DNA of 64,000 bases from an uncultured Chloroflexia bacterium (GTDB lineage Bacteria; Chloroflexota; Limnocylindria; Limnocylindrales; CSP1-4). How positions within the stretch are numbered: the stretch's first letter is position 1; each line of letters opens with the position of its first letter. A program made the position numbers and the translations under genes. Below are positions 1 to 64,000 of this stretch, piece by piece. The notes under the pieces are model-generated. The model was not told where the DNA came from, ran no database searches, and saw nothing but the letters and a program-made list of their open reading frames with translations. The DNA lies in contig CAVQKK010000009.1 in NCBI GenBank assembly GCA_963713095.1, forward strand, positions 196,991 through 260,990. Direction: 5' to 3'.

Positions 1-180
1 GTCGTGCAGCTGTGCGAAGGGATCCGGGCGGGCGCGCTCGGAATCGTCGGTGAGCGGGAGACGGCCTCCGTGGATCAGGCGATCGACGCGGCCATTGACG
101 TTTACCGCTGGTATCGACGCCTCGCGGGCGACGCACGCCGCCGCAACCCGATCGCCGCAGCCCTGTACAAGGGCGTCTAG
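1..180 (+). CDS. hypothetical protein, 3' fragment; the 5' end lies outside the window
   Basis: Frame 1 is open from position 1 to a TAG at 178-180. GC3 is high. The next gene starts 24 nt downstream on the same strand. No family was recognised. Confidence 0.3.
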   Translation, partial: VVQLCEGIRAGALGIVGERETASVDQAIDAAIDVYRWYRRLAGDARRRNPIAAALYKGV

Positions 181-203
181 GCCCCGATGACGGTGGAGCC
201 CAG

Positions 204-530
204 GTGACGATCAAGTGGGTCAAGGTGGACCCGCTCGTGATGAATGGCGAGCCCTTCTGCTACGGAACCCGGTTGACCGTGCGCCAGGTGCTCCAGCTTC
301 GGGCAAACGGATATGGCGTCGTCGACCTCCAGAAGGATTTCCCGGAGCTGAAGCGCATGGGGATCGCCGCTGCGTACGCGTACGCAGCGAGTCACCGGGA
401 TCGCTACGCGGACTTCTTCGAGCCGGATGGATCGCTCGCCGGGCCCGGCTTCACGGACGACGAGGCGGGCCAGCTCCCGGATCGCCTCCGCCTGCCCGGG
501 ATCGTGATCAAGGCCGGGGCGGCCGCCTGA
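204..530 (+). CDS. DUF433 domain protein (antitoxin-like)
   Basis: 108-aa ORF with a GTG start preceded by GGTGGAG. The motif 'GEPFCYGTRLTVRQVLQL...G' is typical of DUF433. Confidence 0.55.
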   Translation: MTIKWVKVDPLVMNGEPFCYGTRLTVRQVLQLRANGYGVVDLQKDFPELKRMGIAAAYAYAASHRDRYADFFEPDGSLAGPGFTDDEAGQLPDRLRLPGIVIKAGAAA

Positions 531-551
531 TCGGACGCTTGCCCGTCGGCC

Positions 552-1046
552 TCAGCCGCCCGCCGCCAGCGCGTCGGGGGCCGCGTTCGGCCCCATGACG
601 AGCACCTCGGCATAGCGCTCGTCCCCGCCTGGCTCGCGAATGAGGTAGGCGTGGTGCAGCTCGAGCGCGCCCGAGACGAGGGTGGAGCCCACGGAGCAGT
701 ACTTGGTCGCGGATAGCTCGATTGCCCGGCGCACGGCCTCGGGATCGATCCCGGCACCGTCGACCACGTGCACGACGTCGAACCTCGTGAATGCGTGCGG
801 ATGCCCTTCCCCCTGGACGCCGTTGACCCGGACCTCGTAGCGGCTCACCGCCTGGCGCTTCTTGCGCAGGATCGAGATGACGTCCATGGCGGTGCACCCG
901 GCCAGCCCGGCGCCCACGAGCTCCGCGGGTCGCGGTCCGGCGTCCCCCTCGGCGTCGTCGAGCACGATCGTATGCCCGCTGCCCAGCGTCACATCGAACC
1001 GAAGCCGATCGCCGGTGAGCGTCGCCAGGGCGGTCTTCGTGCTCAT
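552..1046 (-). CDS. OsmC/Ohr family peroxiredoxin-like protein
   Basis: The internal start 'MSTKTALATLTGDRLRFDV...GAGLAGCTAMDV...ATKYCSVGSTL' matches the OsmC fold motifs. The start ATG at 1046 overlaps the upstream gene's stop in an ATGA. The longer 223-aa track ORF has an Arg-rich, non-coding-looking N-terminus. Confidence 0.7.
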   Translation of the reverse strand: MSTKTALATLTGDRLRFDVTLGSGHTIVLDDAEGDAGPRPAELVGAGLAGCTAMDVISILRKKRQAVSRYEVRVNGVQGEGHPHAFTRFDVVHVVDGAGIDPEAVRRAIELSATKYCSVGSTLVSGALELHHAYLIREPGGDERYAEVLVMGPNAAPDALAAGG

Positions 1047-1465
1047 GCCAGGGCCTCCGCGGAGTACCGCTGCTCGATGGCGGCAACTGCCCGGACGAGC
1101 TTCGCTCGTGCCTCTGCGGCCACCTCGGCGACCACCGCATCGTCGACCAGCCCCATGGCCGCCCGCGGATCCATCGCCTCCACGAGCACGACGCCGCCTA
1201 CGTCGCGGATGACGACGTTGCACGGCAGCAGCACACCGACCGCCGGATCGGCGCTGATGGCGCGGTGGGCGAGCGGCGGGTTGCAGGCACCGAGGATCAC
1301 GTACGGGTCCTGGACGACGCCGAGCTTGGCTCGCAGCGTTGCCGCGACGTCGATCTCGGTGAGCACGCCGAAACCCTCGGCGCGCAGCGCGGTCTCGACG
1401 CCTTCGCGGACATCGTCGAACGGGGCGGCGATCCGGGCGCCGAAGGTATAGCGGTCGTCGAACAT
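1043..1465 (-). CDS. DUF302 domain protein
   Basis: 140-aa ORF 'MFDDRYTFGARIAAPFDDVREGVETALRAEGFGVLTEIDVAATLRAKLGV...' reads as DUF302. A GGGAGG RBS lies 6 nt upstream of the ATG at 1465. The remainder of the 467-aa track ORF is a spurious extension. Confidence 0.7.
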   Translation of the reverse strand: MFDDRYTFGARIAAPFDDVREGVETALRAEGFGVLTEIDVAATLRAKLGVVQDPYVILGACNPPLAHRAISADPAVGVLLPCNVVIRDVGGVVLVEAMDPRAAMGLVDDAVVAEVAAEARAKLVRAVAAIEQRYSAEALA

Positions 1466-1609
1466 CGGGGCCTCCCTTGGGGCTGCACCCATGGTGCCTC
1501 TAGTTGCGTGCTTGCGCAAATGGTCGACTGGGTACCAGGATGCGGGCCGAATGTCCCGGCGCGGAGGCCTGGCGGCCATTTCCGAGCCTGGTGGTAGGAT
1601 TTCGCGACG

Positions 1610-1954
1610 ATGACCGACACCCAGCCTGCCCAGACCGCCACGCCGGCCGTCCCCACGGACGCCGGTTTCGACCCGCAACGCCGTGCGACCGAGCTCGCGA
1701 TCCTCGATGCCCTGCGGGCCGTGGTTGATCCGGAGATCGGGATGAATGTGGTCGAGCTGGCCCTGATCAGGCAGGTCGTGCTGAGCCCGGGGTCGACCGA
1801 GATCAAGATGATCCTGACCACGCCGTTCTGCCCGTATGCCGGCGCGATGATCCAGCAGGTCAAGGAGCAGGCGGAGAGCGTCGTGGAGCACCCGGTCAAG
1901 GTGACCCTGCTGGCAGAGCGCTGGGACCCGCGCGATGCCGGCCTGATGTGGTGA
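1610..1954 (+). CDS. DUF59/MIP18 family Fe-S cluster assembly protein (SufT-like)
   Basis: 'DPEIGMNVVELALIRQV...IKMILTTPFCPYAGAMIQQVKE' matches the DUF59 signature, including the conserved Cys. Confidence 0.7.
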   Translation: MTDTQPAQTATPAVPTDAGFDPQRRATELAILDALRAVVDPEIGMNVVELALIRQVVLSPGSTEIKMILTTPFCPYAGAMIQQVKEQAESVVEHPVKVTLLAERWDPRDAGLMW

Positions 1955-1967
1955 GCGCCACCTCCAC

Positions 1968-2642
1968 ATGACCCGCAGCAACCTCTCGTACGAGAGCGCC
2001 GTCGCGACCGGGCGAGGCGACGACGGAACCACGGGACTCCTGTTCGGCGGGGATCGAGTGCGCAAGGACGACCTTCGGACCGAGGCGTACGGGACGGTCG
2101 ACGAAGCGGTCGCCGCGATCGGCCTGGCGCGAGCCGAGCTCAACATGAAGTCCCAGTACGGCGTGCTGTCGGCCGGGTTCGGCGGGCTGGGCGAGCTGCT
2201 GCTCCGGCTGCAACGTGAGCTGTTCGTCATCGGGGCCGAGCTTGCGACCAACCCCGAGGCGCGACAGCGCCAGCGGGACGGGGTCACGCGCGTGACCGCG
2301 GCGATGGTCGATGGCCTCGACGACGTCCTGCGTGAGATCGAGGCGGCCGTCGCGCTGCCGCGCGAGTTCGTGGTCCCGGGTGAGACCCGGGTCAGCGCAT
2401 CCCTGGAGCTCGCGAGAACAGTCGTTCGACGCGCCGAGCGACGCACCGTCAGCCTCGCGGCGGCCGATGCGGTGATCGCCGCCAGCCAGGCCCTGCCCTA
2501 CCTCAACCGTCTGGCAGATCTCCTGTGGATCCTCGCGCGCGCGGCAGAGCATGCCGAGGCGAGAGGCGCCACCACGGCCCGGGGCCGACCGGTGGTCGGC
2601 GAGCAGCCGGGCTCGACGTCACCCGAGAGGAGTCGTTCGTGA
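1968..2642 (+). CDS. ATP:cob(I)alamin adenosyltransferase, PduO type
   Basis: 'TGRGDDGTTGLLFGGDRVRKDDLRTEAYGTVDEAVAAIGLAR' is the PduO/MMAB N-terminal signature. The stop overlaps the next gene's start in a GTGA. Confidence 0.75.
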   Translation: MTRSNLSYESAVATGRGDDGTTGLLFGGDRVRKDDLRTEAYGTVDEAVAAIGLARAELNMKSQYGVLSAGFGGLGELLLRLQRELFVIGAELATNPEARQRQRDGVTRVTAAMVDGLDDVLREIEAAVALPREFVVPGETRVSASLELARTVVRRAERRTVSLAAADAVIAASQALPYLNRLADLLWILARAAEHAEARGATTARGRPVVGEQPGSTSPERSRS

Positions 2643-3367
2643 TCAACACCCGCTACACGCCGTCACAGCTGGGCGTCCGCCCGGCCCCGGCCCTCGTCCA
2701 GCAGCTCCTGGTGGGCGCCTTCGGCTGGATGTTCGCCGGGCTTCTCCTGTCGGCAGGCGTGGCCTATCTCGTGACCACCAGCACCTCGTTGCTGGAGACC
2801 GTTGCGCAGTGGTGGCTGCCGATCATCATCGGCCAGTTCGTGCTGGTCATTGCGATCCAGGCTGGTATCCGGCGCTTCTCGGCGACCGTCAGCCTGGCGT
2901 TGTTCTTCGTCTACGCGGCCACGATGGGTATGACCCTGGGCTTGATCGTGTGGGCGTTCACCACGACGCCGACCGGGACGACGTCGAACGGCGCCGCGGC
3001 GGTGGCCACGGCGTTCTTTGCCACGGCCGCCATGTTCGGCGCCGCGGCGGTCTACGGCGCAGTAGGCAAGCAGGATCTGACCAAGCTCGGCGGGATCCTG
3101 TTCATGGGCCTGATCGGGCTGCTCGTGGCCATGGTGATCAACATCTTCCTCGCCTCGAGCGCGATCTCGTGGCTCATCTCGATCGGCGGTGTCGGGCTGT
3201 TCGCCGTGCTGACTGCGTACGACGTCCAGCGCATCGCGCGCGGGGACTACGCGGCCATCACCAGCTCTCCAGAGCGCGGCTCGATCATCGGCGCCCTCCA
3301 CCTGTATCTCGACTTCATCAACATGTTCCTGTTCATGCTGCGGCTGTTCGCCGGGTCGCGGAGCTAG
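2639..3367 (+). CDS. Bax inhibitor-1/YccA family membrane protein
   Basis: Seven predicted TM helices with a BI-1 style C-terminus ('AYDVQRIARGDY...ALHLYLDFINMFLFMLRLF'). GTG start at 2639 after GAGAGGAG. The upstream part of the track ORF (from 2525) overlaps the previous gene and is Arg-rich. Confidence 0.7.
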   Translation: MINTRYTPSQLGVRPAPALVQQLLVGAFGWMFAGLLLSAGVAYLVTTSTSLLETVAQWWLPIIIGQFVLVIAIQAGIRRFSATVSLALFFVYAATMGMTLGLIVWAFTTTPTGTTSNGAAAVATAFFATAAMFGAAAVYGAVGKQDLTKLGGILFMGLIGLLVAMVINIFLASSAISWLISIGGVGLFAVLTAYDVQRIARGDYAAITSSPERGSIIGALHLYLDFINMFLFMLRLFAGSRS

Positions 3368-6300
3368 CCCTCGAGCGTCTCGGCGGGCTCCGGCCGGAGC
3401 TTCAACGGCGCCCCCTTCGCTCCTTCCAACAGCGCCTCGAGCTGCTCGCTGGCGAGCGGCCGCGCGAACGAATAGCCCTGGCCACGGTCGCAGCCCAGGT
3501 CCCGCAGGCAGTCCAGCTGCGTGGTCGTCTCGATCCCCTCGGCCACCACGCCGATCCCGAGGCCGTGGGCCAGCGAGATCACGGCGCGGGCGATCGGAAG
3601 GTCCGCCGCGTCGGACCCGAGGCCGGACACGAACGCTCGGTCGATCTTGATCGTGTCCAACGGCAGGTGGCGCAGGTATGACAGCGACGAGTAGCCGGTC
3701 CCAAAGTCGTCGAGCACCAGCTTCACGCCGAGCCGCCGAAGCGCCTGGAGGCGCTCGATCGAGGCCTCGCTCTGGTCCATGACCACGCTCTCGGTGATCT
3801 CGAGCTCGAGCGCGTCGGCATCGAGGCCGGCATCTGCGAGCGTGGCTGCGACCCGATCGACGAGGTCCGACTGCGCGAACTGGCGAGCTGACAGGTTGAC
3901 GCTGACGACCGGTGGCGCCGCGGCCCCGAAGCGCTGCCACGATCGGGCCTGCCGGCACGCCGTCTCCAGCACCCATTGCCCGATCGGGACGATCAGCCCC
4001 GTCTCCTCGGCGAGCGAGATGAACGAAAGCGGCGGGACGAGACCCCGGTCCGGGTGCTGCCAGCGAAGCAGCGCCTCGACCCCCACCACGGTGCCGTCCG
4101 CGAGGTTGACCATCGGCTGGTAGTGCAGCCGGAGCTCGGACCGCTCGATGGCTCGTCGCAGGTCATGCTCCATGGTGGCCAGCTCGAGGCTCTGCGCTCG
4201 CATCTCCGGGTCGAACCTGACCAGGGTTCGCATCGGGTCCGCCTTGGCTCGATGGAGCGCGATGTCGGCTTCCTTGAGCAGGTCGGCGGGGGTGGCGACC
4301 GACGGTCGTGCGACCGCGAGCCCGAGGCTGGCAGCAACCGTGACCTCGCGACCGCCGAGATCGAACGGCTCGGCGAGCGCGGTTGCCAGCCGTGCGGCCG
4401 CCCGCTCGGCGTCGCGCGGGCTTCGGACGCGATCGAGCAGGATCCCGAACTCGTCGCTGCCCACGCGCGCAACCAGGTCGGATGGGCGGGCGGCACCGAC
4501 CAGTCTCCGGCCGACCTGAGCCAGCAGCTGATCGCCGGCCGCATGGCCCAGGCTCTCGTTGACGAACGTGAACCGATCCAGGTCCAGGACGATCAGCGCC
4601 ACTCTGGCCGGCGACGCCGGAGGATTGGCCGCCGGAGGATTGGCCGCCGCCGTCCGGCCGTCCACCGCCGGTGGATTGCCCATCAGCGCAGCAAGCCGGT
4701 CCAGGAGCTCGGTCCGGTTCGACAGCCCGGTGACGGGATCGTGGAGCGCGGCGTAGGCACGCTGCGAACCTTCCGACCGGGCATGCTCGAGGAGGCGCAC
4801 GTGGTCGATGGCGATCGAGGCAAGCTGCGCGAACCGCGCCACGGCCCCTATCTGGCGCTCCGCCAACGGCCGGTTGGCCTCGCCCGATGCCAGGCCGATG
4901 CACCCGGTGACCCTTCCCCCGGACCTGAGCGGGACCGAGCACACCGCCCCGAACCGCTCGGTCTCCAGGTCCGGCGCGCGGTCCGGGTAGGCGTCGTAGT
5001 CGTCGATCACGACCGGGCGGCCGGTTCGGACCACCTCCCAGCCGACGCCGGTGCCGGTGGGCAGCCGGTAGCCGACAAGGTGCTCGAACGTGCCGACCCC
5101 GACGCGGACGGTCATCGTCGGCTGACCGTCGTCGCCATCTTCGAGGAGGTAGAGGAACCCGTCCCGGATCCCGACCAGCTCAGTCGCGCGATCCACGATC
5201 TCTCGCAGCAGGTCCTCGGGATCGAGGTGCTCCAGGAGCGCCAGGGTCGTGCGATCGACAGCCGCGAGGTAGGGGTCGCGGGTGGGGTCCTCCTCCCCGT
5301 GCCCGCGCAGGCTCGGCGGCTTGGCGAGGTACAGCGCCCGATCGGCCGCTTCCACCAGCTCGTCCTTGGTGGCGCCGTCGGCCGGATAGCCGGACACGCC
5401 CGCGCTGATGGTGACCAGCGGCCCTGCCCGCTCGGTGAGCCTGGCCACCGTGGCGCGAACGCGCTCCATGACGTGGCGTGCCTGCGGACCGTCGACGCCG
5501 GGTAGCAGGATCGCGAACTCGTCCCCGCCGTAACGGTAGGCGCGATCACCTTCGCGGATCGTCTCGGTCATCGCGTCTGCGACGCGCGTGAGCAGGGTGT
5601 CCCCGACCGGGTGCCCGTGCCGGTCGTTGTAGACCTTGAACGCGTCGAGATCGAGCATCAGCAACGCGAACGGCTCGCCGGCGTCCACCATGATGCCCAG
5701 CTCACGCTGGAACGCCCCATGGTTGCGAAGGCCGGTCAGGGCATCGCGCTCGGCGCGAGTCATCACGGCACCGTGGGCCTCGGCGTTGCGAAGGGCGATC
5801 GATGCCTGCGCGGCGAACAGCTGGACGAGCTCGAACTCGTCGCGCGCGTAGTGAGCTTCGGCTCCGCCCAGGCGTCCGACGTTGAGCGTGCCGATCACCT
5901 CGCCGCCGATCAGCAGGGGGCACACGATCATCGACTCCGGTTCCTCAGGCGTGCCCGGGATCTGCACGGATCGCGGATCGCGATGCGCGTCGTTGGCGAG
6001 GACGGCCTCGTGATGGCGGATCGCCCAGCCGGTGAGGCCCACGTCGATGGCGCCCTCGTGGGACAGGATCTCCTCGGCGAACCGGTCACGCGCCACGACC
6101 GCGCGGCGGACTCCGGCGGCCCGGTCGATGCGATAGACCGCCAGCGAGTCGTAGGCGACGACTGCGTTGAGCGAGTCGGCGATCATCTCCAGCACGCCGC
6201 TCGGGTCCAGGGTGGCGAGGAGGCGCTCGTTGACCTCGAGCAGCCGGCGCTGGCTTTCCAGGCGGTGACGCAGCTCCTGGCGCTGGCGCCGGACCTGGCC

Positions 6301-7380
6301 GAACGCCTCGGCGTTCACGATGGCCTGCGCCGCCTGTCCCGCGAAGATCTCGAGGGTCTGCTGATCGTCATCCGAGAACTGGTCGTAGCCGGCGTGAGAG
6401 ACCACGATCACGCCCAGGACCCTGGACTCATAGGTCATCGGCACCAGCAGCATCGACTCCGGGCCGCGCGTGGCGCCAATCAGCCTCCCGCGCTGGTCCG
6501 AGGCCGCATCGCCAAGGCGGATCGTCTCGTTGCGGAGAGCGACCCAGCCGGTAAGGCCCTCGCCGATCCGGACCCGCAGCTGGTCCGGCGACGGGCGGCC
6601 GATCCCCATGAACTCGCCCTGGAATGCGATCGGCTCGCACATGCGGGTCCGTTGATCCACCCGGTAGACGCGGATCGTGTCGTGGGCGATCAGCCGGTCA
6701 GCCTCGGCGACGATCGCCTCGCCGATGCCCTCGACGTCCTGGATCCGGTTGAGTCGCAGCGAGAGCTCCTGGATCGCGCGAAGCCTGGCGGCACCCTGAC
6801 GGACGGTGTTGAACAGCCGCGCGTTGGCGACTGCCGTGGCCATCTGACTGGCGAACGTCGCGCACAGGTTGAGCTCGTCCGGCGTCCACGAGTACGGGCG
6901 GCGGTGGTACAGGACCAGGAGCCCCAGGGGTTCGTCACGAAAGACCATCGGGATGAAGGCGATCGTCCGAATGCCGAGCCGCTGGTACACGGGGGCGAAG
7001 AAGGCCGCGCCGGCTGGATCGTCGAGCACGATCGGCCGCCGTTCGCGGATGCTGCGCTGGCCGGTCGTGTCATCGTCCACGGTCACGGCGGTCACGGCTT
7101 CGATCAGCTCGGCTGCCACAGCGCGCTGGGCCGCCAGCCGGAACGGGTGTCGGCCGGGGTTCAGCAGCCATAGTCCGGCGACCTCGGCGCCGAACAGCTC
7201 ACCGGACGCGTCGAGGACGTCCTGGAAGACCTCCTCGAGCTCGAGATTCGCGCTCACCTCGCTGGCCACACGACGGAGGACCTCGGCGCGCTCGGCGCCG
7301 GATCCCGGCCTGTTCATGGGCTCTGCCTTCCGTCCATTGGGGCGGCGATCCGGCGAGCCGTGGTCCGGCGCGAGTGCCAT
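3364..7380 (-). CDS. multidomain c-di-GMP signalling protein: multiple GAF domains, a GGDEF domain (intact RYGGDEF), a second GGDEF (degenerate, VGSDEF) and a C-terminal EAL domain
   Basis: 1338-aa ORF with two 'TGL(R/S)NR' GGDEF-start motifs. The EAL region reads 'LHYQPMV...VEALLRW...ELEITES...DDFGTGYSSLSYL'. An alternative start is M22 (position 7317), which has a GGAAGG-like RBS. Confidence 0.8.
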   Translation of the reverse strand: MALAPDHGSPDRRPNGRKAEPMNRPGSGAERAEVLRRVASEVSANLELEEVFQDVLDASGELFGAEVAGLWLLNPGRHPFRLAAQRAVAAELIEAVTAVTVDDDTTGQRSIRERRPIVLDDPAGAAFFAPVYQRLGIRTIAFIPMVFRDEPLGLLVLYHRRPYSWTPDELNLCATFASQMATAVANARLFNTVRQGAARLRAIQELSLRLNRIQDVEGIGEAIVAEADRLIAHDTIRVYRVDQRTRMCEPIAFQGEFMGIGRPSPDQLRVRIGEGLTGWVALRNETIRLGDAASDQRGRLIGATRGPESMLLVPMTYESRVLGVIVVSHAGYDQFSDDDQQTLEIFAGQAAQAIVNAEAFGQVRRQRQELRHRLESQRRLLEVNERLLATLDPSGVLEMIADSLNAVVAYDSLAVYRIDRAAGVRRAVVARDRFAEEILSHEGAIDVGLTGWAIRHHEAVLANDAHRDPRSVQIPGTPEEPESMIVCPLLIGGEVIGTLNVGRLGGAEAHYARDEFELVQLFAAQASIALRNAEAHGAVMTRAERDALTGLRNHGAFQRELGIMVDAGEPFALLMLDLDAFKVYNDRHGHPVGDTLLTRVADAMTETIREGDRAYRYGGDEFAILLPGVDGPQARHVMERVRATVARLTERAGPLVTISAGVSGYPADGATKDELVEAADRALYLAKPPSLRGHGEEDPTRDPYLAAVDRTTLALLEHLDPEDLLREIVDRATELVGIRDGFLYLLEDGDDGQPTMTVRVGVGTFEHLVGYRLPTGTGVGWEVVRTGRPVVIDDYDAYPDRAPDLETERFGAVCSVPLRSGGRVTGCIGLASGEANRPLAERQIGAVARFAQLASIAIDHVRLLEHARSEGSQRAYAALHDPVTGLSNRTELLDRLAALMGNPPAVDGRTAAANPPAANPPASPARVALIVLDLDRFTFVNESLGHAAGDQLLAQVGRRLVGAARPSDLVARVGSDEFGILLDRVRSPRDAERAAARLATALAEPFDLGGREVTVAASLGLAVARPSVATPADLLKEADIALHRAKADPMRTLVRFDPEMRAQSLELATMEHDLRRAIERSELRLHYQPMVNLADGTVVGVEALLRWQHPDRGLVPPLSFISLAEETGLIVPIGQWVLETACRQARSWQRFGAAAPPVVSVNLSARQFAQSDLVDRVAATLADAGLDADALELEITESVVMDQSEASIERLQALRRLGVKLVLDDFGTGYSSLSYLRHLPLDTIKIDRAFVSGLGSDAADLPIARAVISLAHGLGIGVVAEGIETTTQLDCLRDLGCDRGQGYSFARPLASEQLEALLEGAKGAPLKLRPEPAETLEG
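4616..4645. repeat. in-frame 15-nt perfect tandem duplication (CCGGAGGATTGGCCG x2) inside the GGDEF/EAL gene, encoding PAANP-PAANP
   Basis: Read directly from the sequence: '...gccggaggattggccgccggaggattggccgcc...'. Confidence 0.8.
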
Positions 7381-7704
7381 GGGTCGGATGGTGGTGCCCT
7401 AGCGGCTCGTCCGCTGCCGAGTTCGGCGCGGTGTTGAGGTGTCAGCTCGCACCGTACTGAGCGTGGCTGGGTCGGGCGATAGGACGGTCGTACTCCGGGC
7501 CCGAAACGGATGGTCGCAGGGCGCGTCGTTCGCGGGCCACGGTCAGTTGCCCCCCTCAATCAGCCCGCTCGCGCGGCCGAGATCGCGTCCGGGCTCCAGT
7601 GGGCTGCCGGTCGCCGATCCGCGCCTATCACGAGGTACGGGCCCGCTTTCCCGGCGGGTTCACAATGGGCGCGGGAACGTGACCATGCGCTGAGGTGAGA
7701 TGCG

Positions 7705-8307
7705 ATGCGGATCGCGGTGATCGGGGCCGGCAACGTCGGCGGAGCACTCGGCAAGGCGTTTGTCGCCGTCGGGCACGAGGTGGTGTTCGGCGTGCGCGCC
7801 CCCGACAGCACCAAGACCCTCACCGCGCTGGCAGAGATCCCATCGGCGACCGCGGCATTGCCGGCCGAGGCCGTCGACGGGGCCGATGTGATCGTGTTCG
7901 CGCTCCGGCCCGTGGCGATCGGAGCCATCGTCGCGGACCTGCCGCCGCTGGCGGACCGGATCGTCATCGACGCCATGAACCGCCTCGACACAGACCCGCC
8001 ACGCTCGACTACCGAGGACCTCATCGAGCTCCTGCCCGGTGCCAGGTTCGCCAAGGCGTTCAACACGATCGGGTTCGAGAATCTGACCACCGCCCGGGAT
8101 CGCCGGACGCCGCTGGCCATGTTCGTGGCTGGCGACGACCCCGACGCCAAGCGAGTGGCGATGGGTCTGGCCGCCGAGATCGGGTTCGAACCCGAGGATG
8201 CCGGGGGCCTGTCGAATGCAAGGCCCCTCGAGGAGATGGTCCGGGTCTGGATCGCGCTGACGCAGACGCACGGCCGCACCGTGGGCTTCGCGCTGTCAAG
8301 GTCCTGA
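7705..8307 (+). CDS. NADP oxidoreductase, coenzyme F420-dependent family (NpdG-like F420:NADPH reductase)
   Basis: 'MRIAVIGAGNVGGALGKAFVAVGHEVVFGVR' is an N-terminal Rossmann motif typical of this family. Length is 200 aa. Confidence 0.65.
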   Translation: MRIAVIGAGNVGGALGKAFVAVGHEVVFGVRAPDSTKTLTALAEIPSATAALPAEAVDGADVIVFALRPVAIGAIVADLPPLADRIVIDAMNRLDTDPPRSTTEDLIELLPGARFAKAFNTIGFENLTTARDRRTPLAMFVAGDDPDAKRVAMGLAAEIGFEPEDAGGLSNARPLEEMVRVWIALTQTHGRTVGFALSRS

Positions 8308-8363
8308 CCACCCGACGTCGATCAGATGAGATTGCGTGGTTGCCCCATCCGGCGATCGGCACC

Positions 8364-8395
8364 GCGTACGTGGTACGCATGCGTACCGTGTACGC
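8364..8395. promoter_or_regulatory. near-perfect 32-bp palindrome (candidate TetR operator) containing a perfect 16-bp core GGTACGCATGCGTACC
   Basis: 'gcGTACGtgGTACGCatGCGTACCgtGTACGC' carries four GTACGC half-sites. It sits between the F420 reductase stop (8307) and the TetR start (8408). Confidence 0.5.
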
Positions 8396-8407
8396 TATGA
8401 TGGCAGC

Positions 8408-9097
8408 ATGAATACTGAGTCGATGGACGCCAACGAGACCTCCGTTCGGCCCGTCCTCAGCCGGGACCGCATCGTCGAAGCCGCAGTGGCCGTTGTGGAC
8501 GAAGCAGGAATCGACGGGCTGACCATGCGAGCCGTGGGTAGGCGCCTGCGCTCGGGCACGATGTCGCTGTACCGCCATGTCTCGGGCCGTGACGAGCTCG
8601 TGGGCCTGGTCCTGGAGGCGATGGCGGGTGAGATCCAGGCGTCTCCCCTGTCGGGCAGCTGGCGCGAGGACCTCGCGATCATCGCCCGAGACATGCGCAC
8701 GGGCCTGCTCAAGCGGCCGCAGCTGACCATCCTGCTCGCCTCGCGATCTGGGCGAGGTGGTGTCGAGCTTCCGCTGCTCGATCGAACGCTGGGCGTGCTT
8801 CGAGCCGCCGGATTCGGGCGGCGTGGGGCCGTCCTCGCCAACCATGCCCTGGGCAACTACGTCGCCGGCACCGCGCTGTGGGAGGCCGTCGGGCTCTCGG
8901 GATCGAGCGGAGAGGATCGCGAGTCACGACGTCAGGCCGTGGCTGACGTGACGGCGGCGCTCCCGGCGGACGTGTTCCCGAACCTCGCCTGGGTGGGACC
9001 CAAGATCGTGGCCGGCAGCGTCGACGACCGGTTCGAGTTCGGCCTGACGTGCCTGCTCGACGGGTTCGAGGCCTACCTCGCCCGACGCAAGGGATAG
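8408..9097 (+). CDS. TetR/AcrR family transcriptional regulator
   Basis: N-terminal HTH 'RDRIVEAAVAVVDEAGIDGLTMRAVGRRLRSGTMSLYRHVSGRDELV'. Length about 229 aa. Confidence 0.75.
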   Translation: MNTESMDANETSVRPVLSRDRIVEAAVAVVDEAGIDGLTMRAVGRRLRSGTMSLYRHVSGRDELVGLVLEAMAGEIQASPLSGSWREDLAIIARDMRTGLLKRPQLTILLASRSGRGGVELPLLDRTLGVLRAAGFGRRGAVLANHALGNYVAGTALWEAVGLSGSSGEDRESRRQAVADVTAALPADVFPNLAWVGPKIVAGSVDDRFEFGLTCLLDGFEAYLARRKG

Positions 9098-9175
9098 GGC
9101 GGGCGCGGCCGCGCGGATCAGACTCCGCCGCGGATCAGGCGGGCGCCACCTCCGGCTCGACCGTCCTCGCTCGAC

Positions 9176-9198
9176 GGGGATAGTAGTAGAGGCCCTCG
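9176..9198. repeat. left imperfect inverted repeat (GGGGA-TAGTAGT-AGAGGCCCTCG) at the island boundary
   Basis: The reverse complement of 21547-21570 is GGGGGG-TAGTAGT-TAGGGGCTCG. It lies exactly at the high-GC to lower-GC transition. Confidence 0.35.
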
Positions 9199-9244
9199 AA
9201 GGGGCGGCTCAGTCTGCGATAACGCTGAAGCTCGTCTGAGCTAC

Positions 9245-9759
9245 TCAGGAGACGTGCGGCGTCCAAGTCCATGCCGCCGGCTCGGAGCTCACGGAGCAAC
9301 TCCGCCTCGCAGCCCCGCCCGACGGTACATAGAGCACGCCGTCAACATCGCTTGGACGCTCCACTTCACCGGCAACGAGGGCGACCAGTGCTCACGTCCA
9401 AGGAGGCCGATGAAATAGCAGAGTTCGAGAATGACATTCTGGCGGGCTCGGGACTGGAGTCCCTCTAGCGGAACTCCGTCGCTGGTAGCGGCCTCAAGCG
9501 CACGAAGTTCCGCGCCCAGGTCGTCTGGTGTCATCACGACAACCGCAAACGCGACGTCCACGTTCGCCTCGAACTTCTCGATGATCGTTCGCCCGCGGTT
9601 CGGTTCCTCGACGAGGATCACAGGTTCAAGGCCCACGAGGGTCATAAGCCTGGCAACCGCGTCCCGTGGCCCGGCCTCATGTCCGTGCACGATGAAGACG
9701 CGTCCCGATGCGCCCGTGCGACCTCGGGACTGCGCGAGCCGGCATCGACGCGCACGCAA
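9245..9759 (-). pseudogene. TIR-like nucleotide-binding domain protein (COG4271/pfam10137 type), disrupted by a frameshift near 9385
   Basis: 'RVFIVHGHEAGPRDAVARLM...EPVILVEEPNRGRTIIEKFE...VDVAFAVVVMTPDDLG...RARQNVILELCYFIGLLGR'. After a -1 shift the sequence continues '...VERPSDVDGVLYVPSGG', the canonical PSD.GV.Y C-terminal motif of this family. Confidence 0.5.
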
Positions 9760-12700
9760 CTGGCTCTAAGCGAACGTCCCCGGTCCGCCACGGACTGCGG
9801 CGAGCGTCGGAGGCGCTCATGTCATCGTCGCAGCCTTCGATCGGACGGCTGAGTCCGCCAGCTGCGGGGCCAATGCCAGCTTCGGAGACCCCGATACGAT
9901 CAAGGGTGAGTTGCAGCTCCTCGAGGCATCGCGCGTCGGGCGCGAGGTGGACTGCGCAATCGGCGGCCGTATTCGAAGAACGGTTTGAAGAATTTGGCCC
10001 GTGCGTATCGCAGAACCGAGTGCGGCGGCGAGAAGTTGTATCTCACGAATGAGAGCGTCCATTAGGCGTCGCTCTCCCATTCCAGCAGTTCTTACGGACC
10101 CTCAGCCAGAGGGCGCCTCCGACTGACTTCCCACTCCCGATCGATCGCCACTGCGTTTTGTGGGTTTGTAAGGGTTGGTCGAAGCTCAAGGGTAACGAGA
10201 GCGTTCTGGTAGCTGCAGAAATATCGGCACAGAGACCGGTTCAGGACCAAGGTTGCCGAGTACGCAGCGTGAGGTGGTACCACCTGGCAGTCTCCACGTG
10301 ATCAGCGCGGAGACACCCGACCACTCCAAGCGTATAGCATCACAGCTAACACCTCGCGCATGCTAGTCTCCGCGATCGGTTCCACAGCACGTTCGTAGTT
10401 GTCGATGCGGGTCGTGAGCTCAAGCAGCGCCGATAAGAAAGTCCCCGAGCTCGGGATCTGATCCGGTTGGTCGAACTCAGGAACAAGCGTCTCGTGAGCG
10501 TCTCAGCTGAATCGGCGCTGCAGCCAAGCGACGCCGCCTTCAGGACGTAGAAATTCGCGAGCTCGTTAGGATCCGAAGCGGATATCGTTTCAGTGTTGTA
10601 ATAGGTACTAAACTAAAAATATGAGTGTACAAGCTACCAAAATGGAATAAGACTCGCACTACACTGTACAGCAGTCTCGTGCAGTTCTGGACGATCTCCC
10701 GCGCAGACCGCCTCAAGGTTGCGCGCCCACTGGGATCCGACGCCGAGCGACCAATAAACACATAGCGCCGGAATGAGCACCACATCATCGCGGACTGTCG
10801 GGTGGACTATAATATGATATAGAGAATATAATAGCTTACGAGTGAGCGCGTGGTTGAATTCCCCGCGTGACAGAAGTATCGTAATCAGTAAGAGAGAGCT
10901 AAGTAGCCGACGATCAGGACGAAGTACTGGTAATCGCGAATGACGGATAGTGCGGTCTAAATATTTGAAGGTTTGGCGGTGCTGGAAAGTCGAGCGCCTC
11001 CAGTTAGGACCTCGTAACGTACTGCTCGAGTTACCATTTCACACTCGATCGTATGTCTTCAAGGTCGCGAACGGTTGAACTCACGAATACGAGAGTTGCG
11101 CCGGGTGGTAATACAGAGTCGACCACAGCTCCTCGCTAACGGTGTGTGTAGAGCGGCGATAGCGAAGCAAGCGCAAACGCGATCCCCTCACTAGGTGCTA
11201 GTACGCCTCCTAGAAGAAGTCCTCGTCAAGGCGGTAGCAGTGAAGGTGCTCTTCGGCTGGACGCTAACCCGGTAATAGACCATGTGCCGGACAACCCTAG
11301 CCGAAAATCAAGACGATCCGAACTCGAAGAACAAGAAGAAAGAATGAGACGGCGTGAAGAACGTCGTGAAATTATTTTTTTGAGAGAGTGCTATGAATAG
11401 AACTAAAGAGAAGAACTGCAAGATGAATAGTATCACTACCACTTCACAGCGTTTACCTGGACGTAGACCTTGTCGACCCGAGCTTGTCCTCATAGATACA
11501 CCATCAACCCGACGTGCGCCCGACATGCTCGCAGGGGCTGTTGGACGGAGATCTCTCTTATCTCATTGCGACGAGCTCATCGAGTACTCGCGCCGAAGAA
11601 GTCGGGTTTTCTCGCTTTTAGTTTCGCGAGTAGCGCTTTTTCTAGTTCGCCGCGCAGATTCCGATACGTCGTCTCCTCTTGCTCCTCGGGCGTGAGAACC
11701 GACTCAGCAGCGTGCTCGGCTCTCTGTTCGTTGTCGCTAGTAGATGTCTTCGACTTACCGCCGATGAAGTTGACGATCTCCGCCTTCGCACCGCCACCAG
11801 CGCCTGGCCGATCAGCCACGGGTTGACCATCAGCAGATCCGCACACGCTAGGTTCCGGAACTTGCCGTGTCCCTCTGATCCGAGCAGTCCAGCGTGGCGC
11901 ACGCACGTCAACGCTCATTGTGTTCGGTTGTTGACGTGCGCATGCGCCCGAGGCAGGAACTGCGCGAGATCCCGAGGCCGAGCTTATACAGCCACGCGAT
12001 CTGCTCCTCGGCCTCTGCTCCGGTATGTATCTCACAATCGCCGTCGAACCGGAGCAGGAGCACCATCAGACACGGTAGACGAGAACGTCCACCTTTCCCT
12101 CCATAGCGGATTGCGATACTCCAAGCCTTCGCACCGCCGACGGCCTCGTTGGCCCTCAGCCAAAGCTACGGGTTGACCATCCCGTTCGTCGGCTTCTCGC
12201 GTCACGCAAAATAGTCATCACCCGACTCTGCGACCGCTCGCATCACCCGTTCCTCCGCAGCCGCGAGCGCACGGTGAACTCTGGCGCCTCGGTCAGCTCC
12301 ATGGTCCGAGCGCTCCCACTCCCGAGCCCGGCACCACGACCCCCATCGTCATCCAGCGGATCCTCGTGAACATCGCTCGACTCAATCCGTCTCGGCCTCC
12401 CGAGCCGGTTGCTCTCCTGCCGATGTGGCGGACAGTGATGGCGATTACGTCGAGCCGCGGCAGGACCCCGACGCTTCCACGGTATCCACGACCGCCGACT
12501 GGTTCCCTCCTTCACCGTCACGGCGTCCGGTTGGGTGAGCAAGTCGTATAGTGCGCAGGCGGACGCACCCGCGCTCGCCACCCGGTCGGGTGGTCTCCCG
12601 TAGCGGGACCCCAGTCCGTCGTCGACTCACGGCATACGCAGGTACTCGTCGGGTTTGCTCGACTACGAGGCGATGGAGTGATAGAGCGGCCGGCGAGCTC

Positions 12701-13288
12701 GGCGGTTGCGGCACCAACGTATCGAGGTGTGCATCAGGAGGAAGCTGAACGGCTTCACGCTCGCGGCGTACGACCGGCTTGCGTTTTACTGATCGAACAA
12801 TCCTGCCAGTACGGGCGTGGTGATCGGCGCCTGGCTCACGGCGGGTAGATCGAACCATGAGGGTTCGGCACCCGGATCGTCACCGTTCGTCTCCGCGATG
12901 ATCCGGCGCCACCGATCTCGACCCATACGGGCCACGTCGCATGCCAATCGTCGGCGTTCGATCGGTGCTGATACAGCTCAAGGCTATGGTTAGATGCCTT
13001 GCGGATGACGATGCCCGCGGGGGTCAATAGAACAGGCATACCGCGAAGTGCTGGTCGAGATAGCTACAGTCGTGACGTGCGAAAATGGCACAGTGCCGAT
13101 TGATCGGACCAACGGCGCGCGGATCTCCCGGCGGGCGGCCCCAGATGGCTCTCGAGGGCGGCGATTGGGTGCCTTCATCGTCTCTCGTCTATGTGATGCG
13201 AAGTGACCGATGCGAACTTATGGTTTTTGATATGGTTTAGATTAATGTATGTTTCTTATACTCGAGCTTGAGCATATCGGGGATCGTA

Positions 13289-14284
13289 TCACGATCGTAC
13301 GGATTGAGTAGGTTGATGGTCGCAGGATGCGTCGACGACGGCCTCATGACAGCGCCCGGACCGCAAGGGCCCATCGGCCGATGCCGATCCTACGGGAGCA
13401 GGCAACGAGCCCACGACAGGCGTCGACACGATGGCCACCGAGTCAGTGTCGCAAGCGACATAGGACCCGATGCCGGCAGCGACGTGGCCTGGGCGAGCCC
13501 GAGCGGCAGGCCCCGGCAGGCTGTTGGTGCCAGTGCAGGGAGCGCCGGCATTCATGGCAGTGACGCCCGTAGGTGCAGTGCGGAGAACGCCCAGCCCGAT
13601 CGCAGCTCAGCGACACCCGTGGATGACGTGGCAAGCACTTGAGGAACTTGTCGAGGCGTTAGCGTTCGCTCTCCGGCAGCGTACCGTGTTTGATCCGCCC
13701 GTTCCTTGATGACTTGGCGAAGAGGTCGTAGCGCAGTAGGTGGATCTAGACGCGTAATGGAGAAGAAAGTTGTGTAATAATATGTAATTAAAGTAGAGAG
13801 TAATTGAATCGCTGAGGATTTCCCGCTCATTGGGGTGGGTGACGGCGATGAGGCGAGGGTTGCCAGAGCGGACCAGGCGACATTTGACCCGATCGTCCAC
13901 GCGCCACGCCCGCCTCGGCGACCAACGCGACGGCACGAGGACCGCCACGAGCGACATGACGATGAGCACTGGAAACACGTTGGCCAGCACGCGTCCAGCC
14001 AGTCACATGGAGCCGATGACTCGTGATTGTGTCGAGGAAAGCCGCCGCGTCGGCGGTGGCGTCGACCGCTCGAAGTGGTCCGAGATCACGTGCGTCCACA
14101 GATCGAGCAGGACGAACACGGTCGGGTACATCGACGCGAAGTCGACGTACCGCACCGGGAGCTCGACGCCGCGGATCGGCACTCGGTCCGCCCGCCGTAG
14201 TAGGCGGTCATCGAGTACCCCAGGACCGCGTCGGCCACGAGGTTGGAGCGCGCCATCGGCTGCCTGTCCCGAGGCGAAGGTCAA
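13289..14284 (-). pseudogene. family B DNA polymerase (PolB) remnant, heavily decayed and frameshifted
   Basis: Three conserved motifs are present. A YxGG motif ('GYSMTAYYGGRTE', about 14178-14216) is followed about 22 aa later, after a 1-nt frameshift, by motif A 'VRYVDFASMYPTVF' (about 14090-14130). Compare Pfu '[30 protein letters not shown]'. Motif C 'SYVACDTDSVAIV' sits at 13436-13465. A degenerate motif B-like 'AKSSRNGRIKHG' lies in the AT-rich stretch between them. Confidence 0.5.
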
Positions 14285-14430
14285 GAGCCATGCCGCAGCT
14301 GGAGGCGGAGACCCCGTTTGGGGTCGGCCCCGCGCCTATCGAGGGCGATCCTCGGTGCCATCCGGGTTGAACCGGACGACCGTCGGCTGTAGCGAAACGT
14401 GGTCAGCACACCGTGCGCCGCGACGGTGTC

Positions 14431-16113
14431 CTAGTGGTGCTCGACCTCGAACTCCTTGGCGGCCGCATCGGGCCCCAGCGAACGATCGGTGAGCACGTAA
14501 GAGAGGGTGTGTATGTCGAGGAACAGCACTTGGTAGTAGTCACGTTCGCCGACGAGGTTCGACTCATCCACGATCACCGGGCCGGTGAAGCCGATGAACT
14601 GACGCTTGGAGCCCAGCGACTGGACCTGGAGGTGGGTCGGAACATTCGACCTCGATGGGTCCCATCTTGGCCATCGGCATCGGGGCCCAGCGAACGATCT
14701 GGAGATTTCGACCCACCTGCACCGATCGCGGCCAGCCTTCCATTTCCACAGAGGCAGACGTGCCAAGCGGCCGGACCATGAGGCCCGACAGGGCCTTCGA
14801 ATGCCAGAGAACACCCCTATCCGGCGAGGGTGGCTGGCGATGGCGAAGCGTTCCAGAGCACTACCCCGGGATGAACCGTCAAGCCTCTTGTGGAAATGTA
14901 GCGAGCGGGCGCTTCGGCCGCATGCGTCTCGACGTAGCGCTCGAGGACCGCCCGGTCGGCCGGTGCCAGGTCGTCCGCGGCGATCAGGCCCTCCTGGAGG
15001 AGCTCCCGTCCCGCGCGCGGTACACGCGCTATCTGCCGAACAGCAGGTGCTGCGACGTGGCGAAGATCGTCTCGGTGACAAGCACGACCTCGAGCTCGGA
15101 CGGCTCAAGCGACTCTTGTGGATGTAGCGAGCGGGTGGGACGGTTGTAGGCGCGAACGGCAATCGGACCTTTGTAGGTCCCGGAGCGTCGGCGCCGGCTC
15201 ATGCCGCGATAGGGCTCGATGGCGCACCCTTCCACCACTCGGGTCCAAGCTGCTCGCGCAGCCACACGACGAGCCGGATCAGCCAGGCCGCGCTCGGCCA
15301 CAGGAGACTTGAGAACCGGCCAGCACCTGGCCCGCTACGAGGATCGGGTCGGCATCGGCTCCGGCCATCGCCTGAGCGAGCCGATGCGCTGCTCGGTATC
15401 GCGGGGGCGATCGGACGCAGCCGGCGGCGCAGCTCTCGGAAGGCACGCTCGATCAGGTTGGTCGTGCGCAGGCTGGCCCGGAGCGACTCGGGCAGCGCGA
15501 ACACGGCGAGCAGGCTCTCGAGATCGCGCTCGAGGTTGCGCACGAGGCCCGGGTGCCGTGAGCCGCCAGCTCCTCGCCCAGCGCCGGCCGCAGTACGCCG
15601 GCCGTGCTCCTCGCTGGTAGACCCGTAATGGAGCTCGTGGCCGGCGGCCAGCCGGTCGACGACTCGGCACGGGTGACGAGCAGGACCCGCCGGCCGTCGA
15701 GCGTGAACGTCTTTCGACGTAGCTAAAAGAGCAGGGTCGCGCGCTCGGCCCGGAGGTAGTGAGAGCGCGTCGAGTACGTTCCAGAGGGATGCGATGGGTC
15801 CAGCAGCGCTGGAGGGCGACGCCTCGGGGAACGGTCGTCGGGACGGTATTTCTCGCGGAATGCGATCGAAGGCTCGAGGTCTCCACCGCCGGCCGCAGCC
15901 GCGAAATCCCGTCCGGCGGCGAAGGCCGTCGGCGCGTGACCAGCAGCACCTGATCGGGATCGAGACCCCCGCTCGACGAGCGAGGTCAGCAGTCGAGCGC
16001 GCGTTCACGAGCGTATGGGTCCCTAATTCGAATTCTTGTAGCCACAGCCATGGACTCCGCAGCGAGATCGCTCCGGTGGACGGTTCCACCGTTGGCGAAA
16101 CCGTCCACCTCAC
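14431..16113 (-). mobile_element. IS256-family (Mutator-like) transposase remnants; no intact ORF
   Basis: The signature 'FALPESLRASLRTTNLIERAFRELRRR' (about 15445-15525) is the IS256 C-terminal motif. Flanking frames are scrambled. A roughly 35-bp direct repeat 'tcaagc.nctcttgtgga(a)atgtagcgagcggg' occurs at about 14880-14914 and 15103-15136. Confidence 0.4.
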
Positions 16114-16128
16114 GCGGGCACTGTTGTA

Positions 16129-16946
16129 GTGCGAGATTCCCCGCTATGGCAAGAGAGCCGCGGTCTACGAGGAACTCGCCGCTTGGGCAAGGTCGCAGCA
16201 CTACCCGAGGGTGACGGGCTCGGTTGTTCACCTGTGGGTGAAGAGGGCGCTCCTGCCGCGAGCCGGCCGCCGGTACACCGCGTTCGGTGTATACCAAACG
16301 ACCCTCGGACCCGGGACACGGGAGCAACTCCCAGGCTATGCCACTACCGATACGAGGTCGGCATTGGCCGGACGGCCTTGCTCCGTGGCCTGCTCTGGCT
16401 CGAAGGGTTCGACCTCCCGCCGGATGCCATTCGGGAGGCGCTCGAACGCTATCGGCGACGCCGCCTGGAACGAGAGCGGGCCATCAAGCGCCGGGCGGCA
16501 CGCCGCGATGCAGAGGACGATCCCGACGACTTCATTGTCGAGTACATGGCGATGCAGCCGCTCTGGAATCTGATGCTTCCCGAGCTCTCGTCCATCGAGC
16601 GAACAACGGTGCTCACGGAGGTCGCGCTGTCCCTGGCCCTCGGCGACCGCATCTCGCCCTTCGTAATGCGGATGATCACCCGCGAGTTCGCCGGGACGCG
16701 CCGTTCGACCGGGGAGCATTCTCGGGCCTCATGGAGGGCTTGCGGTCGGTCCATCGGGAGGCTGCGGAGGTGACCGATCAGCATCTCGCAACCGCGCGCA
16801 GGCTGTCGGCCGACGGCTATGGCGAACGCGTGACCGACCAGCCCTCACGGGCTCAAGGTAGCGGGCGCTCCAACGGCTCGCGGCGTCCGGTGCCAGGCAG
16901 GCCATCGGGGCGTTCCGACGCCATGCGGGCCGGGCAGAAGCGCTGA
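16129..16946 (+). CDS. hypothetical protein within the island, no recognisable family; apparent frameshift near 16700
   Basis: Coding-like GC3 in 'YRYEVGIGRTALLRGLLWLEGFDLPPDAIREALERYRRRRLERE...FIVEYMAMQPLWNLMLPEL...'. Coding potential continues in another frame ('...FSGLMEGLRSVHREAAEVTDQHLATARRLSADGYGERV'). Confidence 0.3.
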
Positions 16947-17096
16947 CCGACCCGCAACTGACGAGAGCGGACGACCCCGTCGAATGAGACAATGGGGACA
17001 TCACCATAGCGCCCCCGCGGCCGCGGTAACGGCCCGGGGGCATGGCACACGGAGGTCAAGTCCGCATGCGCCGTCAGGCTATCGATCGCGGGCAGC

Positions 17097-18673
17097 GTGG
17101 CCAGCCGACCTCACGCCCCCGCGGGGTGTCCTCGTCCTCTCTGGCTACGGCCTCTCCGGCGTGTGTGGCGAGGCCGGCTCAGGGTCGCCGACGGGATCGG
17201 GCGGCTCCGCCAGGAAGGGTTCGTCCACCGCGCCACAGGTGGACTCAAGCGCATGGTCGTTCTCGGCCATACCGGGTCGATCACGTTCGATGCGATCCGC
17301 TGGCTCGCCGACATCGGTGCGGGCTACGTCCAAGTCGACGAGGACGGGCGGGTACTGGCGGCGTTCGGGCCGCAGGGCACCGACCGGCCACCGGTGCGGC
17401 GTGCCCAGGCGGACGCGCTCGACACGGCATGGGGGATCGTGATCGCCCGGGAGCTCATCCACCGCAAGCTCGATGAGCAGGTGCGGACGCTGCGCGACCT
17501 CGAGCAGGTACTGCGGGTTGATCCCTCTGCATGGGCGGCGATCGAGCTGGCGCAAGGGAGGCTCCGCATCGCCGCGACGCGCGATGACATCCGAATGGCG
17601 GAGGCTGCAGCGGCGGCTGCGTACTGGGGGCCTGGGCGCCGCTGGAGCTCCGCTGGGCGCGTCGGGACGCCGACCGGGTGCCGACACACTGGCGCACGTT
17701 CGGGTCACGAGCGTCGCCGCTGACCGGTGGCACGAGGCTTGCGGTCAATCCGGCCAACGCGATCCTGAACTACCTGTACGCATTGCTCGAGGGGGAGGCA
17801 TCCATCGCGGCACGGATCGTGGGGGTCGATCCGGGGTTGGGCGTCCTCCATGCCGATCAGCTCAACCGCGACTCGCTGTCGGCAGACCTCATGGAACCGG
17901 TGCGTCCGATGGTGGATCGATACGTGCTCGATCTGCTATCCAAGGGCCCCTTTGCAGCGTCGGACTTCCATGAGACCCGTCAGGGCGTATGTCGCATTAC
18001 CCCACCATTGGCGCATGAGCTGGCGATGACATCGATCGAATGGGGGCGATGGGCGGGTCGCATCGCGGAAGATGTCGCCACGATGCTCGAGCATGGGGCA
18101 ATGGATGGTGCCCCATCGAACCGGGCACCATCACGATCGAACGGGAAGCGATCGCTCCCAACCCCGATCAGTGGGCGCAATCGGAGCACCGGACGGGGTA
18201 GATCCAAGGGGCGGAAGCATGGTTCGACCACACCGAGGGTGAGTCGAGCATGCATCCATTGCGGGGGTCCGGTTCCATCGGGACGCATGACGTGTGGGGA
18301 CGCATGCGAGCAAGCGACCCGCGCGATTGGGGTCGATACGTTCGCGTCGGCAGGGGCGGAGGCGCTCCGCAAGCGGCATGCGGAAGGGGTCGCGGTTCAG
18401 CTCACTGATGCGGGACGAGGTCGGTTGCGCGACCGCGCATCGAGCAGGGTCCGCGAGGCCCGTGCATGGCAACGCGAGCATGCGTGGCCATCGGACCCTG
18501 ATCGGTTCGAGCGGGAGATCCTGTCAGGGCTGGCAAACGTGCCGGTTCGCGATCTGGTCGAGGCGACCGGACTCTCCGATGCCTACTGCCGGAGGATCAA
18601 GCGGGGACAGGTGGTGCCCCATCCGATGTGGTGGGACGCGCTCCGGAATTCAGTCAAACCGGAACCCGAATAG
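17097..18673 (+). pseudogene. Cas1-family integrase homologue with a C-terminal Zn-ribbon + HTH extension (casposase-like / Cas1-solo). One single-base frameshift in a G5 run at about 17627-17631.
   Basis: N-terminal part: 'LKRMVVLGHTGSITFDAIRWLADIGAGYVQVDEDGRVLA...VRRAQADA...ARELIHRKLDEQ'. After the shift: 'AVNPANAILNYLYALLEGE...GVDPGLGVLHADQLNRDSLSADLMEPVRPMVDRYVLDLL'. These contain the Cas1 catalytic motifs GxLH and DLMEP.R. The C-terminus has 'CIHCGG...CGDAC' and an HTH 'VRDLVEATGLSDAYCRRIKRG'. No cas2 or CRISPR repeats are nearby. Confidence 0.65.
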
Positions 18674-20319
18674 ACCGCCGTCTTCAGTGGCGTCAGTCAG
18701 ACGTGGCTCAACCACGCTCTCGTGACCCAAGCTATCGACAAGCTGCGGCCAGTCGTCTGAGTTGAGGGTTACGAGGTACTGGAAACCAACTCGTTCGGTC
18801 TGGCCGCGAGCATATTGGAGCGCGGTGCCCACCTGACGAACGTCCACGCCGTCGAAGAGATGGCTGTCGTGAATGAGGAAGCCTGGGGCAACTCCAGCGG
18901 ACGCGGCGGCCGCGTACAGGGCCATGTCGAAGGAGAAGATCTCCATTCTTCTCACCCCTGAACTGCGATCGCCTTGGATCGCCGGTCGGAGCTGAAGGCC
19001 CGACGCATCGACCGAGATCTCAAGGCTACCGGGCTCCTCGTACAGGAAGCCGGAGGCGTGCTCAAATGACCTCGCCACGCGCTCCAGGGTCGCCTCCTGC
19101 TCGGCGAGGTCCTGCTGTAGCCGCAGCAACTGCTGGCTCTTTTCGACTCGGAGCTCTGCCCGACGCCGCTCGACATCGACGGCCGATGAGAGTGCCTCCC
19201 GAGCCCTGATTGCGTCCAACTCCGCCTCGGCAAGTTGCCGCTGAATCGCGAGAAGCTGCTCAGTGGCGCCGTGCTCTCCAAGCAGACGCCGAAGTTGTTC
19301 CTGGCGAGTGGTCAGGCGTGAGACCTCGCGTTGTCGGCCCTGGATGCGAGCTCCGGGCGCCGCCGTCTCCCCATCTAGGTAGCGGCCTCGGTTGCGCACG
19401 ACGGCCTCGTGAAACGCTTGGGCTTCGTCGAGGCGATGCATAACGAGTTCAGGGCATGACGATGCCGAGCTTCTCGTATGCGGGCGTCACGTCGACGGCT
19501 TGGTGCTGCAATCTCAGCCTGTAGAGCTTCGTCGACCTGGGTGATCTGTCGGCGATCGACCACATCCAGGTCCGCCAAGGACCCGAGGGTCTCCGTCACG
19601 GCCGCTAGCTCAACCTCAAGGTCGTCGTATTGTGGAAGGACCCGGAACTCAGAGGCCGCGCGTCTAAGCTCCTCGAGTCTCCCGTCCGCACGTGCAGCGC
19701 GTGCGCGGAGTTCCCCGGAATAGGCCCGGCGGTTGAGGGTGGCATCCTCCTCGCGAATCCGCTGGAGCTCGGCCGCGATCTCCCAGTCCAAGCCCAGTAA
19801 GTACATGAGCCACGCCTCTTGGTTCCCACGCGGCTGCTGAGGGAAGTACTTGAGAGGCGACAAGAAGCCCCCGGTGGCCTCACGGCGGGCGAAGTACCCG
19901 AAGAGTTGGCGCATTGACGGTTCGCCGGGTGCTCCGGTCAAGCCAAACCAAGCCCTCCCTAAGTGCTGCTTCCATTCGTCGACCGAGAGGCCCTGAGCCT
20001 GGCCATCGTCGCCGAGTCCAGTGACCTCGACATGGCCGAGCGTGGACGTCGAGCGCTCGACACCCAGGGTGGATCCCGCCACATCCATCTCCATCCCAAA
20101 GGTCACACCCTGGAGCGCCTCCTTGCGAAACAAGGAGCGCTGATCAACGTTTGCGCCGGTTAGGAAGTGGATGATCTCCACCAAACTCGACTTGCCAGCC
20201 CGGTTTCGAGTCTGCTGGTCGCTTGAGATCGCGGTTCGGTCCGCAAGAACCACACTGAGGCCTGGGCGGAATGACATCGCCTTGAATGAGTTCAACGAGC
20301 TCCAGACGCGGTAGATCAT
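18650..20319 (-). pseudogene. SMC-like ABC ATPase of an ABC-3C/Lamassu-like defence module; frameshift near 19340-19440
   Basis: The N-terminal half (19375-20319) has the Walker A 'TRNRAGKSSLVEIIHFL' followed by a long coiled coil. The C-terminal half (18650-19441) has more coiled coil, then 'GDRSSGVRRME' and a Walker B-like 'GFLIHDSHLFDGVD'. The two halves overlap by 67 nt in different frames. Confidence 0.6.
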
Positions 20320-20558
20320 CTCTTCGCGAGCCGTCCATCTCGCAGATCCACAGCATCGATCGCGTAGAGCAGGTCCAGGGCAAGCACGAACCAGTCGAAC
20401 GGGACCGCTGCCTCACCAGTCCAGCTGCCGGTCTCGCTGCGCTTGTACCGATCCCATAGGGCGGTGACCGGGGCAGGCTCAGCGAGGAGTGTGAGCACCT
20501 CCGCACCTATGTGGATCAGCGAGCGCCGTTGGTCGAGGTGTTTGGTGGGAAGGATCAC
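20316..20558 (-). CDS. small (80-aa) alpha-helical middle component of the three-gene ABC ATPase module
   Basis: Both ends overlap the flanking genes in ATGA junctions. Ends 'FDWFVLALDLLYAIDAVDLRDGRL'. Assignment rests on size and position; the middle-component family is not securely recognised. Confidence 0.4.
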   Translation of the reverse strand: MILPTKHLDQRRSLIHIGAEVLTLLAEPAPVTALWDRYKRSETGSWTGEAAVPFDWFVLALDLLYAIDAVDLRDGRLAKR

Positions 20559-21478
20559 GGCACGCCCGTCGGCACATCATCGAAGATGTCGCAGCGCTCG
20601 AACAGATAGGCGAGGAGGGCCAAGGCCGCAGCCTGCTCTGCTGGGACGACGACGCGGTCCCCACTGACGAAGGCCTGAAGTTCGGCGAAGATTCGGTCCG
20701 GGCCTAGGCCGTGGCCCTTGAGCTCCTCATACCTGGCCCTGAAGGCCGCCGCGACGCGATCGGCCAACGCAGGGTTGGGCGACCTCCCGAAGAACTCGCG
20801 CACTTGTGGCGTCCTCTCCATGCCGACCACGAGGAGACGCCGCACGAAGTCAGACAGCCTGTTGTACTCGAGCTTCTCCGGGGAGGGCGCGGTGACAGAC
20901 GGAGCGATCGGGACCGGGCCGAGCGCCAGCGCTTGCACGAGCGGCTCAATGGCATCAAACCGGAGACCAATCACGTCGCGCCGCTCGGGAGCCGGGCCCA
21001 AGAGCGCGCGGATGTCCTCGTCCGACAATCGGAACACCTCGTCGCGAATGGCCTCGAGCGACCAAGTCGCCACTGTGAGGCCCTCGGGATCGTTGGCCTC
21101 GGGCGTCTTAGCCTCCGCGAGTACGTTGCAAGCGACGCCGAGGGGGTGGTTGTGGACGTAGACCCACTGCTTCATGGTTGGCCAATGAGTCTTTGCCCCA
21201 GCGAAGTCAGCCTTCATCTTCGCCACGCCCCGGGCGTCCATCTCGTCCGGCCCATAGCACTGGAACACTGTTCCACTGCTCGCTAGGTAGCCATCATTCT
21301 TCAGATCGCCAGTTGGCCCCGCTGCCCTGACGCGCACAAAGTCCCTTGGGTGTCCAAGACTCATCACGTCAGCGAAGAAATCCTGGAAGGCGGCGCCACG
21401 ACGCTTCAGGAACTCAACCTGCAGGCGGAGTTCGTACCAGTCCCTGGCTACCTGATCCACCGACTCCCCCTGCCGCAC
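20555..21478 (-). CDS. predicted effector component of the module: N-terminal PD-(D/E)xK nuclease-like region (possibly LmuA/Cap4-like) plus a helical C-terminal domain
   Basis: 307 aa. 'HPRDFVRVRAAGPTGDLKNDGY' is compatible with a D...D-x-K nuclease core. The stop overlaps the start of the small middle gene. Confidence 0.35.
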   Translation of the reverse strand: MRQGESVDQVARDWYELRLQVEFLKRRGAAFQDFFADVMSLGHPRDFVRVRAAGPTGDLKNDGYLASSGTVFQCYGPDEMDARGVAKMKADFAGAKTHWPTMKQWVYVHNHPLGVACNVLAEAKTPEANDPEGLTVATWSLEAIRDEVFRLSDEDIRALLGPAPERRDVIGLRFDAIEPLVQALALGPVPIAPSVTAPSPEKLEYNRLSDFVRRLLVVGMERTPQVREFFGRSPNPALADRVAAAFRARYEELKGHGLGPDRIFAELQAFVSGDRVVVPAEQAAALALLAYLFERCDIFDDVPTGVP

Positions 21479-21546
21479 ATGCGCCTGCGAATGGAGTCTA
21501 ACGCGAGTGTGGGCGATCGCCCCGACCAGTAGGCGGCGGCAACTTC

Positions 21547-21570
21547 GCGAGCCCCTAACTACTACCCCCC
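21547..21570. repeat. right imperfect inverted repeat partner of 9176-9198
   Basis: 'cgagcccctaACTACTAcccccc'. It sits immediately before the GC content rises again. Confidence 0.35.
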
Positions 21571-21627
21571 AGACTCGTTGACGCGATCGCAGCGCGGAAC
21601 TAGACTCAATCCCGACGAAATCGGTCG

Positions 21628-21680
21628 GAATTCCCCGGCGCGGCGGCTCCCTCGCCGCGGGCGTCCCCCCGGGGAACTCC
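21628..21680. promoter_or_regulatory. inverted repeat GGAATTCCCCGG-N29-CCGGGGAACTCC upstream of the Rrf2-suf operon; candidate operator or structured leader
   Basis: Read directly; the arms match 11 of 12 bases and lie about 100 bp upstream of the Rrf2 gene. Confidence 0.25.
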
Positions 21681-21783
21681 GGCCGGTCGCCACGGCGACC
21701 CGACGAGGACCGAACCCCTGACCACGCGCGCGAGCTTCCACGGATCCGGCGCCCTTGCCTTCAGCACCAAGGGCGAGTACGGC

Positions 21784-22254
21784 GTGCGGTTGATGGTGCA
21801 GCTGGGTCGCCGTTTCGGCACGGGTCCCGCGAGCCTCGCGGAGATCGCGCAGGTGGAGGATCTGCCGCGCGCCTATCTCGAGCAGCTCGTGACCAGCCTG
21901 CGGGACGCGGCCCTGGTCGTGTCCACCCGGGGCGCGCACGGAGGGTACGAGCTGGCGCTGCCGCCGGAGCAGATCCGGATGAGCGACGTGCTGCGAGCCC
22001 TCGAGGGCCCGATCGCGCCGATGATCTGCGCGACCGACGACCCGGATCACGCCGCCTGCGAGCGATCGGCCCGGTGCACGGTCAACGTGCTCTGGATGAA
22101 GGTCCGTGACGCGATCACGGACACGCTCGATGCCATGACCCTGGCAGACCTCGTCCCGGTCCGCCATATCGCGCTGGATCCGCCCGAGACGCTCGGCCCT
22201 TCGGCCCCGGCCGGATCGCCGGCCACGGCCGGATCCACGGCCGGCGTCGCGTGA
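21784..22254 (+). CDS. Rrf2 family transcriptional regulator (IscR/SufR-like context)
   Basis: 'GGYELALPPEQIRMSDVLRALEG' matches Rrf2. A conserved 'FSTKGEYGVRLM' N-terminus is in frame upstream of the first canonical start (GTG 21784), so the true start probably lies upstream at a non-canonical codon (possibly the CTG at 21718) or has been altered by an indel. Confidence 0.65.
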   Translation: MRLMVQLGRRFGTGPASLAEIAQVEDLPRAYLEQLVTSLRDAALVVSTRGAHGGYELALPPEQIRMSDVLRALEGPIAPMICATDDPDHAACERSARCTVNVLWMKVRDAITDTLDAMTLADLVPVRHIALDPPETLGPSAPAGSPATAGSTAGVA

Positions 22255-22291
22255 GACCGGCCTCCACACCACGCAACCCAGGAGCCAATTC

Positions 22292-23173
22292 GTGACCGAC
22301 GCGAACGACCGCGAGCTCGTCATCTCGGACCTTCGGGTCGCCCCCGTGGCCCATCCCGACCACGAGATCCTGCAGGGGATCGACCTCACCATCCGCAAGG
22401 GCGAGACCCACGCGATCATGGGCCCCAACGGGTCGGGCAAGACCACCCTCGCCTACGCCCTGATGGGCCACCCGGCTTACGTGGTCAAGTCCGGTGAGGT
22501 GCGCTGGAAGGGCCGCAACCTGCTCGCCCTCTCGCCCGACAAGCGCTCGCGGCTGGGCCTGTTCCTTGCGTTCCAGTACCCGACCGCCGTGCCCGGCCTG
22601 TCCGTCGCCTCGTTCATCCGGAGCGCGCTCAACGCCAAGCTCCAGGGCATCGACAAGGACCCCGACGTCGACCCGACCGATGCCACCCGGGGCGGGGTCT
22701 CGATGCTCGACTTCCGGCGGCGGATGCGCGAGAAGATGGCGATGCTCAAGATGGAGGACAGCTTCGCGAGCCGCTACGTGAACGACGGGTTCTCGGGGGG
22801 CGAGAAGAAGCGGCTCGAGATGCTCCAGATGGCGATGCTGGCGCCCGAGTTCGCGATCCTCGACGAGACGGACTCGGGGCTCGACATCGACGCCCTGCGC
22901 ATCGTGGCCGAAGGTGTCAACGCGATGCTCAACCCCGACATGGGTGTGCTGCTCATCACGCACTACCAGCGGCTGCTCAACTACATCACGCCCGACGTGG
23001 TCCACGTCCTGGCCGCCGGCCGGATCGTGACCTCGGGTGGCAAGGACCTGGCCCTGCGGCTGGAGGACGAGGGCTATGGCCCGATCCTCCGCGAGAACGG
23101 CCTCGACATCAACGTGCCGGACGAAGCCCTGGCAGTCGCGCTCGAGCCCGAGGCGGCGGGCGCGGGCCGGTAG
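22292..23173 (+). CDS. sufC: Fe-S cluster assembly ATPase SufC
   Basis: Walker A 'GPNGSGKTT', an ABC signature 'FSGGEKKR' and Walker B 'ILDETDSGLD'. GTG start. Confidence 0.85.
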   Translation: MTDANDRELVISDLRVAPVAHPDHEILQGIDLTIRKGETHAIMGPNGSGKTTLAYALMGHPAYVVKSGEVRWKGRNLLALSPDKRSRLGLFLAFQYPTAVPGLSVASFIRSALNAKLQGIDKDPDVDPTDATRGGVSMLDFRRRMREKMAMLKMEDSFASRYVNDGFSGGEKKRLEMLQMAMLAPEFAILDETDSGLDIDALRIVAEGVNAMLNPDMGVLLITHYQRLLNYITPDVVHVLAAGRIVTSGGKDLALRLEDEGYGPILRENGLDINVPDEALAVALEPEAAGAGR

Positions 23174-23180
23174 GCGACCG

Positions 23181-24503
<1,323 letters not shown>

Positions 24504-24511
24504 GCGATCCG

Positions 24512-24910
24512 ATGGACGATCTGTACCGCGACTACATCCTCGAGCACTACCGGCGGCCCCACAACTTCGGCGTCATCGAGGAGCCGTCCGCGTCCTACGA
24601 AGGGTCCAACCCGCTGTGCGGCGACAGGATCACGATGCAGCTGGCTGTCAGAGACGGGGTCGTGGAGCAGATCGGCTTCACGGGCCGCGGCTGCGCGATC
24701 AGCCAGGCGTCGGCCTCGCTGCTGACCGACGAGATCAAGGGCAAGCCGATCGAGACGGTGATCGATTTCGGCGCGGCCGACCTGCTCGACCTGCTGGGCA
24801 TCGAGATCAGCCCTGCGCGACTCAAGTGCGCGATGCTCAGCTTCGACTCGCTCCAGCACCTGCTGGACGAGATCGGTGCCAAGCCGCTCCCTGCGAAGGA
24901 GCCGAGTTGA
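24512..24910 (+). CDS. sufU: SUF system Fe-S scaffold SufU (NifU-like)
   Basis: 'ILEHYRRPHNFG...NPLCGDRITMQL...FTGRGCAISQASASL'. Confidence 0.8.
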   Translation: MDDLYRDYILEHYRRPHNFGVIEEPSASYEGSNPLCGDRITMQLAVRDGVVEQIGFTGRGCAISQASASLLTDEIKGKPIETVIDFGAADLLDLLGIEISPARLKCAMLSFDSLQHLLDEIGAKPLPAKEPS

Positions 24911-25064
24911 TGCGCTGCTGCTCGTGTCGCCGGCCGGCCTGAGCCGGCGCCCGACCCTGTCCGCCCGCGGATCCTTGTGATGACCGCGCCGGAGCCCTTT
25001 TCCTTTCGTCCCCATCGCGCCGCCTCCTCGGCGGCTCGTCGTCCACCGGGAGCACCTTGTCATC

Positions 25065-26259
25065 ATGCCGAAAACCTATCCTGAGCTCCTCCGGGACGCC
25101 CGAACCGAGGTCCGGGAAGTCTCACCGGCCGAGGCGGACGCCCTCCGCCACCGGGGCGGGATCGCCCTGATCGACGTCCGCGAGGCGTCGGAGTGGGACC
25201 AGGGATACATCCCGGGGGCCACGCACGTGTCGCGGAGCTACCTCGAGCAGCAGATCGAGGGCGCCGTCCCCGACCGTGACATGCCGGTCGTGCTGTATTG
25301 CGCCGGGGGCGTCCGGTCGTTGTTCGCCGGCCAGGCGCTGCGCGCGATGGGCTATACGGACGTGGCCTCGATGAACGGTGGCTTCCAGGCCTGGAAGAGC
25401 CAGGGGCTCGACTGGACCCAGCCGGCCCGCCTGTCGGACGAGCAGAAGCTGCGCTACAGCCGCCACCTGCTGATCCCCGAGGTGGGGTCAGAAGGGCCAG
25501 GCCCGGCTGCTCGCGTCGAAGGTGCTGCTGATCGGCGCCGGCGGGCTGGGCTCCCCGGCCGCGCTGTATCTCGCCGCCGCCGGCGTGGGCACGGTCGGCA
25601 TCGTCGACTTCGACGTCGTCGACCTGTCCAACCTCCAGCGCCAGGTGATCCACACCAGCGACCGGGTGGGTGAGAAGAAGACCGACTCCGCGCGCCGGAC
25701 GCTGACCGCGCTCAACCCCGACGTCACGGTGGTGGCCCACGAGGAGATGCTGGTCGCCGACAACGTGGAGCGGCTGATCTCGGGCTACGAGGTGATCCTC
25801 GACGGGACCGACACGTTCGAGACCCGCTACATCCTCAACGATGCGGCGGTCGCAGCCGGGATCCCGGTGGTCCATGCGTCCGTGTTCCGGTTCGAGGGCC
25901 AGCTCACGACGTTCGTGCCCTACGAGGGCCCGTGCTACCGCTGCCTGTACCCGACCCCGCCCCCGCCGGAGCTTGCCCCCGGCTGCTCGGTCGCCGGCGT
26001 GCTGGGCGTGGTGCCCGGGATCATGGGCCTGCTCCAGGCCAACGAGGTGCTCAAGCTGCTGCTCGGGATCGGCGACTCGCTTGCCGGCCGGCTGCTGCTG
26101 TTCGACGCCCTGGCCACCGAGTTCACCGAGCTGCGGCTCCGCCGCGATCCCGCGTGCCCTGTGTGCTCGGACGAGGCGCGGACGGCCCGAGAGGCCGGGA
26201 CGCCGCTGCCCGTCGCCGCGGCCAGCGACGGCGTGTTCACGCTGGGGGCCGCGCGATGA
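25065..26259 (+). CDS. rhodanese domain fused N-terminally to a ThiF/MoeB E1-like adenylyltransferase (MoeZ-like sulfurtransferase); the ORF is interrupted by a 1-nt insertion at about 25497
   Basis: Rhodanese active site 'VLYCAGGVRS'. Frame 0 then reads 'QKLRYSRHLLIPEVGSEG'. The sequence continues in frame +1 as 'QARLLASKVLLIGAGGLGSPAALYLAAAGVG...CYRC...CPVC'. Removing one C restores 'EGQARLL'. Confidence 0.7.
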
Positions 26260-26579
26260 GCACGGTCAAGTTTCCGGCGGTCCTGCGCGCCAACGTGGGC
26301 GGGGCGCGTGAGGTCGAGGTAAAGGGGTCGACCATCGGCGAGGTGCTGGACGGACTGGTCGGGACCTACCCGGCGCTGCGCGAGCAGCTGTTCACCGACG
26401 ACGGCGAGCTCAACCGGTTCATCAACGTCTACGTCAACGGCCAGGATGTCCGCTACCTGGACGGGCGGGCGACGACCGTCGCCGATGCCGACGAGGTTCG
26501 GCTGCTGCCGGCGATGGCCGGCGGTGGTGGTGACGGCCGTTCCCGGGGCATGTCCGACGAGGCCGGCGGGCCGGGATGA
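26256..26579 (+). CDS. cysO: CysO/ThiS/MoaD-type sulfur carrier protein with a 17-aa extension after the Gly-Gly
   Basis: '...NVYVNGQDVRYLDGRATTVADADEVRLLPAMAGG' resembles M. tuberculosis CysO. The protein continues 'GGDGRSRGMSDEAGGPG' before the stop. Its start overlaps the ThiF stop and its stop overlaps cysM in ATGA junctions. Confidence 0.65.
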   Translation: MSTVKFPAVLRANVGGAREVEVKGSTIGEVLDGLVGTYPALREQLFTDDGELNRFINVYVNGQDVRYLDGRATTVADADEVRLLPAMAGGGGDGRSRGMSDEAGGPG

Positions 26580-27571
26580 CCGAGACCGCCAGCCTCCACG
26601 CGCTGGCGCACGACGCCGACGAGCGTCACGGCGGGCGGTACGAGTCGATCCTCGATGCCGTCGGCCACACGCCGCTGGTCGCGATCCCCCGAATGAGCCC
26701 CAACCCGGCCATCCGGCTGTACGCGAAGCTCGAGATGTACAACCCGACGGGTTCGGTCAAGGACCGCGCCGCCAAGTACCTGGTCGAGGATCTCGAGCGG
26801 CGTCGCCTGCTCACGCCCGACTCGATCATCCTCGAGCCCACCTCGGGCAACACCGGAATCGCGCTCGCGATGATCGGCCGGCGGAAGGGGTACCGGGTCG
26901 CGTTGGTCATGCCCGACAACGTCACCTCGGAGCGCCGCCAGGTCGCCGCTCTGTTCGGCGCCGAGATCATCGACTCGCCGGGGAGCAAGGGCTCGAACGG
27001 CGCGATCGCGCTGGCCAAGGAGCTGGCGGCCCGCGACCCGCGGTTCGTGATGCCCTACCAGTACGGCAACCCGGCCAACCCGCTGGCCCACTACGAGACA
27101 ACCGGTCCGGAGATCCTGGCCGACTGCCCGGAGATCGACGTGTTCGTCGCCGGCCTCGGGACGTCGGGGACGCTGATGGGCACCGGCCGCTACCTGCGCG
27201 AGCACAAGCCCGGGGTGCGGATCGTGGCCGCGGAGCCGCTCCCCGGGGAGAACGTCCAGGGTCTGCGATCGCTCGAGGAGGGTTTCGTGCCCGAGATCCT
27301 CGATCCCTCGATGCTCGACGCGAAGTACCTGGTGTCGAACCGCGACGCGGTGGCGGCGCTGCGGGACCTGCTGTTCCGCGAGGGTGTGTTCGCCGGGCCG
27401 TCCTGCGGCGCGGTGCTGGTGGCCGCTGCCCGCGAGGCACGCCGGATGACGAGCGGAACGATCGTGGCGCTGCTTCCCGACGGCGGCTGGAAGTACCTCT
27501 CGGCGGGCACCTTCGAGCGCGACCTGGACGAGATGGAAGAGGACTTCGAAGGCCGGGTGAACTGGTGGTGA
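26576..27571 (+). CDS. cysM: CysM-type cysteine synthase (sulfur-carrier-protein dependent)
   Basis: PLP-fold 'PTGSVKDRAAKYLV...EPTSGNTGIALAMIG...GLGTSGTLMGTG'. Confidence 0.8.
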   Translation: MTETASLHALAHDADERHGGRYESILDAVGHTPLVAIPRMSPNPAIRLYAKLEMYNPTGSVKDRAAKYLVEDLERRRLLTPDSIILEPTSGNTGIALAMIGRRKGYRVALVMPDNVTSERRQVAALFGAEIIDSPGSKGSNGAIALAKELAARDPRFVMPYQYGNPANPLAHYETTGPEILADCPEIDVFVAGLGTSGTLMGTGRYLREHKPGVRIVAAEPLPGENVQGLRSLEEGFVPEILDPSMLDAKYLVSNRDAVAALRDLLFREGVFAGPSCGAVLVAAAREARRMTSGTIVALLPDGGWKYLSAGTFERDLDEMEEDFEGRVNWW

Positions 27572-28035
27572 GCGATCCGGTGGCGGTCCACCATCCGGGA
27601 CCGACGGGCGTCCGCCTGCCGCGCGCGATGGCGGATGCGATCGTCGCCCAGGCAACCGCCGAATACCCCAACGAGGCGTGCGGGATCGTGATCGGGAGCG
27701 GCCCGGCCGCGGAGGGTGGTGAGGCGCTCCGGTACGTTGCCTGCCGCAACACGGCCGCCTCCCCGTACCGATACACGATCGACAGCCAGGAGGCACTGCG
27801 ACTCTCGATCGAGGCCGATGATGCGGGCCAGGAGTTCTGGGCGATCGTGCACTCGCACGTGCGGTCGCCGGCGGTGCCCTCCCCCACGGATGTGGGGCTC
27901 GCGTTCTGGCCGGACGCCCTGTACATGCTCGTCTCGCTGGCCGACGAGCACGCCGCGCCGGATGGGGAGCGCTCGCTTCGCGCATGGCGGATCCGGGATG
28001 GCGCGTCGTTCGAGGTCGCCCTCGAGGTCACGTGA
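27565..28035 (+). CDS. mec: Mec+/JAMM (MPN+) family metalloprotease
   Basis: JAMM motif 'EACGIV...' and 'HSHVRSPAVPSPTD'. The GTG start overlaps cysM by 7 nt. Confidence 0.75.
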   Translation: MVSDPVAVHHPGPTGVRLPRAMADAIVAQATAEYPNEACGIVIGSGPAAEGGEALRYVACRNTAASPYRYTIDSQEALRLSIEADDAGQEFWAIVHSHVRSPAVPSPTDVGLAFWPDALYMLVSLADEHAAPDGERSLRAWRIRDGASFEVALEVT

Positions 28036-28043
28036 CGGCCAGG

Positions 28044-28463
28044 ATGGGCGAGATCGATCGTGGCCGGATCGCATGGCTGGCGACCGGCGCGGTCGCGGTT
28101 GCCGGCGGGACGCTGCTCGGCTGGAACGCGGCGCTGCTGGATGCGATCGCGGGACCGCCCGCCATCGTCCGCGCGGCGCTGGTCGGGATCAGCGCGCTCG
28201 TTGGTCTCGCGCTGCTGAGCGAGGCCGTCCGGCGTCTGGCCGCCGGACGGCGGGTAGCCGCGGCCGAGCTGACGGGTCGGGACGTCGCGCTGTTGATCCG
28301 GGCGGTTCGCCTCGTGTTCCTCTCGGTGGCGGGGTTCGCCGCGGCGGCGGGCTGGCTGCTCGGCCATCCGCTGCCATTCATCGTCGCGCTCGTGATCGCG
28401 GGCATCGACATCCTCGAGACATCGCTGTTGCTGCTGGTGGTGGCGCTGCGCAAGGAGGGCTGA
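28044..28463 (+). CDS. hypothetical membrane protein
   Basis: Four hydrophobic segments. A GC hairpin follows downstream. Confidence 0.35.
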   Translation: MGEIDRGRIAWLATGAVAVAGGTLLGWNAALLDAIAGPPAIVRAALVGISALVGLALLSEAVRRLAAGRRVAAAELTGRDVALLIRAVRLVFLSVAGFAAAAGWLLGHPLPFIVALVIAGIDILETSLLLLVVALRKEG

Positions 28464-28471
28464 CCCGACGG

Positions 28472-28495
28472 GCGCCGGCCCCCGGCGCCGGCCAC
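28472..28495 (+). terminator. GC-rich hairpin GGCGCCGG-ccc-CCGGCGCC; possible intrinsic terminator, but no U-tract
   Basis: Read directly from the sequence. Confidence 0.25.
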
Positions 28496-28613
28496 CGCAT
28501 CCAGCCCATCGGTTGGCATCGGGCACGCGAGCTCGGGCAGGCGCCCGCGCCGTTGTTGCCCGCCGGCGGGCGTAGGCTAGGTCGCGGATCGACCCGCGCC
28601 GTGGAGTTCCGAC

Positions 28614-31016
28614 ATGACACTTTCCCAACCGGTCACCGCCGACCAGCTCCCAGCCAACCCGCTGTCGCCCGAGGAGCTGCGCCAGATCGACGCGTACTGG
28701 CGAGCGGCCAACTACCTGTCCGTCGGCCAGATCTACCTGCTCGACAACCCGCTCCTGCGGGGCCCGCTGGAAGCCGACCAGGTGAAGCCGCGGCTGCTCG
28801 GCCACTGGGGCACCACGCCCGGTCTCAACCTCATCTACGCCCACATGAACCGGGTGATCCGGAGCTGGGACCTCAACGCGATCTACATCATCGGGCCAGG
28901 TCACGGTGGCCCGGCCATCGTCGCCAACGCGTACCTCGAGGGCACCTACAGCGAGATCTACACGAGCATCACTCGCGACGAAGAGGGAATGCGTCGGCTG
29001 TTCCGGCAGTTCTCGTTCCCGGGCGGCATCCCCAGCCACGTTGCGCCCGAGACACCCGGCTCGATCCACGAGGGCGGCGAGCTGGGCTACGCGCTCTCGC
29101 ATGCCTACGGGGCCGCCTTCGACAACCCGGACCTCGTCGTGTGCGCGGTTGTGGGCGACGGCGAGGCGGAGACCGGGCCGCTGGCCACGAGCTGGCACTC
29201 CAACAAGTTCATCGATCCGGCCCACGACGGGGCTGTGCTGCCGATCCTGCATCTCAACGGCTACAAGATCGCGAACCCGACCGTGCTGGCCAGGATCCCC
29301 ACCGCCGAGCTGGCCGCGCTGTTGGAGGGCTACGGCCATCGGCCGTACTTCGTCGGGGGCGACGATCCGGCACAGGTGCATCAGCAGATGGCCGCCACCA
29401 TGGATGCCGTGGTGGCCGAGATCCAGTCGATCCAGAAGGCCGCACGGGCGGGCGGCGTCACCGAGCGACCGCGGTGGCCGATGATCGTGCTCCGGACACC
29501 CAAGGGCTGGACGGGTCCCAAGGAGATCGACGGCAAGCCGGTCGAGGGCACCTGGCGGGCGCACCAGGTCCCGATGGGCGAGGTGCGGACGAACGCCGGG
29601 CACCGCTCGATCCTCGAGGCCTGGATGCGCAGCTACCGGCCGGAGGAGCTGTTCGATGAGCACGGCTCGCTCGTCCCGGAGCTGGCGGCGCTGCCGCCCA
29701 AGGAGTACCGCCGCATGAGCGCTAACCCGGTCGCGAACGGGGGTTTGCTGCTCCGCGACCTCGTGCTGCCCGACTTCCGGGACTATGCGGTGGACGTGCC
29801 GGAACCCGGAGCCACGGTCGCTGAGGCGACCCGCGTGCTGGGCATGTACCTGCGCGACGTCATCGATCGCAACCGCGAGACGTTCCGCCTGTTCGGGCCC
29901 GACGAGACGCTGTCCAACCGGCTCAGTGCGATATTCGAGGTCACGGACCGCCAGTTCGATGCCGAGATCCTCGCGACGGACGAGTTCCAGGCCCCGTCAG
30001 GCCGGGTCATGGAGGTGCTGTCCGAGCACCAGTGCCAAGGGTGGCTGGAAGGCTATCTGCTCACCGGGCGCCACGGCCTGTTCAACTGCTACGAGGCATT
30101 CATCCACATCATCGACTCGATGTTCAACCAGCATGCGAAATGGCTCAAGGTGACCCGTGACCTGCCATGGCGGCGCCCGATCGCGTCGCTCAACTACGTC
30201 CTCAGCTCGCTCGTCTGGCGCCAGGACCACAACGGCTTCAGCCATCAGGACCCCGGGTTCATCGACCACGTGGTCAACAAGAAGGCCGACGTCATCCGGG
30301 TCTACCTGCCGCCCGACGCGAACACGCTGCTCTCGGTTGGCGACCACTGCCTTCGCAGCCGCCACTACGTGAACGTGATCGTGGCCGGCAAGCAGCCTGC
30401 CCCGAACTGGCTGTCGATGGACGAGGCGATCCTCCACTGCACCCGCGGGATCGGGATCTGGGACTGGGCAAGCAGCGATGAGGGCGGTGAGCCAGACGTC
30501 GTGCTCGCGTGCGCCGGTGACATCCCCACCCTCGAGGCCCTCGCCGCCGTCGACCTCATCCGGCAGCACCTGCCCGAGCTCAAGGTCCGCTTCATCAACG
30601 TGGTCGACCTGATGCGGCTCCAGGATGAGCACGAGCACCCACACGGGCTCTCGAACGCCGAGTTCGACGCCCTGTTCACGACCGACAAGCCCGTCGTGTT
30701 CGCCTACCACGGCTATCCGTGGCTGATCCATCGCCTCACGTACCGCCGGACGAACCACGCCAACCTGCACGTCCGCGGCTACAAAGAGGAGGGGACGACC
30801 ACCACGCCGTTCGACATGGTGATGCTCAACGACCTCGACCGGTACCATCTCGTGATCGACGTCATCGACCGCGTGCCGGGTCTGGGGCCGAAGGCGGGCC
30901 ATGTCCGCCAGCTCATGGTGGACAAGCGACTGCAGGCGCGCGCCTACACGCGGCGCGAGGGCGAGGACGCGCCGGAGGTCGCCGACTGGACCTGGCCGGC
31001 CGCCTCCCCAGAATGA
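28614..31016 (+). CDS. xfp: xylulose-5-phosphate/fructose-6-phosphate phosphoketolase
   Basis: 800-aa ORF. '[24 protein letters not shown]...HWGTTPGLN...[15 protein letters not shown]' are Xfp signatures. Confidence 0.9.
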
Positions 31017-32179
31017 CCGCATCCGACCCGTCGAGCGTCGCCGATCCTGCCCGATCAGGACCGGTGGTCGAGCGGGTCCTCGTGGTCAACGCGGGATCGA
31101 GCTCGCTCAAGCTGCGCGTTCTCGACACGGCCGACGCGGTGGTCGCGTCGGCCGACCTGGGCGCCGTCCGCAACGCCGCCGATACGGCCGAGGTGGCCGA
31201 CGCGGTGGCGGGTTTCGGGCGCGTCGACGCGGTGGGCCATCGGATCGTCCACGGCGGGACGGCGTTCCGGCAGCCGGTTCGGGTGGATCGCGGTGTCATC
31301 GACCGGATCACGGCGCTGACCGACCTGGCACCGCTCCACCAGCCCAAGTCACTGGCCGCACTGGGGGCGGTGAGCGACATCCTGCCGAACGTGCCGGCCG
31401 TCGCCTGCTTCGACACCGCGTTCCACGCGACCCTCCCGCCGGCCGCCGCGACCTATGCGCTCCCGTCGCAGTGGCGCAGCCGCTGGGACCTCCGCAGATA
31501 CGGGTTCCACGGGCTTTCGCACGCGTACGCCGCCCGCCGCGCGGCCGAGCTGCTGGGGCGCTCCGGGCGCGGCCTGCGGCTGGTGACCTGCCACCTGGGA
31601 GCCGGCGCGTCCCTGGCCGCGGTGCTCGACGGACGGTCGGTGGACACGACGATGGGCTTCACGCCGCTCGAGGGGCTGGTGATGGCCACGCGATCGGGCA
31701 GCGTCGACCCGGGCCTGGTGCTGTGGCTCGCCGATCACGTGGGCATGCCACCGGCCGAGGTGGCGGCGACGCTCGAGCACCGCTCGGGTCTGCTGGGGCT
31801 GGCCGGAACGGCCGACATGCGGCTGATCCTGGACCGGTCATCGGCCGGCGACGCCGAAGCGATCCTTGCGCTCGAGGTCTACCTGCACCGGCTGCGGGCG
31901 TCGATCGCGGCGATGACGGCTGCGCTGGGCGGTCTCGACGCGATCGTGTTCACGGGCGGTGTCGGCGAGCACTCCCCGGCGATCCGGGCCGCCGCCGCGG
32001 ACGGCCTCGGCTACCTGGGAATCGAGCTCGACCCCGTGCGGAACGAGGCCGACGGGGATTCGACCGACCGGGAGATCGGCGCCGGCGATGCACGGGTCCG
32101 AACGCTGGTCATCGAGGCCCGCGAGGATCTGGAGATCGCCCGCGAGGTGCGCCAGGTGCTGGCGACGGCGGTGGGCTGA
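31013..32179 (+). CDS. ackA: acetate kinase
   Basis: '[15 protein letters not shown]...VGHRIVHGG...' matches the ASKHA fold. ATGA overlap with xfp. Confidence 0.85.
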
Positions 32180-32227
32180 CCGAAGCGCGAGCGAACCGAC
32201 CAGGCGCCGGGCGAGGCCAGAGGCGGT

Positions 32228-33130
32228 TCAGTGGAGGTCGCGGACCACCAGCACCGAGCACGGCGCATGGACGAGGACGTTGCGCGCGACGCTGCCCAGC
32301 AGCAGGCGCGCGATGCCCGTATGCCCACGCGTCCCCATCACGATCGTGCCGATCTGCCGTTCCTTGGCGAACCGAATCAGCTCGGCTGCCGGGTCGCCCT
32401 CCAGCGCGATCGGGTCCGCTATCAGGCCCGCCACCGCGAGCCGCCCCGCCGCCGTGCTCGCTTCCTGGCGGACCTCCTCGCGGGCCTCGTCGACGGACCT
32501 TGTGTAGGAGTCGAGGACCTGGTCATAGAGGCCGGGAGTGAAGCCGGCGGCGACCGGGACGGCCGTCTCGGCGACGGTGACCACGCTGACGCGGTGGCCC
32601 TTGAAGATCGGCCACTGCGCGAGCACCGCCTCCGCGCCGCGGGCCGGAGTCGACCCATCGTCTGCGAAGGCGATCGCGCCCAGCAATTCGGCGCGCGCCA
32701 CGAGGACCGGACACGGGGCGTGGTCGACGACCTCGGCCGCCGTGCTGCCCAGCACCATCGTCGCGATCGTGCCGTGGCCACGGCTCCCCAGCACGATCAG
32801 GTCCGCCTCCATCGCGCCGGCCTCGTCGACGATCGCGCTGGCGGGGCGGCCTCGTACCAGGAACCCCTCGACCTTGCGTCCCGCACCGGCCAGCAGGCGC
32901 TCGGAGCGCTCGACGGCCTCTCGCCGATTGCGGGCATCGATCTCTTCCTCCGTCTCGAGCTCGCGGCCACCCTCGCCACCCGTGGCCCAGGCCAGGGACA
33001 GGACGTCGAGATACGGCTGCTGGGCGGCGACGATCCGCAGCATCGAGCCGTCCGGCAGCTGGAGGGTGGAAACGAGCCGCGTGGCGCGGTCGCTGCAGGC
33101 CGAGCCGTCGACCGCGAGCAGGATGCGCAT
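32228..33130 (-). CDS. tandem universal stress protein (two UspA domains)
   Basis: 'MRILLAVDGS' and 'TIVMGTRGHTGIARLLLGSVA' followed by a second copy 'LIVLGSRGHGTIATMVLGSTA'. Confidence 0.75.
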   Translation of the reverse strand: MRILLAVDGSACSDRATRLVSTLQLPDGSMLRIVAAQQPYLDVLSLAWATGGEGGRELETEEEIDARNRREAVERSERLLAGAGRKVEGFLVRGRPASAIVDEAGAMEADLIVLGSRGHGTIATMVLGSTAAEVVDHAPCPVLVARAELLGAIAFADDGSTPARGAEAVLAQWPIFKGHRVSVVTVAETAVPVAAGFTPGLYDQVLDSYTRSVDEAREEVRQEASTAAGRLAVAGLIADPIALEGDPAAELIRFAKERQIGTIVMGTRGHTGIARLLLGSVARNVLVHAPCSVLVVRDLH

Positions 33131-33259
33131 CGGGCACCTCCGATCCCTGTCATCGTCGACCCGCGGGCCGCCCGCAGGATCGGCCGAACGTCCCGATCGC
33201 GGCAGCCGTTGCGCCCGCCGGCCGACGTCCGCGCGGATGACGCTTGGATCGGGCCCGGG

Positions 33260-34336
33260 TCAGGTTCCCGCGGGTCCCACGCGTCCCGCGGCGAGGGACC
33301 CGATGCGGCCCACGAGCCGCTCCAGAAACACGGCGGCATCCACGTCGGTCGCCACGTCGGCGTTGGGGTTGCGGCCGGTCAGCCCGCGCCAGTCGGCGAT
33401 CGTCTGGCCGTCGCCGGGCCCCCCGTTGGCATCCACCTCGACCGCAACCGCCCGGGTGCCGACGAGCGATGGGTCGAGGGCCGCCGCGACGACGAGCGGG
33501 TCGTGAACGAACGCGCCGTAGAAGCCGTCGCAGCGGGCGTGGAACTCGAAGTAGAAGCGAAGGGCATCCGCGAGGAACCGGATCACTGGGTTGCTGGCGA
33601 CCGAGCGCCGCTCCGGGCTGCCCGGCGGGCGACCCGGATCGAGCGAGTCGTCGGGCCGGCTGCCGGCACGGCGGGCGAGGGCGACGATGTGATCGGTGGT
33701 GAGCCGGGCCTGCTCGGTCACGTCGAGCCCCATGACCAGGGCCCGCGCCACGGGATCGCCCGTCTCGACGGCAGCCTGCCACGCCCCGAACGCGAGGCGC
33801 GCCGCCTCCGGATCGCAGTGGATGTTCCACTCGCTGGCAGGCGTCGTGTTGCCGGGGACCCGGAACGCGCCGCCCATGCACACCCAGCGGTGGAGCAGGA
33901 ACGGCAGCCGCGGCTCCTCGCACACGGCGAGCGCCAGGCTCGTGAGCGGGCCCAGCGTGACCAGGACGAGCTCGCCCGGTCGCCGGCGCGCCTCGTCGAC
34001 GATCAGCCGCGACGCCGATCGGCCGGTCGCAGCGGGGGGCGGCTCGGGCAGCTCCGCGTAGCCCAGGCCGTGCGGACCGTGCGTCTCGGGCGTGATCTCC
34101 AGCGGCCGGTCGAGCGGGGCATGCTGACCGGGGGTGACCTCGATGTCGGGCCGTCCGACCAGGCGCAGCACGGCTCGCGTGTTGCGGAACGTGTCATCCA
34201 GGGCGGCGTTGCCCGCCGAGCAGGTCACCGCGACCAGGTCGGCCTCGGGGCTGGCACACGCGTACAGCAGCGCCAGCGCGTCGTCGATGCCCGTGTCCAC
34301 GTCGAGGATCAGGGGAACGTGCGGAGTCCGCATCAC
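33260..34336 (-). CDS. inosine-uridine preferring nucleoside hydrolase family protein
   Basis: N-terminal 'LILDVDTGIDDALAL' is the Ca-binding Asp cluster of IU-NH. Confidence 0.75.
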   Translation of the reverse strand: MMRTPHVPLILDVDTGIDDALALLYACASPEADLVAVTCSAGNAALDDTFRNTRAVLRLVGRPDIEVTPGQHAPLDRPLEITPETHGPHGLGYAELPEPPPAATGRSASRLIVDEARRRPGELVLVTLGPLTSLALAVCEEPRLPFLLHRWVCMGGAFRVPGNTTPASEWNIHCDPEAARLAFGAWQAAVETGDPVARALVMGLDVTEQARLTTDHIVALARRAGSRPDDSLDPGRPPGSPERRSVASNPVIRFLADALRFYFEFHARCDGFYGAFVHDPLVVAAALDPSLVGTRAVAVEVDANGGPGDGQTIADWRGLTGRNPNADVATDVDAAVFLERLVGRIGSLAAGRVGPAGT

Positions 34337-34383
34337 TCCGAGATGCTACTTGGGCGGCGAACGCACGTCGCCGTGGGCTGGCC

Positions 34384-34956
34384 GTGCAGCGTTTGCAGGC
34401 CGAGCAGCGTCAGGAGGATGTGGCAACGGTGAGGGACGGGCGAGCGATGGGCGATGAGCGCGCCGGACCGGATCCTGCCAGCCAGATCGTCGAGGACGTG
34501 CATGGTCGTCACGGGCAACGGTTGTGGGGGTTCGTCCGCCGCCTCGGGCTCACCGACGAGGAGGCGGCCGACGTGGTGCAGGAGGCGCTGCTGCGCCTGC
34601 TCCGCGCGTGCGATCGGGGGCCACTGGTGGAGCAGCCGGTTGCGTGGACGTACACGGCCGTGTACCGGCTGGCGATGGATCGGCACCGCCTGCGGCGGCG
34701 CTGGCAGGCGGCGCTGGATCGCGCGACAAGCGAACGCGCCGCGCCTCCGCCAGATGCCGATGCGCTCATCGCCGTCTGGGCCGAGGTCGATCGGCTGCCG
34801 GAGCGGCAACGCGCGGTGCTCTACCTCCGCTACCGGGCAGACCTTGCCTTCGACGACATCGGCGGGATCCTGGGGATCGGCTCCTCGTCGGCTCGAGGCA
34901 ATGCGTCGCGCGGGTTGGCCACCCTCCGGAGCCGGCTCGCCGGCAGGGACGAGTAG
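34384..34956 (+). CDS. ECF (sigma-70 family) RNA polymerase sigma factor
   Basis: Sigma region 2 'LLRACDRGPLVEQPVAWTYTAVYRLAMDRHR' and region 4 'LPERQRAVLYLRYRADLAFDDIGGILG'. The start may be a later in-frame Met. Confidence 0.7.
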   Translation: MQRLQAEQRQEDVATVRDGRAMGDERAGPDPASQIVEDVHGRHGQRLWGFVRRLGLTDEEAADVVQEALLRLLRACDRGPLVEQPVAWTYTAVYRLAMDRHRLRRRWQAALDRATSERAAPPPDADALIAVWAEVDRLPERQRAVLYLRYRADLAFDDIGGILGIGSSSARGNASRGLATLRSRLAGRDE

Positions 34957-36588
34957 ATGAAGCCTGAGCGGATCGAGGAGTTGCTCCGATCGCAACCGCC
35001 CGACGAGGGCAGCCATCGCCCGGAGCGCCTGCTCGTCACCCCGACCGTGCGCGCCAGGCCCACTACCCGGGCTCGTCGACCAGTCGCCGGCGCGGCGGCT
35101 GCCATCGGCTCGGTTGCCCTGGTCGGGTTGATGCTGGTGGTGTTGATGCTCGGGCCGCTCGCCGGCCCATCGGTCGGTCCGTCACCGTCCGCACCCTCGG
35201 CGAGCCCGACCGCGCAGCTGTCACCGGAGCCGTCCCCCGCGAAGGCGCCGAACCTGGGCGCGATCCCGTGGCTCGACGCCACGTCCGAACCCTCGCCGAC
35301 CCCGGCGCCCACCAGCGACCCGCGCTCGCTGCCGCCGTGCACTGCCCGCGACCTCGTGCTTGTGGCCGGCGGCTGGAGCGGCGCCACGGGATCGGAGGGA
35401 GGCGGCGCCACCGTCATCAATCTGTCGGGCACCCCGTGCACCGTCAGCGGCCGACCGGGGGTCGACCTGCTCGATGCCCGGGGCAGGGTGATCGCGAAGG
35501 GCGTGGACAAGCCCACCACTGGCCCCGACCTCGTGGTGCTCCAGCGTGGCGGGGTGGCCGGAGTGATCACCGTCTGGCAGAACTGGTGCGGCGATCCGCC
35601 GCGACGCCCGCTGAGCGTCCGGATGTCCCTGCCCGGCGACGCGGGCGATCTCGAAGCCACGGTCCATGGCTGGCTGGGCGCGGGGCCCGACAGCCTCCCG
35701 CGCTGCGACGCACCCGGTGCCGGCTCCAGCTTCGGCGTTCCGCTCGACTTCTCAGCACCCTACCCCTCGGACGGCGGCTATCAGCCGGCGATCTGCACGC
35801 CGGACGCGCTGCTGGCCTTCCTGGGCGGCTGGGGCGGCGCGGCCGGAACGTCCTACGCTCCTATCATCGTCCTCAACGCTAGCCTCTTCGACTGCCTGCT
35901 CGATCCGTCCCCGGCGCTCGAGCTCCAGGACGCAGCCGGAGAGCGGATCGACCTGACCCCATTCGCGTCGCCAGCGGCGTCGACACCGATCGTGCTGCCC
36001 TCGGGCCGGGCCGCTACCGGCATGCTCCGCTTCGCCGACTGGTGCGTCGCACCGCCGGCCAAGCCCCTCGACCTCGCCCTGCGTTTCAACAGCGGGACGC
36101 TCAAGGTCGAAGCCAGGTCGGGCGTCCCGGTGCCCGCGTGCATGAGCGCCCCGCAGACGCCGCCGCCGACGCTGTTCCTCGACCAACCACTGACCGTTCC
36201 CGGCAACGCCATCGCCCCGCCGCCCAACCCCATCGACAGCCTGCCGCTGCGGGTGACCATCTCGGCACCCGCCACGGCGGCGCCGGGCAGCGAGCTCGAC
36301 TACACCGTGACGATCAGCAACCAGTCGACCGACGGAACCGCCTACGATCTCGCCGCGCTGTGTCCCGGGTACTCGGAACGCCTGTTCCTGCCGGGGGCCA
36401 AGGCGGCGACCATCACCCGTCACGTGCTGAACTGCCGGCCGGCCGGTGTGCTCGAGGCCGAGCTCAGCCTCACGTTCGCCATGCGTCTCCCGATCCCCCC
36501 GGATGCGCCGACCGGCAGGGCAGCGCTCGTGTGGATGCTGGGCGACCTCGGTCCGAGCGCGAAGGCGGTGTTCCAGATCGAACCTTGA
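34957..36588 (+). CDS. anti-sigma factor-like membrane protein with two extracytoplasmic DUF4232-like repeats
   Basis: ATG immediately after the sigma gene stop. It has a short cytoplasmic N-terminus, one TM segment, a Pro/Ser-rich linker and two repeats of the form 'C...AGG...GAAG...VLNxS...C.L'. Confidence 0.55.
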   Translation: MKPERIEELLRSQPPDEGSHRPERLLVTPTVRARPTTRARRPVAGAAAAIGSVALVGLMLVVLMLGPLAGPSVGPSPSAPSASPTAQLSPEPSPAKAPNLGAIPWLDATSEPSPTPAPTSDPRSLPPCTARDLVLVAGGWSGATGSEGGGATVINLSGTPCTVSGRPGVDLLDARGRVIAKGVDKPTTGPDLVVLQRGGVAGVITVWQNWCGDPPRRPLSVRMSLPGDAGDLEATVHGWLGAGPDSLPRCDAPGAGSSFGVPLDFSAPYPSDGGYQPAICTPDALLAFLGGWGGAAGTSYAPIIVLNASLFDCLLDPSPALELQDAAGERIDLTPFASPAASTPIVLPSGRAATGMLRFADWCVAPPAKPLDLALRFNSGTLKVEARSGVPVPACMSAPQTPPPTLFLDQPLTVPGNAIAPPPNPIDSLPLRVTISAPATAAPGSELDYTVTISNQSTDGTAYDLAALCPGYSERLFLPGAKAATITRHVLNCRPAGVLEAELSLTFAMRLPIPPDAPTGRAALVWMLGDLGPSAKAVFQIEP

Positions 36589-36615
36589 GGTCGGAGCTGG
36601 TCAGCCAGCGGCGAG

Positions 36616-37158
36616 TCACGGCGAACCGGTGAGCCAGCGCCAGGCGCGGTCGATCGCCTCGAGCGCGGTGATGTCGTCGAACAGCCGGGCATAGTGGAGG
36701 GCCCACTCCTGGATCTCCTTGACGGCCAGCAGGCTGCCGAGCGCCACGACCAGCGAGGGCTTGGTCCAGGGCACCGGAACCCAGCGGTGGTGGAGCAGCG
36801 CGACCAGCAGGAACCACGGCTCGAACACGTTGGGGAACAGCGGCAACAGGGCGCGCTCGCCGCTGAGCTCGAACGCGACGAAGCCCACCATCCGCCACGT
36901 GAACAGCGCCACGCTCACCCACCGGTCGGGCCCGGTCCAGCGGAGCGCCACGATCAGGAACGTGGCCATGTAGGCGAGATCGAGGACCTTGTCCAGCCGC
37001 TGGTAGTCGGGCACGCCGCCCAGGTCGAGGACGTTCATCAGCAGCAGATCCGACAGGTCGATCAGGATCGCAAGGATCCCGCCTGCCAGCGGCCAGCGGA
37101 GCACCGGTAGCGAGCCGGCGATCCTGACCAACGCGATGACCAGGACCTCGAGGGTCAT
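36616..37158 (-). CDS. hypothetical integral membrane protein
   Basis: 180 aa, multiple TM helices, coding-like GC3. No family recognised. Confidence 0.4.
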   Translation of the reverse strand: MTLEVLVIALVRIAGSLPVLRWPLAGGILAILIDLSDLLLMNVLDLGGVPDYQRLDKVLDLAYMATFLIVALRWTGPDRWVSVALFTWRMVGFVAFELSGERALLPLFPNVFEPWFLLVALLHHRWVPVPWTKPSLVVALGSLLAVKEIQEWALHYARLFDDITALEAIDRAWRWLTGSP

Positions 37159-37189
37159 GCCCCATTGCTCCTCGAGCTCGCCCTCGCGA

Positions 37190-38870
37190 TCAGGCGACCG
37201 TGGCCATCAGCGCACGCTCGGCGAGACCCAGCGGCAGCGCTCCCGAGGAGGTGATCGTGTCATGGAACACGCGCAGCACCTCGACCGGCACATCCGCGGG
37301 GGGGACATCGGCGAGCCCGCGTGCTGCCAGATACCGATCGCGGATCGCGAGGATCTCCAGGCAGCCGGTCAGGTACGAGGAGGCCTGCGTGGGCCACCAG
37401 CAATAGCGGCCGACCTCCACCCTGGCCACCGGCTCGGGCATCGCCGTCCGGTCGCGCATGAAGTCGACCGCCTCGTCGAACGACATCTCGCCCAGGTGGA
37501 GCGAGGTGTCGACGATGATCCTGGCCGCCCGGAACAGGCTCGCGTTGAGATGGTGGAGCTCGTGGACCGGGTTCTCGAAGAACCCGCGCTCGCGCATCAC
37601 GCGCTCCGCGTAGAGCGCCCAGCCCTCGTTGAAGTACGGCGTCGAGTACACGCGCCGGACCTCGGACGCATGGGCCTTGCGCATGACGAGGTGCCAGTGG
37701 TGACCCGGATAGGTCTCGTGGACCGTCGTGGACGGGATCGATCCGTATGAGTTGCTCGCCAGCCGTGACTGGACCTCGGTCTCCGACGCCCCGTCCGGGG
37801 CGAACGGGACGAAGAAGTGCCCCTTCCAGCGATCCGAGAAGGATGGCGGCGCCGTGTACGAGGCCACGCCCACCACGGGTCGCTGGAACACGGGCGAGGG
37901 CACGACCGCGCAGGTCTCGCCGGCCGGCAGCGTGACCAGCCCCGTCTCGACCAGGAAGGCCCGCGCCCGCGTGGTCCACTCGGCATAGCTGTCGAGCATC
38001 GCCTGCTCGGTGGGCGGGTGATGCTCGTCGTCGTCGCGCAGGACATCCACGTAGTCCGGGTTGCCGGTCGCGTCGCGGGCGAGCGCGGTCATCTGGGTGT
38101 CGAGGCGTTCGAGCTCCTGCCAGCCGCGATCACGAAGCGAGTGGGCGTCGTCGCTCAGGACCTCGCGCTCGCGGAGGATTCGCGTGTAGCGCTCCTCACC
38201 CAGCTGCCAGGTGCCGCGGGCTCTGCTGCGCAGGTCGTCGAGGTGGGCGACCCAGCGCTCGAGGTGCGCAGCGGCGGCCGCCCCGGCCGTCTGCAGCCGA
38301 TCCCGGTCGCGGCCGTCCTCGACCTCGAGCCGGACGAGGTCCCGGACGTAACGAACAGCACCCTTCGCGGCGCTCATGCCGCGCTCGACGATCAGCGGAT
38401 GGGCGAGCGTGGCATCGAGGTTCTCGATCCCCGAATCGACGGCGGCTCCCGCCTGCTCCAGCCGCGCGATGGCGGCATCGACGAGGTCGGCCTCCGGACG
38501 CAGACGCTGGAGGAACAGGGTGAACAGGCCACCCGTGATCGGCCCGGAGTACACCACGGGATCTCGCTTCCAGGGCTCGAACGACGCCATGATCAGCCGG
38601 CCCGCGAGCGTCGAGCGGGCCAGGTCGCGGTCGATGGCCTCCTCGGCGGTCAGCGACGCGACGTCGATGGCGTCGAGACGCGCGAGGAAGGTTGCGGCGT
38701 CAGCGTCGCGGGCCCGGAACGCATCGGCCGACAGATCGTCGAGGCGCTCGTCGAAGTCGGTCAGCCCGAGGGCGCTGGCGGCAACCGGGGCCGCGTCGAA
38801 GTCGGCGGCGAGCAGATCGCGAAGGACGCCTTCCAGGGTGGCGGCCGCGTCGTCGGGATTGGGCATCATC
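37190..38870 (-). CDS. DUF885 family protein (putative metallopeptidase-like)
   Basis: 'VHETYPGHHWH...NEGWALYAE' is the DUF885 signature. Start at the ATG at 38870 after a GGAGA RBS. Confidence 0.7.
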
Positions 38871-38901
38871 GGTCTCCGGGCTGGGCGTTCCTGGGCGCCG
38901 A

Positions 38902-39765
38902 TCAGGGCGCCTTCGAGCTCACGAACCGGCACCGGTCGGCGATGGGGCACAGCTCGTGCTTGGGGTTCCGGGCGTGGCACATGGCTCGTCCGTGGTGGAT
39001 GAGCAGCACGTGTGCGGCGTACATCTCGTCAGGCTCGAGCAATCCGAGGAACAGGTCGTGGGCCTGATCGGCCGTCGCCTTGAGCGGGATGAGGCCGATC
39101 CGCTGGCTGACCCGCTCCACATGGCGGTCGACAGGCATCAGCGGCATCCCGAAGCAGAACAGGAGCACGATCGATGCGGTCTTTCTGCCGATGCCGTCGA
39201 TCGCGGTCAGCCAGTCGCGTGCCTCGAGCGGGGCCAGCTCGCCCAGGAACCCGAGCGAGTAGTCACCGCGCTGCTCCCGGATATGGCGCAGCATGGCCTG
39301 GATCCGGGGTGCCTTCTGGGGCCCCAGGCCGCCGGGCCGGATCACGTCGATGAGCTCGGGCAGGGGAGCGTTCTCGACCATCGACCAGTCAGGCGGCGCC
39401 GCAGTGGACAGTCCCTCCCCGCCCCAGCCGATGCCAGGCTGGTGGATCTCGGGCGCTCGATCGCTCGGGTACGCGATCCGAAGAGCCTCGTACGCCTTCT
39501 CGGCGTTCACGTCGGCGGTGTTCTGGGTCAGGATCGTGAGCACGAGCTCGCTCGTGGGGTCGAGGCGAGGCTCCCAGTGCTGCGCGCCGTAGACGCCGGC
39601 GAGACCGTCCAGCACGTATCGCTGGAGCCCGGGCCGGTACCGGCGCAGGTAGCTCGCCCACCTCCGTGTCGGGTCGACGGTCTTGCGGGCCTTGCGCGAC
39701 GGCACGCTCCTGCGCGCATCCGGCTTCGATGCGCTCGTGGTCGCCACAGTCTCCGAGGGCACCCG
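38902..39765 (-). CDS. HhH-GPD superfamily base-excision glycosylase (endonuclease III-like)
   Basis: 'LVLTILTQNTADVNAEKAYEAL' plus the [4Fe-4S] loop 'CHARNPKHELCPIADRC'. The start is uncertain; the longest ORF (to 39828) would overlap glycerate kinase by 50 nt. Confidence 0.65.
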   Translation of the reverse strand, partial: RVPSETVATTSASKPDARRSVPSRKARKTVDPTRRWASYLRRYRPGLQRYVLDGLAGVYGAQHWEPRLDPTSELVLTILTQNTADVNAEKAYEALRIAYPSDRAPEIHQPGIGWGGEGLSTAAPPDWSMVENAPLPELIDVIRPGGLGPQKAPRIQAMLRHIREQRGDYSLGFLGELAPLEARDWLTAIDGIGRKTASIVLLFCFGMPLMPVDRHVERVSQRIGLIPLKATADQAHDLFLGLLEPDEMYAAHVLLIHHGRAMCHARNPKHELCPIADRCRFVSSKAP

Positions 39766-39778
39766 TCCACCCGTGGAC

Positions 39779-40930
39779 CTAGCCACGTTGGGCTCCCAGG
39801 CTGACCAGGCGAGCCACGCGCTCGCCACAGCGCTCGAGCGGGGCGGTCCCCGCGGCCATCGCCGCCTCGACGGTCTGTGGATGCTCCACGACCGGCACGG
39901 CCACCGCGTCGACGGTCGCCATGGCCTCGACTCCCTCGGCTGTCACCCCGCCTCCGATCGCGATGCACGGCTTGCCGGCGGCCTGCGCCCGAAGAGCGAC
40001 CCCGAGCGCCGTCTTGCCGAACGCGGTCTGGACGTCGATCCGCCCCTCCCCGGTGAGCACGAGATCGGCGCTCGCCAGGGCCCGGTCGAAGCCGGCCTCC
40101 TCCATCACCAGGTCGATCCCGGGTCGCAGCTCGAGCGACGCGAACCGGTCGGTCAGGCACAGCAGGCCGAACCCGACGCCACCGGCCGCGCCGGCGCCCG
40201 GCGTGTCGCGCTCGCGCCGCCCGGTTGCCGTCTCCATCGCATCGGCGAACCGTGCCAGCCGGGCGTCCAGCAGGGCGACGTCCTCCGCGTCGGCGCCCTT
40301 CTGCGGACCGTAGGTGGCGGCCGCACCGGCCGGCCCGAGCAGCGGGTTCGTCACGTCACACGCGATCCGTAGCCTCGTCTCTGCGAGTCGCGGATCAAGC
40401 CCGGACAGGTCAACCGCGCCGAGGTCGTCGGCGACGTCTGCGCCGAGCGCACGCAGCAGACCCGCGGCTCCGTCGGTGGTCGCGCTGCCCCCGATCCCAA
40501 GAGCGATGTCGCGGATCCCGGCGTCGAGCACGGCGCGCAGCAGGTCTCCCACTCCGTGGCTGGTGGCCCCACGGGCGTCGCGTTCCCTGGGAGCCAGCCG
40601 CGACAGGCCCGATGCAGCGGCCATCTCGACGATCGCGGCCCTGCCGTCATCGCGCGCCAGCCAGCGTGCGCGCATCGGGCGGCCCAGGGGGTCGAGGGCA
40701 TCCGCTTCTCGCCACTGCCACTGGCCGGCAGCCTCGATCGCGACCAGCGTCCCCTCGCCGCCGTCTGCCAGCGGCGCCAACCGGATCTCGTCGGCGGGTC
40801 GAGCTCGCAGCCAGCCCACCTCGAGCGCGCGCGCGACCTCGACGCTGGTGAGCGCGCCCTTGAACGAGTCGGGGGCGATGAGCACGTGCAACCGATGCCC
40901 CGCACCAGCCCGCGCGCGGTCCATCGTCAC
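39779..40930 (-). CDS. glycerate kinase
   Basis: 'HVLIAPDSFKGALTSVEVA...PLADGGEGT...GGSATTDGAAG' matches the glycerate kinase family. Confidence 0.75.
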   Translation of the reverse strand: MTMDRARAGAGHRLHVLIAPDSFKGALTSVEVARALEVGWLRARPADEIRLAPLADGGEGTLVAIEAAGQWQWREADALDPLGRPMRARWLARDDGRAAIVEMAAASGLSRLAPRERDARGATSHGVGDLLRAVLDAGIRDIALGIGGSATTDGAAGLLRALGADVADDLGAVDLSGLDPRLAETRLRIACDVTNPLLGPAGAAATYGPQKGADAEDVALLDARLARFADAMETATGRRERDTPGAGAAGGVGFGLLCLTDRFASLELRPGIDLVMEEAGFDRALASADLVLTGEGRIDVQTAFGKTALGVALRAQAAGKPCIAIGGGVTAEGVEAMATVDAVAVPVVEHPQTVEAAMAAGTAPLERCGERVARLVSLGAQRG

Positions 40931-40943
40931 GCGCGGTCCATCG

Positions 40944-42869
40944 TCAATCGGCGTGATCGTCGCCGGCGCCCGTCTCGGCGCGACGCTTCTCGAGGTATTC
41001 CGGGATCCGGATCATCGGCGGTCGCTCGTGGTCGGCAAGCTCCTGGACCTCGAGCGAGAGCCGTCCACGCCCGGACCGAGGCAGCTTCATCGTGGACCCG
41101 AGCTCCGCGAACAGCCGGACACGCCGTCGCTCCTCGAGGCGCTTCATGACCGCCTGGAGGATCACGAACGACATCCGGGACAGCCCTTCGAGCTCCTGGT
41201 TGCGGTGGACGCGGCGCTCGAGATCAACCTGGCCCAGGCCGCCCAGCCCGGCCCGCTCCACGGCGTCGATGAGGTGCCCGATCTCGACGGCGTAGCCGGT
41301 GAAGAACGGCAGCTGCTCGAGCAGCGACCGCCGCCCGGCATACTCGCCGGACAGCGGCTGGATCAGCCCCGACAGCTCGGGGAAGAACAGGTTGATCAGG
41401 GGACGCGCCACGAGCTCGGTGACCCGGCCGCCGCCGCCCTCCTTGAGCACGCCGGCCTCGACGATCGGACGCTGGTAGTAGCCCTTGACGTACTGGAGGC
41501 GGGGTTCCACGAGCAGCGGGCCCAGCGTTCCGTAGACCATCCGGTGGTGCCAGTTGCGGACGTCCGTGTCGGCCCACACGACGATGTCGCCCGACGTCTC
41601 GTAGAGCGACTTCCAGAGCGCCTCGCCCTTGCCCCGGAACGAGCCGTACCTGGCCAGCACGTCCGGGTGCCGGACGACTCGCGCACCCTCGCGCACCGCG
41701 ATCCCGCGAGTGTCATCGGTGGAGGCGGAGTCGATGACCAGGATCTCGTCCACCAGCGGGTACCGCTGCTGCATCTCCCGGATCGCGCGCCGCACGATCG
41801 GCCCGATCGTCTCGGCCTCGTTGAGCGTCGGCAGCACCAGGCTGACCGTGACGCCCTGCTTTTCCTTGAGCGCCGAGAGCCGGGCCAGGTCCGCGAACTC
41901 GGAGTGGTGGAAGTTTGCCTCCGCGAACCAGCGCTCGACACGGGCGGGGATCGCACGGGCCTCCTCGGCAGCCCGATCGGCCGCGGCCAGCGACTCCGCC
42001 TTCTCGGCCAGGTGCTCGAAGGTCTGGCGGCCGATCGGCTCGCGGGTCTTGACCACGATGACGGTTGGCCGGGCGCGCTGGGCGATGGCCTCGGGCAGCG
42101 ACCCGAACAGCGAGCTGCCCGGATCGCCGGGCGGCGCCGAGGCACCCATCACCACGAGGTCGGCACGCTCGGCCTCGCGCAGGATGGCCGTCCGCACGTT
42201 GGCCGTCTCCCGCAGCACCTGCTCTGATCGGGCGGTCACGTGCTGGCGGACGAACGCGGCCAGCGCATGCTCGGCCTGCGCTCGGACCGCCTCGGTCACG
42301 CCGGCGGGGACGAGATGCATGACGGCGACCGTGGCCCCGTAGCGGTGGGCCAGCGCATCGGCGAACCGCAGGGCCAGCTCGGCGTGCGGCCCGCCGCGGA
42401 CCGGGACCAGGATCCGGCGGACCTCGTGGGCCCCGCGCTGCTTGACGACGGCGATGTCGCAGGGTGATTCGCGGACGACCTCGTCGATCGTGGGTGAGAT
42501 GACCGGGCCTCGCGCGTCCCTGCCGGGCGTGGACTTGCCGCCCCAGCCGAAGATCATCAGGTCCGCCTCCTGCTCGGCGGCGGCCTCGACGATGCCCGCG
42601 GCGGCGTGGCGGCCGATCCGGACCAGCGGATGGATGATGGTGCCCTCGGGCACGTAATCGAGCACCTTCTGCAGCAGCCGCCGGGCTTGGCGCGCCCGCG
42701 TGGCGCCGTCGCTCAGCGGCATGCCCTCCGGGACCTCGACGATTCCCAGCGCGGTCAGCTCGCCGGTCCGCGGATCCATCAGCGACGCGCCGATCCGGAC
42801 CAGCTCCTCGGCCGTGAGCGGGTTGGCGACCGGGATCAGGATGCGCGCGGGGAGGGGCTCAGCGCTCAC
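40944..42869 (-). CDS. fusion of tandem universal-stress-protein domains with a glucosyl-3-phosphoglycerate synthase-like (GT81) domain
   Basis: The N-terminus has two USP folds. The C-terminus 'VSLVLPTLNEAETIGPIVRR...ILVIDSASTDDT...VWADTD' resembles GpgS. 641 aa. Confidence 0.6.
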   Translation of the reverse strand: MSAEPLPARILIPVANPLTAEELVRIGASLMDPRTGELTALGIVEVPEGMPLSDGATRARQARRLLQKVLDYVPEGTIIHPLVRIGRHAAAGIVEAAAEQEADLMIFGWGGKSTPGRDARGPVISPTIDEVVRESPCDIAVVKQRGAHEVRRILVPVRGGPHAELALRFADALAHRYGATVAVMHLVPAGVTEAVRAQAEHALAAFVRQHVTARSEQVLRETANVRTAILREAERADLVVMGASAPPGDPGSSLFGSLPEAIAQRARPTVIVVKTREPIGRQTFEHLAEKAESLAAADRAAEEARAIPARVERWFAEANFHHSEFADLARLSALKEKQGVTVSLVLPTLNEAETIGPIVRRAIREMQQRYPLVDEILVIDSASTDDTRGIAVREGARVVRHPDVLARYGSFRGKGEALWKSLYETSGDIVVWADTDVRNWHHRMVYGTLGPLLVEPRLQYVKGYYQRPIVEAGVLKEGGGGRVTELVARPLINLFFPELSGLIQPLSGEYAGRRSLLEQLPFFTGYAVEIGHLIDAVERAGLGGLGQVDLERRVHRNQELEGLSRMSFVILQAVMKRLEERRRVRLFAELGSTMKLPRSGRGRLSLEVQELADHERPPMIRIPEYLEKRRAETGAGDDHAD

Positions 42870-44269
42870 GTGCTCGCCGCTCCGTCCTCGCCCGCCGACG
42901 GCTCGTCCAGGGCCCGCCAGCGTTCGACGAGGTAGGGCTTGAGGAGCTCGAACTGCCGGGCCTGACGTTCCACCCGGTCCTCGGCGTCAGCGGTGGTCAG
43001 GTGGCGGTTCTCGATCACGAAGCTGCCGACCCGGCCGAAGTAGATCGGGACCAGCGCGGCCACGAGCTGCGCGTCGTCAACGCTGCCCTTCCGGGTCGCG
43101 ACGACCAGGTCGTAGATCACGCGCGCCCAGAGGTCGTCGGGGAAGTGGAACGCGGACAGCGCTTCCGCCATGTCGAGCGTGGATACGGGCGCTGAGGTCT
43201 CCGCGCCCAGCCCGAATCGCCGCGAAGCTGCATCCACCAGCTGGCCCGCCTCGGCGGCCAGGACCAGCACCGCGTCCGCGTTGACCGGGTCGAGCATCCG
43301 GCGCCACGTGTCGGCGACCGTCAGCGAGCCGGCATGGAACTCGGACAGCAGCCGAAGCGCGTTCACCTCCAGCGGCGGCGGGTCGATGAGGCGCTCGAAC
43401 CCGTAGGCCGGGATGTCGTGGCTGCCGCGGATCTCCAGCCACGCCTCGGGATGGCTGGCGGCCATGCGCAGGATCGTGCTCACCACCTGGCGGAACATCG
43501 GGCCGAGGTCGGCGCCGGGATCCTTGGGGTCGTGGACCTTGGCACCCAGTCGCGTCTGGCACACGGCGTACCCGCCGATCAGGGCCGAGGTCGTCATCCA
43601 GATGTCGATCCCGAACTTGCTGATCTCCTGGGTCCAGTCGTCGAGCTCGAGGTAGTGACGGACCAGGTCGCCGCTGACGCCGAAGTCGCCGCCGATCGGC
43701 TGCCGGATCCGGTGACCATAGAGCGCCCGGGTGAGCGGGTAGGTGACCGTGTTCGTGATCGTGCCGTCGTACTTGTAGCGGGCGTACAGCGGGGCGACGA
43801 AGTCATAGCCGCCCTTGAGGATCGGCCCCGCCAGCAGCTCGATCCACTCGGGGAGGATGCTCCGCAGGTCGCTGTCGACGACGACCAGGGCCTGGACCTC
43901 GAGCGCCGCCGCGATCTCGAAGATCGTGCGCAGCGCCGCGCCCTTGCCACCGATACCGTCGATCTCAGGATAGGTGAGCGTCACCCGGACCAGGCGGTTG
44001 GTGGGGCGGACGAGCAGGATCGATTCGACGTAGTCCGGGGGCTCGGTGTCGACCACCACGCGCTGGGTCCCGTCGGGGCTGCCCGCGTCCGAGTTGACGA
44101 GCACGGGCTTGAGGTCCGGGAAGTACTGGACCAGACCCGCGTGCGCCGCGCGTACCACGTAGCCGATCGTGGCCGCGTTCTTGAAGCTGGGGATGCCGAC
44201 CATGATGTCGGCTCGTCCCAGGCGGGCGATCTCCTCCCGGATGGCGGGCGTCAGCGTCGTCGCGGGCAC
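42866..44269 (-). CDS. glycosyltransferase (GT-A fold), translationally coupled to the USP-GpgS gene; possibly part of a glucosylglycerate-type compatible-solute pathway
   Basis: 'IMVGIPSFKNAATIGYVVR...ALVVVDSDLRS'. 467 aa. 4-nt overlap with the downstream gene. Confidence 0.45.
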   Translation of the reverse strand: MPATTLTPAIREEIARLGRADIMVGIPSFKNAATIGYVVRAAHAGLVQYFPDLKPVLVNSDAGSPDGTQRVVVDTEPPDYVESILLVRPTNRLVRVTLTYPEIDGIGGKGAALRTIFEIAAALEVQALVVVDSDLRSILPEWIELLAGPILKGGYDFVAPLYARYKYDGTITNTVTYPLTRALYGHRIRQPIGGDFGVSGDLVRHYLELDDWTQEISKFGIDIWMTTSALIGGYAVCQTRLGAKVHDPKDPGADLGPMFRQVVSTILRMAASHPEAWLEIRGSHDIPAYGFERLIDPPPLEVNALRLLSEFHAGSLTVADTWRRMLDPVNADAVLVLAAEAGQLVDAASRRFGLGAETSAPVSTLDMAEALSAFHFPDDLWARVIYDLVVATRKGSVDDAQLVAALVPIYFGRVGSFVIENRHLTTADAEDRVERQARQFELLKPYLVERWRALDEPSAGEDGAAST

Positions 44270-44310
44270 GCATCCACCCTACCACCGGCGTGGCCCGGCC
44301 GAGGAACGGG

Positions 44311-45060
44311 TTACGGCTGGCGCCTGGTCGTCGCTGCCGGCTCGCGTGCGTTTCGCGGCGCCGCGCCGATCGCCCAATCCGGGTTCTCGCGGCCAGCAAG
44401 GTAGCGGCTGTTGCTGCCGCGGTACGAGAGCTCAGTGAATCCGAGCGCGCCCCAGGACGCCAGGATGTCGGTCGACGAAGGGCGGACGAATGCCGATACG
44501 CGGACCAGGTCCGACACCACCAGGACGGCCTCGAGCAGCCGCTTCCGTTCCAGCAACGGCACGTCGTCGAGTGGCTGGCCGTCGAGCAGCAGCAGATCCG
44601 TCGCCACGAAGGCATGGCGCTCGCCGCCTGCCAGCGAATCCAGGGTCGCCTGCTCCTGGCGCGCCCGCCGGATCTCCCGATCTCGGGCGGCGGCGTCTCG
44701 GTGGGCGGGCGATCGCCGGCGGATCCACCGAGGCACGAGCAGCGCCGGGCGCTCAACCTCGGGCGGGCTCGGCGCCGCGCCGTGGTCGCTCCTGAGGGCC
44801 GCCGTCGTCACGTGGCCTTCGATGACCGCCTCCAGGGCCGTGAAGCCAGCCACCAGCGCCTGCGCCAGCTCCCGGGCGACGGTCAGCTCGGTCCCGTCGT
44901 GGAACAGCGCGGCCTCGTCCGGAGCCAGCGCCGCAACGGTCCGCGCACCACCCCATTCCGGCTCCACGATGGCGTTCGGAATGTCGTGAACGAACCGCTG
45001 GCCGGGCCGTTGCGGCTGCCAGGTTGCCGCGACGTCGCGCGCTGTGCTTCCTGCCGTCAT
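44311..45060 (-). CDS. ATP-dependent DNA ligase-like protein with a degenerate adenylation motif
   Basis: 'FVATDLLLLDGQPLDDVPLLERKRLLEAVL' matches ligase motif V/VI. The motif-I position reads 'EPEWGGAR' rather than 'EPKWDGxR'. Start uncertain. Confidence 0.4.
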   Translation of the reverse strand: MTAGSTARDVAATWQPQRPGQRFVHDIPNAIVEPEWGGARTVAALAPDEAALFHDGTELTVARELAQALVAGFTALEAVIEGHVTTAALRSDHGAAPSPPEVERPALLVPRWIRRRSPAHRDAAARDREIRRARQEQATLDSLAGGERHAFVATDLLLLDGQPLDDVPLLERKRLLEAVLVVSDLVRVSAFVRPSSTDILASWGALGFTELSYRGSNSRYLAGRENPDWAIGAAPRNAREPAATTRRQP

Positions 45061-45581
45061 CGACCGAATGCTAATCCTCGCGCCCGCCGGCACGGGCCAT
45101 CGGGTCTCGATGCGTGCGGGACTCGGCCGTGGACCGCGCCCGGCAGGTGGCGGTGTCGCGTCAACCCGCGATCCGCAACCTCGGCCAGCCTGCGCCGCCG
45201 ACCGCCTGATCGGCGACCTCGCGGGGCCACCGGCAGAGGGCGACTGCACGGTCGAGGCCCGTTCGGATGACCCCGCAGTGACGAACGTACGGTGTCGGGC
45301 GGCACCGCGGCAAGGTCTCATTCAAGGACGCAATCGTATGTTGCGGGTCACGTCCGAAGATTGACGTGTCATCGAGAGGCAAGACGGTCGCGCATGAGCC
45401 AAGCTCCATGTCGGTCACATCGATTCCGTGCCCAGCTGCCTAGTCGTGCGTACCCATCGTGCAAGAGGGAGCGCGCCGGCGATGAGCCGTACCTACCGCC
45501 TTACGCATCGTTCCCACGGGACGGGACGAGGGCGCCTCGAGGATCCGACAGGGTGGGCAGGCGCTGGTCGAGTTCGCCCTC

Positions 45582-46019
45582 GTGTTCCCGATCCTGATCA
45601 CGATGATGATGGGCTTGCTCGAGTTCTCGTTCATGTTCAATGCGCTGCTGTCCATTGGGCATGCAACGCGGGATGCCACGCTCATTGCAGCCGAGGCCGG
45701 GAACGCTTCGGCCGCCGACTGCGTGATCCTTCGGCAGATCGAGAGCGACGTCACGGCACCCGCTGACCCGTCGCGGATCGTCGAGGTCGTCATCTACCGG
45801 TCGGACCAGAACGGGGCGGTGTATGGCGGGCAGGAGAACATCTACACGCGGACCGGCTCCACGACCTGCACCCTGCCCAACGGTGACGCGCTGACCGTTC
45901 CGTATTCCGCCGATCCAGGGGACCTGACCTACCCGGCGGACGCCGCTGCAACGTCCTTGCCGGCGATGTGCTCGGCGGCTGCCTGCCCGGCCATGCCACG
46001 GTGGACACGATCGGCGTGA
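45582..46019 (+). CDS. TadE-like Flp pilus assembly protein
   Basis: The conserved 'GQALVEFALVFPILITMMMGLLEF' precedes and overlaps the first canonical start (GTG 45582). The N-terminus probably extends upstream, where there is either a non-canonical start or a frameshift near 45545. Confidence 0.55.
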   Translation: MFPILITMMMGLLEFSFMFNALLSIGHATRDATLIAAEAGNASAADCVILRQIESDVTAPADPSRIVEVVIYRSDQNGAVYGGQENIYTRTGSTTCTLPNGDALTVPYSADPGDLTYPADAAATSLPAMCSAAACPAMPRWTRSA

Positions 46020-46128
46020 AGATCGAGTACCGGCACACCTGGGTCACGCCCCTCGCGAACCTCGTCTCCCTCGGCGGATCCGGCACCACGCTGACCCAGT
46101 CCAACGCCATGCGGATGGAACCCGTGCT

Positions 46129-46774
46129 GTGAGCGGGCCTCTGGCAGCGCGGCCGCTCTCGATCCGCTCGCGCGCCGGGCGGCATCGGTGGGGTGAACAG
46201 CGGGGCCAGAGCGTCGTCGAGTTCGCGATGCTGGTCCCGGTGTTCATGATCCTGTTGCTCGGGATGCTCGAGTTCGGGATCGCGTTCACCCACGACCAGA
46301 CCCTGACCTACGCCACCCGTGAGGGCGCCCGCACGGGTGCCTCCCTCGGCAACGGCTCTGCCGACTACCCGTGCAGCACGCCGAACTTCGACGCACCGAT
46401 CGTGGCCGCTGTCGAGCGCGTCCTGCGAATCGCCGGGTTCGCCCATCGACATTACGCGGATCAGCACGATCACGGTGTACCGGGCCAAGAGCGACGGAAC
46501 TCCGACCGGCAACGCCAACGTGTGGTCGCTGGACGTGGGCGGCGGGCCCACGGTGGACGGCCGAGCCCTTGACTTCAGGCAGACATCAACCGGTTGGGCG
46601 CCCTGCACCCGGAACAACGGGGTCGGCGCCGATGCGCTCGGCGTCTCGCTCACGTACCACTACCCATTCCAGACGTCGCTCGGCGGGATCATCGGCTTCT
46701 TCGGGGGGTCCAGCTGGTCGTCGCTGACCATGTCGGACAAGACCGTGATGAACCTCAACCCGACCAACCAGTAG
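46129..46774 (+). CDS. second TadE-like protein; 1-nt insertion (frameshift) near 46425
   Basis: 'GQSVVEFAMLVPVFMILLLGMLEFGIAF'. The C-terminal half continues in frame +1 ('...TVYRAKSDGTPTGNANVWSLDVGG...'). Confidence 0.55.
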
Positions 46775-46783
46775 GGACGACAA

Positions 46784-48936
46784 ATGCCCTCGATCACACA
46801 GCTGCGGCGCGCCCACCACTCGGATTCCCGCGCACGCTTACGGTCCCGCGGCCAGGTCGCCGTCATATTCGCGCTCTCGATCATGCTGTTCGTGGCGCTG
46901 TGCGCCATCGTGGTCGACATCTCGTTCTACTGGGTCGCCACCCTCCAAGTCCAGCGGGCCGCCGATGCGGCCGCCCTGGCCGGCGCTGTCTACCTTCCGG
47001 GCGACACGACGACCGCGTACTCGGTGGCCAGGACGTCGGCAACCGAGAACGGCTACCCGGATGGTGGGGACGTGACCGTCACGCCGGTCCAGGACGCAAG
47101 CGATCCGCGCCAGCTTGACGTGACGATCAGTGCCAACGTGCCCGCGTTCTTCGCGCGCGTCGTCGGGATCACCTCGTTCCCGGTGACCCGGTCGTCCAAG
47201 GGGGTCTACGTCCTGCCCGTCCCGATGGGCAGCCCGCTCGCCTACTACGGCGTTGGCGATTTCAGCGTGAACACGGTCAAGACGGAGCCCACGCCGTACA
47301 CGGACGCCTCCCGACCCGGCTACACATCGAGCACTGGCGCGTGGTCGAACCCCAACAACGGGTGGGCGACCGGCACGAGCAGCTTCACGACGTCCTCCAG
47401 CAACGGGCAGCAGCAGCAGTGGTCCCAGCTCAGGATCCCGAGCATCAGCGGCTCCGCGCTGGACGGCCTCGTCGTCTCGTTCAACGCGAAGGTCAGCACG
47501 ACGTCTTCCGCATGCAAGGTGCAGGCCGAGGTGTCGTGGAACGGCAGCAACTGGGCCAATGCGCCGCTGGCGACGAACAACCTGACGAGGGACAACAACG
47601 TCAACTACACACTCGGCTCGGCGTCCGATCTGGCTGCCTGGGGCAACAACCACACGTGGGCGGCCGGGGACTTCGCCAACAACAAGCTTCCAGGTGCGCC
47701 TGACCTACCTGAAGGGGTCCGGGTGCGGCACCCTGTCGCTGAACACGCTGCTCGTGACCGTCTACTCGCACACGGACACCACGACCACCACGATGACGAC
47801 GACGCCCGGCGTGACGGACCCGGATGGCACGTTCCTGAACAGTCAGGGCGACTGGGGCGCGATCATCACCAAGGGCGGCGACCAGGGGAACGGCGACGCC
47901 TACGCACCCGCCAACAACGGGGGCGCCAACAATGTCAACTACGACCCGCAGGGCTACCGCTACGCCGTCCAACTCCCGTCCGGCGGGACCGTCAGGGTGT
48001 TCGACCCTGGGTTCTGTGCGATGGGAAGAAATGGCGCTGGCGTACCTGGGCGTCGGCGACCACTGGATCGGTGGCAGCGGCACGCCCGTCTCCACCTACT
48101 ACACCCTGTGGAACACGAACGGGAAGCTCGGGCTCCCCACCACATGGACCCAGGCGTACACGTCCGGCGCATTGTTCGAGAACCAGAAAGGCTACGACCC
48201 TGCCAACACGGCGCCCAACGTCGCCAATGGGTCGGGCCCCTCAGGCGCAACCGACAGCTGCGACGCCAAACACAACACGTGGTGGACGCTGCCGACCGGC
48301 AGCCTGGCTGGTGGCACATACGTCCTTCAGATCCAGACGTCGAAGACGCACCCGCCCAACAGCAGCGCGGACTCGTCGATCAACAACGACACGAACGCCG
48401 AGAACATGTGGGCGATCGAGGCCGTGGGCGGCGGCACGCCGCAGATCTACGGCAACGGCCGGATGACCGTCTACAACAACCTCGCCTACAGCGCCAGCAA
48501 CGGCGGGATCCAGCAGTTCTACCTGGCCAAGATCGACCAGGCGACGGGGGCGGGGAAGACGGCGCTGATTGACCTGTTCGACGCAGGCGACATCAGCGGC
48601 AACGGCACCCTCCAGGTGTTGAGCCCCGATGGCGGGACGCCGCACCCAGTCAATTTCAACTACACCACGGATTCGAACTGCGTGAACCAAACCGGGACCA
48701 GCCCGTGCGGCCCGCACACCGGCGTCAGCCAGTTCGTCACCACGTACAACAGCAACCAGGCCACCAACAACACCTGGCTCCGCATCAGCATCCCACTCGC
48801 CTCGACCTACGGGTCGAGCGGCCTTTGGAGGGGTGGCTGGTGGCAGATCCAGTACACGGTCACCAGCGGCGGCAACGACACGACCACGTGGCAGGTCTCC
48901 GTCCAGGGCAACCCGGTTCACCTGGTGGTGCCCTGA
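46784..48936 (+). CDS. TadG-like putative Flp-pilus-associated large secreted/surface protein; two apparent frameshifts (about 47690 and about 48030)
   Basis: The N-terminal Tad domain reads 'VAVIFALSIMLFVALCAIVVDISFYWVATLQVQRAADAAALAGAVYLPGD'. It is followed by a Thr/Ser/Asn-rich region that reads across three frames (46784, 47694 and 47932). Confidence 0.5.
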
Positions 48937-48991
48937 CCGCCGGATGGGCGGATCCGACCGCCCGCTCCCGGCAGCGTGACGCCAGGAGGGT

Positions 48992-50014
48992 TCAGTCGGC
49001 GTAGCCGCCGGGGTGGGCGCGCCGCCAGGTCCAGGCGGACCCGATCATCTCGTCGAGGGTCGACCGGCGAGGCGCCCAGTCGAGGGTCTCGCGGGCCCGC
49101 TCGTTCGCCGCCACCAGCACCGGCGGGTCACCGGCTCGCCGCGGGCCGACCGAATGCGGGATGGGCCGCCCGACCACCCGTTCGCCGGCGGCGAGCACCT
49201 CGCGGACGGAGAACCCGGAGGCCGTGCCGAGGTTGCAGACGAGCGGCCGCAGCGCGGCCTCCCCGCCGACGGGTCCGGTTCGAGGATCGCCTGACGCGGT
49301 TGCCTCCAGCGAGGCGACGTGCGCGTCGGCCAGGTCGGCGACGTGGATGTAGTCGCGGATCGGGGTGCCATCCGGTGTCGGGTAGTCGCTCCCGAACAGG
49401 GTGAGGGGCGGTCCCCCTTCGGAGGCGATCAGCATGTTCGGGATCAGGTGCGTCTCGGGACGGTGGACCTCGCCCAGCCGCTCCGTCGCGCCGGCCACGT
49501 TGAAGTAGCGGAGGATCACGCTCCGGAAGCCGTAGGCCTCCCCGTACCAGCGCAGGGCACCCTCGAAGGTACGCTTCGTCTCGCCGTACGGGTTGATCGG
49601 ACGCAGCGGCGCGTCCTCGCGAATGGGCGTGGCGTCGGGGGTTCCGTACACGGCGGCCGTGGACGAGAACACGAAGCGCCGGACACCGGCCGCCCGGGCA
49701 GCCTCGAGCAGTGCGATGCCTCCGGCCACGTTCTCCCGGTAGTACCTCGCCGGCTCCTGGATGCTCTCCCCGACCAGCGACCTCGCTCCGCAGTGGAGGA
49801 TCGCGTCGACGGCAGCCCGCTCGAGGAGGTCACGGACGCCGGATTCGTCACCGTACGAGCCCACCACGAGCGACGCGTCCGCGTGAGGGATCCCTCGATG
49901 ACCGGTGGACAGGTCATCGAGGACGACAACCTCGTGGCCGGCCGCGAGGATCGCCTCGACGGACACGCCGCCGACATAGCCGGCGCCGCCGGTGACGAGG
50001 ATCTTCATGTGCAA
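48992..50014 (-). CDS. galE: UDP-glucose 4-epimerase
   Basis: 'MKILVTGGAGYVGGVSVEAILAAGHEVVVLDDLSTGH' and '...YGETK'. Confidence 0.85.
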   Translation of the reverse strand: MHMKILVTGGAGYVGGVSVEAILAAGHEVVVLDDLSTGHRGIPHADASLVVGSYGDESGVRDLLERAAVDAILHCGARSLVGESIQEPARYYRENVAGGIALLEAARAAGVRRFVFSSTAAVYGTPDATPIREDAPLRPINPYGETKRTFEGALRWYGEAYGFRSVILRYFNVAGATERLGEVHRPETHLIPNMLIASEGGPPLTLFGSDYPTPDGTPIRDYIHVADLADAHVASLEATASGDPRTGPVGGEAALRPLVCNLGTASGFSVREVLAAGERVVGRPIPHSVGPRRAGDPPVLVAANERARETLDWAPRRSTLDEMIGSAWTWRRAHPGGYAD

Positions 50015-50634
50015 TTCCTCCCAAGCAGCCGATCGATGATGCTGCGTCGGCGTGGGGGGACGGGCCGAGCCGGCGGAGCGGATGTGGAGATGGGGGGCAT
50101 GGGCTCCGTCACTCGGCCTGGCACGGAGGGAGCCGGCGGGACGAAGGATGGTGCCTCGCCGCCTGCCTGCACCTTGCCTGCCGGCGGTTCCGAACCACGT
50201 TCGAGGTCCGGGCCCGAACGCGCCGGTAACGGGGCTGCTCCCGCGGGCGCCGCCATCACCGATGCTGTGGCCGACGGCGTCCCGGAAGGACGCGGTCCGA
50301 TCAGGGTGGCGGGTTCGGCGTCCGGCGGGACGGGTGGGCCCTGGCCGGCCGGTGGCTCGAGGCCCGGCAGGGGCTGGCCACGATACGCAAACACCTCGTC
50401 CAGCCGGGCCACGAGCCGAATTGCCGCCACGTTCTCCGGATCGATCGACAGCGCGCGCCGCGCCTGCCGGTAGGCCTCCGCGTCGTCGGCGCGTTCGAGC
50501 GCTACCCGCGCCAGACCGACCACGGCGATCGCGTTCCGGGGATCGGCGTCAGAGACCTGGCGATACAGCCCCTCGGCCTGGTGGACAAGTCCGACGGACA
50601 GCGCCCGCTCCGCCTGCAGCAGCAGCTCGATCAT
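50005..50634 (-). CDS. TPR-repeat protein with a Pro-rich C-terminus
   Basis: TPR-like helices 'AIAVVGLARVALERADDAEAYRQARRALSIDPENVAAI' followed by low-complexity PPAP repeats. Confidence 0.45.
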   Translation of the reverse strand: MIELLLQAERALSVGLVHQAEGLYRQVSDADPRNAIAVVGLARVALERADDAEAYRQARRALSIDPENVAAIRLVARLDEVFAYRGQPLPGLEPPAGQGPPVPPDAEPATLIGPRPSGTPSATASVMAAPAGAAPLPARSGPDLERGSEPPAGKVQAGGEAPSFVPPAPSVPGRVTEPMPPISTSAPPARPVPPRRRSIIDRLLGRNCT

Positions 50635-52043
50635 GACGGCGCCGGCCCGGCGTCCGCGAGCATGCCCTGGGCGAGCAGCAGCAGCGACCCCCGATCGTTG
50701 AGCGCCGGGTCCGCGATGACCTGGTCCGTCAGCGCGTTGAGGATCCGCCCGAGCGTAGGTCCCGGCTCCAGCCCGAGCTCGCGGATCAGGTCGTTTCCAT
50801 CGATGCGCAGGGCATACCGGTCGAGGGCGGCCTCAGCCTCGATCTCCGCATCCACGCGGGTCCGGAGGCCTCGCACATCCGGGTCGTCAGGTGGCATCCC
50901 GCTTCCGATGTCATCGGCGCGTCGGAGCTCGAACAGTGCGTCGACGTGCTCCCGACCGACGCGCTTGATGAACCGCCGGACTGCGGCGTCGGTCGCGTCT
51001 GGATCGATCGGGAACATGTGATGCCGGATGAGGTTCGTCACCTCGTCGGCTGCGGCCCGCGGGTAGCGCAGGCGTCGGAGGAGCGCGTCGGCCTGACGGG
51101 CCCCGACCGCGTCGTGGTGATGGAACCGGCCATCGTCGAGCGTTGCCGGCTTGCCGATGTCGTGGAGGAGCGCCGCGAGCCGGACGACCGGCCGGTCTGC
51201 GGGCGCCGCGTCGACCGTACCCAGGGTGTGGTCCCAGAGATCCTCGCCGGGCACCTTGTTCTGCGCGATCCCGCGCTGCGCCGCGAGCTCGGGCGAGAGG
51301 ACCTCCAGCACGCCGGTCTCCTGTGCGATCCGCAGCCCGATCGACGGTCGTGGCGCGGCCAGCAGCTTGGCCAGCTCACCACCAATTCGCTCGCCGGACA
51401 GGTGGGCGACGAGCGACGCGTTGGACGAGATCGCGCCCAGCGTGGCGGGCTCGATCTCGACCTCGAGCACGGCGGCAAGTCGGACGGCGCGGATCATGCG
51501 CAGGGCATCCTCGCGGAACCGTGCGTCGGGATCGCCGACGGCGCGCAGGCGCCGGCTCGCCAGATCGTCGAGGCCCGCGAACGGATCGACCAGCTCGTAC
51601 GTGTCGGCGTTCGGGCTGGCTCCGCGGCCCCAGGCCATCGCGTTGATGGTGAAGTCGCGCCGGGCGAGGTCCGCGACGACATCGTCGCCGAACTGCACCC
51701 GATGAGGTCGACGGAAGTCCGCGTACTCGTGCTCAATCCGGAAGGTCGTGATCTCGAACATGCCCTCGTCGCGTCGAACGGCGACGGTGCCGAATCGGTT
51801 CTCGTACACGGCACCATGGAGCAAGGCGACCAGCCGATCGGGTCGAGCATCGGTGGCCAGGTCCCAGTCGACGGGCCGGCGGTCCATCATCACGTCCCGG
51901 AGCGAGCCACCGACCAGGTACGCGGCGTGCCCGGAGCGATGAAGCTCCTCGAGGAGCGAGCGCACACCCGCGGGAATGGCCCGCTCGAGCCGATCGCTCA
52001 GTTCCGGGCCGCGGCGCGACGCCGCTCCGGCCAGGTTGGCCAT
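50631..52043 (-). CDS. CCA-adding tRNA nucleotidyltransferase (polyA-polymerase head + HD domain)
   Basis: 'GHAAYLVGGSLRDVMMDRRPVDWDLAT' is the Pol-beta nucleotidyltransferase motif and 'LLHDIGKP' is the HD motif. The start is the ATG at 52043; the track ORF's N-terminal 158 aa are Arg/Pro-rich and spurious. Confidence 0.8.
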   Translation of the reverse strand: MANLAGAASRRGPELSDRLERAIPAGVRSLLEELHRSGHAAYLVGGSLRDVMMDRRPVDWDLATDARPDRLVALLHGAVYENRFGTVAVRRDEGMFEITTFRIEHEYADFRRPHRVQFGDDVVADLARRDFTINAMAWGRGASPNADTYELVDPFAGLDDLASRRLRAVGDPDARFREDALRMIRAVRLAAVLEVEIEPATLGAISSNASLVAHLSGERIGGELAKLLAAPRPSIGLRIAQETGVLEVLSPELAAQRGIAQNKVPGEDLWDHTLGTVDAAPADRPVVRLAALLHDIGKPATLDDGRFHHHDAVGARQADALLRRLRYPRAAADEVTNLIRHHMFPIDPDATDAAVRRFIKRVGREHVDALFELRRADDIGSGMPPDDPDVRGLRTRVDAEIEAEAALDRYALRIDGNDLIRELGLEPGPTLGRILNALTDQVIADPALNDRGSLLLLAQGMLADAGPAPS

Positions 52044-52051
52044 GGCTCCGC

Positions 52052-52567
52052 TCAGTTGCGCCCGAGGAACAGGTACGTCCTCCAGGCCTCGTTGCGCGTG
52101 TCGGCGAGGTACGGCGTAAACAGCGAGTACAGGTCGCTGCGCGGCTCGAACGGCGCCCGCACCAGTCGCAGGCGCGCCTCCTCGGGGGTGTGCCCGCCCT
52201 TGCGGTGGTTGCACGGCTTGCACGCGGCGACCAGGTTCTCCCAGGTGTGACCGCCACCCCGATGGCGCGGCAGCACGTGATCCAGGGTGAGGTCGTTTGA
52301 CTGGCGACCGCAATACTGGCAGGTGTTCCGGTCCCGGCTGAAGATCTCGCGCCGGGTCAGCTTCACGCGAGGGCGCGGGCGCTTGATGTGGTGCTGGAGG
52401 CGGATGACCGATGGCGCCTTGTACACGGTCCGGACCGTCCGGATCTCGGCGTGGTTGTACTCGATCACCTCGGCCTTGGAGCCGAACACCAGCCGGAACG
52501 CCCGCGGGATGTTGCACACGTTCAGCGGCTCGTAGTTCTGGTTCAGCACGAGCACGACGCCGTCCAT
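52052..52567 (-). CDS. HNH endonuclease family protein
   Basis: 'CQYCGRQSNDLTLDHVLPRHRGGGHTWENLVAACKPCNHRKG' is the canonical HNH motif. Confidence 0.75.
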   Translation of the reverse strand: MDGVVLVLNQNYEPLNVCNIPRAFRLVFGSKAEVIEYNHAEIRTVRTVYKAPSVIRLQHHIKRPRPRVKLTRREIFSRDRNTCQYCGRQSNDLTLDHVLPRHRGGGHTWENLVAACKPCNHRKGGHTPEEARLRLVRAPFEPRSDLYSLFTPYLADTRNEAWRTYLFLGRN

Positions 52568-53012
52568 CGGCCGAACGATAACAGGACCGCTGGCAGGGGC
52601 GGCCCGCAGGGTTGGGAAGGCGACCGGGGTCTCGGCGGCTGGCTCCTTGTCAGACCCTCGGCGGGTCCATCGCCCGCTCGATCCGGGCGATCTCGACCTC
52701 GATCCGGCCGACGTCGCTGGACGCCTGCTCCCACTCGCGGCTGCCGACGGCCGCAGCGTTGCGCCGCTGCCGCGCCTCGTCATGCTGGACCAGGAGCTGT
52801 TCGCGGGTTTCGGCCGGCCGGACGTCACCGGTCGCGGACGTATCGGGCATCGTTCCTCCGGAAGGTGCTCGCCAAGCGTACCGCGCGACGCCGATCGACG
52901 GGTCACCGTCGTCCCCTATCCGCCCGTCTCGCCTCCCTCGCGCCCGGCCCGCCGCGGAGAGATTCGTGCTGCTGTCAAGGCGCACGTTTATTCGCTGGAG
53001 TACGATCCGCTC

Positions 53013-53756
53013 GTGACCGAACCGGCTCGCTCCGAGGGGCTGCCCACAGGTCCCGCATCACCCATCGCCGAGGAGATCCGGCTCCGTCTCGCCGATGCGT
53101 GGGGCGAGATGGGTGCCGCCTGGGGTGTCGCACCCGCGATCGCCCGAGTCCACGCCTACCTCATGGCACGCCAGGAGCCGCTGACCGAGCGCGAGGTTCG
53201 CGAGGCGCTCAACCTGAGCCATCGGGCGGCGAGCCTGGCCCTCGCCGAGGCCGAGGCGTGGGGGCTGGTCGAGCGGGTCGCCGAGCCGAGACGGGTCGGC
53301 CGCCGGGGTCCGGCCGGCGCGGCCTACATGGCGATCGGCGACCACTGGCGCTGGTTCGGGAGGGTCGTCGCCGAGCGCAAGGTCCGCGAGGGCGATCCGA
53401 TCATCGTCGTGCTCGAGCAGACGCTGGGTGACACGGCCGTCGCGCTCCGGCGGCACCCCGGGGACGCGGACCTGCTCAGGCTGCGCGACTGGCTGTCGAC
53501 GTTCCTGGTGTTCGTGCGCCTGTTCGATCGCGCCGTCGGTCTCGTCTCGCGTCTCGAGCCGACCGAGCTGGAGCGGGCCCTGCGGCTCCTGGGCGAGGTG
53601 CCCGACGACACGATCATGCGCCTGGTCAAGCTGCTCGACGGGCTGCCGGACGAGGACGTGCTCGGCCTCGTCGAGGCCCTGTCGCGGCTGTCGCCGACGT
53701 CGGCACGGCGCGCGACGACCTTGATGTCGGGGGTCGTTCGAACGCTCGTCCGATAG
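53013..53756 (+). CDS. GbsR/MarR-like winged-helix transcriptional regulator
   Basis: 'WGVAPAIARVHAYLMARQEPLTEREVREALNLSHRAASLALAEAEAWGLVERV'. The GTG start was chosen just upstream of the HTH; the longer ORF upstream is Arg-rich. Confidence 0.5.
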   Translation: MTEPARSEGLPTGPASPIAEEIRLRLADAWGEMGAAWGVAPAIARVHAYLMARQEPLTEREVREALNLSHRAASLALAEAEAWGLVERVAEPRRVGRRGPAGAAYMAIGDHWRWFGRVVAERKVREGDPIIVVLEQTLGDTAVALRRHPGDADLLRLRDWLSTFLVFVRLFDRAVGLVSRLEPTELERALRLLGEVPDDTIMRLVKLLDGLPDEDVLGLVEALSRLSPTSARRATTLMSGVVRTLVR

Positions 53757-53921
53757 AACTCGGGGCATGCCCGTCGAGGTCCCGCGTGCGCTGGGGCTTT
53801 GCCGGGTGCCGTGCGATAATCGTCGGGTGACGTCGGGCCGAACCCGCTCGAACGGGCGACGACCCCGGGGCCAGCCGGCCGGCCGACCACTCACGCGTCC
53901 TCTCGGAGAGCCCTGCCAGCC

Positions 53922-54806
53922 ATGACCGAAACCTCCACCTGGGCCACCAAGAAGGGCCTCGCCCAGATGCTCAAGGGCGGCGTCATCATGGACGTCGTCA
54001 CCCCCGAGCAGGCCAAGATCGCAGAGGACGCCGGCGCCGTCGCCGTGATGGCGCTCGAGCGCGTCCCGGCCGACATCCGCGCGGCCGGCGGCGTCGCCCG
54101 CATGTCCGACCCGTCGATGATCGTGGGGATCATGGACGCCGTGTCCATCCCGGTGATGGCCAAGGCCCGGATCGGCCACTTCGTCGAGGCGCAGGTCCTC
54201 GAGGCGCTGGGCGTGGACTACATCGACGAGTCCGAGGTCCTCACCCCCGCCGACGAGCGCAACCACATCGACAAGCACGCGTTCAAGGTCCCGTTCGTGT
54301 GCGGCTGCCGGAACCTGGGCGAAGCGCTGCGCCGGATCAATGAGGGCGCGGCGATGATGCGGACCAAGGGCGAGGCCGGCACCGGCAATGTGGTCGAAGC
54401 CGTGCACCAGCTGCGCGACGTCCTGGCCGAGATCCGCAGGCTCGGGGGCATGCGCGAGGACGAGCTGTTCGTGGCAGCCAAGGAGCTTGGGGCGCCGTAC
54501 GAGCTGGTCCGGGACGTGGCCGAGCAGGGCACCCTCCCGGTGGTCAACTTCGTGGCCGGTGGGATCAGCACCCCGGCCGACGCCGCGCTCGTGATGCAGC
54601 TGGGTGCCGAGGGCGTGTTCGTGGGCTCGGGGATCTTCAAGAGCGAGGACCCGGCCCGGATGGCGAACGCCATCGTCCAGGCCACCACCCACTACCAGGA
54701 CGCGAAGATCATCGCGGAGGTCAGCAAGGGCCTGGGGGCGCCGATGCGCGGGCTCGCCATGGAAGCCATCCCCGAGCAGGAGCGGCTCGCGGTCCGCGGT
54801 TGGTAG
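53922..54806 (+). CDS. pdxS: pyridoxal 5'-phosphate synthase lyase subunit PdxS
   Basis: '[35 protein letters not shown]...' matches Pdx1 end to end. Confidence 0.9.
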
Positions 54807-54847
54807 GCGACGGCGGGGAGGCCCGGGATTACCCGGAGGCCGGTGGC

Positions 54848-55486
54848 GTGAGAATCGGGGTGCTCGCCCTGCAGGGAGCCTTCGCGGAGCACGTGTCCGT
54901 CCTGCGCGGGATCGGCGCTGCCGCGGTCGAGGTCCGGCTGCCAGGTCAGCTCGACGACGTCGACGGTCTCATCATCCCGGGCGGCGAGAGCACCACGATG
55001 CGCCGCCTGATCGACCGCTGGGGTCTCCGCGATCCGATCCTTGAGCTGATCGAACGGGGGGCGCCGGTGCTCGGGACGTGCGCGGGCATGATCGTCCTGG
55101 CCCGGGAGATCGACGGCGATGAGGCGCCGGTGCTCCCGGTGCTCGACGTGACGGTGGAGCGCAACGCCTTCGGGCGGCAGCTCGACTCGTTCGAGACCGA
55201 GCTCGAGGTGCCCGTGCTTGGGTCGCAGCCGGTCCACGCGGTGTTCATCCGTGCCCCGGTGATCGGACGCGTGGGCCCCGGCGTCAACGTGATGGCACGA
55301 CTTGATGACGGCCGGATCGTCGCCGTCCGGGAGCGGAACGTGATTGCCACCTCGTTCCATCCCGAGCTCGCGGGCGAGACCCGGTTCCATCGGTTGCTCA
55401 TGGCGATGGCGTCCGAGCACGCAGACCCGGGTGAGGGCGTGGGGCGACGGCCGCATCCGACGCGGCGCTCCCACCAGGGACGGTAA
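54848..55486 (+). CDS. pdxT: pyridoxal 5'-phosphate synthase glutaminase subunit PdxT
   Basis: 'RIGVLALQGAFAEH...LIIPGGESTTM...GTCAGMIVLA' is a class-I glutamine amidotransferase triad. GTG start. Confidence 0.85.
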   Translation: MRIGVLALQGAFAEHVSVLRGIGAAAVEVRLPGQLDDVDGLIIPGGESTTMRRLIDRWGLRDPILELIERGAPVLGTCAGMIVLAREIDGDEAPVLPVLDVTVERNAFGRQLDSFETELEVPVLGSQPVHAVFIRAPVIGRVGPGVNVMARLDDGRIVAVRERNVIATSFHPELAGETRFHRLLMAMASEHADPGEGVGRRPHPTRRSHQGR

Positions 55487-55490
55487 GCCG

Positions 55491-56537
55491 ATGGCGAAGA
55501 GCGCAAGCAAGGTTCGAGCGGCGCGGCTGACCGATCTGGCCGCCCTGGGCGAGCTGTCCCGGCTGGCACAGGCGGACGGCGACCGGACGCGATCGCTCGG
55601 GCTGCCGGTGACCAATCCGCGAATCGGCGTGTTCAGCCTGTTCCGGCTGCCATTGGGTGCGTTCAGCCCCCACGACGTGCTGTACGTGTTCGACCGCGAC
55701 GGCCAGATCGCCGGCCTGCTGCGCGTGGAGCGCGACAGCCCGCGGGACGAGTGGACCGTGGTCGAGCTCGATGCCGTGGGCGACATGGATGCGGGCGACG
55801 TGCGCTTCCGTCTGATCCAGCACCTGCTGCGGGATGGCGCCAAGCGCGGCGCGGTCCGGTTTCATGTGGCGTGCGTCGACGTCGACGACAACGTCGAGCT
55901 GTTCATGCAGGCAGGCTTCATCCGCTTCGGGGACGAGCACGTGCTGTTCCGCGAGCGCGGCCGGGAGCTGCCCGCCCCGATGGCCGAGCCGGTGGCACGC
56001 GACGCCTGCATCCGGCCGGCGTCGCCGCTGGATGCGGTCGCCCTGTCGCGTCTGTACACCTCGGTCACACCGGCGCCCGTGCAGCGTATCGAGTCGGTCC
56101 GGATCGCCGACTGGGAGCGCCAGGGTCGTGACTGGAGGGTGCCCCGTTCGTCGCTGGCACCGATCCTCCGTTTCGCAGACGTGGATGCATTCGTGATGGA
56201 GGCGCCCCGCGGCGGTCGCGACGGCACCCAGATCGACGCGCTGGTGCAGGTCGGCGTGGCCAAGGAGGATCAGCCGCACTACCTGAAGGTCATGGCCAGG
56301 CCCGAGGCCGACGCGGTGCCACTGATTCGGTATGCCCTCGGCGTGATCGCCGCTCGCGCGGACCCCTCCAACAGCCTGCGCCAGGGGGTGCTTGCCGCCG
56401 TCCGGACCTACGAGCTGCCGCTCGACCGGCGGCTCGCGGACGAGGGGTTCGAGCCGGTCGCCACCGTCACGCTGCTGATGAAGGAGACGCTGGTCCGCGT
56501 CGCCGAGCCGCGGCTGGTTCCGGCGGGCGTCCGATGA
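55491..56537 (+). CDS. hypothetical protein (possibly with an N-terminal GNAT-like fold)
   Basis: 348-aa ORF directly after pdxT. Coding-like GC3. No confident family. Confidence 0.35.
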
Positions 56538-58732
56538 CCACGCACGACGACCCGATGACCACGCACGTTGCTCCGGGCAACGCCGACGACGGCTCGATCA
56601 AGTCGCCCGGGTGGGCTGCCGCCGAGCGCCGGCGCGAGACGATGGATGACCTCGACGTCCTGCTGGCGGCCCTGCCGCCCGAGATCGTGGAGGCGATCCA
56701 CGCACTGCCCGATCGCGAGACGCTGATCGAGGTCGTGCTCGACCTCGGCCGCCGTCCCGAGGCGCGCTATCCGGCCGCCGAGGTGACGCTGCTCGACCGC
56801 GAGGTCGTGGAGCACGATGTCGCGTACGTGGTTGACCATATCGGCAGCTTCGGCGACGACAACCGGGCCGGTATCGAGCGCACGCTCCACCGAATCAGCG
56901 CGATCCGTAACCGCAACGGGAAGATCGTCGGGCTGACCTGCCGCATCGGGCGAGCGGTGTACGGGACGATCGAGATCATCTCCGACTACGTCGAGACCGG
57001 CAAGTCGATCCTGATCATGGGTCGTCCCGGGATCGGCAAGACCACGATGCTCCGCGAGGCTGCCCGGGTGCTGGCCGACGAGCAGCGCAAGCGGGTGGTC
57101 GTGGTCGATACCTCGAACGAGATCGCAGGCGACGGCGACATCCCCCATCCAGCGATCGGCAAGGCCCGTCGGATGCAGGTCCGGACGCCGTCCCTCCAGC
57201 ACGAGGTGATGATCGAGGCCGTCGAGAACCACATGCCCCAGGTCATCGTCATCGACGAGATCGGCACCGAGCTCGAGGCGCATGCGGCCCGGACGATCGC
57301 CGAGCGCGGCGTCCAGCTGATCGGCACGGCCCACGGCAACAATCTCGACAACCTCATGCTCAACCCGACCCTGTCCGACCTGATCGGCGGCATCCAGAGC
57401 GTGACGCTGGGTGACGAGGAGGCTCGGCGGCGACGCACCCAGAAGAGCGTGCTCGAGCGGAAGGCGCCGCCCACGTTCGATGTCATCGTCGAGATCCAGG
57501 ACCGCGAGCGGGTCACGGTCCACGCCGATGTTGCGGCGACGGTCGATGCGATGCTGCTCGGCGAACCGGTGACGCCCGAGCTTCGCTGGCGGGACGAGGA
57601 GGGCGTGCATCGCTCGCAGTCACGTCCGAAGCCGTCGGCGCGAGAGGCGCTGGGCGGCGACCGCTTCAGCGGCCTGACCGGTTCCGGCGCCGGCGCCTGG
57701 GGCCGCGAGCCCGCCTGGCGAGGTTCGTCGACGTACCGGACCGGGTATGCCGGCGACGATCGGCTGCCGGCGCGTCCGGGCTTCCGTCCCGGCCCGTCCG
57801 GCGGCTGGCGCGCTGGTCGCGGGGGCGCGCCTGATCGAGGGTCCGAGCGCGGCACACGCAGCCAGGAGGGTGACCGACCGGGTCCGCTGAGCGTCCTTCC
57901 CGGCGAGCGGTTCGCGGTACCCCCGCCGGGCACGTTCGTGGCCGGCGGCATCGCCGATCGCGGTCCGCTGGAGCGCGCGGAGGCGGTCGCGGCATCGGCG
58001 GCCGGGCTGGCGGCTCGCGACGCCCGCGAGCTGCAGCGCCAGCAGGCGTGGCGCGCGGAGGCGGACAAGGCGCTCAACGCGCTCCGCGAGGACGAGGGCA
58101 CCCGGCCGGTCAACGCGGCCGAGCTCGAGGCAGAGGAGGAGCGCCAGCTGGCGCTCCTCGTCCCGGGCGAGAACGGCCATGATGGTCGGGGCGATGTCGC
58201 CGGCGATGCGCCGTCAGCCGGTTCGGACGGCTCCGTGCTCGAGGTCGAGGGCGGCACGCTGCCGACGCTCCGCGTGTACCCACACGGGATCAGCCGCAAG
58301 CGCCTGGAGCAGGCGATCCGCGACCTGCAGCTGCCCGTGATCGTGGCCCGCGAGGTCGACGAGGCTGACGTCGCGATGACGCTCCGCAGCGAGTACCGCC
58401 AGAAGCCGCCGGCGATCCGAGAGGCCGAGGAGCGGGCGATGCCCGTCTACGTCCTGAAATCGAACACGATCGCCCAGATGCAGGCCTCGCTGACGTCGAT
58501 CTTCTCGCTCGAGGTCGACCCCCGAGAGGCCGCGATGCGCGAGACCCAGCAGGCGATCGGCCTGGTGATGAAGCAGCAGGAGCCGGTCGAGCTGGCGCCG
58601 CAGAACGCCTACATCCGGCGGCTCCAGCACCAGATGGCGGAGCGTGCAAACCTCGTCTCCCGGTCCCGTGGCCGAGAGCCGTATCGGCGGGTTCGCCTCT
58701 ACCCGGACGTGGCCCGGCCGGCCTGGCGCTGA
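56534..58732 (+). CDS. P-loop ATPase with a C-terminal R3H-like nucleic-acid-binding region (Ycf45/SpoIIIAA-like)
   Basis: Walker A 'GRPGIGKTT', Walker B '[13 protein letters not shown]' and 'IGTAHGNNL'. A long Gly/Arg-rich linker follows. Confidence 0.55.
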
Positions 58733-58781
58733 CCGAACCGGCGCCCACCGAGGGCTCCGGTTCGGCACGTATGCTCGGGGG

Positions 58782-61262
58782 GTGACGAGCGTGACAGGCG
58801 ACACGATCGCGGCTCCCGAGCTGCCGCCCACACCTGACGCGGGGTTGTCCTCGGCCGAGGTCGAGCGGCGGCGAGCGGGCGGCCTGGGCAACACCGCTCT
58901 TCCGCCGACCACCCGGACCTACGTCCAGATCCTGCGCGAGAACGTCTTCACGTTCGTCAACGACATCCTGTTCGCCCTCGGGATCGCGCTGGTGATTGTC
59001 GGCCGGCCGGTCGATGCGCTCGTCTCGCTCGGTGTCATCTCCACCAACGTGGTGGTGGGCATCGTCCAGGAGATCCGCGCCAAGCGAACGCTCGACAGGA
59101 TCGCGCTCCTGACGCGCCCCACCGCGGCTGCGGTGCGTGACGGTTCGGTCGTCCACCTGCCACCGGAGGACCTGGTCCTGGGCGACCTGGTGGTCCTCGA
59201 TGCCGGCGACCAGGTGGTGCTCGACGGTCGCCTCCGCACTGGCTCGATCGGCGTTGACGAATCGCAGCTGACCGGCGAGAGCGACGTCGTCGCGAAGGGG
59301 CCGGGCGACGAGGTGCTCAGCGGATCGTACGCAACCAGCGGCTCCGGGCGGTACGTCGTGGAGAAGGTGTCGACCGCGAGCTTCGCCACCCAGATCACGG
59401 CCGGCGCCCGCTCGTTCCGGCGCGTGGTCACGCCGCTGCAGGTCGAGGTCAACCTCGTCATCCGCGTGGTGCTCGGCATCGTGCTGTACCTCGAGCTGCT
59501 GCTGGTCCTGCGCGGCGTCGTCCAGTCTTCGGTGCTTGGGGACGTGGTCGCGGACGCGACGCTGCTCGCAGGGCTGGTGCCCAACGGGCTGTTCGTGTCG
59601 ATCGCCGTCGCCTATGCGCTGGGCGCAATCCGGATTCTCCGATTCGGTGCCCTGGTCCAGCAGGCGAACGCGATCGAATCGCTGAGCCACGTGGACGTGC
59701 TGTGCCTCGACAAGACCGGCACGCTCACAGCGAACCGGCTGGAGGTCGCGGCCGTGACGGGGCTCGGCGGGGCCGGCGAAGAAGACGTCATCGCGGCAGT
59801 CTCCGCGCTGGCCGCGTCGGCAACGTCGCGCAACCGGACGACGGAGGCGATCGCGGGACGCTGGCCCGCCGCTCCGCGACGGCTCGCGGGTGAGGTGCCC
59901 TTCTCATCGGCCCGCAAGTGGAGCGCCGTCGCGCTCGAGTCGGGCGAGCCTGGCATCGTCGCGCTGGGCGCGCCCACGTTCCTCGAGCCCTACCTGGCCA
60001 CCGGCCCCCGCGAACGACCGGCCGCGTGGGAGGAGATTGCGGCGCGTAGCGCCGCCTGGGCCGATCGCGGCCTGCGAGTGTTGCTGGTGGCCACCCACCC
60101 CGATGCCCGCGAGCTGACCGTGCACGAGGACGAGGCTTCGGCCACGCTGCCGGCCGGCATGCGGGCGCTCGGTCTGGTCGCGCTCGCCGACGAGCTGCGC
60201 GGCGAGGCCGAGGCGACCCTGCGTGCCTTCCGGGACGCGGGCGTGCAGGTCAAGATCATCTCGGGCGACGACCCGGACACGGTCACCGCGCTGGCCCGCC
60301 AGGCGGGGCTCACCGACGTAGCGTCCATCACTGGTCCGGACCTGACCGACCTCGACGACGCGGCGCTGGGCAGGGTTGCGGCCGAGACCACCGTGTTCGG
60401 GCGGATCACGCCCGCGCAGAAGGAGCGGCTTGTCGAAGCGCTCCGCGCTCGCGGCCACTACGTCGCGATGATCGGCGACGGCGTGAACGACGTGCTCTCA
60501 CTCAAGAAGGCCAACCTCGCGATCGCCATGGGCAGCGGCAGCCAGGCCACCCGAGGCGTCGCCGACCTGGTGCTGATGCAGGACTCGTTCGCGGCCGTCG
60601 CTCAGGCCGTCGGCGAGGGACAGCGGATCCTCAACGGGATGCAGGACATCCTCAAGCTGTTCCTCACCCGGATCGCCACCGTCGGTCTGGTCGTCGTGAG
60701 CTCGCTGGTCGTGATCACGTTTCCGATCGAGCTGCGCAACGCATCCGCGCTCACGATGTTCACGGTGGGCATCCCGAGCGCGCTGCTCGCGGTCTGGGCA
60801 CAGCCGGGGCGCCGGATCCGGGACCCGCTCGATCGGACGCTGGCACGGTTCGTGGTCCCGGCGGCCGTCGTCTCCAGTCTGATGGGCCTGTTCGTGTTCT
60901 ACGGGTCGCTGGTGCTCGCGGGGTCGTTCACGCCGGCCAGCCTGGACGCCGCCCGAACGGCGCTGACCGCATACCTCGTATATGCGGGGCTGTTCCTGAT
61001 CCTGTTCGTGGAGCCGCCGATCCCATGGTTCGCGGTCGTGGAGACCGTGACCGATGACCATCGCCCAGCGGCACTCGCGCTGACGCTTGGCGTGGGGTTC
61101 ATTGTGCTGCTCCTGCTGCCGTTCGCGCGCGACTGGTTCTCGTTCAGCCTGCCCGGTCCCCGGGACATGCTGCTGGTCGCGATGGCCGTCGTGGGCTGGC
61201 TGCTGCTGATCCGGACGTTCTGGAAGCGCCGCCTGGTGGATCGGTTCCTGGGGATCGAGTGA
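58782..61262 (+). CDS. cation-transporting P-type ATPase
   Basis: 'DKTGTLT', 'GDGVNDVLSLKKANLAIAMG' and TGES-like 'LTGESD'. GTG start after a G-rich RBS. Confidence 0.8.
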   Translation: MTSVTGDTIAAPELPPTPDAGLSSAEVERRRAGGLGNTALPPTTRTYVQILRENVFTFVNDILFALGIALVIVGRPVDALVSLGVISTNVVVGIVQEIRAKRTLDRIALLTRPTAAAVRDGSVVHLPPEDLVLGDLVVLDAGDQVVLDGRLRTGSIGVDESQLTGESDVVAKGPGDEVLSGSYATSGSGRYVVEKVSTASFATQITAGARSFRRVVTPLQVEVNLVIRVVLGIVLYLELLLVLRGVVQSSVLGDVVADATLLAGLVPNGLFVSIAVAYALGAIRILRFGALVQQANAIESLSHVDVLCLDKTGTLTANRLEVAAVTGLGGAGEEDVIAAVSALAASATSRNRTTEAIAGRWPAAPRRLAGEVPFSSARKWSAVALESGEPGIVALGAPTFLEPYLATGPRERPAAWEEIAARSAAWADRGLRVLLVATHPDARELTVHEDEASATLPAGMRALGLVALADELRGEAEATLRAFRDAGVQVKIISGDDPDTVTALARQAGLTDVASITGPDLTDLDDAALGRVAAETTVFGRITPAQKERLVEALRARGHYVAMIGDGVNDVLSLKKANLAIAMGSGSQATRGVADLVLMQDSFAAVAQAVGEGQRILNGMQDILKLFLTRIATVGLVVVSSLVVITFPIELRNASALTMFTVGIPSALLAVWAQPGRRIRDPLDRTLARFVVPAAVVSSLMGLFVFYGSLVLAGSFTPASLDAARTALTAYLVYAGLFLILFVEPPIPWFAVVETVTDDHRPAALALTLGVGFIVLLLLPFARDWFSFSLPGPRDMLLVAMAVVGWLLLIRTFWKRRLVDRFLGIE

Positions 61263-61285
61263 GCGCGTGTCCGCCCATGGCCCGC

Positions 61286-62737
61286 CTAACCGAGAGCGCG
61301 CAGCGCCGCGCGCGCCGCGTGGAACCCACTCATTCCGTGGACGCCGCCGCCCGGTGGCGTCGACGAGGAGCAGAGATAGAGTCCCGGGTCCGGCGTCGTG
61401 TACGGGTTCCAGCGCATGACCGGGCGGAACAGCAGTTGACGCACGTCCTGGACCCCGCCGTTGATGTCGCCGCCAACGTAGTTCCCGTCGTACGCCTCCA
61501 TCTCGGTGGCGTTCCGGGTCGCCCGCCCCAGGATCCGGTCCCGGAACCCGGGCGCGAACCGCTCCACCCGCGACTCGATCGCGGTCGTCATGTCCTCGTC
61601 CGACCCGTGGGGGACGTGGCAGTACGCCCAGCCGACGTGCTTGCCCGCCGGAGCCCGCGACGGATCGGCAAGCGTGGGCTGGACCAGAAGGACGAACGGT
61701 CGATCGGCAACGCGGCCCCGAGTGACCGTGTCCTCGCCGCTTGCGACCTCGGTCATCGTGCCGCCGATATGGACCGTCGCCGCCCGCGCCGTCCCCGCGT
61801 CTAGCCACGGGATCGGCCCGTCGAGCGCCCAGTCGACCTTGAACACCCCGGGCCCGTACCGATAGCGGCCGAGCGCGTCCCGGTAGCGGTCAGGCAGGCG
61901 CTCGCCGGCGATCTCCACGACCTGTCGCGGCGTCAGGTCCATGAGCACGGCGCGTGCCGGGGGCAGCTCCGCCAGCGACCGGACCCTCCGCCCGCTCTCG
62001 ACCTCCACGCCGAGCCCGCGCGCCTCGGCCTCCAGCGCGGCCACGATGCGCCCGCTGCCACCGCGGGCCAGCGGCCAGCCGACCGCGTGGGCGAGCACGC
62101 CCAGCACGATCCCGAACGAGGCCGTCAGCGGCCGGCCGAGCCTGAGCATCGAGTGGGCCGCCATGCCGCTGAACAGGGCACGGGTCCCCGGGTCGCGAAA
62201 CGCCAGCCGGGCGAGGGACGTCGCCGGCAGCAGGGCGGGCAACCCGAACCGGGCCATCAGGATCGGGTGCCGCGGGGGCCGCACCACCGGGCCGAGCAGC
62301 GCCGGCAGCAGGCGCTCCCATTCGCGGACCAGCGGACCGACCAGCCGTTGCCAGGCGGCCGCATCGCGTCCCAGCGATCCAGCGTCGTCGAGCGCGTCGA
62401 GGTCACGCTCCAGGATCACGCTCCGACCCGGAGCGAGCGCGTGGGCCATCGGCGCCTCGGGCTGGACCCACTCGAGGCCGTGGCGCGCCAGGTCGAGCGA
62501 GCGCAGGAACGGCGACGCCAGCGCCAGCGGGTGCACCGCCGAGCACGGATCGTGCACGAAGCCCGGTAGCGTCAGCTCGGCCGAGCGCGACCCGCCGCCG
62601 ACCACATCGGCGGCCTCGTAGATCCGGACGGAGCGCCCGGCCCGGGCGAGCTCGATGGCGGCGGCGAGGCCGTTTGGTCCGCCGCCGACCACGATCGCAT
62701 CGAATGCGCTCTCGTTGCTCCGCGTTCGTCTGCTCAT
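61286..62737 (-). CDS. phytoene desaturase-family FAD/NAD(P)-dependent oxidoreductase (CrtI-like)
   Basis: 'FDAIVVGGGPNGLAAAIELARAGRSVRIYEAADVVGG' is a dinucleotide-binding motif, and the CrtI-family C-terminus is present. Confidence 0.7.
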   Translation of the reverse strand: MSRRTRSNESAFDAIVVGGGPNGLAAAIELARAGRSVRIYEAADVVGGGSRSAELTLPGFVHDPCSAVHPLALASPFLRSLDLARHGLEWVQPEAPMAHALAPGRSVILERDLDALDDAGSLGRDAAAWQRLVGPLVREWERLLPALLGPVVRPPRHPILMARFGLPALLPATSLARLAFRDPGTRALFSGMAAHSMLRLGRPLTASFGIVLGVLAHAVGWPLARGGSGRIVAALEAEARGLGVEVESGRRVRSLAELPPARAVLMDLTPRQVVEIAGERLPDRYRDALGRYRYGPGVFKVDWALDGPIPWLDAGTARAATVHIGGTMTEVASGEDTVTRGRVADRPFVLLVQPTLADPSRAPAGKHVGWAYCHVPHGSDEDMTTAIESRVERFAPGFRDRILGRATRNATEMEAYDGNYVGGDINGGVQDVRQLLFRPVMRWNPYTTPDPGLYLCSSSTPPGGGVHGMSGFHAARAALRALG

Positions 62738-62756
62738 GCCGCCATGGTGATGGCCT

Positions 62757-63509
62757 TCAGCCGGTCGCGCGCCGCCGGCGCACCCAGCGGACGGGCGCCG
62801 TCACCGTACCGACGGCCATGTTGACCGCGGCGCTGTGGCGCAGGTTGCGGACATGGCGCCACTGCCGGCGCTTGTCCACGCACACCTTCTGCGACTCGAC
62901 GACCGGCGCGGCGACACCGAGGGACGCGGCGAGGTTCTCCAAGGTCCGCTCCCAGAACCGGTCGTTGGCGCGGTTCGCGCCGAAGAGGTAGGTAAGCTCG
63001 ATGAACGGGTCGCTGGTGCGCTCGAGCGCCTGCGCCTGGGCGACGGTCGTGTCGCCGTCGCGGTAGGCCGAGAAGGTGATCCAGGCCGACAGCGCGTGCC
63101 CCTCGGGCGTCATGAACGTGAACGACTCGTCGTCGGCGTAGATGACCATGACGCCGGTGGACATCTTGACCGGTGAGCCGGGCACGGGGGCCACCTCGAG
63201 CAGCGCCACCTCGCCCGGCTTGATCCCCGACAGGGGAGCGTAGAAGCGGGCGCCCTTGGGCCAGAACGTTGGAAACCGTTCCTTCCAGAACGCGACCACG
63301 CCCTCGGGGGCCATGTCGACGCCGTCAAGGCGGACCGAGAACGTCTTCTGCCACATCTGGCCGAAGCCCTGGACCGGGCCCGTGACCTTTCGTCCCGTCA
63401 CGGTGTCCATGGCGGCGCCGGTGGCCGTGGTCGAGAGCCGGGCAACCGGCCGCGCCCAGGCATCAGTGTCCTGGCGCTTCGAGGGAGGGGTGGACGGGGA
63501 CGCGGACAT
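62757..63509 (-). CDS. DUF1990 domain protein
   Basis: 'GFGQMWQKTF...' Start at the ATG at 63509, 7 nt after a GGAGG. Confidence 0.55.
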   Translation of the reverse strand: MSASPSTPPSKRQDTDAWARPVARLSTTATGAAMDTVTGRKVTGPVQGFGQMWQKTFSVRLDGVDMAPEGVVAFWKERFPTFWPKGARFYAPLSGIKPGEVALLEVAPVPGSPVKMSTGVMVIYADDESFTFMTPEGHALSAWITFSAYRDGDTTVAQAQALERTSDPFIELTYLFGANRANDRFWERTLENLAASLGVAAPVVESQKVCVDKRRQWRHVRNLRHSAAVNMAVGTVTAPVRWVRRRRATG

Positions 63510-63531
63510 GTCGAACCTCCGATCCTTTGGG

Positions 63532-63873
63532 TCAGGACGAGGCAGCCGCCAGCGCGGCCCGTTCGTCGTCGTGGATGCCAATCGCCTCGTCGAGGCGGGT
63601 CAGGGCCAGGATCTGGCGGTAGTGCTCGGACAGGCCGATCGCATGGAGCTTCTGTCCGCCCCGCTGGGCACGGACGAGCAGCGTAACCAGCAATCCGATG
63701 CCACCGCTGTTCATGTACTCGAGATCGGTGAAGTCGAGGACGATCGAGCGGACGCCCGTGGCGACCTGCCCGTACGCATCCATGAGCGGCGCCTCGCTGG
63801 CCCCGGTGATGTCGCCGTGGACGCGCAGGATCGTCGCGCTCGCGGCGGGGACGATGTCGACGGTGGTGCTCAT
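63532..63873 (-). CDS. STAS domain anti-sigma factor antagonist
   Basis: 'ILRVHGDITGASEAPLMDAY...LDFTDLEYMNSGGIGLLV' matches SpoIIAA-like. Confidence 0.7.
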   Translation of the reverse strand: MSTTVDIVPAASATILRVHGDITGASEAPLMDAYGQVATGVRSIVLDFTDLEYMNSGGIGLLVTLLVRAQRGGQKLHAIGLSEHYRQILALTRLDEAIGIHDDERAALAAASS

Positions 63874-64000
63874 CGGGTCGCTTCCTCCAGCTGGCCGGCC
63901 GCGGGGGACGCGTCGGCAATGGTCAGGTAGTCGGACAGGCGCGTGATCCGGAAGATCTCGAGGTAGTGCTCCGACAGGCCCATGGCGATCACCTCCCGGT
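63870..64000 (-). CDS. second STAS-domain anti-sigma antagonist, 3' fragment; the 5' end lies beyond the window
   Basis: '...REVIAMGLSEHYLEIFRITRLSDYLTIADA' is paralogous to the downstream gene. The stop overlaps its start in an ATGA. Confidence 0.5.
   Translation of the reverse strand, partial: REVIAMGLSEHYLEIFRITRLSDYLTIADASPAAGQLEEATR

Follow-up and report, generated by a model that had tools for sequence, protein, structure and literature searches.

The indels that break reading frames across the window, the whole 64,000-nucleotide stretch of an uncultured Chloroflexia contig analyzed here, are truly in the deposited sequence, and most of them are probably consensus errors of a Nanopore-only assembly (Flye and one Medaka round), not mutations. 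The source is an uncultured, probably Limnocylindria-like Chloroflexota bacterium of soil or sediment. As assembly errors the indels would make the pseudogene calls untrustworthy: the cell most likely has intact MoeZ, TadE1, TadE2, TadG, Cas1 and ABC-3C ATPase, and probably an intact TIR-like protein too.

The window holds ~20 frame breaks outside a remnant of a family-B DNA polymerase (PolB), which is broken many more times. Most window breaks lie in a 12-kb island (9176-21530), and a further five fall within 2.5 kb in a tadE-tadE-tadG cluster. Outside these two loci a single frameshift, in a moeZ-like gene, occurs across the ~40-41 kb compared with relatives, and the stretches of the window without relatives are covered by full-length Pfam matches. 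The chance that five of the six non-island frameshifts would fall in some 2.5-kb span is ~8e-5; the clustering is far from random. A preliminary description had reported at least ten apparent 1-nt indels. All frameshifts that it listed are present, and its number was an undercount, several genes being broken more often; one of the tadG breaks, at 48043, is a 2-nt deletion and not a 1-nt indel. Its statement that several frameshifts lie in housekeeping genes did not hold, as only the moeZ-like gene (extra C at 25497) is of that kind and the rest belong to the island and the tad cluster. Real decay, too, would be expected to produce strong clustering in DNA of the accessory or mobile kind.

The 12-kb island

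The island lies between TetR-family and Rrf2-family genes and is absent from 94%-identical relatives. It contains a fragment of a Mutator transposase, a stand-alone, casposase-like Cas1 of ~544 aa (17042-18673, forward strand) and, on the other strand ~2 kb upstream of Cas1, the PolB remnant (12407-15163, reverse strand). Examined as a possible casposon, it has a Cas1 that can be reconstructed, and its intact relatives L094 and L095 carry both PolB (1001 aa) and Cas1; a search of the island ends for terminal inverted repeats or a target-site duplication returned nothing convincing.

We compared the island with an independent assembly of it from another sample (L001). The two differ by ~40 small indels, and none of those in the window is common to L001. 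Cas1 in the window carries three 1-nt deletions (17086, 17159 and 17630), one of which had been listed before. With every gap in the window and in L001 filled, Cas1 becomes a single open frame of 548 codons, free of stop codons, that matches residues 1-526 of intact homologues (505-546 aa) without a change of frame; between the two assemblies it shows a dN/dS of 0.25, with differences at the three codon positions of 28/22/79. The Cas1 of L001 has 13 frameshifts, yet it is 68% identical to an outgroup, compared with 66% for that of the window, and 26 frameshifts interrupt the L001 PolB, which retains 60% identity. Genes so conserved without a reading frame are not a product of decay.

The ATPase gene of an ABC-3C system, with a DUF2326 C-terminus (18650-20319, reverse strand), carries two 1-nt insertions, a G at 19452 and a T at 19504. 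Removal of the bases that L001, the sole comparison here, lacks leaves one open frame of 586 codons with a 555-aa protein. The preliminary description had held the pseudogene status of the island genes to be untrustworthy, and for Cas1 and the ATPase this was supported, both being rebuilt intact from the window and L001, whose indel sets differ. A TIR-like gene of CAP12/Pycsar type (9246-9880, reverse strand) has at least two -1 shifts, at ~9392 and ~9321, and possibly two more upstream, at ~9778 and ~9807. A hypothetical gene (16151-17000, forward strand), homologous to a 295-aa gene that precedes Cas1 in L094, has frame breaks at ~16332 and ~16687 and further ones in its 3' part.

Divergence between the window and L001 is uneven along the island: 10-25% in its left half, from the TIR-like gene to PolB, and 0-10% further right. 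Over 20-21.6 kb the two are only 0-0.6% divergent and no indel occurs; they are divergent where the indels lie.

PolB is a different case. Its motif A reads YVDFASMYPT and its motif C YVACDTDS, and it was recognized solely through the 1001-aa protein of L094, a Pfam search of the three minus-strand frames of 12-16.2 kb having returned the Mutator fragment and no PolB match. Frame changes number at least 7 by tblastn and ~23 by frameshift-aware alignment, a method calibrated at ≥65% identity only that may over-call shifts at the 37% identity of PolB to its intact homologue; the break at ~14176 listed previously is real relative to L001. Together with 8 in-frame stops, this low identity is beyond the reach of small indel errors and counts against a pure-error reading for PolB. 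The island PolB is probably truly degraded. The earlier suggestion of an element more intact than its sequence shows stands for Cas1 and the ATPase, probably also for the TIR-like gene, and fails for PolB.

We lean slightly toward a mixed picture, in which the element has truly decayed from the TIR-like gene to PolB (its left half, 9.2-16 kb) and artefacts account for the frameshifts of Cas1, the ATPase, the tad cluster and the moeZ-like gene. Besides the state of PolB and the higher divergence of the left half, it is favored by an AT-rich stretch at ~13.55-13.85 kb, which coincides with the weakest or undetected PolB similarity, and by a lower G+C (0.55-0.62) at 10-14 kb. Two points weigh against decay of the left half: the L001 PolB is conserved but frameshifted, so that the PolB of the window could be partly a consensus problem on a divergent copy, and some of its shifts may be the over-calls mentioned above.

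The tad cluster and the moeZ-like gene

The tad indels were called from a three-way alignment with the intact clusters of L009 and L010, and by frameshift-aware alignment. The first tadE-like pseudopilin gene (tadE1; 45482-46132, forward strand) has an extra C at 45545 and lacks one base at 45943, the latter missing from the earlier list; repaired, it encodes 216 aa, and it is intact in L009 (211 aa) and L010 (216 aa). The second (tadE2; 46129-46774, forward strand; 214 aa when repaired) has an extra G at 46427, where the window reads CTGCGAATC, L009 CTGCAATC and L010 CTGGAGTC. The tadG-like gene (46784-48936, forward strand) has an extra A at 47684 in addition to the deletion at 48043, and its repaired protein of 717 aa covers 100% of homologues of 717 and 719 aa. 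In the three-way alignment none of the tad indels of the window occurs in L009 or L010.

The moeZ-like gene (25065-26259, forward strand), which encodes a rhodanese-ThiF sulfur-carrier adenylyltransferase, is split by one extra C at 25497/25498 in the context GGG[C]CAGG. The extra C is absent from all 6-7 relatives compared (L002-L008, including four JGI Illumina contigs), in which the gene is intact. Without it the gene encodes a 397-aa protein that aligns gaplessly to 397-aa relatives at 96.7% identity and scores above the cut-off of NF006444. Beyond the shift the gene differs from the relatives by 22 synonymous and 4 non-synonymous changes, and this part of it is, by its sequence, still under purifying selection. 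The four repaired products (397, 216, 214 and 717 aa) have the lengths of their homologues and no in-frame stop.

Genuine pseudogenes accumulate in decaying genomes, such as that of Mycobacterium leprae, and in dead mobile elements. Recent pseudogenization of this sort, with the tad pseudopilins, the casposon genes, the defense ATPase and MoeZ lost by frameshifts under weak selection, would resemble what we see in some respects: frameshifts cluster in a mobile island and in an accessory pilus cluster that is variably present (it is missing from L011), single genes in such DNA carry several breaks, the indels lack an association with homopolymers, and the PolB remnant with its stops and the neighboring Mutator fragment fit well. 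We nevertheless consider it unlikely. Despite five breaks in 2.5 kb, the window-private tad branch (109 substitutions, at codon positions 24/23/62) has the lowest pN/pS of the three, 0.29, the intact L009 and L010 branches having 0.39 and 0.41; omega values of at least 0.55 are rejected for it (p≤6e-4), and of the three tad alleles that of the window carries the fewest private amino-acid changes. Elevated dN/dS on the lesion-bearing lineage was not seen for the tad genes or the moeZ-like gene, in tests that are insensitive to very recent inactivation. Unlike decayed genes, the repaired moeZ-like gene, tadE1, tadE2, tadG, Cas1 and ATPase contain no nonsense mutation and no indel >2 nt, and their lesions are not reproduced in the independent assemblies, L001 for the island and L009 for the tad cluster. 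Decay would, moreover, require 13 independent frameshifts in Cas1 and 26 in PolB of L001, at an outgroup identity at least equal to that of the window.

If the indels were real all the same, the window and L001 strains would have independently broken the same casposon genes, each through single-base indels of its own, and the tad operon of the window would have been struck five times with no visible relaxation of selection. This would imply a locus-targeted, indel-generating process at strain-variable loci, coupled for example to recombination or to a mobile element, instead of ordinary decay, and we regard it as very improbable. Pilus and surface genes are classic targets of phase variation and several of the shifts fall within one operon, yet programmed or phase-variable frameshifting (ribosomal or transcriptional slippage, or slipped-strand mispairing) as a regulator of pilus and defense genes is scarcely credible, given that neither repeat tracts nor slippery heptamers occur at any site (the contexts being GAT[C]CGA, CTGC[G]AAT, AAC[A]AGC, GGG[C]CAG and isolated T deletions), that signs and sizes are mixed (+1, -1, -2), and that in relatives each of these proteins is read from a single frame.

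Sequencing technology and the origin of the indels

The genomes nearest to the window are Microflora Danica MAGs ("MFDxxxxx.bin ... contig_N"), and its 451,624-bp contig falls with Microflora Danica contigs in the same 90% protein clusters and comes from the same sources (NCBI and ENA). The Microflora Danica long-read catalogue was produced from Nanopore reads only, using Flye with --meta and --nano-hq and one round of Medaka, with no short-read polishing, and its authors checked it for Nanopore-associated errors. Read off these sister contigs, the window would likewise appear to be a Nanopore-only assembly. Coverage of ~40x is needed for a near-finished Nanopore consensus, and IDEEL-type tests are used to measure consensus frameshift errors in bacterial and metagenome assemblies made from long reads only.

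A sister contig of the same ENA series (L003) provides a control. It is 99.8-99.9% identical to two short-read assemblies (L005 and L007), with 99.86% over a shared ~12.4 kb, and differs from them there by three 1-nt indels, all of them extra bases in the sister contig, two of which break ackA and an ECF sigma factor gene; the two short-read assemblies differ by no indel in 11.5 kb. The same pipeline thus demonstrably produces private indels, a further point against recent pseudogenization. Comparison with closely related assemblies, which the preliminary description had proposed as a check, found every checkable window indel to be private: none is common to any of the close but non-identical relatives. 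Exact-pattern scans of JGI metagenomes at the moeZ-like and ATPase sites gave no match to either allele and were hence uninformative. The preliminary description had called the pattern typical of uncorrected long-read metagenome assembly, and the private indels, the restored lengths, the lack of relaxed selection and the sister-contig control agree with it.

The window indels resemble Nanopore consensus errors in being private 1-2-nt changes that split full-length conserved genes, a defect also seen in the sister contig. They differ from classic Nanopore errors, which lie in long homopolymers, are genome-wide and scale with low coverage. No homopolymer association was found, runs at the sites being at most 3 bases long, which argues against the classic homopolymer mode and not against consensus error generally. 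Low coverage, the other cause proposed earlier alongside long-read error, does not account for the pattern, since the errors are not scattered and concentrate in two strain-variable loci. The direction of the indels also counts against the error reading: in both assemblies Cas1 and its upstream sequence have deletions, the ATPase has insertions, and the tad genes have mainly insertions. Methylation-induced errors at CCWGG (Dcm-like) sites were considered, as several sites have CCAGG or CCTGG in them or close by, and rejected: the CCAGG at 47690 is native, the extra base nearby being the A in AACAAC[A]AG, and the other sites lack the motif.

Most of the contig has a very accurate consensus, and the presumed errors pile up at polymorphic places, namely the putatively casposon-derived defense island and the hypervariable tad cluster. 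Strains sharing an identical sequence across most of the genome, and 5-25% divergent at these loci, may have been collapsed onto one contig, and a polisher faced with the mixed read pile-up would then emit 1-2-nt insertions or deletions. Collapsed-haplotype artefacts arise in this way, through polishing on a mixture of diverged alleles. Consistent with such artefacts, frameshifts are densest where strains that are identical elsewhere diverge locally. L009, for instance, is 100% identical to the window with no indel over 39-43 kb, and 8-14% divergent exactly at the five tad frameshifts. At 45545 (T and C) and at 46427 (C and G) the window also has the two alleles of a polymorphic base next to each other. 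The moeZ-like site is unlike them, having no known polymorphism (all relatives read GGG-CAG), and its extra C is probably a sporadic error of the kind found in the sister contig. The idea that every +1 reflects retention of both states of a polymorphic base fits 45545 and 46427 and fails at the moeZ-like gene, and we keep it as a suggestion only. The tad allele of the window is a fine mosaic of L009-like and L010-like alleles with modest clustering (runs test z=-5.6); taken as an obvious short-scale chimera this was not decisive, as the mosaic fits ordinary phylogeny plus recombination equally.

The outcome is a quality-control point, practical rather than biological. In the window, and probably across Nanopore-only MAG catalogues, frame breaks gather at strain-variable loci (mobile islands, for instance, or hypervariable clusters of surface-protein genes), and it is at these loci that pseudogenes, defense systems and mobile-element activity are sought. 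Taken at face value, the window would wrongly suggest that the cysteine or sulfur-carrier pathway (MoeZ) is broken and that the tad pilus, the casposase and the ABC-3C defense system are dead. Comparing two independent error-bearing assemblies, with every gap either kept or dropped, returned intact genes without recourse to reads, and offers a usable check on such repairs.

Gene content and distribution of frameshifts

The gene map of the window was built from a GC3-based frame model, Pfam and NCBIfam matches, and gene calls on relatives. The sequence has a G+C content of ~70%, lower in a block at 10-14 kb, and no tRNA genes in its 64 kb. Ordinary genes, including those for a 1338-aa GAF/GGDEF protein, an F420-type oxidoreductase and a TetR-family regulator, occupy 1-9.1 kb, and the island (9176-21530) is missing from 94%-identical relatives. 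The following regions encode Rrf2, SufC, SufS, NifU, rhodanese-ThiF (moeZ-like), ThiS, PALP, JAB, phosphoketolase, acetate kinase and others (21.6-34 kb); DUF885, an HhH-GPD glycosylase, glycerate kinase and a Usp/glycosyltransferase protein (36.8-45 kb); the tadE-tadE-tadG cluster (45.4-48.9 kb); and GalE, CCA-adding enzyme, PdxS, a P-type ATPase and others (49-64 kb). The operon at 25065-28035 comprises the moeZ-like rhodanese-ThiF gene, a ThiS/CysO-like carrier with a terminal GG, a PALP cysteine synthase annotated in relatives as CysO-thiocarboxylate-dependent CysM, and a JAB/Mec-like protease; it is a CysO-type cysteine biosynthesis pathway, directly 3' of Rrf2-SufC-SufS-NifU.

Outside the island, we aligned 3751-9175 and 21531-34324 with six relatives (93-94% identity) and 36780-53009 with L009, a relative with an intact tad cluster (95.6-96% identity), listing every gap, and also sought frame changes by running every long open frame from 15 relatives through tblastn; intergenic, compensated and in-frame gaps were left out of the count of frame breaks. 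Outside the tad cluster, the moeZ-like gene has a window-private extra C at 25497. The tad cluster carries five private breaks, placed by three-way alignment with the intact clusters of L009 and a second relative, L010: +1 at 45545, -1 at 45943, +1 at 46427, +1 at 47684 and -2 at 48043. Both tadG breaks were confirmed as a one-base frame advance by frameshift-aware alignment, a method that called no shift wrongly in intact genes at 65-76% identity; the deletion at 48043 reads this way because losing 2 nt and gaining 1 nt shift the frame alike. Neither gap listing nor tblastn found further private frame breaks across the ~41 kb compared outside the island. In stretches without relatives, genes show complete Pfam domain coverage, and the sigma-factor gene (34384-34956) lies in a single frame. 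Five of the six non-island frameshifts thus fall within 2.5 kb; the chance of this for some such span of the ~41 kb is ~8e-5. The preliminary description had listed the affected moeZ-like and tad genes correctly, missing one break in the first tadE and mis-sizing one in tadG, but its statement that several frameshifts lie in housekeeping genes does not hold, as just one affected gene, the moeZ-like gene, is of that type.

Breaks in the island were located using intact outgroup proteins and L001, an independent island-only contig from another sample. Cas1 has three 1-nt deletions (17086, 17159 and 17630), the ABC-3C ATPase two 1-nt insertions (19452 and 19504), the TIR-like gene at least two shifts of -1, and the hypothetical gene upstream of Cas1 at least two breaks.

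Probable technical origin of most frameshifts

Most of the window's indels are probably assembly artefacts. The preliminary description had read the pattern as typical of uncorrected long-read or low-coverage metagenome assemblies, and had called for comparison with related assemblies; no window frameshift was seen in any other assembly compared. This privacy, the exact restoration of reading frames, selection tests, L001, and a control on a contig of the same ENA series as some of the nearest relatives all support this reading.

Without the extra base, the moeZ-like product is 397 aa, the length found in all relatives, aligns gap-free at 96.7% identity, and scores above the NF006444 cut-off. 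The repaired tad products are 216, 214 and 717 aa (relatives: 211/216, 214 and 717/719 aa), with no stop codons in the restored frames. No relaxation of selection was seen on the repaired frames. The 109 window-private tad substitutions fall 24/23/62 over the three codon positions, pN/pS is 0.29 on the window branch, below the 0.39 of L009 and the 0.41 of L010, both intact, and private amino-acid changes are fewest in the window. Were about one-third of the window tad branch neutral, its average omega would be 0.55; this value was rejected (p=6e-4), as was omega=1 (2e-10). In the 253 codons past the moeZ-like shift, 22 differences from close relatives are synonymous and 4 non-synonymous. Between window and L001 Cas1, dN/dS is 0.25 and third positions hold 79 of 129 differences. 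Genuine pseudogenisation does not fit these breaks, PolB excepted, and programmed or phase-variable frameshifting fits none of them.

L001 and the window differ across 15.9-19.7 kb by ~40 small indels, nearly all of 1-2 nt, of which none is shared. Keeping every base present in either sequence gives one open Cas1 frame of 548 codons, free of stops with either set of substitutions, to which intact 505-546-aa homologues align over their residues 1-526 without a change of frame; dropping every such base from the ATPase gives one open 586-codon frame containing a 555-aa protein. L001 Cas1 (8673-10259) has 13 frameshifts, yet is 68% identical to the outgroup (window Cas1, 66%), and L001 PolB (3656-6741) has 26 at 60% identity over 946 residues. 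Real mutations that numerous would erase protein-level conservation, and therefore the indels of L001, at least, are technical. Error density varies sharply within this single 13-kb contig, and its final 2 kb are identical to the window.

The nearest relatives are ENA contigs named "contig_N" (analyses ERZ25039495, ERZ25039500 and ERZ25039533), JGI Illumina metagenome contigs together with one NCBI MAG, and species representatives titled [quoted passage not shown] or "Candidatus Limnocylindrales". L003, a sister Nanopore MAG contig of that ENA series, was compared with two short-read contigs, L007 and L005, to which it is 99.8-99.9% identical. In the 12.4 kb that it shares with L007, it has three additional single bases, at 16977, 18214 and 19837 (window equivalents 32022, 33242 and ~34.6 kb). 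Two of these break genes: ackA is cut to 329 aa versus 371 aa, and an ECF sigma factor is scrambled in its N-terminal half. No indels separate L005 and L007 in 11.5 kb. The MFD long-read catalogue was built from Nanopore reads alone, using Flye --meta --nano-hq and then one Medaka round, and its authors checked it for Nanopore-associated errors (PMC12313526); the same group found that ~40x coverage is required for a near-finished Nanopore consensus, and that indels in Nanopore sequence lead to gene calls with frameshifts (PMC9262707). We infer that the window is itself a product of the MFD pipeline. Its frameshifted gene calls are familiar from Nanopore-only assemblies; unlike classic Nanopore errors, however, they are restricted to polymorphic loci and do not track homopolymers. 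Contig CAVQKK010000009.1 and similar MAGs should be annotated with caution.

Clustering at strain-variable loci

L009 and the window differ by at most 1 mismatch per 500 bases and no indel at 39-43 kb, but by 8-14% across exactly the tad cluster; similarly, L001 diverges from the window by 0-0.6% with no indel at 20-21.6 kb, and by 4-25% where the indels lie. This sharp local divergence means that the island and tad loci differ between otherwise same strains. We propose strain mixture as the reason for the clustering: in a metagenome, such strains would likely be merged onto one contig, the polisher would then face a mixed pile-up at these loci, and errors would cluster there. At 45545 and 46427, where L009 and L010 have different bases, the window has both bases side by side, which fits such a strain mixture. 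Strain mixture leaves unexplained, however, the avoidance of long homopolymers and the direction of the indels, with deletions in and upstream of Cas1 and insertions in the ATPase in both assemblies. No two-state base of this sort is seen at the moeZ-like site, whose extra C therefore resembles the sporadic errors of L003.

The deletion side (15910-18110) and the insertion side (18760-19640, the adjacent convergent ATPase) are the same in the window and L001. Bases absent from window Cas1 are all T; those absent from L001 Cas1 are mostly A.

The hypervariability of the tad cluster is probably real, and its dN/dS of 0.24-0.39 indicates purifying, not diversifying, selection overall. Against a strain matching the window at 100% identity 2-6 kb upstream, the cluster (45400-48990) diverges by 8-14%. 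It contains in-frame indels of 3-15 nt, its L009-like and L010-like sites form a fine mosaic, and it is missing from the species that L011 represents.

The Cas1-bearing island

Pfam matches in the island comprise a TIR-like CAP12/Pycsar domain, a split Cas1, a Mutator transposase fragment, and a split DUF2326 ATPase accompanied by MC6 and CTD10, partners of the ABC-3C system. PolB has no Pfam match; it was recognised through a 1001-aa polymerase adjoining intact Cas1 in L094. The preliminary description had suggested that the element could be more intact than it appears. This stands for Cas1 and the ATPase, whose frames are restored, but not for PolB (12407-15163, minus strand), where the frame changes many times, 8 in-frame stops occur and identity is 37%. 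PolB degradation is probably real: in addition to these stops and the low identity, an AT-rich stretch coincides with the part where similarity to PolB is lowest or not detected. Even with an intact Cas1, the element is thus unlikely to act autonomously here.

The island is probably a real insertion or replacement relative to close relatives. With its TIR-like CAP12 gene, Mrr-like remnant, PolB remnant, 295-aa-family gene, Cas1 and ABC-3C module (ATPase, MC6, CTD10), it looks like a casposon-derived element with anti-phage cargo. Intact relatives in other Chloroflexota-type contigs (L094 4684-14691; L095 3-9428) encode PolB (1001 aa), three small genes, the 295-aa gene and Cas1 (522 aa), with SIR2_2 and DUF5655 cargo after Cas1. 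The Mrr-like remnant, recognised through the L001 genes Mrr_N and Mrr_cat, lies with AT-rich, non-coding-looking sequence at 10000-12000 (G+C ~0.55 versus 0.70 for the contig). The Mutator-family fragment (15199-16113, minus strand) separates the PolB remnant from the Cas1 region; its match is limited to profile positions 302-351 of 379 and scores 19-22 bits, close to the gathering threshold of 21 bits. In L091 (7736-12770) and L092, a 71%-identical Cas1 lies beside NifU-MoeZ-ThiS-PALP, the same neighbourhood in a different organism, which suggests a preferred integration region.

Follow-up and report, generated by a model that had tools for sequence, protein, structure and literature searches.

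The locus considered here, within a 64-kb stretch of DNA (the window), raises the question of whether a block of lower GC content, holding a Cas1 homologue and pieces of a family-B DNA polymerase between inverted repeats, is a single mobile element, what kind of element it would be, and whether it could still move. The initial annotation took it for a decayed casposon with cargo, and this proved essentially right in view of the Cas1 tree, the polymerase, the ends, and the target duplications of related elements; the checks it had proposed all had favourable outcomes. Positions 9176–21568 are very probably the fossil of a casposon that belongs to the AceAut-C1 subgroup of bacterial family 3, an assignment carried by demonstrable homology, gene order, ends, right junction, and decay. 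Casposons of this type are not a new kind, because bacterial family 3 has been known since 2014, and this family, the AceAut-C1 domain layout, and the 14–15-bp duplications have all been described (PMC4046053). The window copy itself is ordinary, and what is notable is a target rule common to many of its intact relatives.

Composition, Flanks, and Host

The island of roughly 12.4 kb and lower GC content reported in the initial annotation is confirmed, with a GC of 0.634 at 9176–21571 compared to 0.698 in the left flank and 0.706 in the right one. Open reading frames with host-like codon usage, defined by a GC3 of at least 0.8, cover 0% of the island versus 84% and 76% of the flanks. Positions 9176–21568 thus form a compositionally foreign block (GC of 0.63 versus 0.70). 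The right end is more likely to lie at 21568 than at 21570/71, because the family target rule described below fits there. The block is flanked by two host genes that lie outside the element:

8336–9097, plus strand: TetR-family regulator, left flank (Pfam TetR_N, TetR_C_1)
21784–22254, plus strand: Rrf2 regulator, right flank (Pfam Rrf2, E = 7e-33)

Orthologues of this TetR regulator, with 78–80% identity, occupy the equivalent place in the relatives L084–L086, while Rrf2 is followed by ORFs for sufC, sufS, and sufU, in synteny with L084–L087, L010, L013, and L016. The flanking genes and the relatives indicate that the host is a high-GC Chloroflexota bacterium, and not the actinobacterium-like one previously supposed. 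No tRNA gene and no Rfam match were found in the 64-kb window.

The Cas1 Homologue

17066–18670, plus strand: casposase pseudogene with Cas1, Zn-ribbon, and HTH (Pfam Cas_Cas1 in two frames)

A Cas1 homologue with a C-terminal Zn-ribbon and HTH had been proposed, and all of its parts were located: two frames match PF01867 (E = 2e-11 and 1e-20), the Zn-ribbon (CIHCGG...CGDAC) lies at 18251–18307, and the HTH at 18545–18607, both C-terminal. The catalytic-region motifs LLEGE, LHAD, and DLMEP are kept. Over three frames, the protein is 60–64% identical to the intact Cas1 of L004 and L087, and the suggested search with the frame-corrected sequence returned more than 1600 full-length homologues of approximately 520 residues, with a best identity of 71%. 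The tree of casposases and CRISPR Cas1 proteins that had also been suggested was built by neighbour joining on the reference alignment of Krupovic 2014, a limited reference set. It unites the window protein, its family, and AceAut-C1 in 100/100 bootstraps, these with family 3 in 89/100, and all casposases in 74/100, so that by sequence the window Cas1 nests among the casposases, together with AceAut-C1 and family 3.

This grouping bears directly on the possibility that the locus is a degraded CRISPR-Cas adaptation module, in which Cas1 would be CRISPR-derived, and the polymerase fragments and repeats coincidental. Source databases do label the homologues "CRISPR-associated endonuclease Cas1", and among PDB sequences the family profile scores equally on the CRISPR Cas1 of A. 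fulgidus (4n06, 9e-31) and the casposase of M. mazei (6opm, 2e-30). However, in addition to the grouping with family-3 casposases, the 64-kb window holds no CRISPR-like repeats, PolB is a conserved neighbour in 70/83 loci, and terminal repeats and 14-bp duplications exist. Neither a six-frame Pfam scan across the island nor the annotated surroundings of relatives yielded Cas2 or any other Cas family, in agreement with the earlier statement that CRISPR and cas2 are missing. The CRISPR module is thus already largely refuted, and its probability is close to nil.

Polymerase and Other Core Genes

12407–15166, minus strand: PolB pseudogene of the casposon CDTDS type (tblastn with the intact PolB of L004, L087, and P0162)
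15208–15324, minus strand: C-terminal remnant of an HNH-like gene (six-frame search with a profile of nine relatives, E = 9e-8; tblastn with L087, E = 5e-5)
15411–15561, minus strand: C-terminal fragment of an IS256-family transposase (Pfam Transposase_mut, E = 0.0024, model positions 302–351)
15625–15975, minus strand: remnant of a conserved gene of 156–167 aa, HTH-like in relatives (tblastn with L004, L008, L010, and L087, E down to 8e-9)
16133–16419, plus strand: remnant of a conserved gene of ~295 aa (tblastn with L004, L009, and L015, E = 1e-10 to 2e-12, two frames)

The polymerase is broken into at least eight pieces in three frames, with three stretches missing. The YxGG, DFASMYPT, and DTDS motifs noted at the outset were all recovered on the minus strand, as AYYGGRTE (14182–14205), DFASMYPT (14120–14143), and ACDTDS (13439–13456), the last of which is the motif of the PolB_CDTDS group, where the A. 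boonei casposon polymerase is included (PMC7544198). The pieces align to a protein of ~1000 residues from L004, L087, and P0162 across residues 14–994. This PolB-like protein, which has Exo I–III and A/B/C motifs, is encoded 2–5 kb from Cas1 in 70/83 related loci, and 13 of 19 of its members match Pfam DNA_pol_B_2. The top 50 PDB matches of the AF2 model of an intact relative (pLDDT 88.6) are all family-B polymerases (E = 1e-11 to 2e-9), and a family-B fold is thereby predicted for the window protein. The frame-correction check proposed for PolB is thus answered by piecewise homology to a protein modelled as a family-B polymerase.

In intact relatives, PolB is preceded by a gene of 150 residues whose alignment exhibits an HNH-like pattern. 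The HNH assignment is based on this residue pattern and on weak scores, the motif region being gone in the window copy; HNH has been reported for every family 2 and 3 casposon. The remnant is fused in frame to the IS256 fragment, which bears the signature LRTTNLIERAF at 15439–15471 and bears out, as a short piece, the IS256 debris of the initial annotation. The ~295-aa gene precedes Cas1 in relatives, and the core order of the window (PolB, the HNH-like gene cut by IS256, two small-gene remnants, and Cas1) is that of the family.

Cargo and Decay

9289–9759, minus strand: truncated TIR-domain gene, CAP12/Pycsar-type TIR (PF10137, E = 2.6e-24)
9760–12406: decayed left arm with no recognisable gene (GC minimum of 0.50 at 10.5–11.5 kb)
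18650–20319, minus strand: ABC-3C ATPase, PDC-M68B, with a DUF2326 C-terminus (PADLOC; DUF2326, E = 1.5e-33)
20316–20558, minus strand: ABC-3C middle component MC6 (PF20293, E = 2.3e-19)
20555–21478, minus strand: ABC-3C component with CTD10, PDC-M68A (PF20275, E = 2.8e-17; PDC-M68A, E = 1.3e-20)

The presence of TIR-like and ABC-3C defence cargo, also claimed before, is supported by PF10137, MC6, CTD10, and DUF2326. The TIR-domain gene corresponds to the PADLOC candidate PDC-S35 (E = 1.6e-38), covering only profile positions 112–213 of 264. The ATPase is split by a frameshift into two overlapping ORFs, 19375–20319 and 18650–19441, which match one part each of the PDC-M68B profile (1–296, E = 1e-57, and 319–581, E = 8e-71). 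The left arm at 9760–12406 gave no match in a six-frame Pfam scan, in PADLOC, in plasmid DNA, or among the ORFs of related elements. Among these, L087 carries a type I R-M system and Mrr beyond PolB, and L004 carries SIR2 and PDC-S18 after Cas1.

The casposase is disrupted by two to three single-base frameshifts near 17088, 17158, and 17628. If these were homopolymer or assembly errors, the casposase would be intact and the element a non-autonomous copy that is still mobilisable, which is unlikely. One shift lies inside a G5 run (17626–17630), each frame is stop-free and 60–71% identical to intact relatives, the PolB-less elements L001 and L013 have perfect duplications, and some of the shifts could indeed be assembly errors, as in the related long-read MAG L086, where the housekeeping genes Rrf2 and SufS are split. 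Nevertheless, the error rate looks low, because the flanking host genes are long and intact (such as an ORF of 1338 aa, with 76–84% coverage by host-like ORFs). Three shifts per 1.6 kb are far above this background, two of the three lie outside homopolymers, and damage is also seen in PolB, in the HNH and TIR-domain genes, in the ABC-3C ATPase, and in the left repeat. As a fossil casposon, the window element is no longer able to move, and it is most likely without function.

Ends, Target-Site Duplication, and Junctions

9162–9175: left copy of the 14-bp target-site duplication, degenerate, CGTCCTCGCTCGAC (N9-TTGAC rule)
9176–9212, plus strand: left terminal inverted repeat, decayed, GGGGATAGTAGTAGAGGCCCTCGAAGGGGCGGCTCAG (pairing with the right end; HMM, E = 1.8)
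21532–21568, minus strand: right terminal inverted repeat, GGCGGCGGCAACTTCGCGAGCCCCTAACTACTACCCC on the plus strand (HMM, E = 2.3e-8)
21569–21582: right copy of the 14-bp target-site duplication, CCAGACTCGTTGAC (fits N9-TTGAC)

Aligned with the reverse complement of 21532–21571, GGGGATAGTAGTAGAGGCCCTCGAAGGGGCGGC at 9176 reaches a score of 16, a value equalled or exceeded by only 0.01% of random 42-mers drawn from the window. An HMM trained exclusively on 14 ends from related elements detects the right end clearly (E = 2.3e-8) and the left one weakly (E = 1.8, the fourth-best match in the window). This left match is in the correct orientation, inside the 78 nt that follow the TetR stop, and at the exact boundary where host codon usage ends. 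The left end is a decayed inverted copy of the right-end repeat, and the terminal inverted repeats proposed for the island are therefore real, pairing above chance and conserved across the family.

The accompanying target-site duplication stands in part: a pair of copies is present, although degenerate (CGTCCTCGCTCGAC versus CCAGACTCGTTGAC). They agree at 5/14 positions ungapped and at 8/10 with one indel; the left copy ends in TCGAC, and its alignment with the right one is limited to CTCG(C)T(C/T)GAC. A comparison with empty sites, as had been recommended, succeeded at the right junction, since L086 lacks the terminal repeat, starts its homology to the window at 21571/2, and holds GGAGACTCGTTGAC without an adjoining element. 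For the left junction there is no clean counterpart, because the 78 nt separating TetR from the left end are not alignable to relatives, and L084 and L086 carry other genes there. A remnant of the right repeat is found at the matching spot in L084 and L085, and is absent in L086, which reflects either a single ancient insertion that the genomes share or site-specific insertion on several occasions.

These junctions also bear on a composite origin, where the TetR–Rrf2 intergenic region would be a hot spot that collected unrelated fragments, with a casposon core at 12.4–18.7 kb, IS debris, TIR-domain and ABC-3C genes that arrived separately, and 9176 and 21568 not bounding one unit. This intergenic region is variable among close relatives (0.9 kb in L085, ~3.5 kb in L084, where it includes MarR and a cytochrome, and ~3 kb in L086, where it includes PadR and MarR), the left end is weak and its duplication degenerate, the left arm has nothing in common with related elements, and the IS256 fragment is evidence of later insertions. 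However, a strong family repeat lies at the right end, exactly at the L086 homology break, and the left repeat coincides with the point at which host codon usage ceases. Furthermore, both arms of intact relatives hold variable and defence cargo within perfect duplications, L087 and L004 being examples of such cargo, and 12.4 kb falls within the family range. A composite island is, consequently, quite improbable.

Target Rule and Proposed Mechanism

21578–21606, plus strand: sigma-70-type promoter-like site of the Rrf2-suf operon, TTGACG-N17-TAGACT (promoter scan)

Related elements are 10–18 kb long, a range that includes the 12.4 kb of the window element. Perfect 14–15-bp duplications are present in L001, L013, and L061, the first two without PolB, and L087, a complete element of 17.9 kb, has a perfect duplication at the same suf locus as the window element. 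N9-TTGAC or GTCAA-N9 borders every one of the 18 family ends, with N9-TTGAC abutting the GGGG end of the element. The promoter scan found one site versus 0.0 expected, its −35 being the end of the right duplication copy, and an equivalent promoter-like layout occurs at seven other family target sites. In these sequences, the TTGAC of the duplication occupies the position expected for the −35 hexamer of a consensus sigma-70-type promoter, suggesting that the family targets may function as promoters. A TTGAC-ended target rule for family 3 was not found in the literature searched. Relatives occur in Acidobacteriota, Gemmatimonadota, Dormibacterota, Myxococcota, and soil Chloroflexota, none of which was named as a host in the casposon literature searched.

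Intact relatives and published work on other casposases suggest how a live element might operate. Casposons are self-synthesizing DNA transposons, in which the casposase, with its C-terminal Zn-ribbon and HTH, would bind the ~37-bp terminal inverted repeats (GGGGTAGTAGTTAGAG...GAAGTTGCCGC) and join the 3′ ends to the target with a 14-bp stagger, gap repair then producing the 14-bp duplication. The conserved core between the ends would provide the element's own CDTDS PolB, an HNH-like nuclease, and small HTH proteins, while the arms outside it would hold variable cargo, with defence genes in some copies. Insertion is predicted to regenerate the promoter on one side, because the duplicated 14-mer ends in TTGAC at the −35 position. 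The window copy inserted upstream of Rrf2-sufCSU and afterwards died in place: PolB is shattered, the casposase has two to three frameshifts, the left repeat and duplication have drifted, and the cargo is truncated or frameshifted, while the HNH gene probably received an IS256 insertion that has since been largely lost.

Comparison with Known Systems

The window element resembles family 3 and AceAut-C1 in the order of Cas1, Zn-binding domain, and C-terminal HTH, in the Cas1 grouping (100/100), and in an element-encoded family-B polymerase, a 14–15-bp duplication, intergenic insertion, and a bacterial host. Its family's terminal repeats start with GGGG, like those of NitAL212-C1 (GGGGTATG...) and StrAlb-C1 (...GGGGGAGTAGAGAGAG) (PMC4046053). 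However, AceAut-C1 is recorded as a 20-kb element whose terminal repeats measure 602 bp (PMC4046053), whereas the window element has repeats of ~37 bp and a length of 12.4 kb. The HNH gene of the window family is also very divergent, and the window copy is pseudogenised throughout.

Family 2, exemplified by AciBoo-C1 from Aciduliprofundum boonei and the casposon from Methanosarcina mazei, shares the C-terminal HTH casposase, the CDTDS PolB, the HNH gene, the 14–15-bp duplication, site-specific integration, and tandem arrays sharing a duplication. In contrast, its hosts are archaeal, its Cas1 occupies a clade of its own in the tree, and its targets are the 3′ ends of tRNA genes, whereas the sites of the window family adjoin putative promoters.

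Pipolins and other self-synthesizing defence-island elements (PMC11551731) are likewise integrated, and hold their own PolB and exchangeable defence cargo, comparable to ABC-3C and the TIR-domain gene in the window, and SIR2, PDC-S18, and type I R-M in its relatives. Unlike pipolins, with a tyrosine recombinase, direct-repeat att sites, and a primer-independent PolB, the window element combines inverted repeats and a 14-bp duplication with an integrase of the Cas1 type.

Finally, although the window family has neither Cas2 nor an array, and an element of 10–18 kb takes the place of the spacer, CRISPR adaptation by Cas1–Cas2 at the leader–repeat junction shares with it a homologous integrase, a staggered integration that duplicates a short unit, and a target that adjoins a promoter, in that case borne by the leader.

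Composition and content of the island

The island at window positions 9176–21571 has a GC content of 0.634, compared to 0.698 in its left and 0.706 in its right flank, and reaches a minimum of 0.50 at 10.5–11.5 kb. ORFs with host-like codon usage (at least 80 aa, GC3 ≥ 0.8, and GC2 ≤ 0.6) cover 0% of it, versus 84% of the left and 76% of the right flank. The lower-GC island described in the initial annotation is real, and its reading as a casposon is also correct; the exceptions are the host named there and how well the target-site duplication is preserved. The element is a fossil, a dead casposon of family 3. Its recognizable content comes from a six-frame Pfam scan of window 9000–21800 and from comparison with related loci in other genomes.

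Features of the island (window positions)
9387–9702, minus strand: CAP12/Pycsar-type TIR domain (Pfam)
12407–15166, minus strand: family-B DNA polymerase (PolB) remnant, at least eight pieces in three frames (tblastn with the ~1000-aa protein of relatives)
13439–13456, minus strand: PolB motif ACDTDS (motif C), also the family consensus
14120–14143, minus strand: PolB motif DFASMYPT
14182–14205, minus strand: PolB motif AYYGGRTE
15208–15324, minus strand: C-terminal remnant of the 150-aa gene (tblastn/profile)
15411–15561, minus strand: IS256-type fragment (Pfam, E 0.0024)
15625–15975: remnant of the 156-aa gene (tblastn)
16133–16419: remnant of the 295-aa gene (tblastn)
17066–18670: Cas1 remnant (tblastn)
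17066–17086, ~17092–17157, 17160–17627, and 17630–18670: Cas1 frame segments
17244–17630 and 17738–17992: Cas1 (Pfam, two frames, E 2e-11 and 1e-20)
18251–18307: Zn-ribbon CIHCGG...CGDAC (CxxC...CxxxC), C-terminal in Cas1
18545–18607: HTH-like segment, C-terminal in Cas1
18655–19048, minus strand: DUF2326 (Pfam)
20331–20552, minus strand: ABC-3C MC6, PF20293 (Pfam)
20581–20950, minus strand: ABC-3C CTD10, PF20275 (Pfam)

The low-GC stretch at 9.76–12.4 kb holds no ORF of substance, no PADLOC, Rfam, or plasmid DNA match, and no other recognizable gene. Neither tRNA genes nor Rfam families were found in the 64-kb window, which rules out a tRNA gene as the insertion target here. Upstream of the island, window 3364–7380 (minus strand) encodes an intact 1338-aa signaling protein of host codon usage with four GAF domains, a GGDEF domain, and an EAL domain. 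By itself, this casposon copy is of minor importance, its value being the correct annotation of 12 kb for which all sources give only the labels "CRISPR-associated Cas1" and "hypothetical protein".

The Cas1 homologue is a casposase

A Cas1 protein of ~520 aa was rebuilt from three reading frames, separated by two to three single-base shifts. For one of these, located among five consecutive Gs (G5), an error of the assembly is conceivable; the flanks of the island show few signs of single-base errors. Homologues of the rebuilt protein fall into more than 1600 clusters, with 97–100% query coverage and 48–71% identity among the matches listed, and a collection with one genome per species contains Cas1 relatives at 220 places. 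The homologue alignment keeps the catalytic-region motifs LLEGE, LHAD, and DLMEP, together with four invariant cysteines, and a PF13560 HTH is on record for some homologues. As proposed in the initial annotation, the protein ends in a Zn-ribbon and an HTH and is not accompanied by CRISPR or cas2: no CRISPR-like repeats are present in the 64 kb, and neither six-frame Pfam scanning of the island nor the annotated surroundings of relatives reveal a Cas family besides Cas1.

When compared with PDB sequences, the family Cas1 profile scores equally for 4n06 (the CRISPR Cas1 of A. fulgidus) and 6opm (the casposase of M. mazei). Since this comparison cannot separate casposases from CRISPR Cas1, the Cas1 from the frameshifted window gene and those of 12 family members were added to the alignment of Krupovic et al. 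2014 (PMC4046053 supplement), and a neighbor-joining tree with 100 bootstraps was built. The window protein, its family, and AceAut-C1 are monophyletic (100/100); this group is joined by the other family 3 casposases (89/100), and casposases including this family are monophyletic against CRISPR Cas1 (74/100). Within the limits of a neighbor-joining tree, this placement identifies the protein as a casposase rather than a CRISPR Cas1.

The family-B polymerase and its neighboring genes

All the PolB motifs named by the initial annotation were recovered on the minus strand. In the six-frame Pfam scan, the window's own fragments match no PolB family at E ≤ 0.01, so the identity of the polymerase is shown via intact relatives. 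The PolB pieces are 35–83% identical to the best relative, and amino acids ~74–164, 362–585, and 663–822 are absent. In 70 of the 83 related loci, a homologous ~1000-aa protein is encoded opposite to Cas1 at a distance of 2–5 kb, and the homologue search recovers more than 2400 protein clusters; in the source databases, it is a hypothetical protein. The family alignment exhibits Exo I (DxE), Exo II (NLPFD), and Exo III (YxxxD), as well as motifs A (DFxSMYPT), B (KxLANxxYG), and C (CDTDS), and Pfam DNA_pol_B_2 is matched by 13 of 19 members (best E 9e-9). Against the PDB, the family sequence profile matches Pol alpha only weakly (E 0.05), and a structure model was therefore needed. The AlphaFold model of an intact relative (pLDDT 88.6, pTM 0.88) has as its top 50 PDB matches exclusively family-B DNA polymerases (E 1e-11 to 2e-9), including those of HSV, ASFV, and phi29, E. 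coli Pol II, Pol epsilon, and Tgo/KOD. Taken one by one, the window pieces are homologous to a protein modeled as a family-B polymerase. The PolB_CDTDS cluster, named for its CDTDS motif, includes the A. boonei casposon polymerase (Kazlauskas et al. 2020, PMC7544198), and motif C would place the window and family polymerases in this casposon type.

The arrangement of the remnants can be read from an intact relative (L004/L005), whose Cas1 is 63% identical to that of the window. Its gene order is a 1001-aa gene, a 150-aa gene, a 156-aa gene, and an 85-aa gene on the minus strand, followed by a 295-aa gene and Cas1 on the plus strand and then by cargo; tblastn onto the window recovers the 1001-, 150-, 156-, and 295-aa genes and Cas1 in the same order. 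The 150-aa gene adjoining PolB (L004:7689–8138 in the relative) and its homologues hold a CxxC..CxxC..[D/H]H..N..H pattern of the kind usual in HNH nucleases; judging from this pattern, the gene probably encodes a divergent HNH nuclease of this casposon clade. Pfam HNH matches 2 of the 15 members, at best with E 0.018, the PDB match to McrA has E 1, and none of 63 ORFs reaches Pfam HNH at E ≤ 0.01. An HNH endonuclease gene has been reported for all casposons of families 2 and 3. In the window, the C-terminus alone of this gene is left, fused in frame to the tail of an IS256-type transposase.

Host, boundaries, and insertion site

The island is flanked by a TetR gene on the left (8336–9097) and by an Rrf2-sufC-sufS-sufU operon on the right (from 21784). 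Orthologues of the TetR gene with 78–80% identity occur in three large contigs (L084–L086), where synteny is the same as in the window. Among named genomes, the nearest relatives are MAGs of Chloroflexota; the host is therefore a member of the Chloroflexota, and the actinobacterium-like genome suggested initially has to be abandoned.

In close relatives, the region between TetR and Rrf2 (window 9098–21783) is a variable hot spot, which holds a 170-aa ORF in 0.9 kb (L085:8691–9607), a MarR gene and a multihaem cytochrome gene (L084:8691–12223), or PadR and MarR genes (L086:8691–11691). The right junction of L086 reads ...CCGACGG|AGACTCGTTGAC, without a repeat, and its homology with the window starts exactly at 21571/2, which confirms the right boundary; the target site of this type is GGAGACTCGTTGAC. 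On the left side, no alignment was obtained for the 78 nt that follow TetR, and relatives carry other genes there. Comparison with related sites thus gives a clean junction on the right but not on the left. L085 was also considered as an empty site, as its 918-bp gap looked empty, yet it holds a right-repeat remnant, and L086 was taken as the reference. The remnant, of 37 nt, lies at the same place in L084 and L085, so that either the insertion was already there before these lineages diverged or the site has been struck repeatedly. Elements at the same Rrf2-suf site in L010/L087, L013, and L016, together with one in L001, downstream of sufS and ahead of sufU at a promoter-like site of similar kind, favor site-specific targeting.

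In L086, Rrf2 appears as two ORFs (11692–12134) and SufS is truncated (13829–14395). This suggests indel errors in some assemblies, a caveat for calling single-base frameshifts pseudogenization.

Terminal repeats and target-site duplication

The ends of the island are inverted copies of each other, with an alignment score of 16 that is reached by 0.01% of random window 42-mers. A terminal-repeat HMM was built from 14 ends of relatives, with the flanks kept out of the model; it recognizes the right end with E 2.3e-8, whereas the left end, which has decayed, ranks as its fourth-best match within the window (E 1.8). Both results uphold the inverted repeats seen at the two ends in the initial annotation. 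The ends of relatives read GCGGCAACTTC-N10-CTAtCTACTACCCC, followed by a flank of 14–15 nt.

The proposed target-site duplication fares well in the relatives and less so in the window. Perfect duplications of 14–15 bp flank the elements of L001 (10.3 kb, 2504–12818; GACAGACGATTGAC), L013 (1846–15643; CTGCCGTTCGTTGAC), L061, from an acidobacterium (12.4 kb; CGTGCGCGGTTGAC), and L087 (a complete element of 17.9 kb, 2341–20266; GTCAACGAGGCCCG). The search for left duplications was limited in most related loci, which end ~5 kb beyond PolB; L087 was examined around PolB. The window copies, CGTCCTCGCTCGAC on the left and CCAGACTCGTTGAC on the right, agree at 5 of 14 positions ungapped and at 8 of 10 with one indel, and form at best a degenerate duplication. 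A tandem-copy explanation of this mismatch was discarded, because tandem copies in relatives have identical duplications.

A target rule with a possible link to promoters

All 18 ends found by the HMM (13 loci, all of Chloroflexota type) are flanked by N9-TTGAC or its mirror image GTCAA-N9. The right flank of the window obeys this rule, and the left one does so solely as a mutated copy. TTGAC would occupy the -35 position of a sigma-70-type promoter-like site, TTGAC(G)-N17/18-TAGACT or TATACT. One such site was found in the window by the promoter scan (21578–21606; 0.0 expected), and seven further target sites share the layout, the empty one of L086 among them. As read from these sequences, the duplication would regenerate the -35 hexamer, so that the promoter layout beside the host operon would stay intact.

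A palindrome, CCGAC-N7-GTCGG, follows closely on the -10 box at window 21612–21628. Slightly varied forms of it are conserved at the Rrf2-suf promoter-like sites of L084–L086, L010, L013, and L016 and, in L001, ahead of sufU; it is probably the Rrf2 operator.

According to the mechanism proposed here, the casposase would choose its target by reading the -35 hexamer, with a 14-bp duplication always ending in TTGAC, and insertion would regenerate the host promoter and place the element, defense cargo included, just upstream of it. With somewhat more doubt than confidence, we propose that AceAut-like family 3 casposons are a large, recently active soil family, spread among Chloroflexota, Acidobacteriota, and others, whose casposase selects targets through the promoter -35 hexamer, regenerates the host promoter, and carries defense cargo. 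In that case, bacterial casposases would have a first target rule, and Cas1-type integration beside a promoter, as arranged in a CRISPR leader with its first repeat, would have a natural example. Speculatively, the TTGAC rule bears on the origin from a casposon target site proposed for the CRISPR leader-repeat unit. The consistency of the 14-mer target makes target choice by bacterial casposases directly testable.

Defense cargo

The TIR-like and ABC-3C cargo and the IS256 debris listed in the initial annotation were all detected by Pfam or PADLOC. The ABC-3C operon (18650–21478, minus strand) comprises, by PADLOC and Pfam, PDC-M68B, MC6 (PF20293), and CTD10 (PF20275/PDC-M68A). Its ATPase (PDC-M68B, DUF2326) is split by a frameshift into two overlapping ORFs, so the system is probably inactive. 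The TIR ORF, of 156 aa, matches positions 112–213 of the 264 in the PDC-S35 profile, and the gene is a fragment rather than a full-length family member. A 12-nt match to the inner terminal repeat, CAGCGGCAACTT, lies inside the ATPase gene (19232–19243, minus strand; E 0.64) and is most likely due to chance.

Defense cargo is not claimed as a rule for the family: among eight related elements, 2 of the 10 large ORFs downstream of Cas1 match defense models, both of them from L004. L087 adds a type I R-M system. With ABC-3C, TIR, SIR2, or type I R-M genes in some copies, casposons would join the mobile elements that move defense genes.

Activity of the family

The complete element of L087 holds an intact Cas1 (6212–7840), the HNH-like gene, and PolB, with the type I R-M system and an Mrr-type nuclease beyond PolB, and a second element starts 14 nt past its end. 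Tandem arrays with a common duplication occur in L005, L007, L012, L013, L015, and L087. Within such an array, L005:9546–11321 is a mini-element of 1.8 kb with both repeats and only a 116-aa ORF, flanked by identical 14-nt spacers, GTCAACGGTGGCCT; it is also present in L006, and its start alone in L004 (from 14810). It looks like a non-autonomous derivative. L001 and L013 have near-perfect repeats and a casposase but no detectable PolB, and L001 has MscL- and YidB-like genes; both may be PolB-less casposons mobilized in trans. The signs of recent activity are intact elements between perfect 14-bp duplications, the tandem arrays, the mini-element, and the PolB-less versions. The family is of moderate interest, being abundant and exhibiting these signs of activity as well as a consistent target motif that would lie at the -35 position of a promoter.

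Comparison with known casposons

The searchable literature on bacterial casposons amounts to a handful of examples, and no paper was found in it on casposons from Chloroflexota or Acidobacteriota, or on a TTGAC-ended target; a wider unpublished survey is mentioned in PMC9966878. Descriptions of family 3, which has bacterial hosts, go back to 2014; the sources were Streptomyces albulus, Henriciella marina, Nitrosomonas sp. AL212, and the AceAut fosmid. Duplications in this family are 14–15 bp, that of HenMar-C1 being 1 bp, and the repeat of NitAL212-C1 begins with GGGG. In AceAut-C1, both the Zn-binding domain and the HTH are C-terminal to Cas1 (PMC4046053), which is also the layout of the window Cas1. 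Through the placement of its Cas1, this domain layout, its type of PolB, and its inverted repeats, the element belongs to family 3.

Follow-up and report, generated by a model that had tools for sequence, protein, structure and literature searches.

The 64-kb window, by which we mean the whole stretch of bacterial DNA analysed here, very probably contains a decayed bacterial "family 3" casposon of 12.4 kb at positions 9176–21568, whose closest known counterpart is AceAut-C1. The features of a casposon found in the window are a Cas1 integrase with its four catalytic residues, the remnant of a family B DNA polymerase (PolB) gene and terminal inverted repeats. The locus is thus a casposon of a known kind in decay, neither a working nor a new system.

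The integrase gene is represented by a pair of Cas1-family open reading frames on the plus strand (Pfam Cas_Cas1, E 2.5e-38; TIGR00287, 118 bits), so that the Cas1 homologue recognised in the initial annotation is real, and the motifs quoted there (RRAQADA, NPANAILNYLYALL, GLGVLH and DLMEPVRP) were all found. We delimit this casposase pseudogene, which comprises Cas1, a Zn ribbon and a helix-turn-helix (HTH) domain, to 17066..18673: It begins with the ATG at 17066 behind a conserved GGAGG at 17051–17055, and not with the GTG at 17097 as originally assumed. Comparison with intact homologues by tblastn and DNA alignment with four homologous loci attributed the frame breaks to three 1-nt deletions. 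The first lies at 17085–17087 (about 17086), where the window reads GA-TCG and the homologues GATTCG, the second at 17158/17159, and the third inside a run of five G at 17626–17630, where one added base restores AAYWGAWAPLELRW. The third is the lesion to which the initial annotation had ascribed the whole interruption, placing the run at 17627–17631; the change of frame at this run and its repair by an extra base were correctly seen, but two further deletions exist. Since the homologues have the codon TCG at the third site, slippage in the homopolymer may have occurred there but need not be invoked.

After repair of all three sites the casposase product has 536 aa and retains all the residues that do not vary among 24 homologues, among them E180, H263, D275 and E278 as well as the four cysteines of the Zn ribbon. 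The catalytic His, Asp and Glu positions are therefore intact, as had been proposed, and the predicted C-terminal tail of about 200 aa is present, in which four invariant cysteines (CxxC...CxxxC) are followed by a C-terminal HTH. The repaired protein is off-consensus at seven of 135 highly conserved columns; as intact homologues range from 0 to 9, this number gives no independent sign of long-term decay in cas1 itself.

The assignment of this protein to the casposases and not to the Cas1 proteins of CRISPR systems, already suggested in the initial annotation, is supported by sequence, tree and fold. In BLASTP searches against casposase reference sequences (taken from additional file 2 of PMC4046053) and CRISPR Cas1 proteins, AceAut-C1 ranked first with 214 bits and 47% identity over the Cas1 core, followed by the other family 3 casposases (124–184 bits), family 2 (85–114 bits) and family 1 (about 59 bits), while CRISPR Cas1 proteins did not exceed 57 bits and were only partly covered. 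A neighbour-joining tree over 288 columns grouped the protein with AceAut-C1 (bootstrap 100), within family 3 (88) and within all casposases (91). The fold comparison was made on the closest intact homologue, P0001, in place of the window protein, and its top three Foldseek matches were chains of the M. mazei casposase 6OPM (best E 9e-18). Two features of family 3 were likewise found: a bacterial host, with flanking host genes and related loci that are bacterial and mainly Chloroflexota, and a Cas1 that continues into a zinc-binding domain and an HTH.

That we are dealing with an ordinary CRISPR adaptation Cas1 which has lost its array and partner genes is by comparison a practically negligible prospect. 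The protein does exceed the threshold of the generic model TIGR00287, its homologues are named "CRISPR-associated endonuclease Cas1" in public annotations, and one relative, L007, adjoins a type I-E-like array. CRISPR Cas1 proteins (A. fulgidus Cas1 4N06; type I-C Cas1) share its fold and the catalytic residues Glu, His, Asp and Glu. However, every score of the window protein against the subtype-specific Cas1 models was far below cutoff, and the 64-kb window contains no CRISPR array, no cas2 and no other cas gene; scans of the window for Rfam families, tRNAs and tandem repeats yielded nothing relevant and no tRNA. At 14 of 16 related loci no array occurs within 10 kb, whereas arrays are present at the distant true CRISPR Cas1 matches L023–L030, which served as positive control. 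In contrast to a CRISPR Cas1, which works with Cas2, an array and effector genes, the window protein has a Zn-ribbon/HTH tail, a polB partner, and element bounds with terminal repeats and target duplications in its family.

The polB partner also means that the gene is not the "solo" cas1 of the initial annotation, as polymerase gene remnants and the terminal repeats of an element surround it. Using an intact 1001-aa homologue as tblastn query, we traced a shattered family B polymerase pseudogene on the minus strand at 12407..15163. The alignment falls into eight pieces, between which the frame changes at least six times, and residues 104–142, 371–602 and 922–1001 of the query are missing; the long pieces are about 35% identical to the homologue, and both motif A (DFASMYPT) and motif C (YVACDTDS) can still be made out. 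The polB gene is hence destroyed beyond any explanation by sequencing error. The identity of the homologue as a polymerase follows from its AF2 model (pLDDT 90), for which the top 50 PDB matches in Foldseek are all PolB (phi29, E 2e-12), and from its PHROGs matches, all of which are labelled "DNA polymerase". Sequence searches of the PDB with this protein, either as a single sequence or as a 6-sequence profile, gave no match, and Pfam returned DNA_pol_B_2 only, below threshold; some PolB members weakly match the protein-primed PolB model PF03175.

Between polB and cas1, the place of the small core genes is taken by a C-terminal fragment of an IS256-family transposase (15388..15560, minus strand; NCBIfam NF033543, E 4.9e-11, and Pfam Transposase_mut), the match covering residues 185–242 of the ORF at 15199–16113. 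Next to it we detected a weak remnant of the module's conserved 156-aa gene (15625..15975, minus strand; tblastn E 2.5e-4 and 29% identity to the 156-aa protein of L001) and, on the plus strand at 16151..16419, a remnant in two frames of the "295-aa" type gene that is conserved just upstream of the casposase (tblastn E 8e-12, 59% over 46 aa). A 150-aa CxxC...CxxC protein that adjoins polB in relatives and has neither a Pfam nor a PHROGs assignment is absent from the window, where the IS256 fragment is found instead.

Outside this core the element carries cargo. In the left arm, an ORF on the minus strand at 9289..9759 encodes a CAP12/Pycsar-type TIR domain (Pfam PF10137, E 2.6e-24) and is probably truncated; it is followed by an ORF-poor stretch of decayed cargo at 9800..12400 (GC 0.54–0.64) with no ORF of at least 200 aa and no Pfam match. 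On the other side, the genes of an ABC-3C defence system adjoin cas1 on the minus strand and are cargo of the element, all three constituents of such a system being present: a DUF2326 ATPase (18650..20319), a middle component and a CTD effector (together 20316..21478), namely MC6 at 20316–20558 (Pfam E 2.4e-19) and a CTD10-domain protein at 20555–21478 (Pfam E 2.8e-17). One frameshift splits the ATPase into overlapping ORFs in different frames, 19375–20319 with the Walker A motif (NRAGKSS) and 18650–19441 with the DUF2326 match (E 1.5e-33) as N- and C-terminal parts, and with its ATPase in two ORFs the assembled version of the system probably does not function.

The ends of the element were revealed by a motif shared at the junction of island and host. 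The right terminal inverted repeat (21536..21568, minus strand) reads inward GGGGTAGTAGTTAGGGGCTCGCGAAGTTGCCGC; nothing else in the window matches GGGGTAGTAG-N13-AAGTTGC, to which it has 0 mismatches where 0.02 matches are expected by chance. The left repeat (9176..9210, plus strand; GGGGaTAGTAG-TAGAGGCCCTCGAAGGGGCGGC) is degenerate, with an indel and agreement at about 24 of 33 positions; it is nevertheless the second-best match to the 36-nt family terminus consensus on both strands of the 64-kb window (its score is 16, that of the right end 24), points inward as it should and stands exactly at the island's left GC-content boundary. Together the repeats at 9176–21568 enclose the entire low-GC island in a host of about 0.70 GC. 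Directly outside the right repeat, the target site or right duplication copy (21569..21582, CCAGACTCGTTGAC) overlaps a -35-like TTGACG upstream of an Rrf2 gene, and directly outside the left repeat we find CGTCCTCGCTCGAC (9162..9175), a possible decayed left copy. The two are weakly similar, agreeing at 5 of 14 positions in register and having CTCG.T.GAC in common if one indel is allowed, and the window holds no second copy of the 14-bp target sequence beyond chance. Given the degenerate left repeat and a left duplication copy that can hardly be recognised, the left boundary depends on the rank and orientation of the repeat and on the GC step. Host synteny begins at about 21704. The insertion lies in the -35 region ahead of a cysteine desulfurase/NifU operon under Rrf2 control. 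The same site is occupied in related genomes: The position homologous to 21569..21582 is filled in L015 (GTGTCTCGATTGAC) and in L011 (CTGCCGTTCGTTGAC, with a perfect 15-bp duplication). Generic inverted-repeat searches around the Cas1–PolB module at eight loci detected no terminal repeats because the ends are more distant than had been supposed; the best alignment of the two outward-facing gene ends was rejected as a terminal repeat, as it pairs the stretches of polB and cas1 that code for homologous HTHs and reflects protein homology.

The architecture that has decayed in the window can be read from its relatives, mostly Chloroflexota metagenome bins with intact Cas1–PolB modules, inverted repeats of about 33 nt with the pattern GGGGTAGTAG-N13-AAGTTGCCGC, and perfect 14–15-bp target duplications at TTGAC sites. 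Twelve of the 16 related loci have polB adjacent to and divergent from cas1; L003, L011 and L019 have a casposase without polB. The target duplications of 14–15 bp for which the initial annotation had advised a search were thus discovered in relatives, perfect over 14 bp in L003 and over 15 bp in L011, with a 14-bp sequence occurring three times over in L006, and junctions of the type end / 14–15 nt / end are seen in L001/L006, L007, L012 and L014. The same terminus recurs in L001–L015 and in at least 120 metagenome stretches; among the at least 120 exact terminal repeats in metagenome contigs many are paired 0.8–5 kb apart, and many miniature derivatives exist. As the flanking sequence extended no further than 10 kb, both ends were not obtained for any relative that has PolB, and the complete proof by repeat and duplication comes only from the PolB-less elements L003 and L011 and from miniature elements. 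With the closest intact homologue as query, 965 clusters at 50% identity were retrieved with E <= 1e-30; public data list most of them as "CRISPR-associated Cas1" or "hypothetical".

These relatives also bear on the idea that the host has recruited the casposase for a function of its own, for instance within a defence island, so that the gene no longer belongs to a mobile element. Such a role could account for the better preservation of the casposase (57–71% identity to its homologues, compared with about 35% for the polB pieces), for its persistence in the three loci devoid of polB, for the neighbouring defence genes (ABC-3C here, SIR2_2 and DUF5655 in L001) and for the occupation of one chromosomal site in several related genomes. 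We nonetheless regard it as highly improbable: PolB-less copies keep perfect terminal repeats and target duplications and are therefore transposons and not fixed host genes, cargo and flanks vary between loci, the abundant repeat-only miniatures indicate ongoing transposition in trans, and the window copy is itself frameshifted.

Whether these frameshifts are genuine is a separate matter. They could be assembly or consensus errors, as might arise in a long-read metagenome bin where an accessory island has low coverage, in which case the window would encode an intact, functional integrase without polymerase as in L003; L003–L005 do combine an intact casposase with a PolB-less element, perfect repeats and a target duplication. 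All three lesions are 1-nt deletions, one of them in a G5 run, the repaired protein keeps all invariant residues, and several related bins also contain split genes. In addition, ordinary genes of the window are interrupted: A conserved ThiF/MoeB gene outside the island has a 1-nt insertion at about 25489 (confirmed against three homologues) and the Tad pilus cluster four frame breaks, so that consensus errors could account for part or even all of the three cas1 indels. Homopolymer slippage was discarded as a general cause of the frameshifts, since runs of 5 or more are absent from most sites. Against this explanation, which we judge unlikely, speaks the clustering of the three cas1 indels within 545 nt in the first third of the gene, two of them in its first 95 nt, equivalent to about 1.9/kb over the gene versus about 0.1/kb outside the island, where long coding runs of 3.9, 2.5, 2.4 and 2.2 kb are intact. 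Furthermore, only one of the three sites falls in a homopolymer, the window copy departs from the consensus at 7 conserved columns compared with 1–3 in its nearest relatives, and the divergence and missing segments of polB together with the IS fragment are damage that no sequencing error makes. The earlier suggestion that the interruption is one deletion, whose correction as an assembly error might return a functional integrase, is not supported in that form: Because of the two further frameshifts in the first 95 nt, repair of the G-run alone yields no working gene, and polB is destroyed in any case. As a caveat, assembly error keeps a weaker standing, since ordinary genes of the window are frameshifted too. 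We prefer to read the locus as a decayed casposon whose casposase, being otherwise fully conserved in sequence, appears to have been lost last and recently.

Among known systems, AceAut-C1 and family 3 resemble this casposon most, with a bacterial host, a tail of zinc-binding domain and HTH, a family B polymerase in the element, terminal repeats and a 14–15-bp duplication. An HNH nuclease gene has been reported for family 2 and 3 casposons; here the 150-aa CxxC...CxxC protein of relatives is a candidate for it. In AceAut-C1 the zinc-binding domain and HTH are fused C-terminally to Cas1, and its target duplication is 15 bp long, that of NitAL212-C1 14 bp (PMC4046053). The termini of the present casposons start with GGGG(T/G)A..., like those of NitAL212-C1 (GGGGTATGTT...) and StrAlb-C1 (GGGGGAGTAGAGAG...). 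The terminal repeats measure about 33 nt as opposed to the 602 nt reported for AceAut-C1. Further differences from AceAut-C1 are the mostly Chloroflexota relatives, the TTGAC-ending target in promoter regions and the defunct state of the window copy; also, the weak similarity of some PolB members to PF03175 contrasts with the description of family 3 polymerases as closer to RNA-primed archaeal PolB. Family 2 with the M. mazei casposase (6OPM) provides the best structural match and shares the C-terminal HTH of the casposase, tandem insertions at one target site and a related HTH at the PolB end, as reported for family 2 (PMC9939771). It differs in its archaeal hosts, the lack of a Zn ribbon between Cas1 domain and HTH, an identity of 24–30%, and its terminal repeats and targets (3' ends of tRNA or EF-2 genes).

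By analogy with its family, the intact element would have been a self-synthesizing DNA transposon. Its casposase, organised as Cas1 domain, linker, Zn ribbon and HTH, would bind the terminal inverted repeats of about 33 nt and join the element ends to a target ending in TTGAC at staggered positions 14–15 bp apart, which would generate the 14–15-bp duplication; the integration chemistry is presumably that of studied casposases. The divergently transcribed family B polymerase, with a related HTH at its end, is thought to copy the element, and variable cargo, often defence genes, would reside between the core genes and the ends. The perfect duplications of relatives and the abundance of miniature elements suggest that the casposase may be active in transposition on its own ends. 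A more tentative proposal, which we hold to be rather unlikely, is that the casposase of this clade may act without a polymerase of its own: As a stand-alone site-specific integrase it could move defence cargo and miniature elements into TTGAC (-35-like) promoter sites, with the site regenerated by the target duplication and tandem arrays as the result. The window copy might then have been polymerase-independent until very recently, and would still be so if the three indels were consensus errors.

The locus itself is a fossil and adds little alone. Tracing it, however, brought to light a large set of bacterial casposons that are as yet poorly described, whose ends are now defined by the shared repeat pattern and a 14–15-bp duplication at TTGAC-ending targets, which carry defence genes as cargo and which exist also as polymerase-less and miniature derivatives. 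For the annotation of such genomes this implies a warning: "Cas1" genes of this kind are not evidence of CRISPR immunity.

The Cas1-domain gene presents as two overlapping ORFs on the plus strand (17097-17723 and 17678-18673), which can be joined by one inserted base in a G-run. The joined protein is recognized by Pfam Cas_Cas1 (E 2.5e-38; aligned over profile positions 34-268 of 283) and by NCBIfam's generic cas1 model, with all subtype-specific Cas1 models far under cutoff. Because profile positions 1-33 were unmatched, we compared the DNA with intact homologues, using three full-length relatives (P0001, P0002, and P0005) as tblastn queries: The gene is spread over four frame segments (residues 1-7, 8-30, 33-190, and 190-526), the first of which reads MRRQAID from the ATG at 17066, so that the start initially annotated was 31 nt too far downstream. 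Aligning the DNA to four homologous loci located three 1-nt deletions, at 17085-17087 (GA-TCG), at 17158/17159 (TCCG-GCG), and in the G-run 17626-17630 (TGG-GGGCC). The initial annotation was therefore right that one base rejoins the frames at the G-run, which it had placed at 17627-17631, but not that this is the only frameshift. Homologues read TGGTCGGCC at the G-run site, which makes a homopolymer slip possible there but does not require one. The 5′ leader of the gene, GGCACACGGAGGT.AGTCCGCATG (17040-17066), is conserved at the DNA level among loci whose proteins are only ~60% identical; the window copy carries a 1-nt insertion between GGAGG and the ATG.

The repaired product of 536 aa aligns over its whole length with ~520-aa proteins of one family (best match 71% identity; query coverage ~94% in nearly all of the best 120 matches listed) and keeps all invariant columns of a 25-sequence alignment. 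It contains the catalytic Glu, His, Asp, and Glu (E180, H263, D275, E278), and the proposed Zn ribbon and HTH tail is borne out by four invariant cysteines and a C-terminal HTH (ATGLS..Y.R....G..PHP.WW). The assignment as a casposase instead of a CRISPR Cas1 likewise stands. In a BLASTP ranking against the published alignment of the casposon discovery paper (PMC4046053, additional file 2), family 3 came first: AceAut-C1 (214 bits, 47% identity over 301 aa), Saccharopolyspora spinosa (184 bits), Nitrosomonas AL212 (159 bits), Streptomyces albulus (130 bits), and Henriciella marina (124 bits), followed by family 2 casposases (85-114 bits), family 1 casposases (about 59 bits), and CRISPR Cas1 (at most 57 bits, with partial coverage). 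In a neighbour-joining tree (288 columns, 100 bootstraps), AceAut-C1 joins the family that includes the window protein with a bootstrap of 100; the values are 88 for family 3 as a whole and 91 for all casposases. Moreover, the three best PDB matches of the AlphaFold model (pLDDT 82) of P0001, the closest intact homologue, are the M. mazei casposase structure 6OPM, with CRISPR Cas1 structures next. AceAut-C1 shares the architecture of the window protein, with a zinc-binding domain and an HTH both fused at the C-terminus (PMC4046053). An exhaustive HMMER search with P0001 yielded 965 clusters (50% identity) at E <= 1e-30, and the C-terminal tail is also covered in most of the best 150 of these.

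The gene had been called solo; however, the window holds remnants of polB and of small module genes, and relatives carry polB beside cas1. On the P0005 contig, a divergent gene of 1001 aa without Pfam annotation lies upstream of cas1 and is followed by small genes of 150, 156, and 85 aa. Sequence-based tools gave a weak signal on the 1001-aa protein, with all PHROGs matches being DNA polymerases, and PolB motifs are discernible by eye: ExoI DTET, motif A DFTSMYPT, motif B KTVANGGAYG, and motif C CDTDS. The top 50 PDB matches of its AlphaFold model (pLDDT 90, pTM 0.88) are exclusively family B polymerases, phi29 first (E 2e-12); PF03175, the model for protein-primed PolB, gives weak matches to some homologues. 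Across species-representative genomes, 16 loci have a long casposase match, and polB adjoins cas1 in 12 of them; the hosts are mostly Chloroflexota metagenome bins, with Bryobacterales as well, and L016, the Myxococcota locus, lacks polB. In the window, polB survives on the minus strand (12407-15163) broken into eight pieces, with six or more changes of frame and large segments missing, the long pieces being ~35% identical to an intact homologue, and an IS256 transposase fragment and remnants of two small module genes separate it from cas1. A homologous HTH (..EA[ST]GLSE..) ends both PolB and casposase in related loci (L001:4684-4850 and 11420-11569; also L009, L012, and L015), as reported likewise for family 2 casposons (PMC9939771), and gives rise to a weak inverted repeat inside the outward-facing polB and cas1 gene ends.

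Generic inverted-repeat searches found no element ends; these emerged when the window's island/host junction was aligned to two syntenic loci. The shared junction motif, GCAACTT-N13-CTACTACCCC (reading inward, GGGGTAGTAG-N13-AAGTTGCCGC), is present in nearly all related loci, in one or two copies. The window contains one perfect copy (21536-21568; chance expectation 0.02), followed by CCAGACTCGTTGAC and the Rrf2 promoter region, and the second-best consensus match within the 64 kb, at 9176-9210, faces inward exactly where GC drops from about 0.70 to 0.54-0.66. Together, these two matches delimit an element of about 12.4 kb (9176-21568) that is coextensive with the low-GC island. The anticipated 14-15 bp target duplications were recovered in relatives, while the left target copy in the window is not convincingly preserved: In L003, two inverted motif copies bound a 10.3-kb element with an intact casposase and without polB, flanked by the perfect 14-bp direct repeat GACAGACGATTGAC, and in L011 a 13.8-kb element lies between perfect 15-bp repeats. 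The latter element holds two full-length divergent casposase genes and a third fragment (L011:7065-11395), without polB. L001/L006, L007, L012, and L014 show a right end, then exactly 14-15 nt, then another left end; these are tandem insertions with a common duplicated target, and one 14-mer is present three times in L006. Targets have TTGAC at their end, or GTCAA at their start in the other orientation, and often sit at a -35-like box that precedes a TAGACT-type -10. At least 120 exact matches to 20 specified terminal bases occur in metagenome contigs; among the matches listed are many end/14-15 nt/end junctions and many pairs that are spaced 0.8-5 kb and enclose neither cas1 nor polB. The latter look like miniature, MITE-like non-autonomous derivatives. 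Examples, often in tandem with exactly 14-15 nt spacing, are L006:9503-11335 and elements in L032, L036, L059, L110, and others.

The window locus thus displays the defining casposon features, namely a casposase-clade Cas1, a PolB gene, and terminal inverted repeats; it fits a casposon of bacterial family 3, closest to AceAut-C1, and is not a CRISPR adaptation module.

The initial annotation had suggested that the frameshift might be an assembly error and the integrase functional. We searched for frame breaks with a coding-frame HMM on codon-position GC and by homologue comparison. Ordinary genes are indeed affected: The conserved ThiF/MoeB-rhodanese gene (25065-26259), outside the island, reads in two frames owing to a 1-nt insertion near 25489 that its L003, L011, and L015 homologues lack, and a Tad pilus cluster (45557-48936), made up of two TadE-like genes and a large TadG-like one, changes frame on the same strand about four times (near 45943, 46446, 47689, and 48024), with the protein sequence resuming in the next frame each time, which reflects either real decay or local assembly error. 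Most break sites lie outside homopolymers of >= 5, long genes elsewhere in the window are intact (coding runs up to 3.9 kb), and break density is about 0.1 per kb outside the island versus about 1.9 per kb in cas1 and even greater in polB. Sequencing error cannot account for the polB damage, and the element is therefore certainly defunct as an autonomous transposon; that the cas1 frameshifts are real as well we regard as likely. Of 135 highly conserved columns, 7 are altered in the repaired casposase (against 1-3 in its nearest relatives and 0-9 in intact homologues overall), a pattern that fits recent inactivation of cas1 after a long period in which it outlived polB.

An ABC-3C system (CTD10 effector, MC6 middle component, and a DUF2326 ATPase split by a frameshift) separates cas1 from the right end, and L001 has SIR2_2 and DUF5655 genes at the equivalent position, so that the variable region beside the casposase carries defence-type cargo. 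The left arm comprises a TIR-domain ORF (CAP12/Pycsar-type, 9289-9759, minus strand) and ORF-poor DNA, including 2.4 kb of 54-64% GC without a long ORF (10000-12400); the ORF 11577-12035 (minus strand) resembles an Mrr-type restriction protein N-terminus by eye, with no Pfam match. The right-hand host genes (Rrf2, an ABC-type gene, cysteine desulfurase, NifU, ThiF/MoeB-rhodanese, ThiS, and CysK) are syntenic with L003, L011, and L015, and the Rrf2-promoter site is also occupied in L011 and L015. The promoter-like region upstream of Rrf2 is conserved (21583-21700; L015:12893-12960; L011:15659-15760) and consists of TTGACG, about 17 nt, TAGACT, and the palindrome AATCCCGAC....GTCGGAATT, which probably serves as the Rrf2 operator. 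The -35 box overlaps with the casposon target, and a copy of this box is left beside the operon by the target duplication. In L007, a type I-E-like CRISPR array (3100-4483, repeat GTCGTCCCCACGCGCGTGGGGGTGAACCG) directly follows cas7e-cas5e-cas6e (L007:1-4490) with no cas1-cas2 in between, and its end is 4 nt away from the casposon polB stop codon. The locus also contains, at L007:14843-17285, a second partial polB together with a further element end.

Compared with described family 3 members, the elements analyzed here have short terminal repeats (about 33 nt), a target ending in TTGAC, mainly Chloroflexota hosts, an HNH gene that is at most putative, and some polymerases with the weak PF03175 match. 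The papers searched mention only a few family 3 elements, plus a family 5 proposed from hot springs, and we found no description of the present large casposase clade in the open-access literature. The window locus is a decayed member of an already known casposon class and as such of modest interest; the wider clade reached through it is the more interesting.

What the first reader, a model, noticed from the sequence alone, without database searches (positions are those of the whole stretch)
18650..21478. Translationally coupled three-gene module: predicted nuclease-like effector, an 80-aa helical protein and a coiled-coil ABC ATPase (ABC-3C / Lamassu-like defence system)
The three minus-strand genes overlap by ATGA at both junctions. 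The last gene is an SMC-like ABC ATPase with Walker A 'NRAGKSSL', a long coiled-coil insert and 'LIHDSHLFDGVD'. The first gene has a PD-(D/E)xK-like N-terminus ('DFVRVRAAGPTGDLK'). This is the hallmark layout of ABC-three-component and Lamassu-type anti-phage systems. The ATPase ORF is broken once around 19340-19440, either by decay or by an indel error. The module converges on, and overlaps by 24 nt, the Cas1-like gene, so it appears to be cargo of the same element.
Basis: partly seen in the sequence, partly recalled or inferred. Interest (0 to 1): 0.7.

Follow-up and report, generated by a model that had tools for sequence, protein, structure and literature searches.

The report
ABC-3C defence module on a casposon
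The three genes are a recognisable member of the ABC-three-component (Lamassu-superfamily) candidate anti-phage systems with a restriction-endonuclease-fold effector; the family is already in Pfam, PADLOC and RefSeq naming, so the module is ordinary, and the mildly new points are that it rides at one end of a Cas1/PolB transposon (casposon) and that its broken ATPase gene is more likely a bad consensus than real decay.

Summary
Window 18650-21478 (- strand) encodes three proteins.

- **Middle component:** 80 aa, Pfam MC6.
- **ATPase:** DUF2326 coiled-coil ABC ATPase, PADLOC PDC-M68B. Its nearest structures are YydD, then Lamassu LmuB.

Order and 4-nt overlaps are conserved in six other loci. 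RefSeq already names the genes "ABC-three component system protein / middle component 6" on 44 plasmids.

Corrections:
- The first junction is GTGA, not ATGA.
- The ATPase is broken by two 1-nt insertions (about 19506 and 19452-19454), not one. They sit in a 155-nt patch with 12 substitutions.

An independent assembly (L007) is identical across the effector and MC genes and has an intact 555-aa ATPase and an intact 536-aa Cas1. The lesions are private, patchy, base-unbiased and not homopolymer-linked, so I favour a consensus artefact (about 0.7) over decay. Only the reads can settle it.

The module is cargo at the Cas1-proximal end of a roughly 12.4-kb casposon (Cas1, PolB, 27-nt terminal motifs at 9176 and 21574). 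Twelve related casposons carry other genes in that slot. The subtype is untested experimentally. Interest is low to moderate.

The parts
20555..21478 (-). Effector gene: 307 aa from GTG 21478, or 301 aa from GTG 21460. N-terminal PD-(D/E)xK nuclease domain (about aa 1-165) plus C-terminal helical CTD10 docking domain (aa 176-299).
20316..20558 (-). Middle component, 80 aa, MC6 family. GTGA overlap with the effector stop and ATGA overlap with the ATPase start.
   Evidence: Pfam PF20293 E 2.4e-19. Junction sequences. Identical protein in L006 and L007. Conserved in L001, L002, L003, L005 and L020, with 15 invariant columns.
18650..20319 (-). ABC ATPase gene (DUF2326 / PDC-M68B), 555 aa when repaired. 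Walker A 'RNRAGKSS', a coiled-coil arm spanning roughly residues 182-435 in the model of the 565-aa homologue P0001, and Walker B 'FLIHD-S-H'. In the window it is split into three reading frames.
   Evidence: Pfam PF10088 E 1.5e-33. PADLOC PDC-M68B profile positions 1-296 and 319-581. More than 1,294 homologues of 565-588 aa. Intact 555-aa allele in L007. AF2 model of homologue P0001. Foldseek matches to YydD, then LmuB, then Rad50.
19357..19511 (-). Lesion patch in the ATPase gene: 12 substitutions and two 1-nt insertions (19506; 19452-19454) relative to L006 and L007. It causes the frame changes A to C to B and loses the invariant Pro272.
   Evidence: Three-frame translation and family alignment. 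Position list and alignment. Invariant columns.
17065..18673 (+). Casposase (Cas1-solo with C-terminal Zn-ribbon and HTH-like tail). It converges on the ATPase with a 24-nt overlap. In the window it is split by at least two frameshifts (about 17159 and about 17630).
   Evidence: Pfam Cas_Cas1 on both fragments. Intact 536-aa version in L007, E 1.9e-38. tblastn shows three frames. Indel positions.
21543..21574 (-). Right terminal motif of the element (GGGGGTAGTAGTTAGGGGCTCGCGAAG), 65-85 nt upstream of the effector start. Contigs L006 and L007 end 11-18 nt beyond it.
   Evidence: The same motif is found in the related casposon loci L008, L009 and L019. Contig ends.
9176..9201 (+). Left terminal motif, an inverted copy of the right one with 4 mismatches and 1 indel. 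It lies just after the TetR-family gene that ends at 9097.
   Evidence: The local alignment score of 27 is not above the best shuffle (30), so on its own it is weak. Its position and its recurrence in related loci support it.
12674..15238 (-). Family-B DNA polymerase remnants of the casposon, heavily disrupted in the window. Motif A 'DFASMYPT' lies at about 14100-14123.
   Evidence: The L007 906-aa protein carries ExoI, ExoII and ExoIII motifs and motifs A, B and C. tblastn to the window gives many frames at 33-100% identity.

Best explanation
**What it is.** A three-gene ABC-three-component (ABC-3C, Lamassu-superfamily) conflict system of the MC6/CTD10 subtype, equal to PADLOC candidate PDC-M68.

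**What is shown.**
- The gene order is effector, middle component, ATPase, with 4-nt start/stop overlaps.
- The effector is a PD-(D/E)xK nuclease domain fused to a helical CTD10 domain.
- The ATPase is an SMC/Rad50-like ABC protein. Its head is split by a long coiled coil.
- The trio is conserved as a unit across phyla and on plasmids.

**What is inferred, by analogy with solved Lamassu complexes.**
- An ATPase dimer, together with the small MC protein, holds one effector by its C-terminal domain at the coiled-coil apex and keeps the nuclease monomeric and inactive.
- Recognition of aberrant DNA of an invader (DNA ends or replication intermediates), plus ATP turnover, releases the effector.
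- The released effector oligomerises through its CTD and degrades DNA, aborting the infection.

**Context here.** The module is accessory cargo in the variable slot between the casposase gene and the terminal repeat of a roughly 12.4-kb bacterial casposon.

**The breaks.** The two frameshifts in the ATPase gene are most likely consensus errors of the assembly. An otherwise identical intact allele exists elsewhere.
For: **Family membership.** Pfam MC6, CTD10 and DUF2326. PADLOC PDC-M68A and PDC-M68B.

**Conserved trio with 4-nt overlaps.** Seen in L001-L005 and L020 and in 44 RefSeq plasmids annotated as ABC-three component system.

**Effector fold and catalytic motif.**

**ATPase fold.** Nearest to YydD, then to LmuB of the solved Salmonella and Vibrio Lamassu complexes.

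**Link to a validated system.** V. cholerae DdmABC/Lamassu is itself an ABC-3C with CTD7 and MC3 (PMC11707656). A review counts ABC-3C inside the Lamassu superfamily (PMC10586767).

**Mechanism template.** An LmuA1B2C1 complex with apex-bound CTD, DNA-end sensing, and a CTD-mediated LmuA tetramer (10.1101/2025.04.02.646746).

**Cargo status.**
- L007 has Cas1 and PolB with all polymerase motifs.
- Terminal motifs lie at both ends.
- Twelve related Cas1+PolB loci lack the module and have other genes in the slot.
- L001, at 62% identity, keeps the ATPase/Cas1 24-nt overlap.

**Artefact reading of the breaks.**
- L007 is intact and identical across 20000-21500.
- Lesions are private to the window or to L006, never to L007.
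- They are patchy, with ts/tv about 0.6 and equal per-base substitution rates with no homopolymer preference.
- The core genes flanking the island give full-length Pfam matches.
Against: - No member of the MC6/CTD10/DUF2326 subtype has been tested. PADLOC lists PDC systems as untested candidates, and a literature search for DUF2326, YydD and PDC-M68 found nothing functional.
- Canonical LmuB HMMs match only weakly. Sequence searches against PDB find no relative. Foldseek does not link the effector or its CTD to solved LmuA. MC6 (80 aa) is about half the size of short-Lamassu LmuC. The Lamassu mechanism is therefore an analogy.
- The Walker B Asp is followed by Ser-His, not the catalytic Glu, in the whole family, so the ATPase cycle may differ.
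- As deposited, the ATPase gene is not translatable as one protein. Differences of 20-40% in parts of the element are larger than usual polished-assembly error, so real inactivation in this genome is not excluded.
Confidence: 0.8

Rival explanations
1. The module is a genuine pseudogene relic in this genome. The ATPase and the casposase really carry the frameshifts, the casposon is dead and decaying, and only the effector and MC ORFs remain open by chance or recency.
For: As deposited, the ATPase has two frameshifts and loses the invariant Pro272. Cas1 has at least two frameshifts and PolB is shattered. Deletions outnumber insertions by about 4:1, as in bacterial pseudogenes. Core genes next to the island are clean, so the problem is local to the element. 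Differences of 20-40% exceed ordinary consensus error.
Against: - Per-base substitution rates are equal for A, C, G and T, and ts/tv is 0.6. The GC-to-AT and transition excess of natural decay is absent.
- Deletions are not enriched in homopolymers.
- Lesions are patchy, from 0 to more than 20 per 50 nt, next to kilobases that are 100% identical to L007 including synonymous sites. No single age fits.
- L006 has an independent set of lesions at other places, and L007 has none.
Confidence: 0.27
2. The trio acts mainly as an addiction or competition module for the casposon. It would kill cells that lose the element, or exclude rival mobile elements, rather than serve as host anti-phage immunity.
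For: It sits inside the element next to the terminal repeat. The association with the casposase gene is kept at 62% protein identity. Lamassu/DdmABC is known to act on plasmids as well as on phages (PMC10586767).
Against: The same trio occurs without any casposon, on chromosomes and on 44 plasmids. Twelve related casposons do without it. Nothing here distinguishes this role from ordinary defence cargo.
Confidence: 0.1
3. The ATPase and nuclease are part of the casposon's own replication or transposition machinery, a Rad50/Mre11-like end-processing complex.
For: The ATPase is structurally Rad50/SbcC-like. Casposon mobility creates DNA ends. The gene overlaps the casposase gene tail to tail.
Against: It is absent from all 12 related Cas1+PolB loci. 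It is present in many loci with no Cas1 or PolB. The effector is a REase-fold protein with an ABC-3C docking domain, not an Mre11/SbcD phosphoesterase.
Confidence: 0.03
4. The ATPase is a housekeeping repair ATPase such as RecN, SbcC or RecF, with unrelated neighbours.
For: Generic SMC_N/Rad50-like fold.
Against: NCBIfam finds no housekeeping family. Pfam and PADLOC place it in DUF2326/PDC-M68B. It has an obligatory MC6 and CTD10 partnership in every locus seen. It lies in a lower-GC mobile island.
Confidence: 0.01

Closest known systems
ABC-3C systems of the MC6/CTD10 type as annotated in RefSeq (for example Enterobacter kobei plasmid pSG.H2a_1, WP_196351380/381/382); PADLOC candidate PDC-M68
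   Same: Same three families in the same order, with 4-nt overlaps. Similar sizes: 306/83/573 aa there, against 301-307/80/555 aa here. ATPase identity is about 40%. Both PDC-M68 HMMs match.
   Different: Here the trio is inside a casposon of a high-GC uncultured bacterium. As deposited, the ATPase is frameshifted. The nearest relative outside this element lineage is 61-63% identical (P0001).
Lamassu / DdmABC (LmuA-LmuC-LmuB; V. cholerae, Salmonella; an ABC-3C subtype with CTD7 and MC3)
   Same: Effector, small middle protein, then an SMC-like ABC ATPase. The effector is a nuclease domain plus a helical C-terminal docking domain. The ATPase fold is the second-best PDB match (E 7e-12 to 1.5e-9). 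Both are filed under ABC-3C.
   Different: Different Pfam families for the CTD (10 against 7) and the MC (6 against 3). LmuB HMMs match only weakly. There is no PDB sequence hit. MC6 is much smaller than LmuC. The effector N-domain is a generic REase fold rather than Cap4, and no fold match to LmuA was detected. The Walker B motif is D-S-H. Anti-phage activity is untested.
Bacillus subtilis YydD (DUF2326) with YydB, PDB 9a6c integrative model
   Same: Best structural match of the ATPase: E 5.7e-25, TM 0.61. JGI labels the homologues as the YydD/DUF2326 family.
   Different: Only 18% identity. The partner effector family differs. The function of the yyd genes is also unknown.
Family 3 (bacterial) casposons, Krupovic et al. 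2014 (PMC4046053)
   Same: A Cas1-solo casposase with Zn-binding and HTH extensions, a family-B polymerase and terminal inverted repeats. The variable cargo includes nucleases and restriction-type genes.
   Different: An ABC-3C trio is not among the cargo listed in that paper. Family assignment by phylogeny was not done here. The target-site duplication was not established.

Membership tests
ABC-3C (ABC-three component system; Pfam MC/CTD families) | ABC ATPase with Walker A, a coiled-coil insert and a C-terminal head half | tested here: met
   Walker A RNRAGKSS. Pfam DUF2326 E 1.5e-33. The homologue model has helices 182-435 between the head halves. Foldseek matches SMC, Rad50 and LmuB.
ABC-3C (ABC-three component system; Pfam MC/CTD families) | Small middle component of a defined MC family encoded between effector and ATPase | tested here: met
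   PF20293 MC6 E 2.4e-19, 69.5 bits against a cut-off of 27.2. Conserved in 5 other loci.
ABC-3C (ABC-three component system; Pfam MC/CTD families) | Effector protein with an N-terminal enzymatic domain and a family-specific C-terminal domain (CTD) | tested here: met
ABC-3C (ABC-three component system; Pfam MC/CTD families) | Conserved operon (effector-MC-ATPase) across unrelated genomes | tested here: met
   L001-L005 and L020, all with 4-nt overlaps. 44 plasmids.
ABC-3C (ABC-three component system; Pfam MC/CTD families) | All three genes intact in this genome | tested here: inconclusive
   Effector and MC are intact. The ATPase has two 1-nt insertions in the deposited sequence. The intact allele L007 exists. 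The reads were not available.
PADLOC PDC-M68 (untested phage-defence candidate) | Both component HMMs (A and B) present and adjacent | tested here: met
   PDC-M68A E 1.3e-20. PDC-M68B E 1.1e-57 (N half) and 8.3e-71 (C half). The status 'untested candidate' comes from the source preprint.
Lamassu (LmuA/LmuB/LmuC) | ATPase recognised by LmuB family models | tested here: not met
   The best LmuB HMMs give E 5e-5 and 0.0028, against 1e-57 and 8e-71 for PDC-M68B. The family profile finds no LmuB chain in PDB at E<=0.1. DefenseFinder models were not available.
Lamassu (LmuA/LmuB/LmuC) | LmuB-like three-dimensional architecture | tested here: met
   Foldseek hits 9hqu, 9hqx and 9nyg LmuB with E 7e-12 to 1.5e-9, probability 1.0 and TM 0.36-0.41. 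They rank directly after YydD.
Lamassu (LmuA/LmuB/LmuC) | Effector CTD and middle protein homologous to LmuA-CTD and LmuC, forming an A1B2C1 complex | tested here: inconclusive
   Foldseek of the effector model finds no LmuA chain. The CTD is a 6-7-helix bundle, like the 5-6-helix short LmuA CTDs described in the preprint read. No multimer prediction tool was available.
Lamassu (LmuA/LmuB/LmuC) | Protection against phage or plasmids dependent on ATPase and effector active sites | not testable with these tools
   Needs experiments. No published test of this subtype was found.
Casposon (context of the module) | Cas1-solo casposase plus family-B DNA polymerase in one element | tested here: met
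   L007 has a Cas1 of 536 aa (Pfam E 1.9e-38) and a 906-aa PolB with Exo I-III and motifs A-C. Remnants of both are in the window. The same pair is in 9 of 12 related GTDB loci.
Casposon (context of the module) | [quoted passage not shown] | tested here: inconclusive
   A 27-nt motif lies in inverted orientation at 9176-9201 and 21543-21574 and recurs in L008, L009 and L019. The pairwise score is not above the shuffles. A TSD was not established.
Housekeeping SMC-like repair ATPases (RecN, SbcC, RecF) | Match to the curated equivalog models | tested here: not met
   NCBIfam finds no family for either ATPase fragment at E<=0.1.

The most novel reading that the evidence does not exclude
The scrambling of the element is biological. 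On this reading, each integrated copy of this casposon (the window and L006) has been hit by a local, base-unbiased, indel-rich mutagenic process. That process destroys the casposase, the polymerase and part of the ATPase gene, while neighbouring kilobases, including the effector and MC genes, stay identical to the intact master copy (L007). It would amount to a host or element-borne way of inactivating a self-synthesising transposon.

A milder novel reading is that this casposon lineage uses the slot between the casposase gene and the terminal repeat as a defence-cargo bay. The ABC-3C sits there, with Mrr-like and TIR-like candidates on the other arm. The probability given below is for the strong reading.
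Probability: 0.05. Interest if true: 0.8.

Novelty: new member of a known kind. Interest (0 to 1): 0.3.

Why it matters
For the module itself, little changes. It is a correctly recognised member of a catalogued family that NCBI's annotation pipeline already names.

- **An untested subtype.** The MC6/CTD10/DUF2326 subtype is widespread: more than 1,294 ATPase homologues were found in a search limited to 8,000 scored candidates, and 44 plasmids carry it. No member has been tested. It also departs from solved Lamassu systems in three respects: a tiny middle protein, a Walker B motif without the catalytic Glu, and no detectable LmuA-like CTD. The intact L007 allele is therefore a reasonable candidate for a first functional and structural test.
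- **Casposons as defence carriers.** This bacterial casposon carries candidate defence systems at its ends. That adds casposons to the mobile elements that ferry Lamassu-type systems.
- **A practical warning.** Broken genes in strain-variable islands of metagenome-assembled genomes can be consensus artefacts. They should not be scored as decay without the reads.

Tried and rejected
- **Six-frame Pfam scan of the island.** It was replaced by tblastn with the L006 and L007 proteins.
- **Source contig.** Looking it up through the identical effector P0121 failed, because no such gene is on record. The identical MC6 protein gave L006 and L007 instead.
- **Single-frameshift model.** A direct A-to-B frame change, as tblastn suggested, was rejected. 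The frame-C peptide matches the family consensus and L007 shows two insertions.
- **Independent contigs carrying either ATPase allele.** A JGI metagenome scan with a 49-nt pattern matching both alleles found nothing.
- **Internal homology between the effector CTD and the ATPase arm.** This was suggested by the Pfam CTD10 hit on ATPase residues 258-364. BLASTP and hhalign find nothing, so it stays unexplained.
- **Sequence relatives in PDB.** None was found for the effector profile, the ATPase or the ATPase profile.
- **CRISPR array, tRNA target or obvious long TIRs near the Cas1 gene.** None was found.
- **Defence annotation of the cargo in related casposons L008 and L009.** Pfam and PADLOC found nothing.
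- **Phage genomes.** No homologue of the ATPase was found.
- **The original ABC-3C paper (Krishnan et al. 2020).** It is not held in the library, so its definitions are taken from the Pfam names and from papers citing it.
- **Natural decay as the cause of the lesions.** It was considered and judged less likely, for the spectrum and patchiness reasons.

Full report
**1. The observation**

The region 18650-21478 holds four minus-strand ORFs:
- 20555-21478, 307 aa
- 20316-20558, 80 aa
- 19375-20319, 314 aa
- 18650-19441, 263 aa

The quoted peptides 'NRAGKSSL', 'LIHDSHLFDGVD' and 'DFVRVRAAGPTGDLK' are all there. The MC/ATPase junction is ATGA, but the effector/MC junction is GTGA, because the 80-aa ORF starts with GTG. 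The ATPase C-terminal ORF overlaps the plus-strand Cas1-like ORF (17678-18673) by 24 nt, as stated. The effector may start at GTG 21478 or at GTG 21460. The public gene call P0121 (301 aa, 100% identical) uses the latter.

**2. Family assignment**

- Pfam finds CTD10 (PF20275, E 2.8e-17) in residues 176-299 of the 307-aa protein.
- Pfam finds MC6 (PF20293, E 2.4e-19) over the whole 80-aa protein.
- Pfam finds DUF2326 (PF10088, E 1.5e-33) at the C-terminus of the ATPase. All three are above their curated cut-offs.
- PADLOC matches PDC-M68A in the effector. It matches PDC-M68B in both ATPase fragments: profile positions 1-296 and 319-581, E 1.1e-57 and 8.3e-71. Canonical LmuB models score only E 5e-5 and 0.0028.
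- NCBIfam has no family for any of the three proteins, so no housekeeping RecN/SbcC equivalog applies.
- PDC systems are, in the words of their authors, untested candidates.

**3. Conservation**

A search with the repaired ATPase found more than 1,294 homologues of 565-588 aa (the search scored at most 8,000 candidates). Several are named 'ABC-three component system protein' or 'YydD (DUF2326 family)'. The closest is 61% identical.

Contexts of five of them (L001-L005) show the same order: a CTD10 protein of about 300 aa, an MC6 protein of 80-81 aa, then the ATPase, with 4-nt overlaps at both junctions.

tblastn against PLSDB finds the ATPase on 44 plasmids, including Streptomyces, Phaeobacter, Agrobacterium, Enterobacter and Brucella. 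There are none in phages. On Enterobacter kobei pSG.H2a_1, PGAP annotates the trio as 'ABC-three component system protein / ABC-three component system middle component 6 / ABC-three component system protein', again with 4-nt overlaps.

MC6 proteins from six loci share 15 invariant positions.

**4. The effector**

- 54 homologues share the motif FQDFF..IME..YP.GDFVRVRPWG..GD[RL]K[NC]DGY...LFQCYAP. D58 is invariant, and D46, K60 and Q73 are nearly invariant.
- The AF2 model (pLDDT 89, pTM 0.86) has an alpha-alpha-beta-beta-beta-alpha-beta core followed by a 6-7-helix C-terminal bundle.
- Foldseek against PDB gives nothing below E 0.01 and no LmuA chain. A family profile finds no PDB sequence relative.

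The CTD has no demonstrable relative among solved structures.

**5. The ATPase**

The model of homologue P0001 (pLDDT 84) shows an ABC head split by long helices spanning residues 182-435. The Foldseek hits, in order:
- the integrative YydD-YydB model 9a6c, E 5.7e-25, TM 0.61
- LmuB of the Salmonella and Vibrio Lamassu complexes (9hqu, 9hqx, 9nyg), E 7e-12 to 1.5e-9
- Rad50, SMC and JetC

There is no PDB sequence match, even with a 30-sequence profile. The family invariants include Walker A (R38 N39 A41 G42 K43 S45) and 'F480 L481. H483 D484 S485 H486 L487. D489 G490 V491 D492'. The Walker B aspartate is thus followed by Ser-His rather than the usual catalytic Glu. This is read directly from the sequence, and its consequence is not known.

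**6. The break in the ATPase**

tblastn with homologues suggested one shift. Translation of all three frames shows something else. Between frame A (ending '...ALQAEIAAP') and frame B (starting '...ELVMHRLDEAQAFHE'), the third frame encodes 'AVDVTPAYEKLGIVMP'. That peptide fits the family consensus '..DL..iY.EaGi.LP', whereas frame A's 'SRRRDARIREARHR' does not.

The proof is L007, a 9,411-bp Logan contig from ERR11571143 that encodes the identical MC6 protein. Its ATPase is an uninterrupted 555 aa and its Cas1 is 536 aa.

Relative to L007, and to a third copy L006, the window has one extra base at 19506 and one in the C-run at 19452-19454. These lie inside a 155-nt patch (19357-19511) that also holds 12 substitutions. 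Most of the substitutions are non-synonymous, and they include loss of the invariant Pro272. The remaining roughly 2.7 kb of the module differs from L007 at five positions, one of them private to L007.

**7. Error or decay?**

In a three-way alignment, almost every difference is private to the window or private to L006. L007 has practically none. The other properties of the lesions:
- **Patchiness.** At 50-nt resolution they run from 0 to more than 20 differences per bin. In the PolB region of the window they reach 20-40%.
- **Spectrum.** ts/tv is about 0.6.
- **Base preference.** Per-base substitution rates are the same for A, C, G and T (0.14-0.19).
- **Indels.** Deletions outnumber insertions by about 4:1, but deleted bases are not enriched in homopolymers (0.39 against a background of 0.41).
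- **Location.** The core genes on both sides give full-length Pfam matches.

Natural decay would show a GC-to-AT and transition excess, and a roughly uniform age along the element. It would not leave kilobases identical to L007, including synonymous sites, next to scrambled patches. It would also not produce independent patches in L006 while L007 stays clean.

I therefore favour a poor consensus over a strain-variable, low-coverage or heterogeneous element. L006 carries a Flye-style contig name, and related GTDB loci come from long-read 'MFD' MAGs. I put this at about 0.7. The size of the differences is larger than normal polished error, so real inactivation (about 0.27) is not excluded. Only the reads can decide.

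**8. Surroundings: a casposon**

- The Cas1-like gene in the window is split into three frames. In L007 it is intact, with a C-terminal Zn-ribbon (CIHCGG...CGDAC) and an HTH-like tail.
- L007 also encodes a 906-aa family-B polymerase. It carries ExoI (DTET), ExoII (NLPFD), ExoIII (YNRQD), motif A (DFASMYPT), motif B (KVLANAAAYG) and motif C (YVACDTDS). Shattered remnants lie at window 12674-15238.
- A 27-nt motif (GGGGGTAGTAGTTAGGGGCTCGCGAAG) lies at 21543-21574 on the minus strand, and an imperfect inverted copy lies at 9176-9201. The motif recurs in related loci L008, L009 and L019. The pairwise score alone is not above the shuffles.
- Contigs L006 and L007 both stop 11-18 nt outside the right motif.
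- The island has a lower GC content than its flanks. It lies between a TetR-family gene and an Rrf2-sufCSU operon.

A genome-collection scan with the L007 casposase found 12 related loci in MAGs of Chloroflexi, Actinomycetes, Acidobacteriota, Gemmatimonadales and Coriobacteriia. Most have the same PolB, p147, p82 and Cas1 arrangement. None has the ABC-3C trio within 10 kb. In L008 and L009 the slot between Cas1 and the terminal motif holds other, unannotated genes that converge on Cas1.

Only the window, L006, L007 and the 62%-identical L001 have the trio. L007 and L001 keep the 24-nt tail-to-tail overlap. 'Cargo of the same element' is therefore supported. The element resembles the bacterial family 3 casposons of Krupovic et al. 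2014. No phylogeny was made.

**9. How it most likely works**

Shown: the parts list and its conservation.

Inferred by analogy:
- V. cholerae DdmABC/Lamassu is itself an ABC-3C with CTD7 and MC3, and reviews place ABC-3C in the Lamassu superfamily.
- Cryo-EM of Lamassu shows an LmuA1B2C1 complex. In it the LmuB coiled-coil apex, LmuC and the LmuA CTD sequester a monomeric nuclease.
- DNA-end binding and ATP hydrolysis release LmuA. It then tetramerises through its CTD to form an active DNA-cleaving site.

The present trio has the same logic: a nuclease with a helical CTD, a small middle protein and an SMC-like ATPase. It differs in family, in the size of the middle protein and in the Walker B motif. 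The steps of sensing, release and oligomerisation are hypotheses.

**10. Novelty and verdict**

The system belongs to a family already present in Pfam, PADLOC and RefSeq product names, so the module is a new member of a known kind. The modestly new points are:
- It is carried by a casposon, together with Mrr-like and TIR-like (PDC-S35) remnants on the other arm.
- No member of this subtype has been tested.
- The odd lesion pattern is most likely technical.

Interest is 0.3.

Noticed in passing
window 9176-21574 (also L006, L007): The whole lower-GC island is a roughly 12.4-kb casposon. It has a Cas1-solo casposase, a family-B polymerase, small conserved genes (p82, p147, p284) and 27-nt terminal motifs. 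It is inserted between a TetR-family gene and the Rrf2-suf operon. Related elements occur in MAGs of five phyla.
   Followed up: yes
window 12400-17700; L006 throughout: Each of two public copies carries its own patchy lesions, from 0 to more than 40% per 50 nt. They are base-unbiased, deletion-rich and not linked to homopolymers. A third copy (L007) is clean. They look like consensus noise over a strain-variable element. Neither natural decay nor normal polished error explains them fully.
   Followed up: partly
window 9289-9759 (-): A fragment of a TIR-like protein matching PADLOC candidate PDC-S35 (E 1.6e-38), just inside the left terminal motif. A CAP12/Pycsar-type TIR gene also sits 1.3 kb upstream of the unrelated ABC-3C locus L002.
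   Followed up: partly
window 11439-12163 (-); L006 9575-10386: Mrr-like restriction endonuclease remnants (Mrr_N plus Mrr_cat in L006) on the left arm of the element. The casposon therefore carries several defence-type genes.
   Followed up: partly
L007 1270-2937 (ATPase residues 258-364); all ATPase homologues P0001-P0120: The Pfam CTD10 model, which is meant for the effector C-terminus, also scores 38 bits (above its cut-off) on the coiled-coil region of the ATPase. BLASTP and hhalign between the two families find no similarity.
   Followed up: partly
window 18776-18811 (-), 'FLIHDSHLFDGVD': The Walker B aspartate is followed by Ser-His instead of the catalytic glutamate. These residues are invariant in 30 family members, which suggests an atypical ATPase cycle.
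   Followed up: no
window 18650-18673; L001 2339-2362; L007 2914-2937: The last 8 codons of the casposase are read from the antisense of the highly conserved ATPase C-terminus ('GLFGFRFD'). The casposase tail after 'HPMWW' differs in casposons that lack the module. There is no intergenic space or terminator between the convergent genes.
   Followed up: partly
L008 14833-16740: A second terminal motif and a second, fragmented PolB lie next to the first casposon in a Chloroflexi MAG. They suggest tandem or nested casposon copies.
   Followed up: no
window 3364-7380 (-): A large intact signalling protein of 1,338 aa (four GAF domains, two GGDEF stretches and one EAL domain) lies in the core flank. 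It is unrelated to the finding.
   Followed up: no
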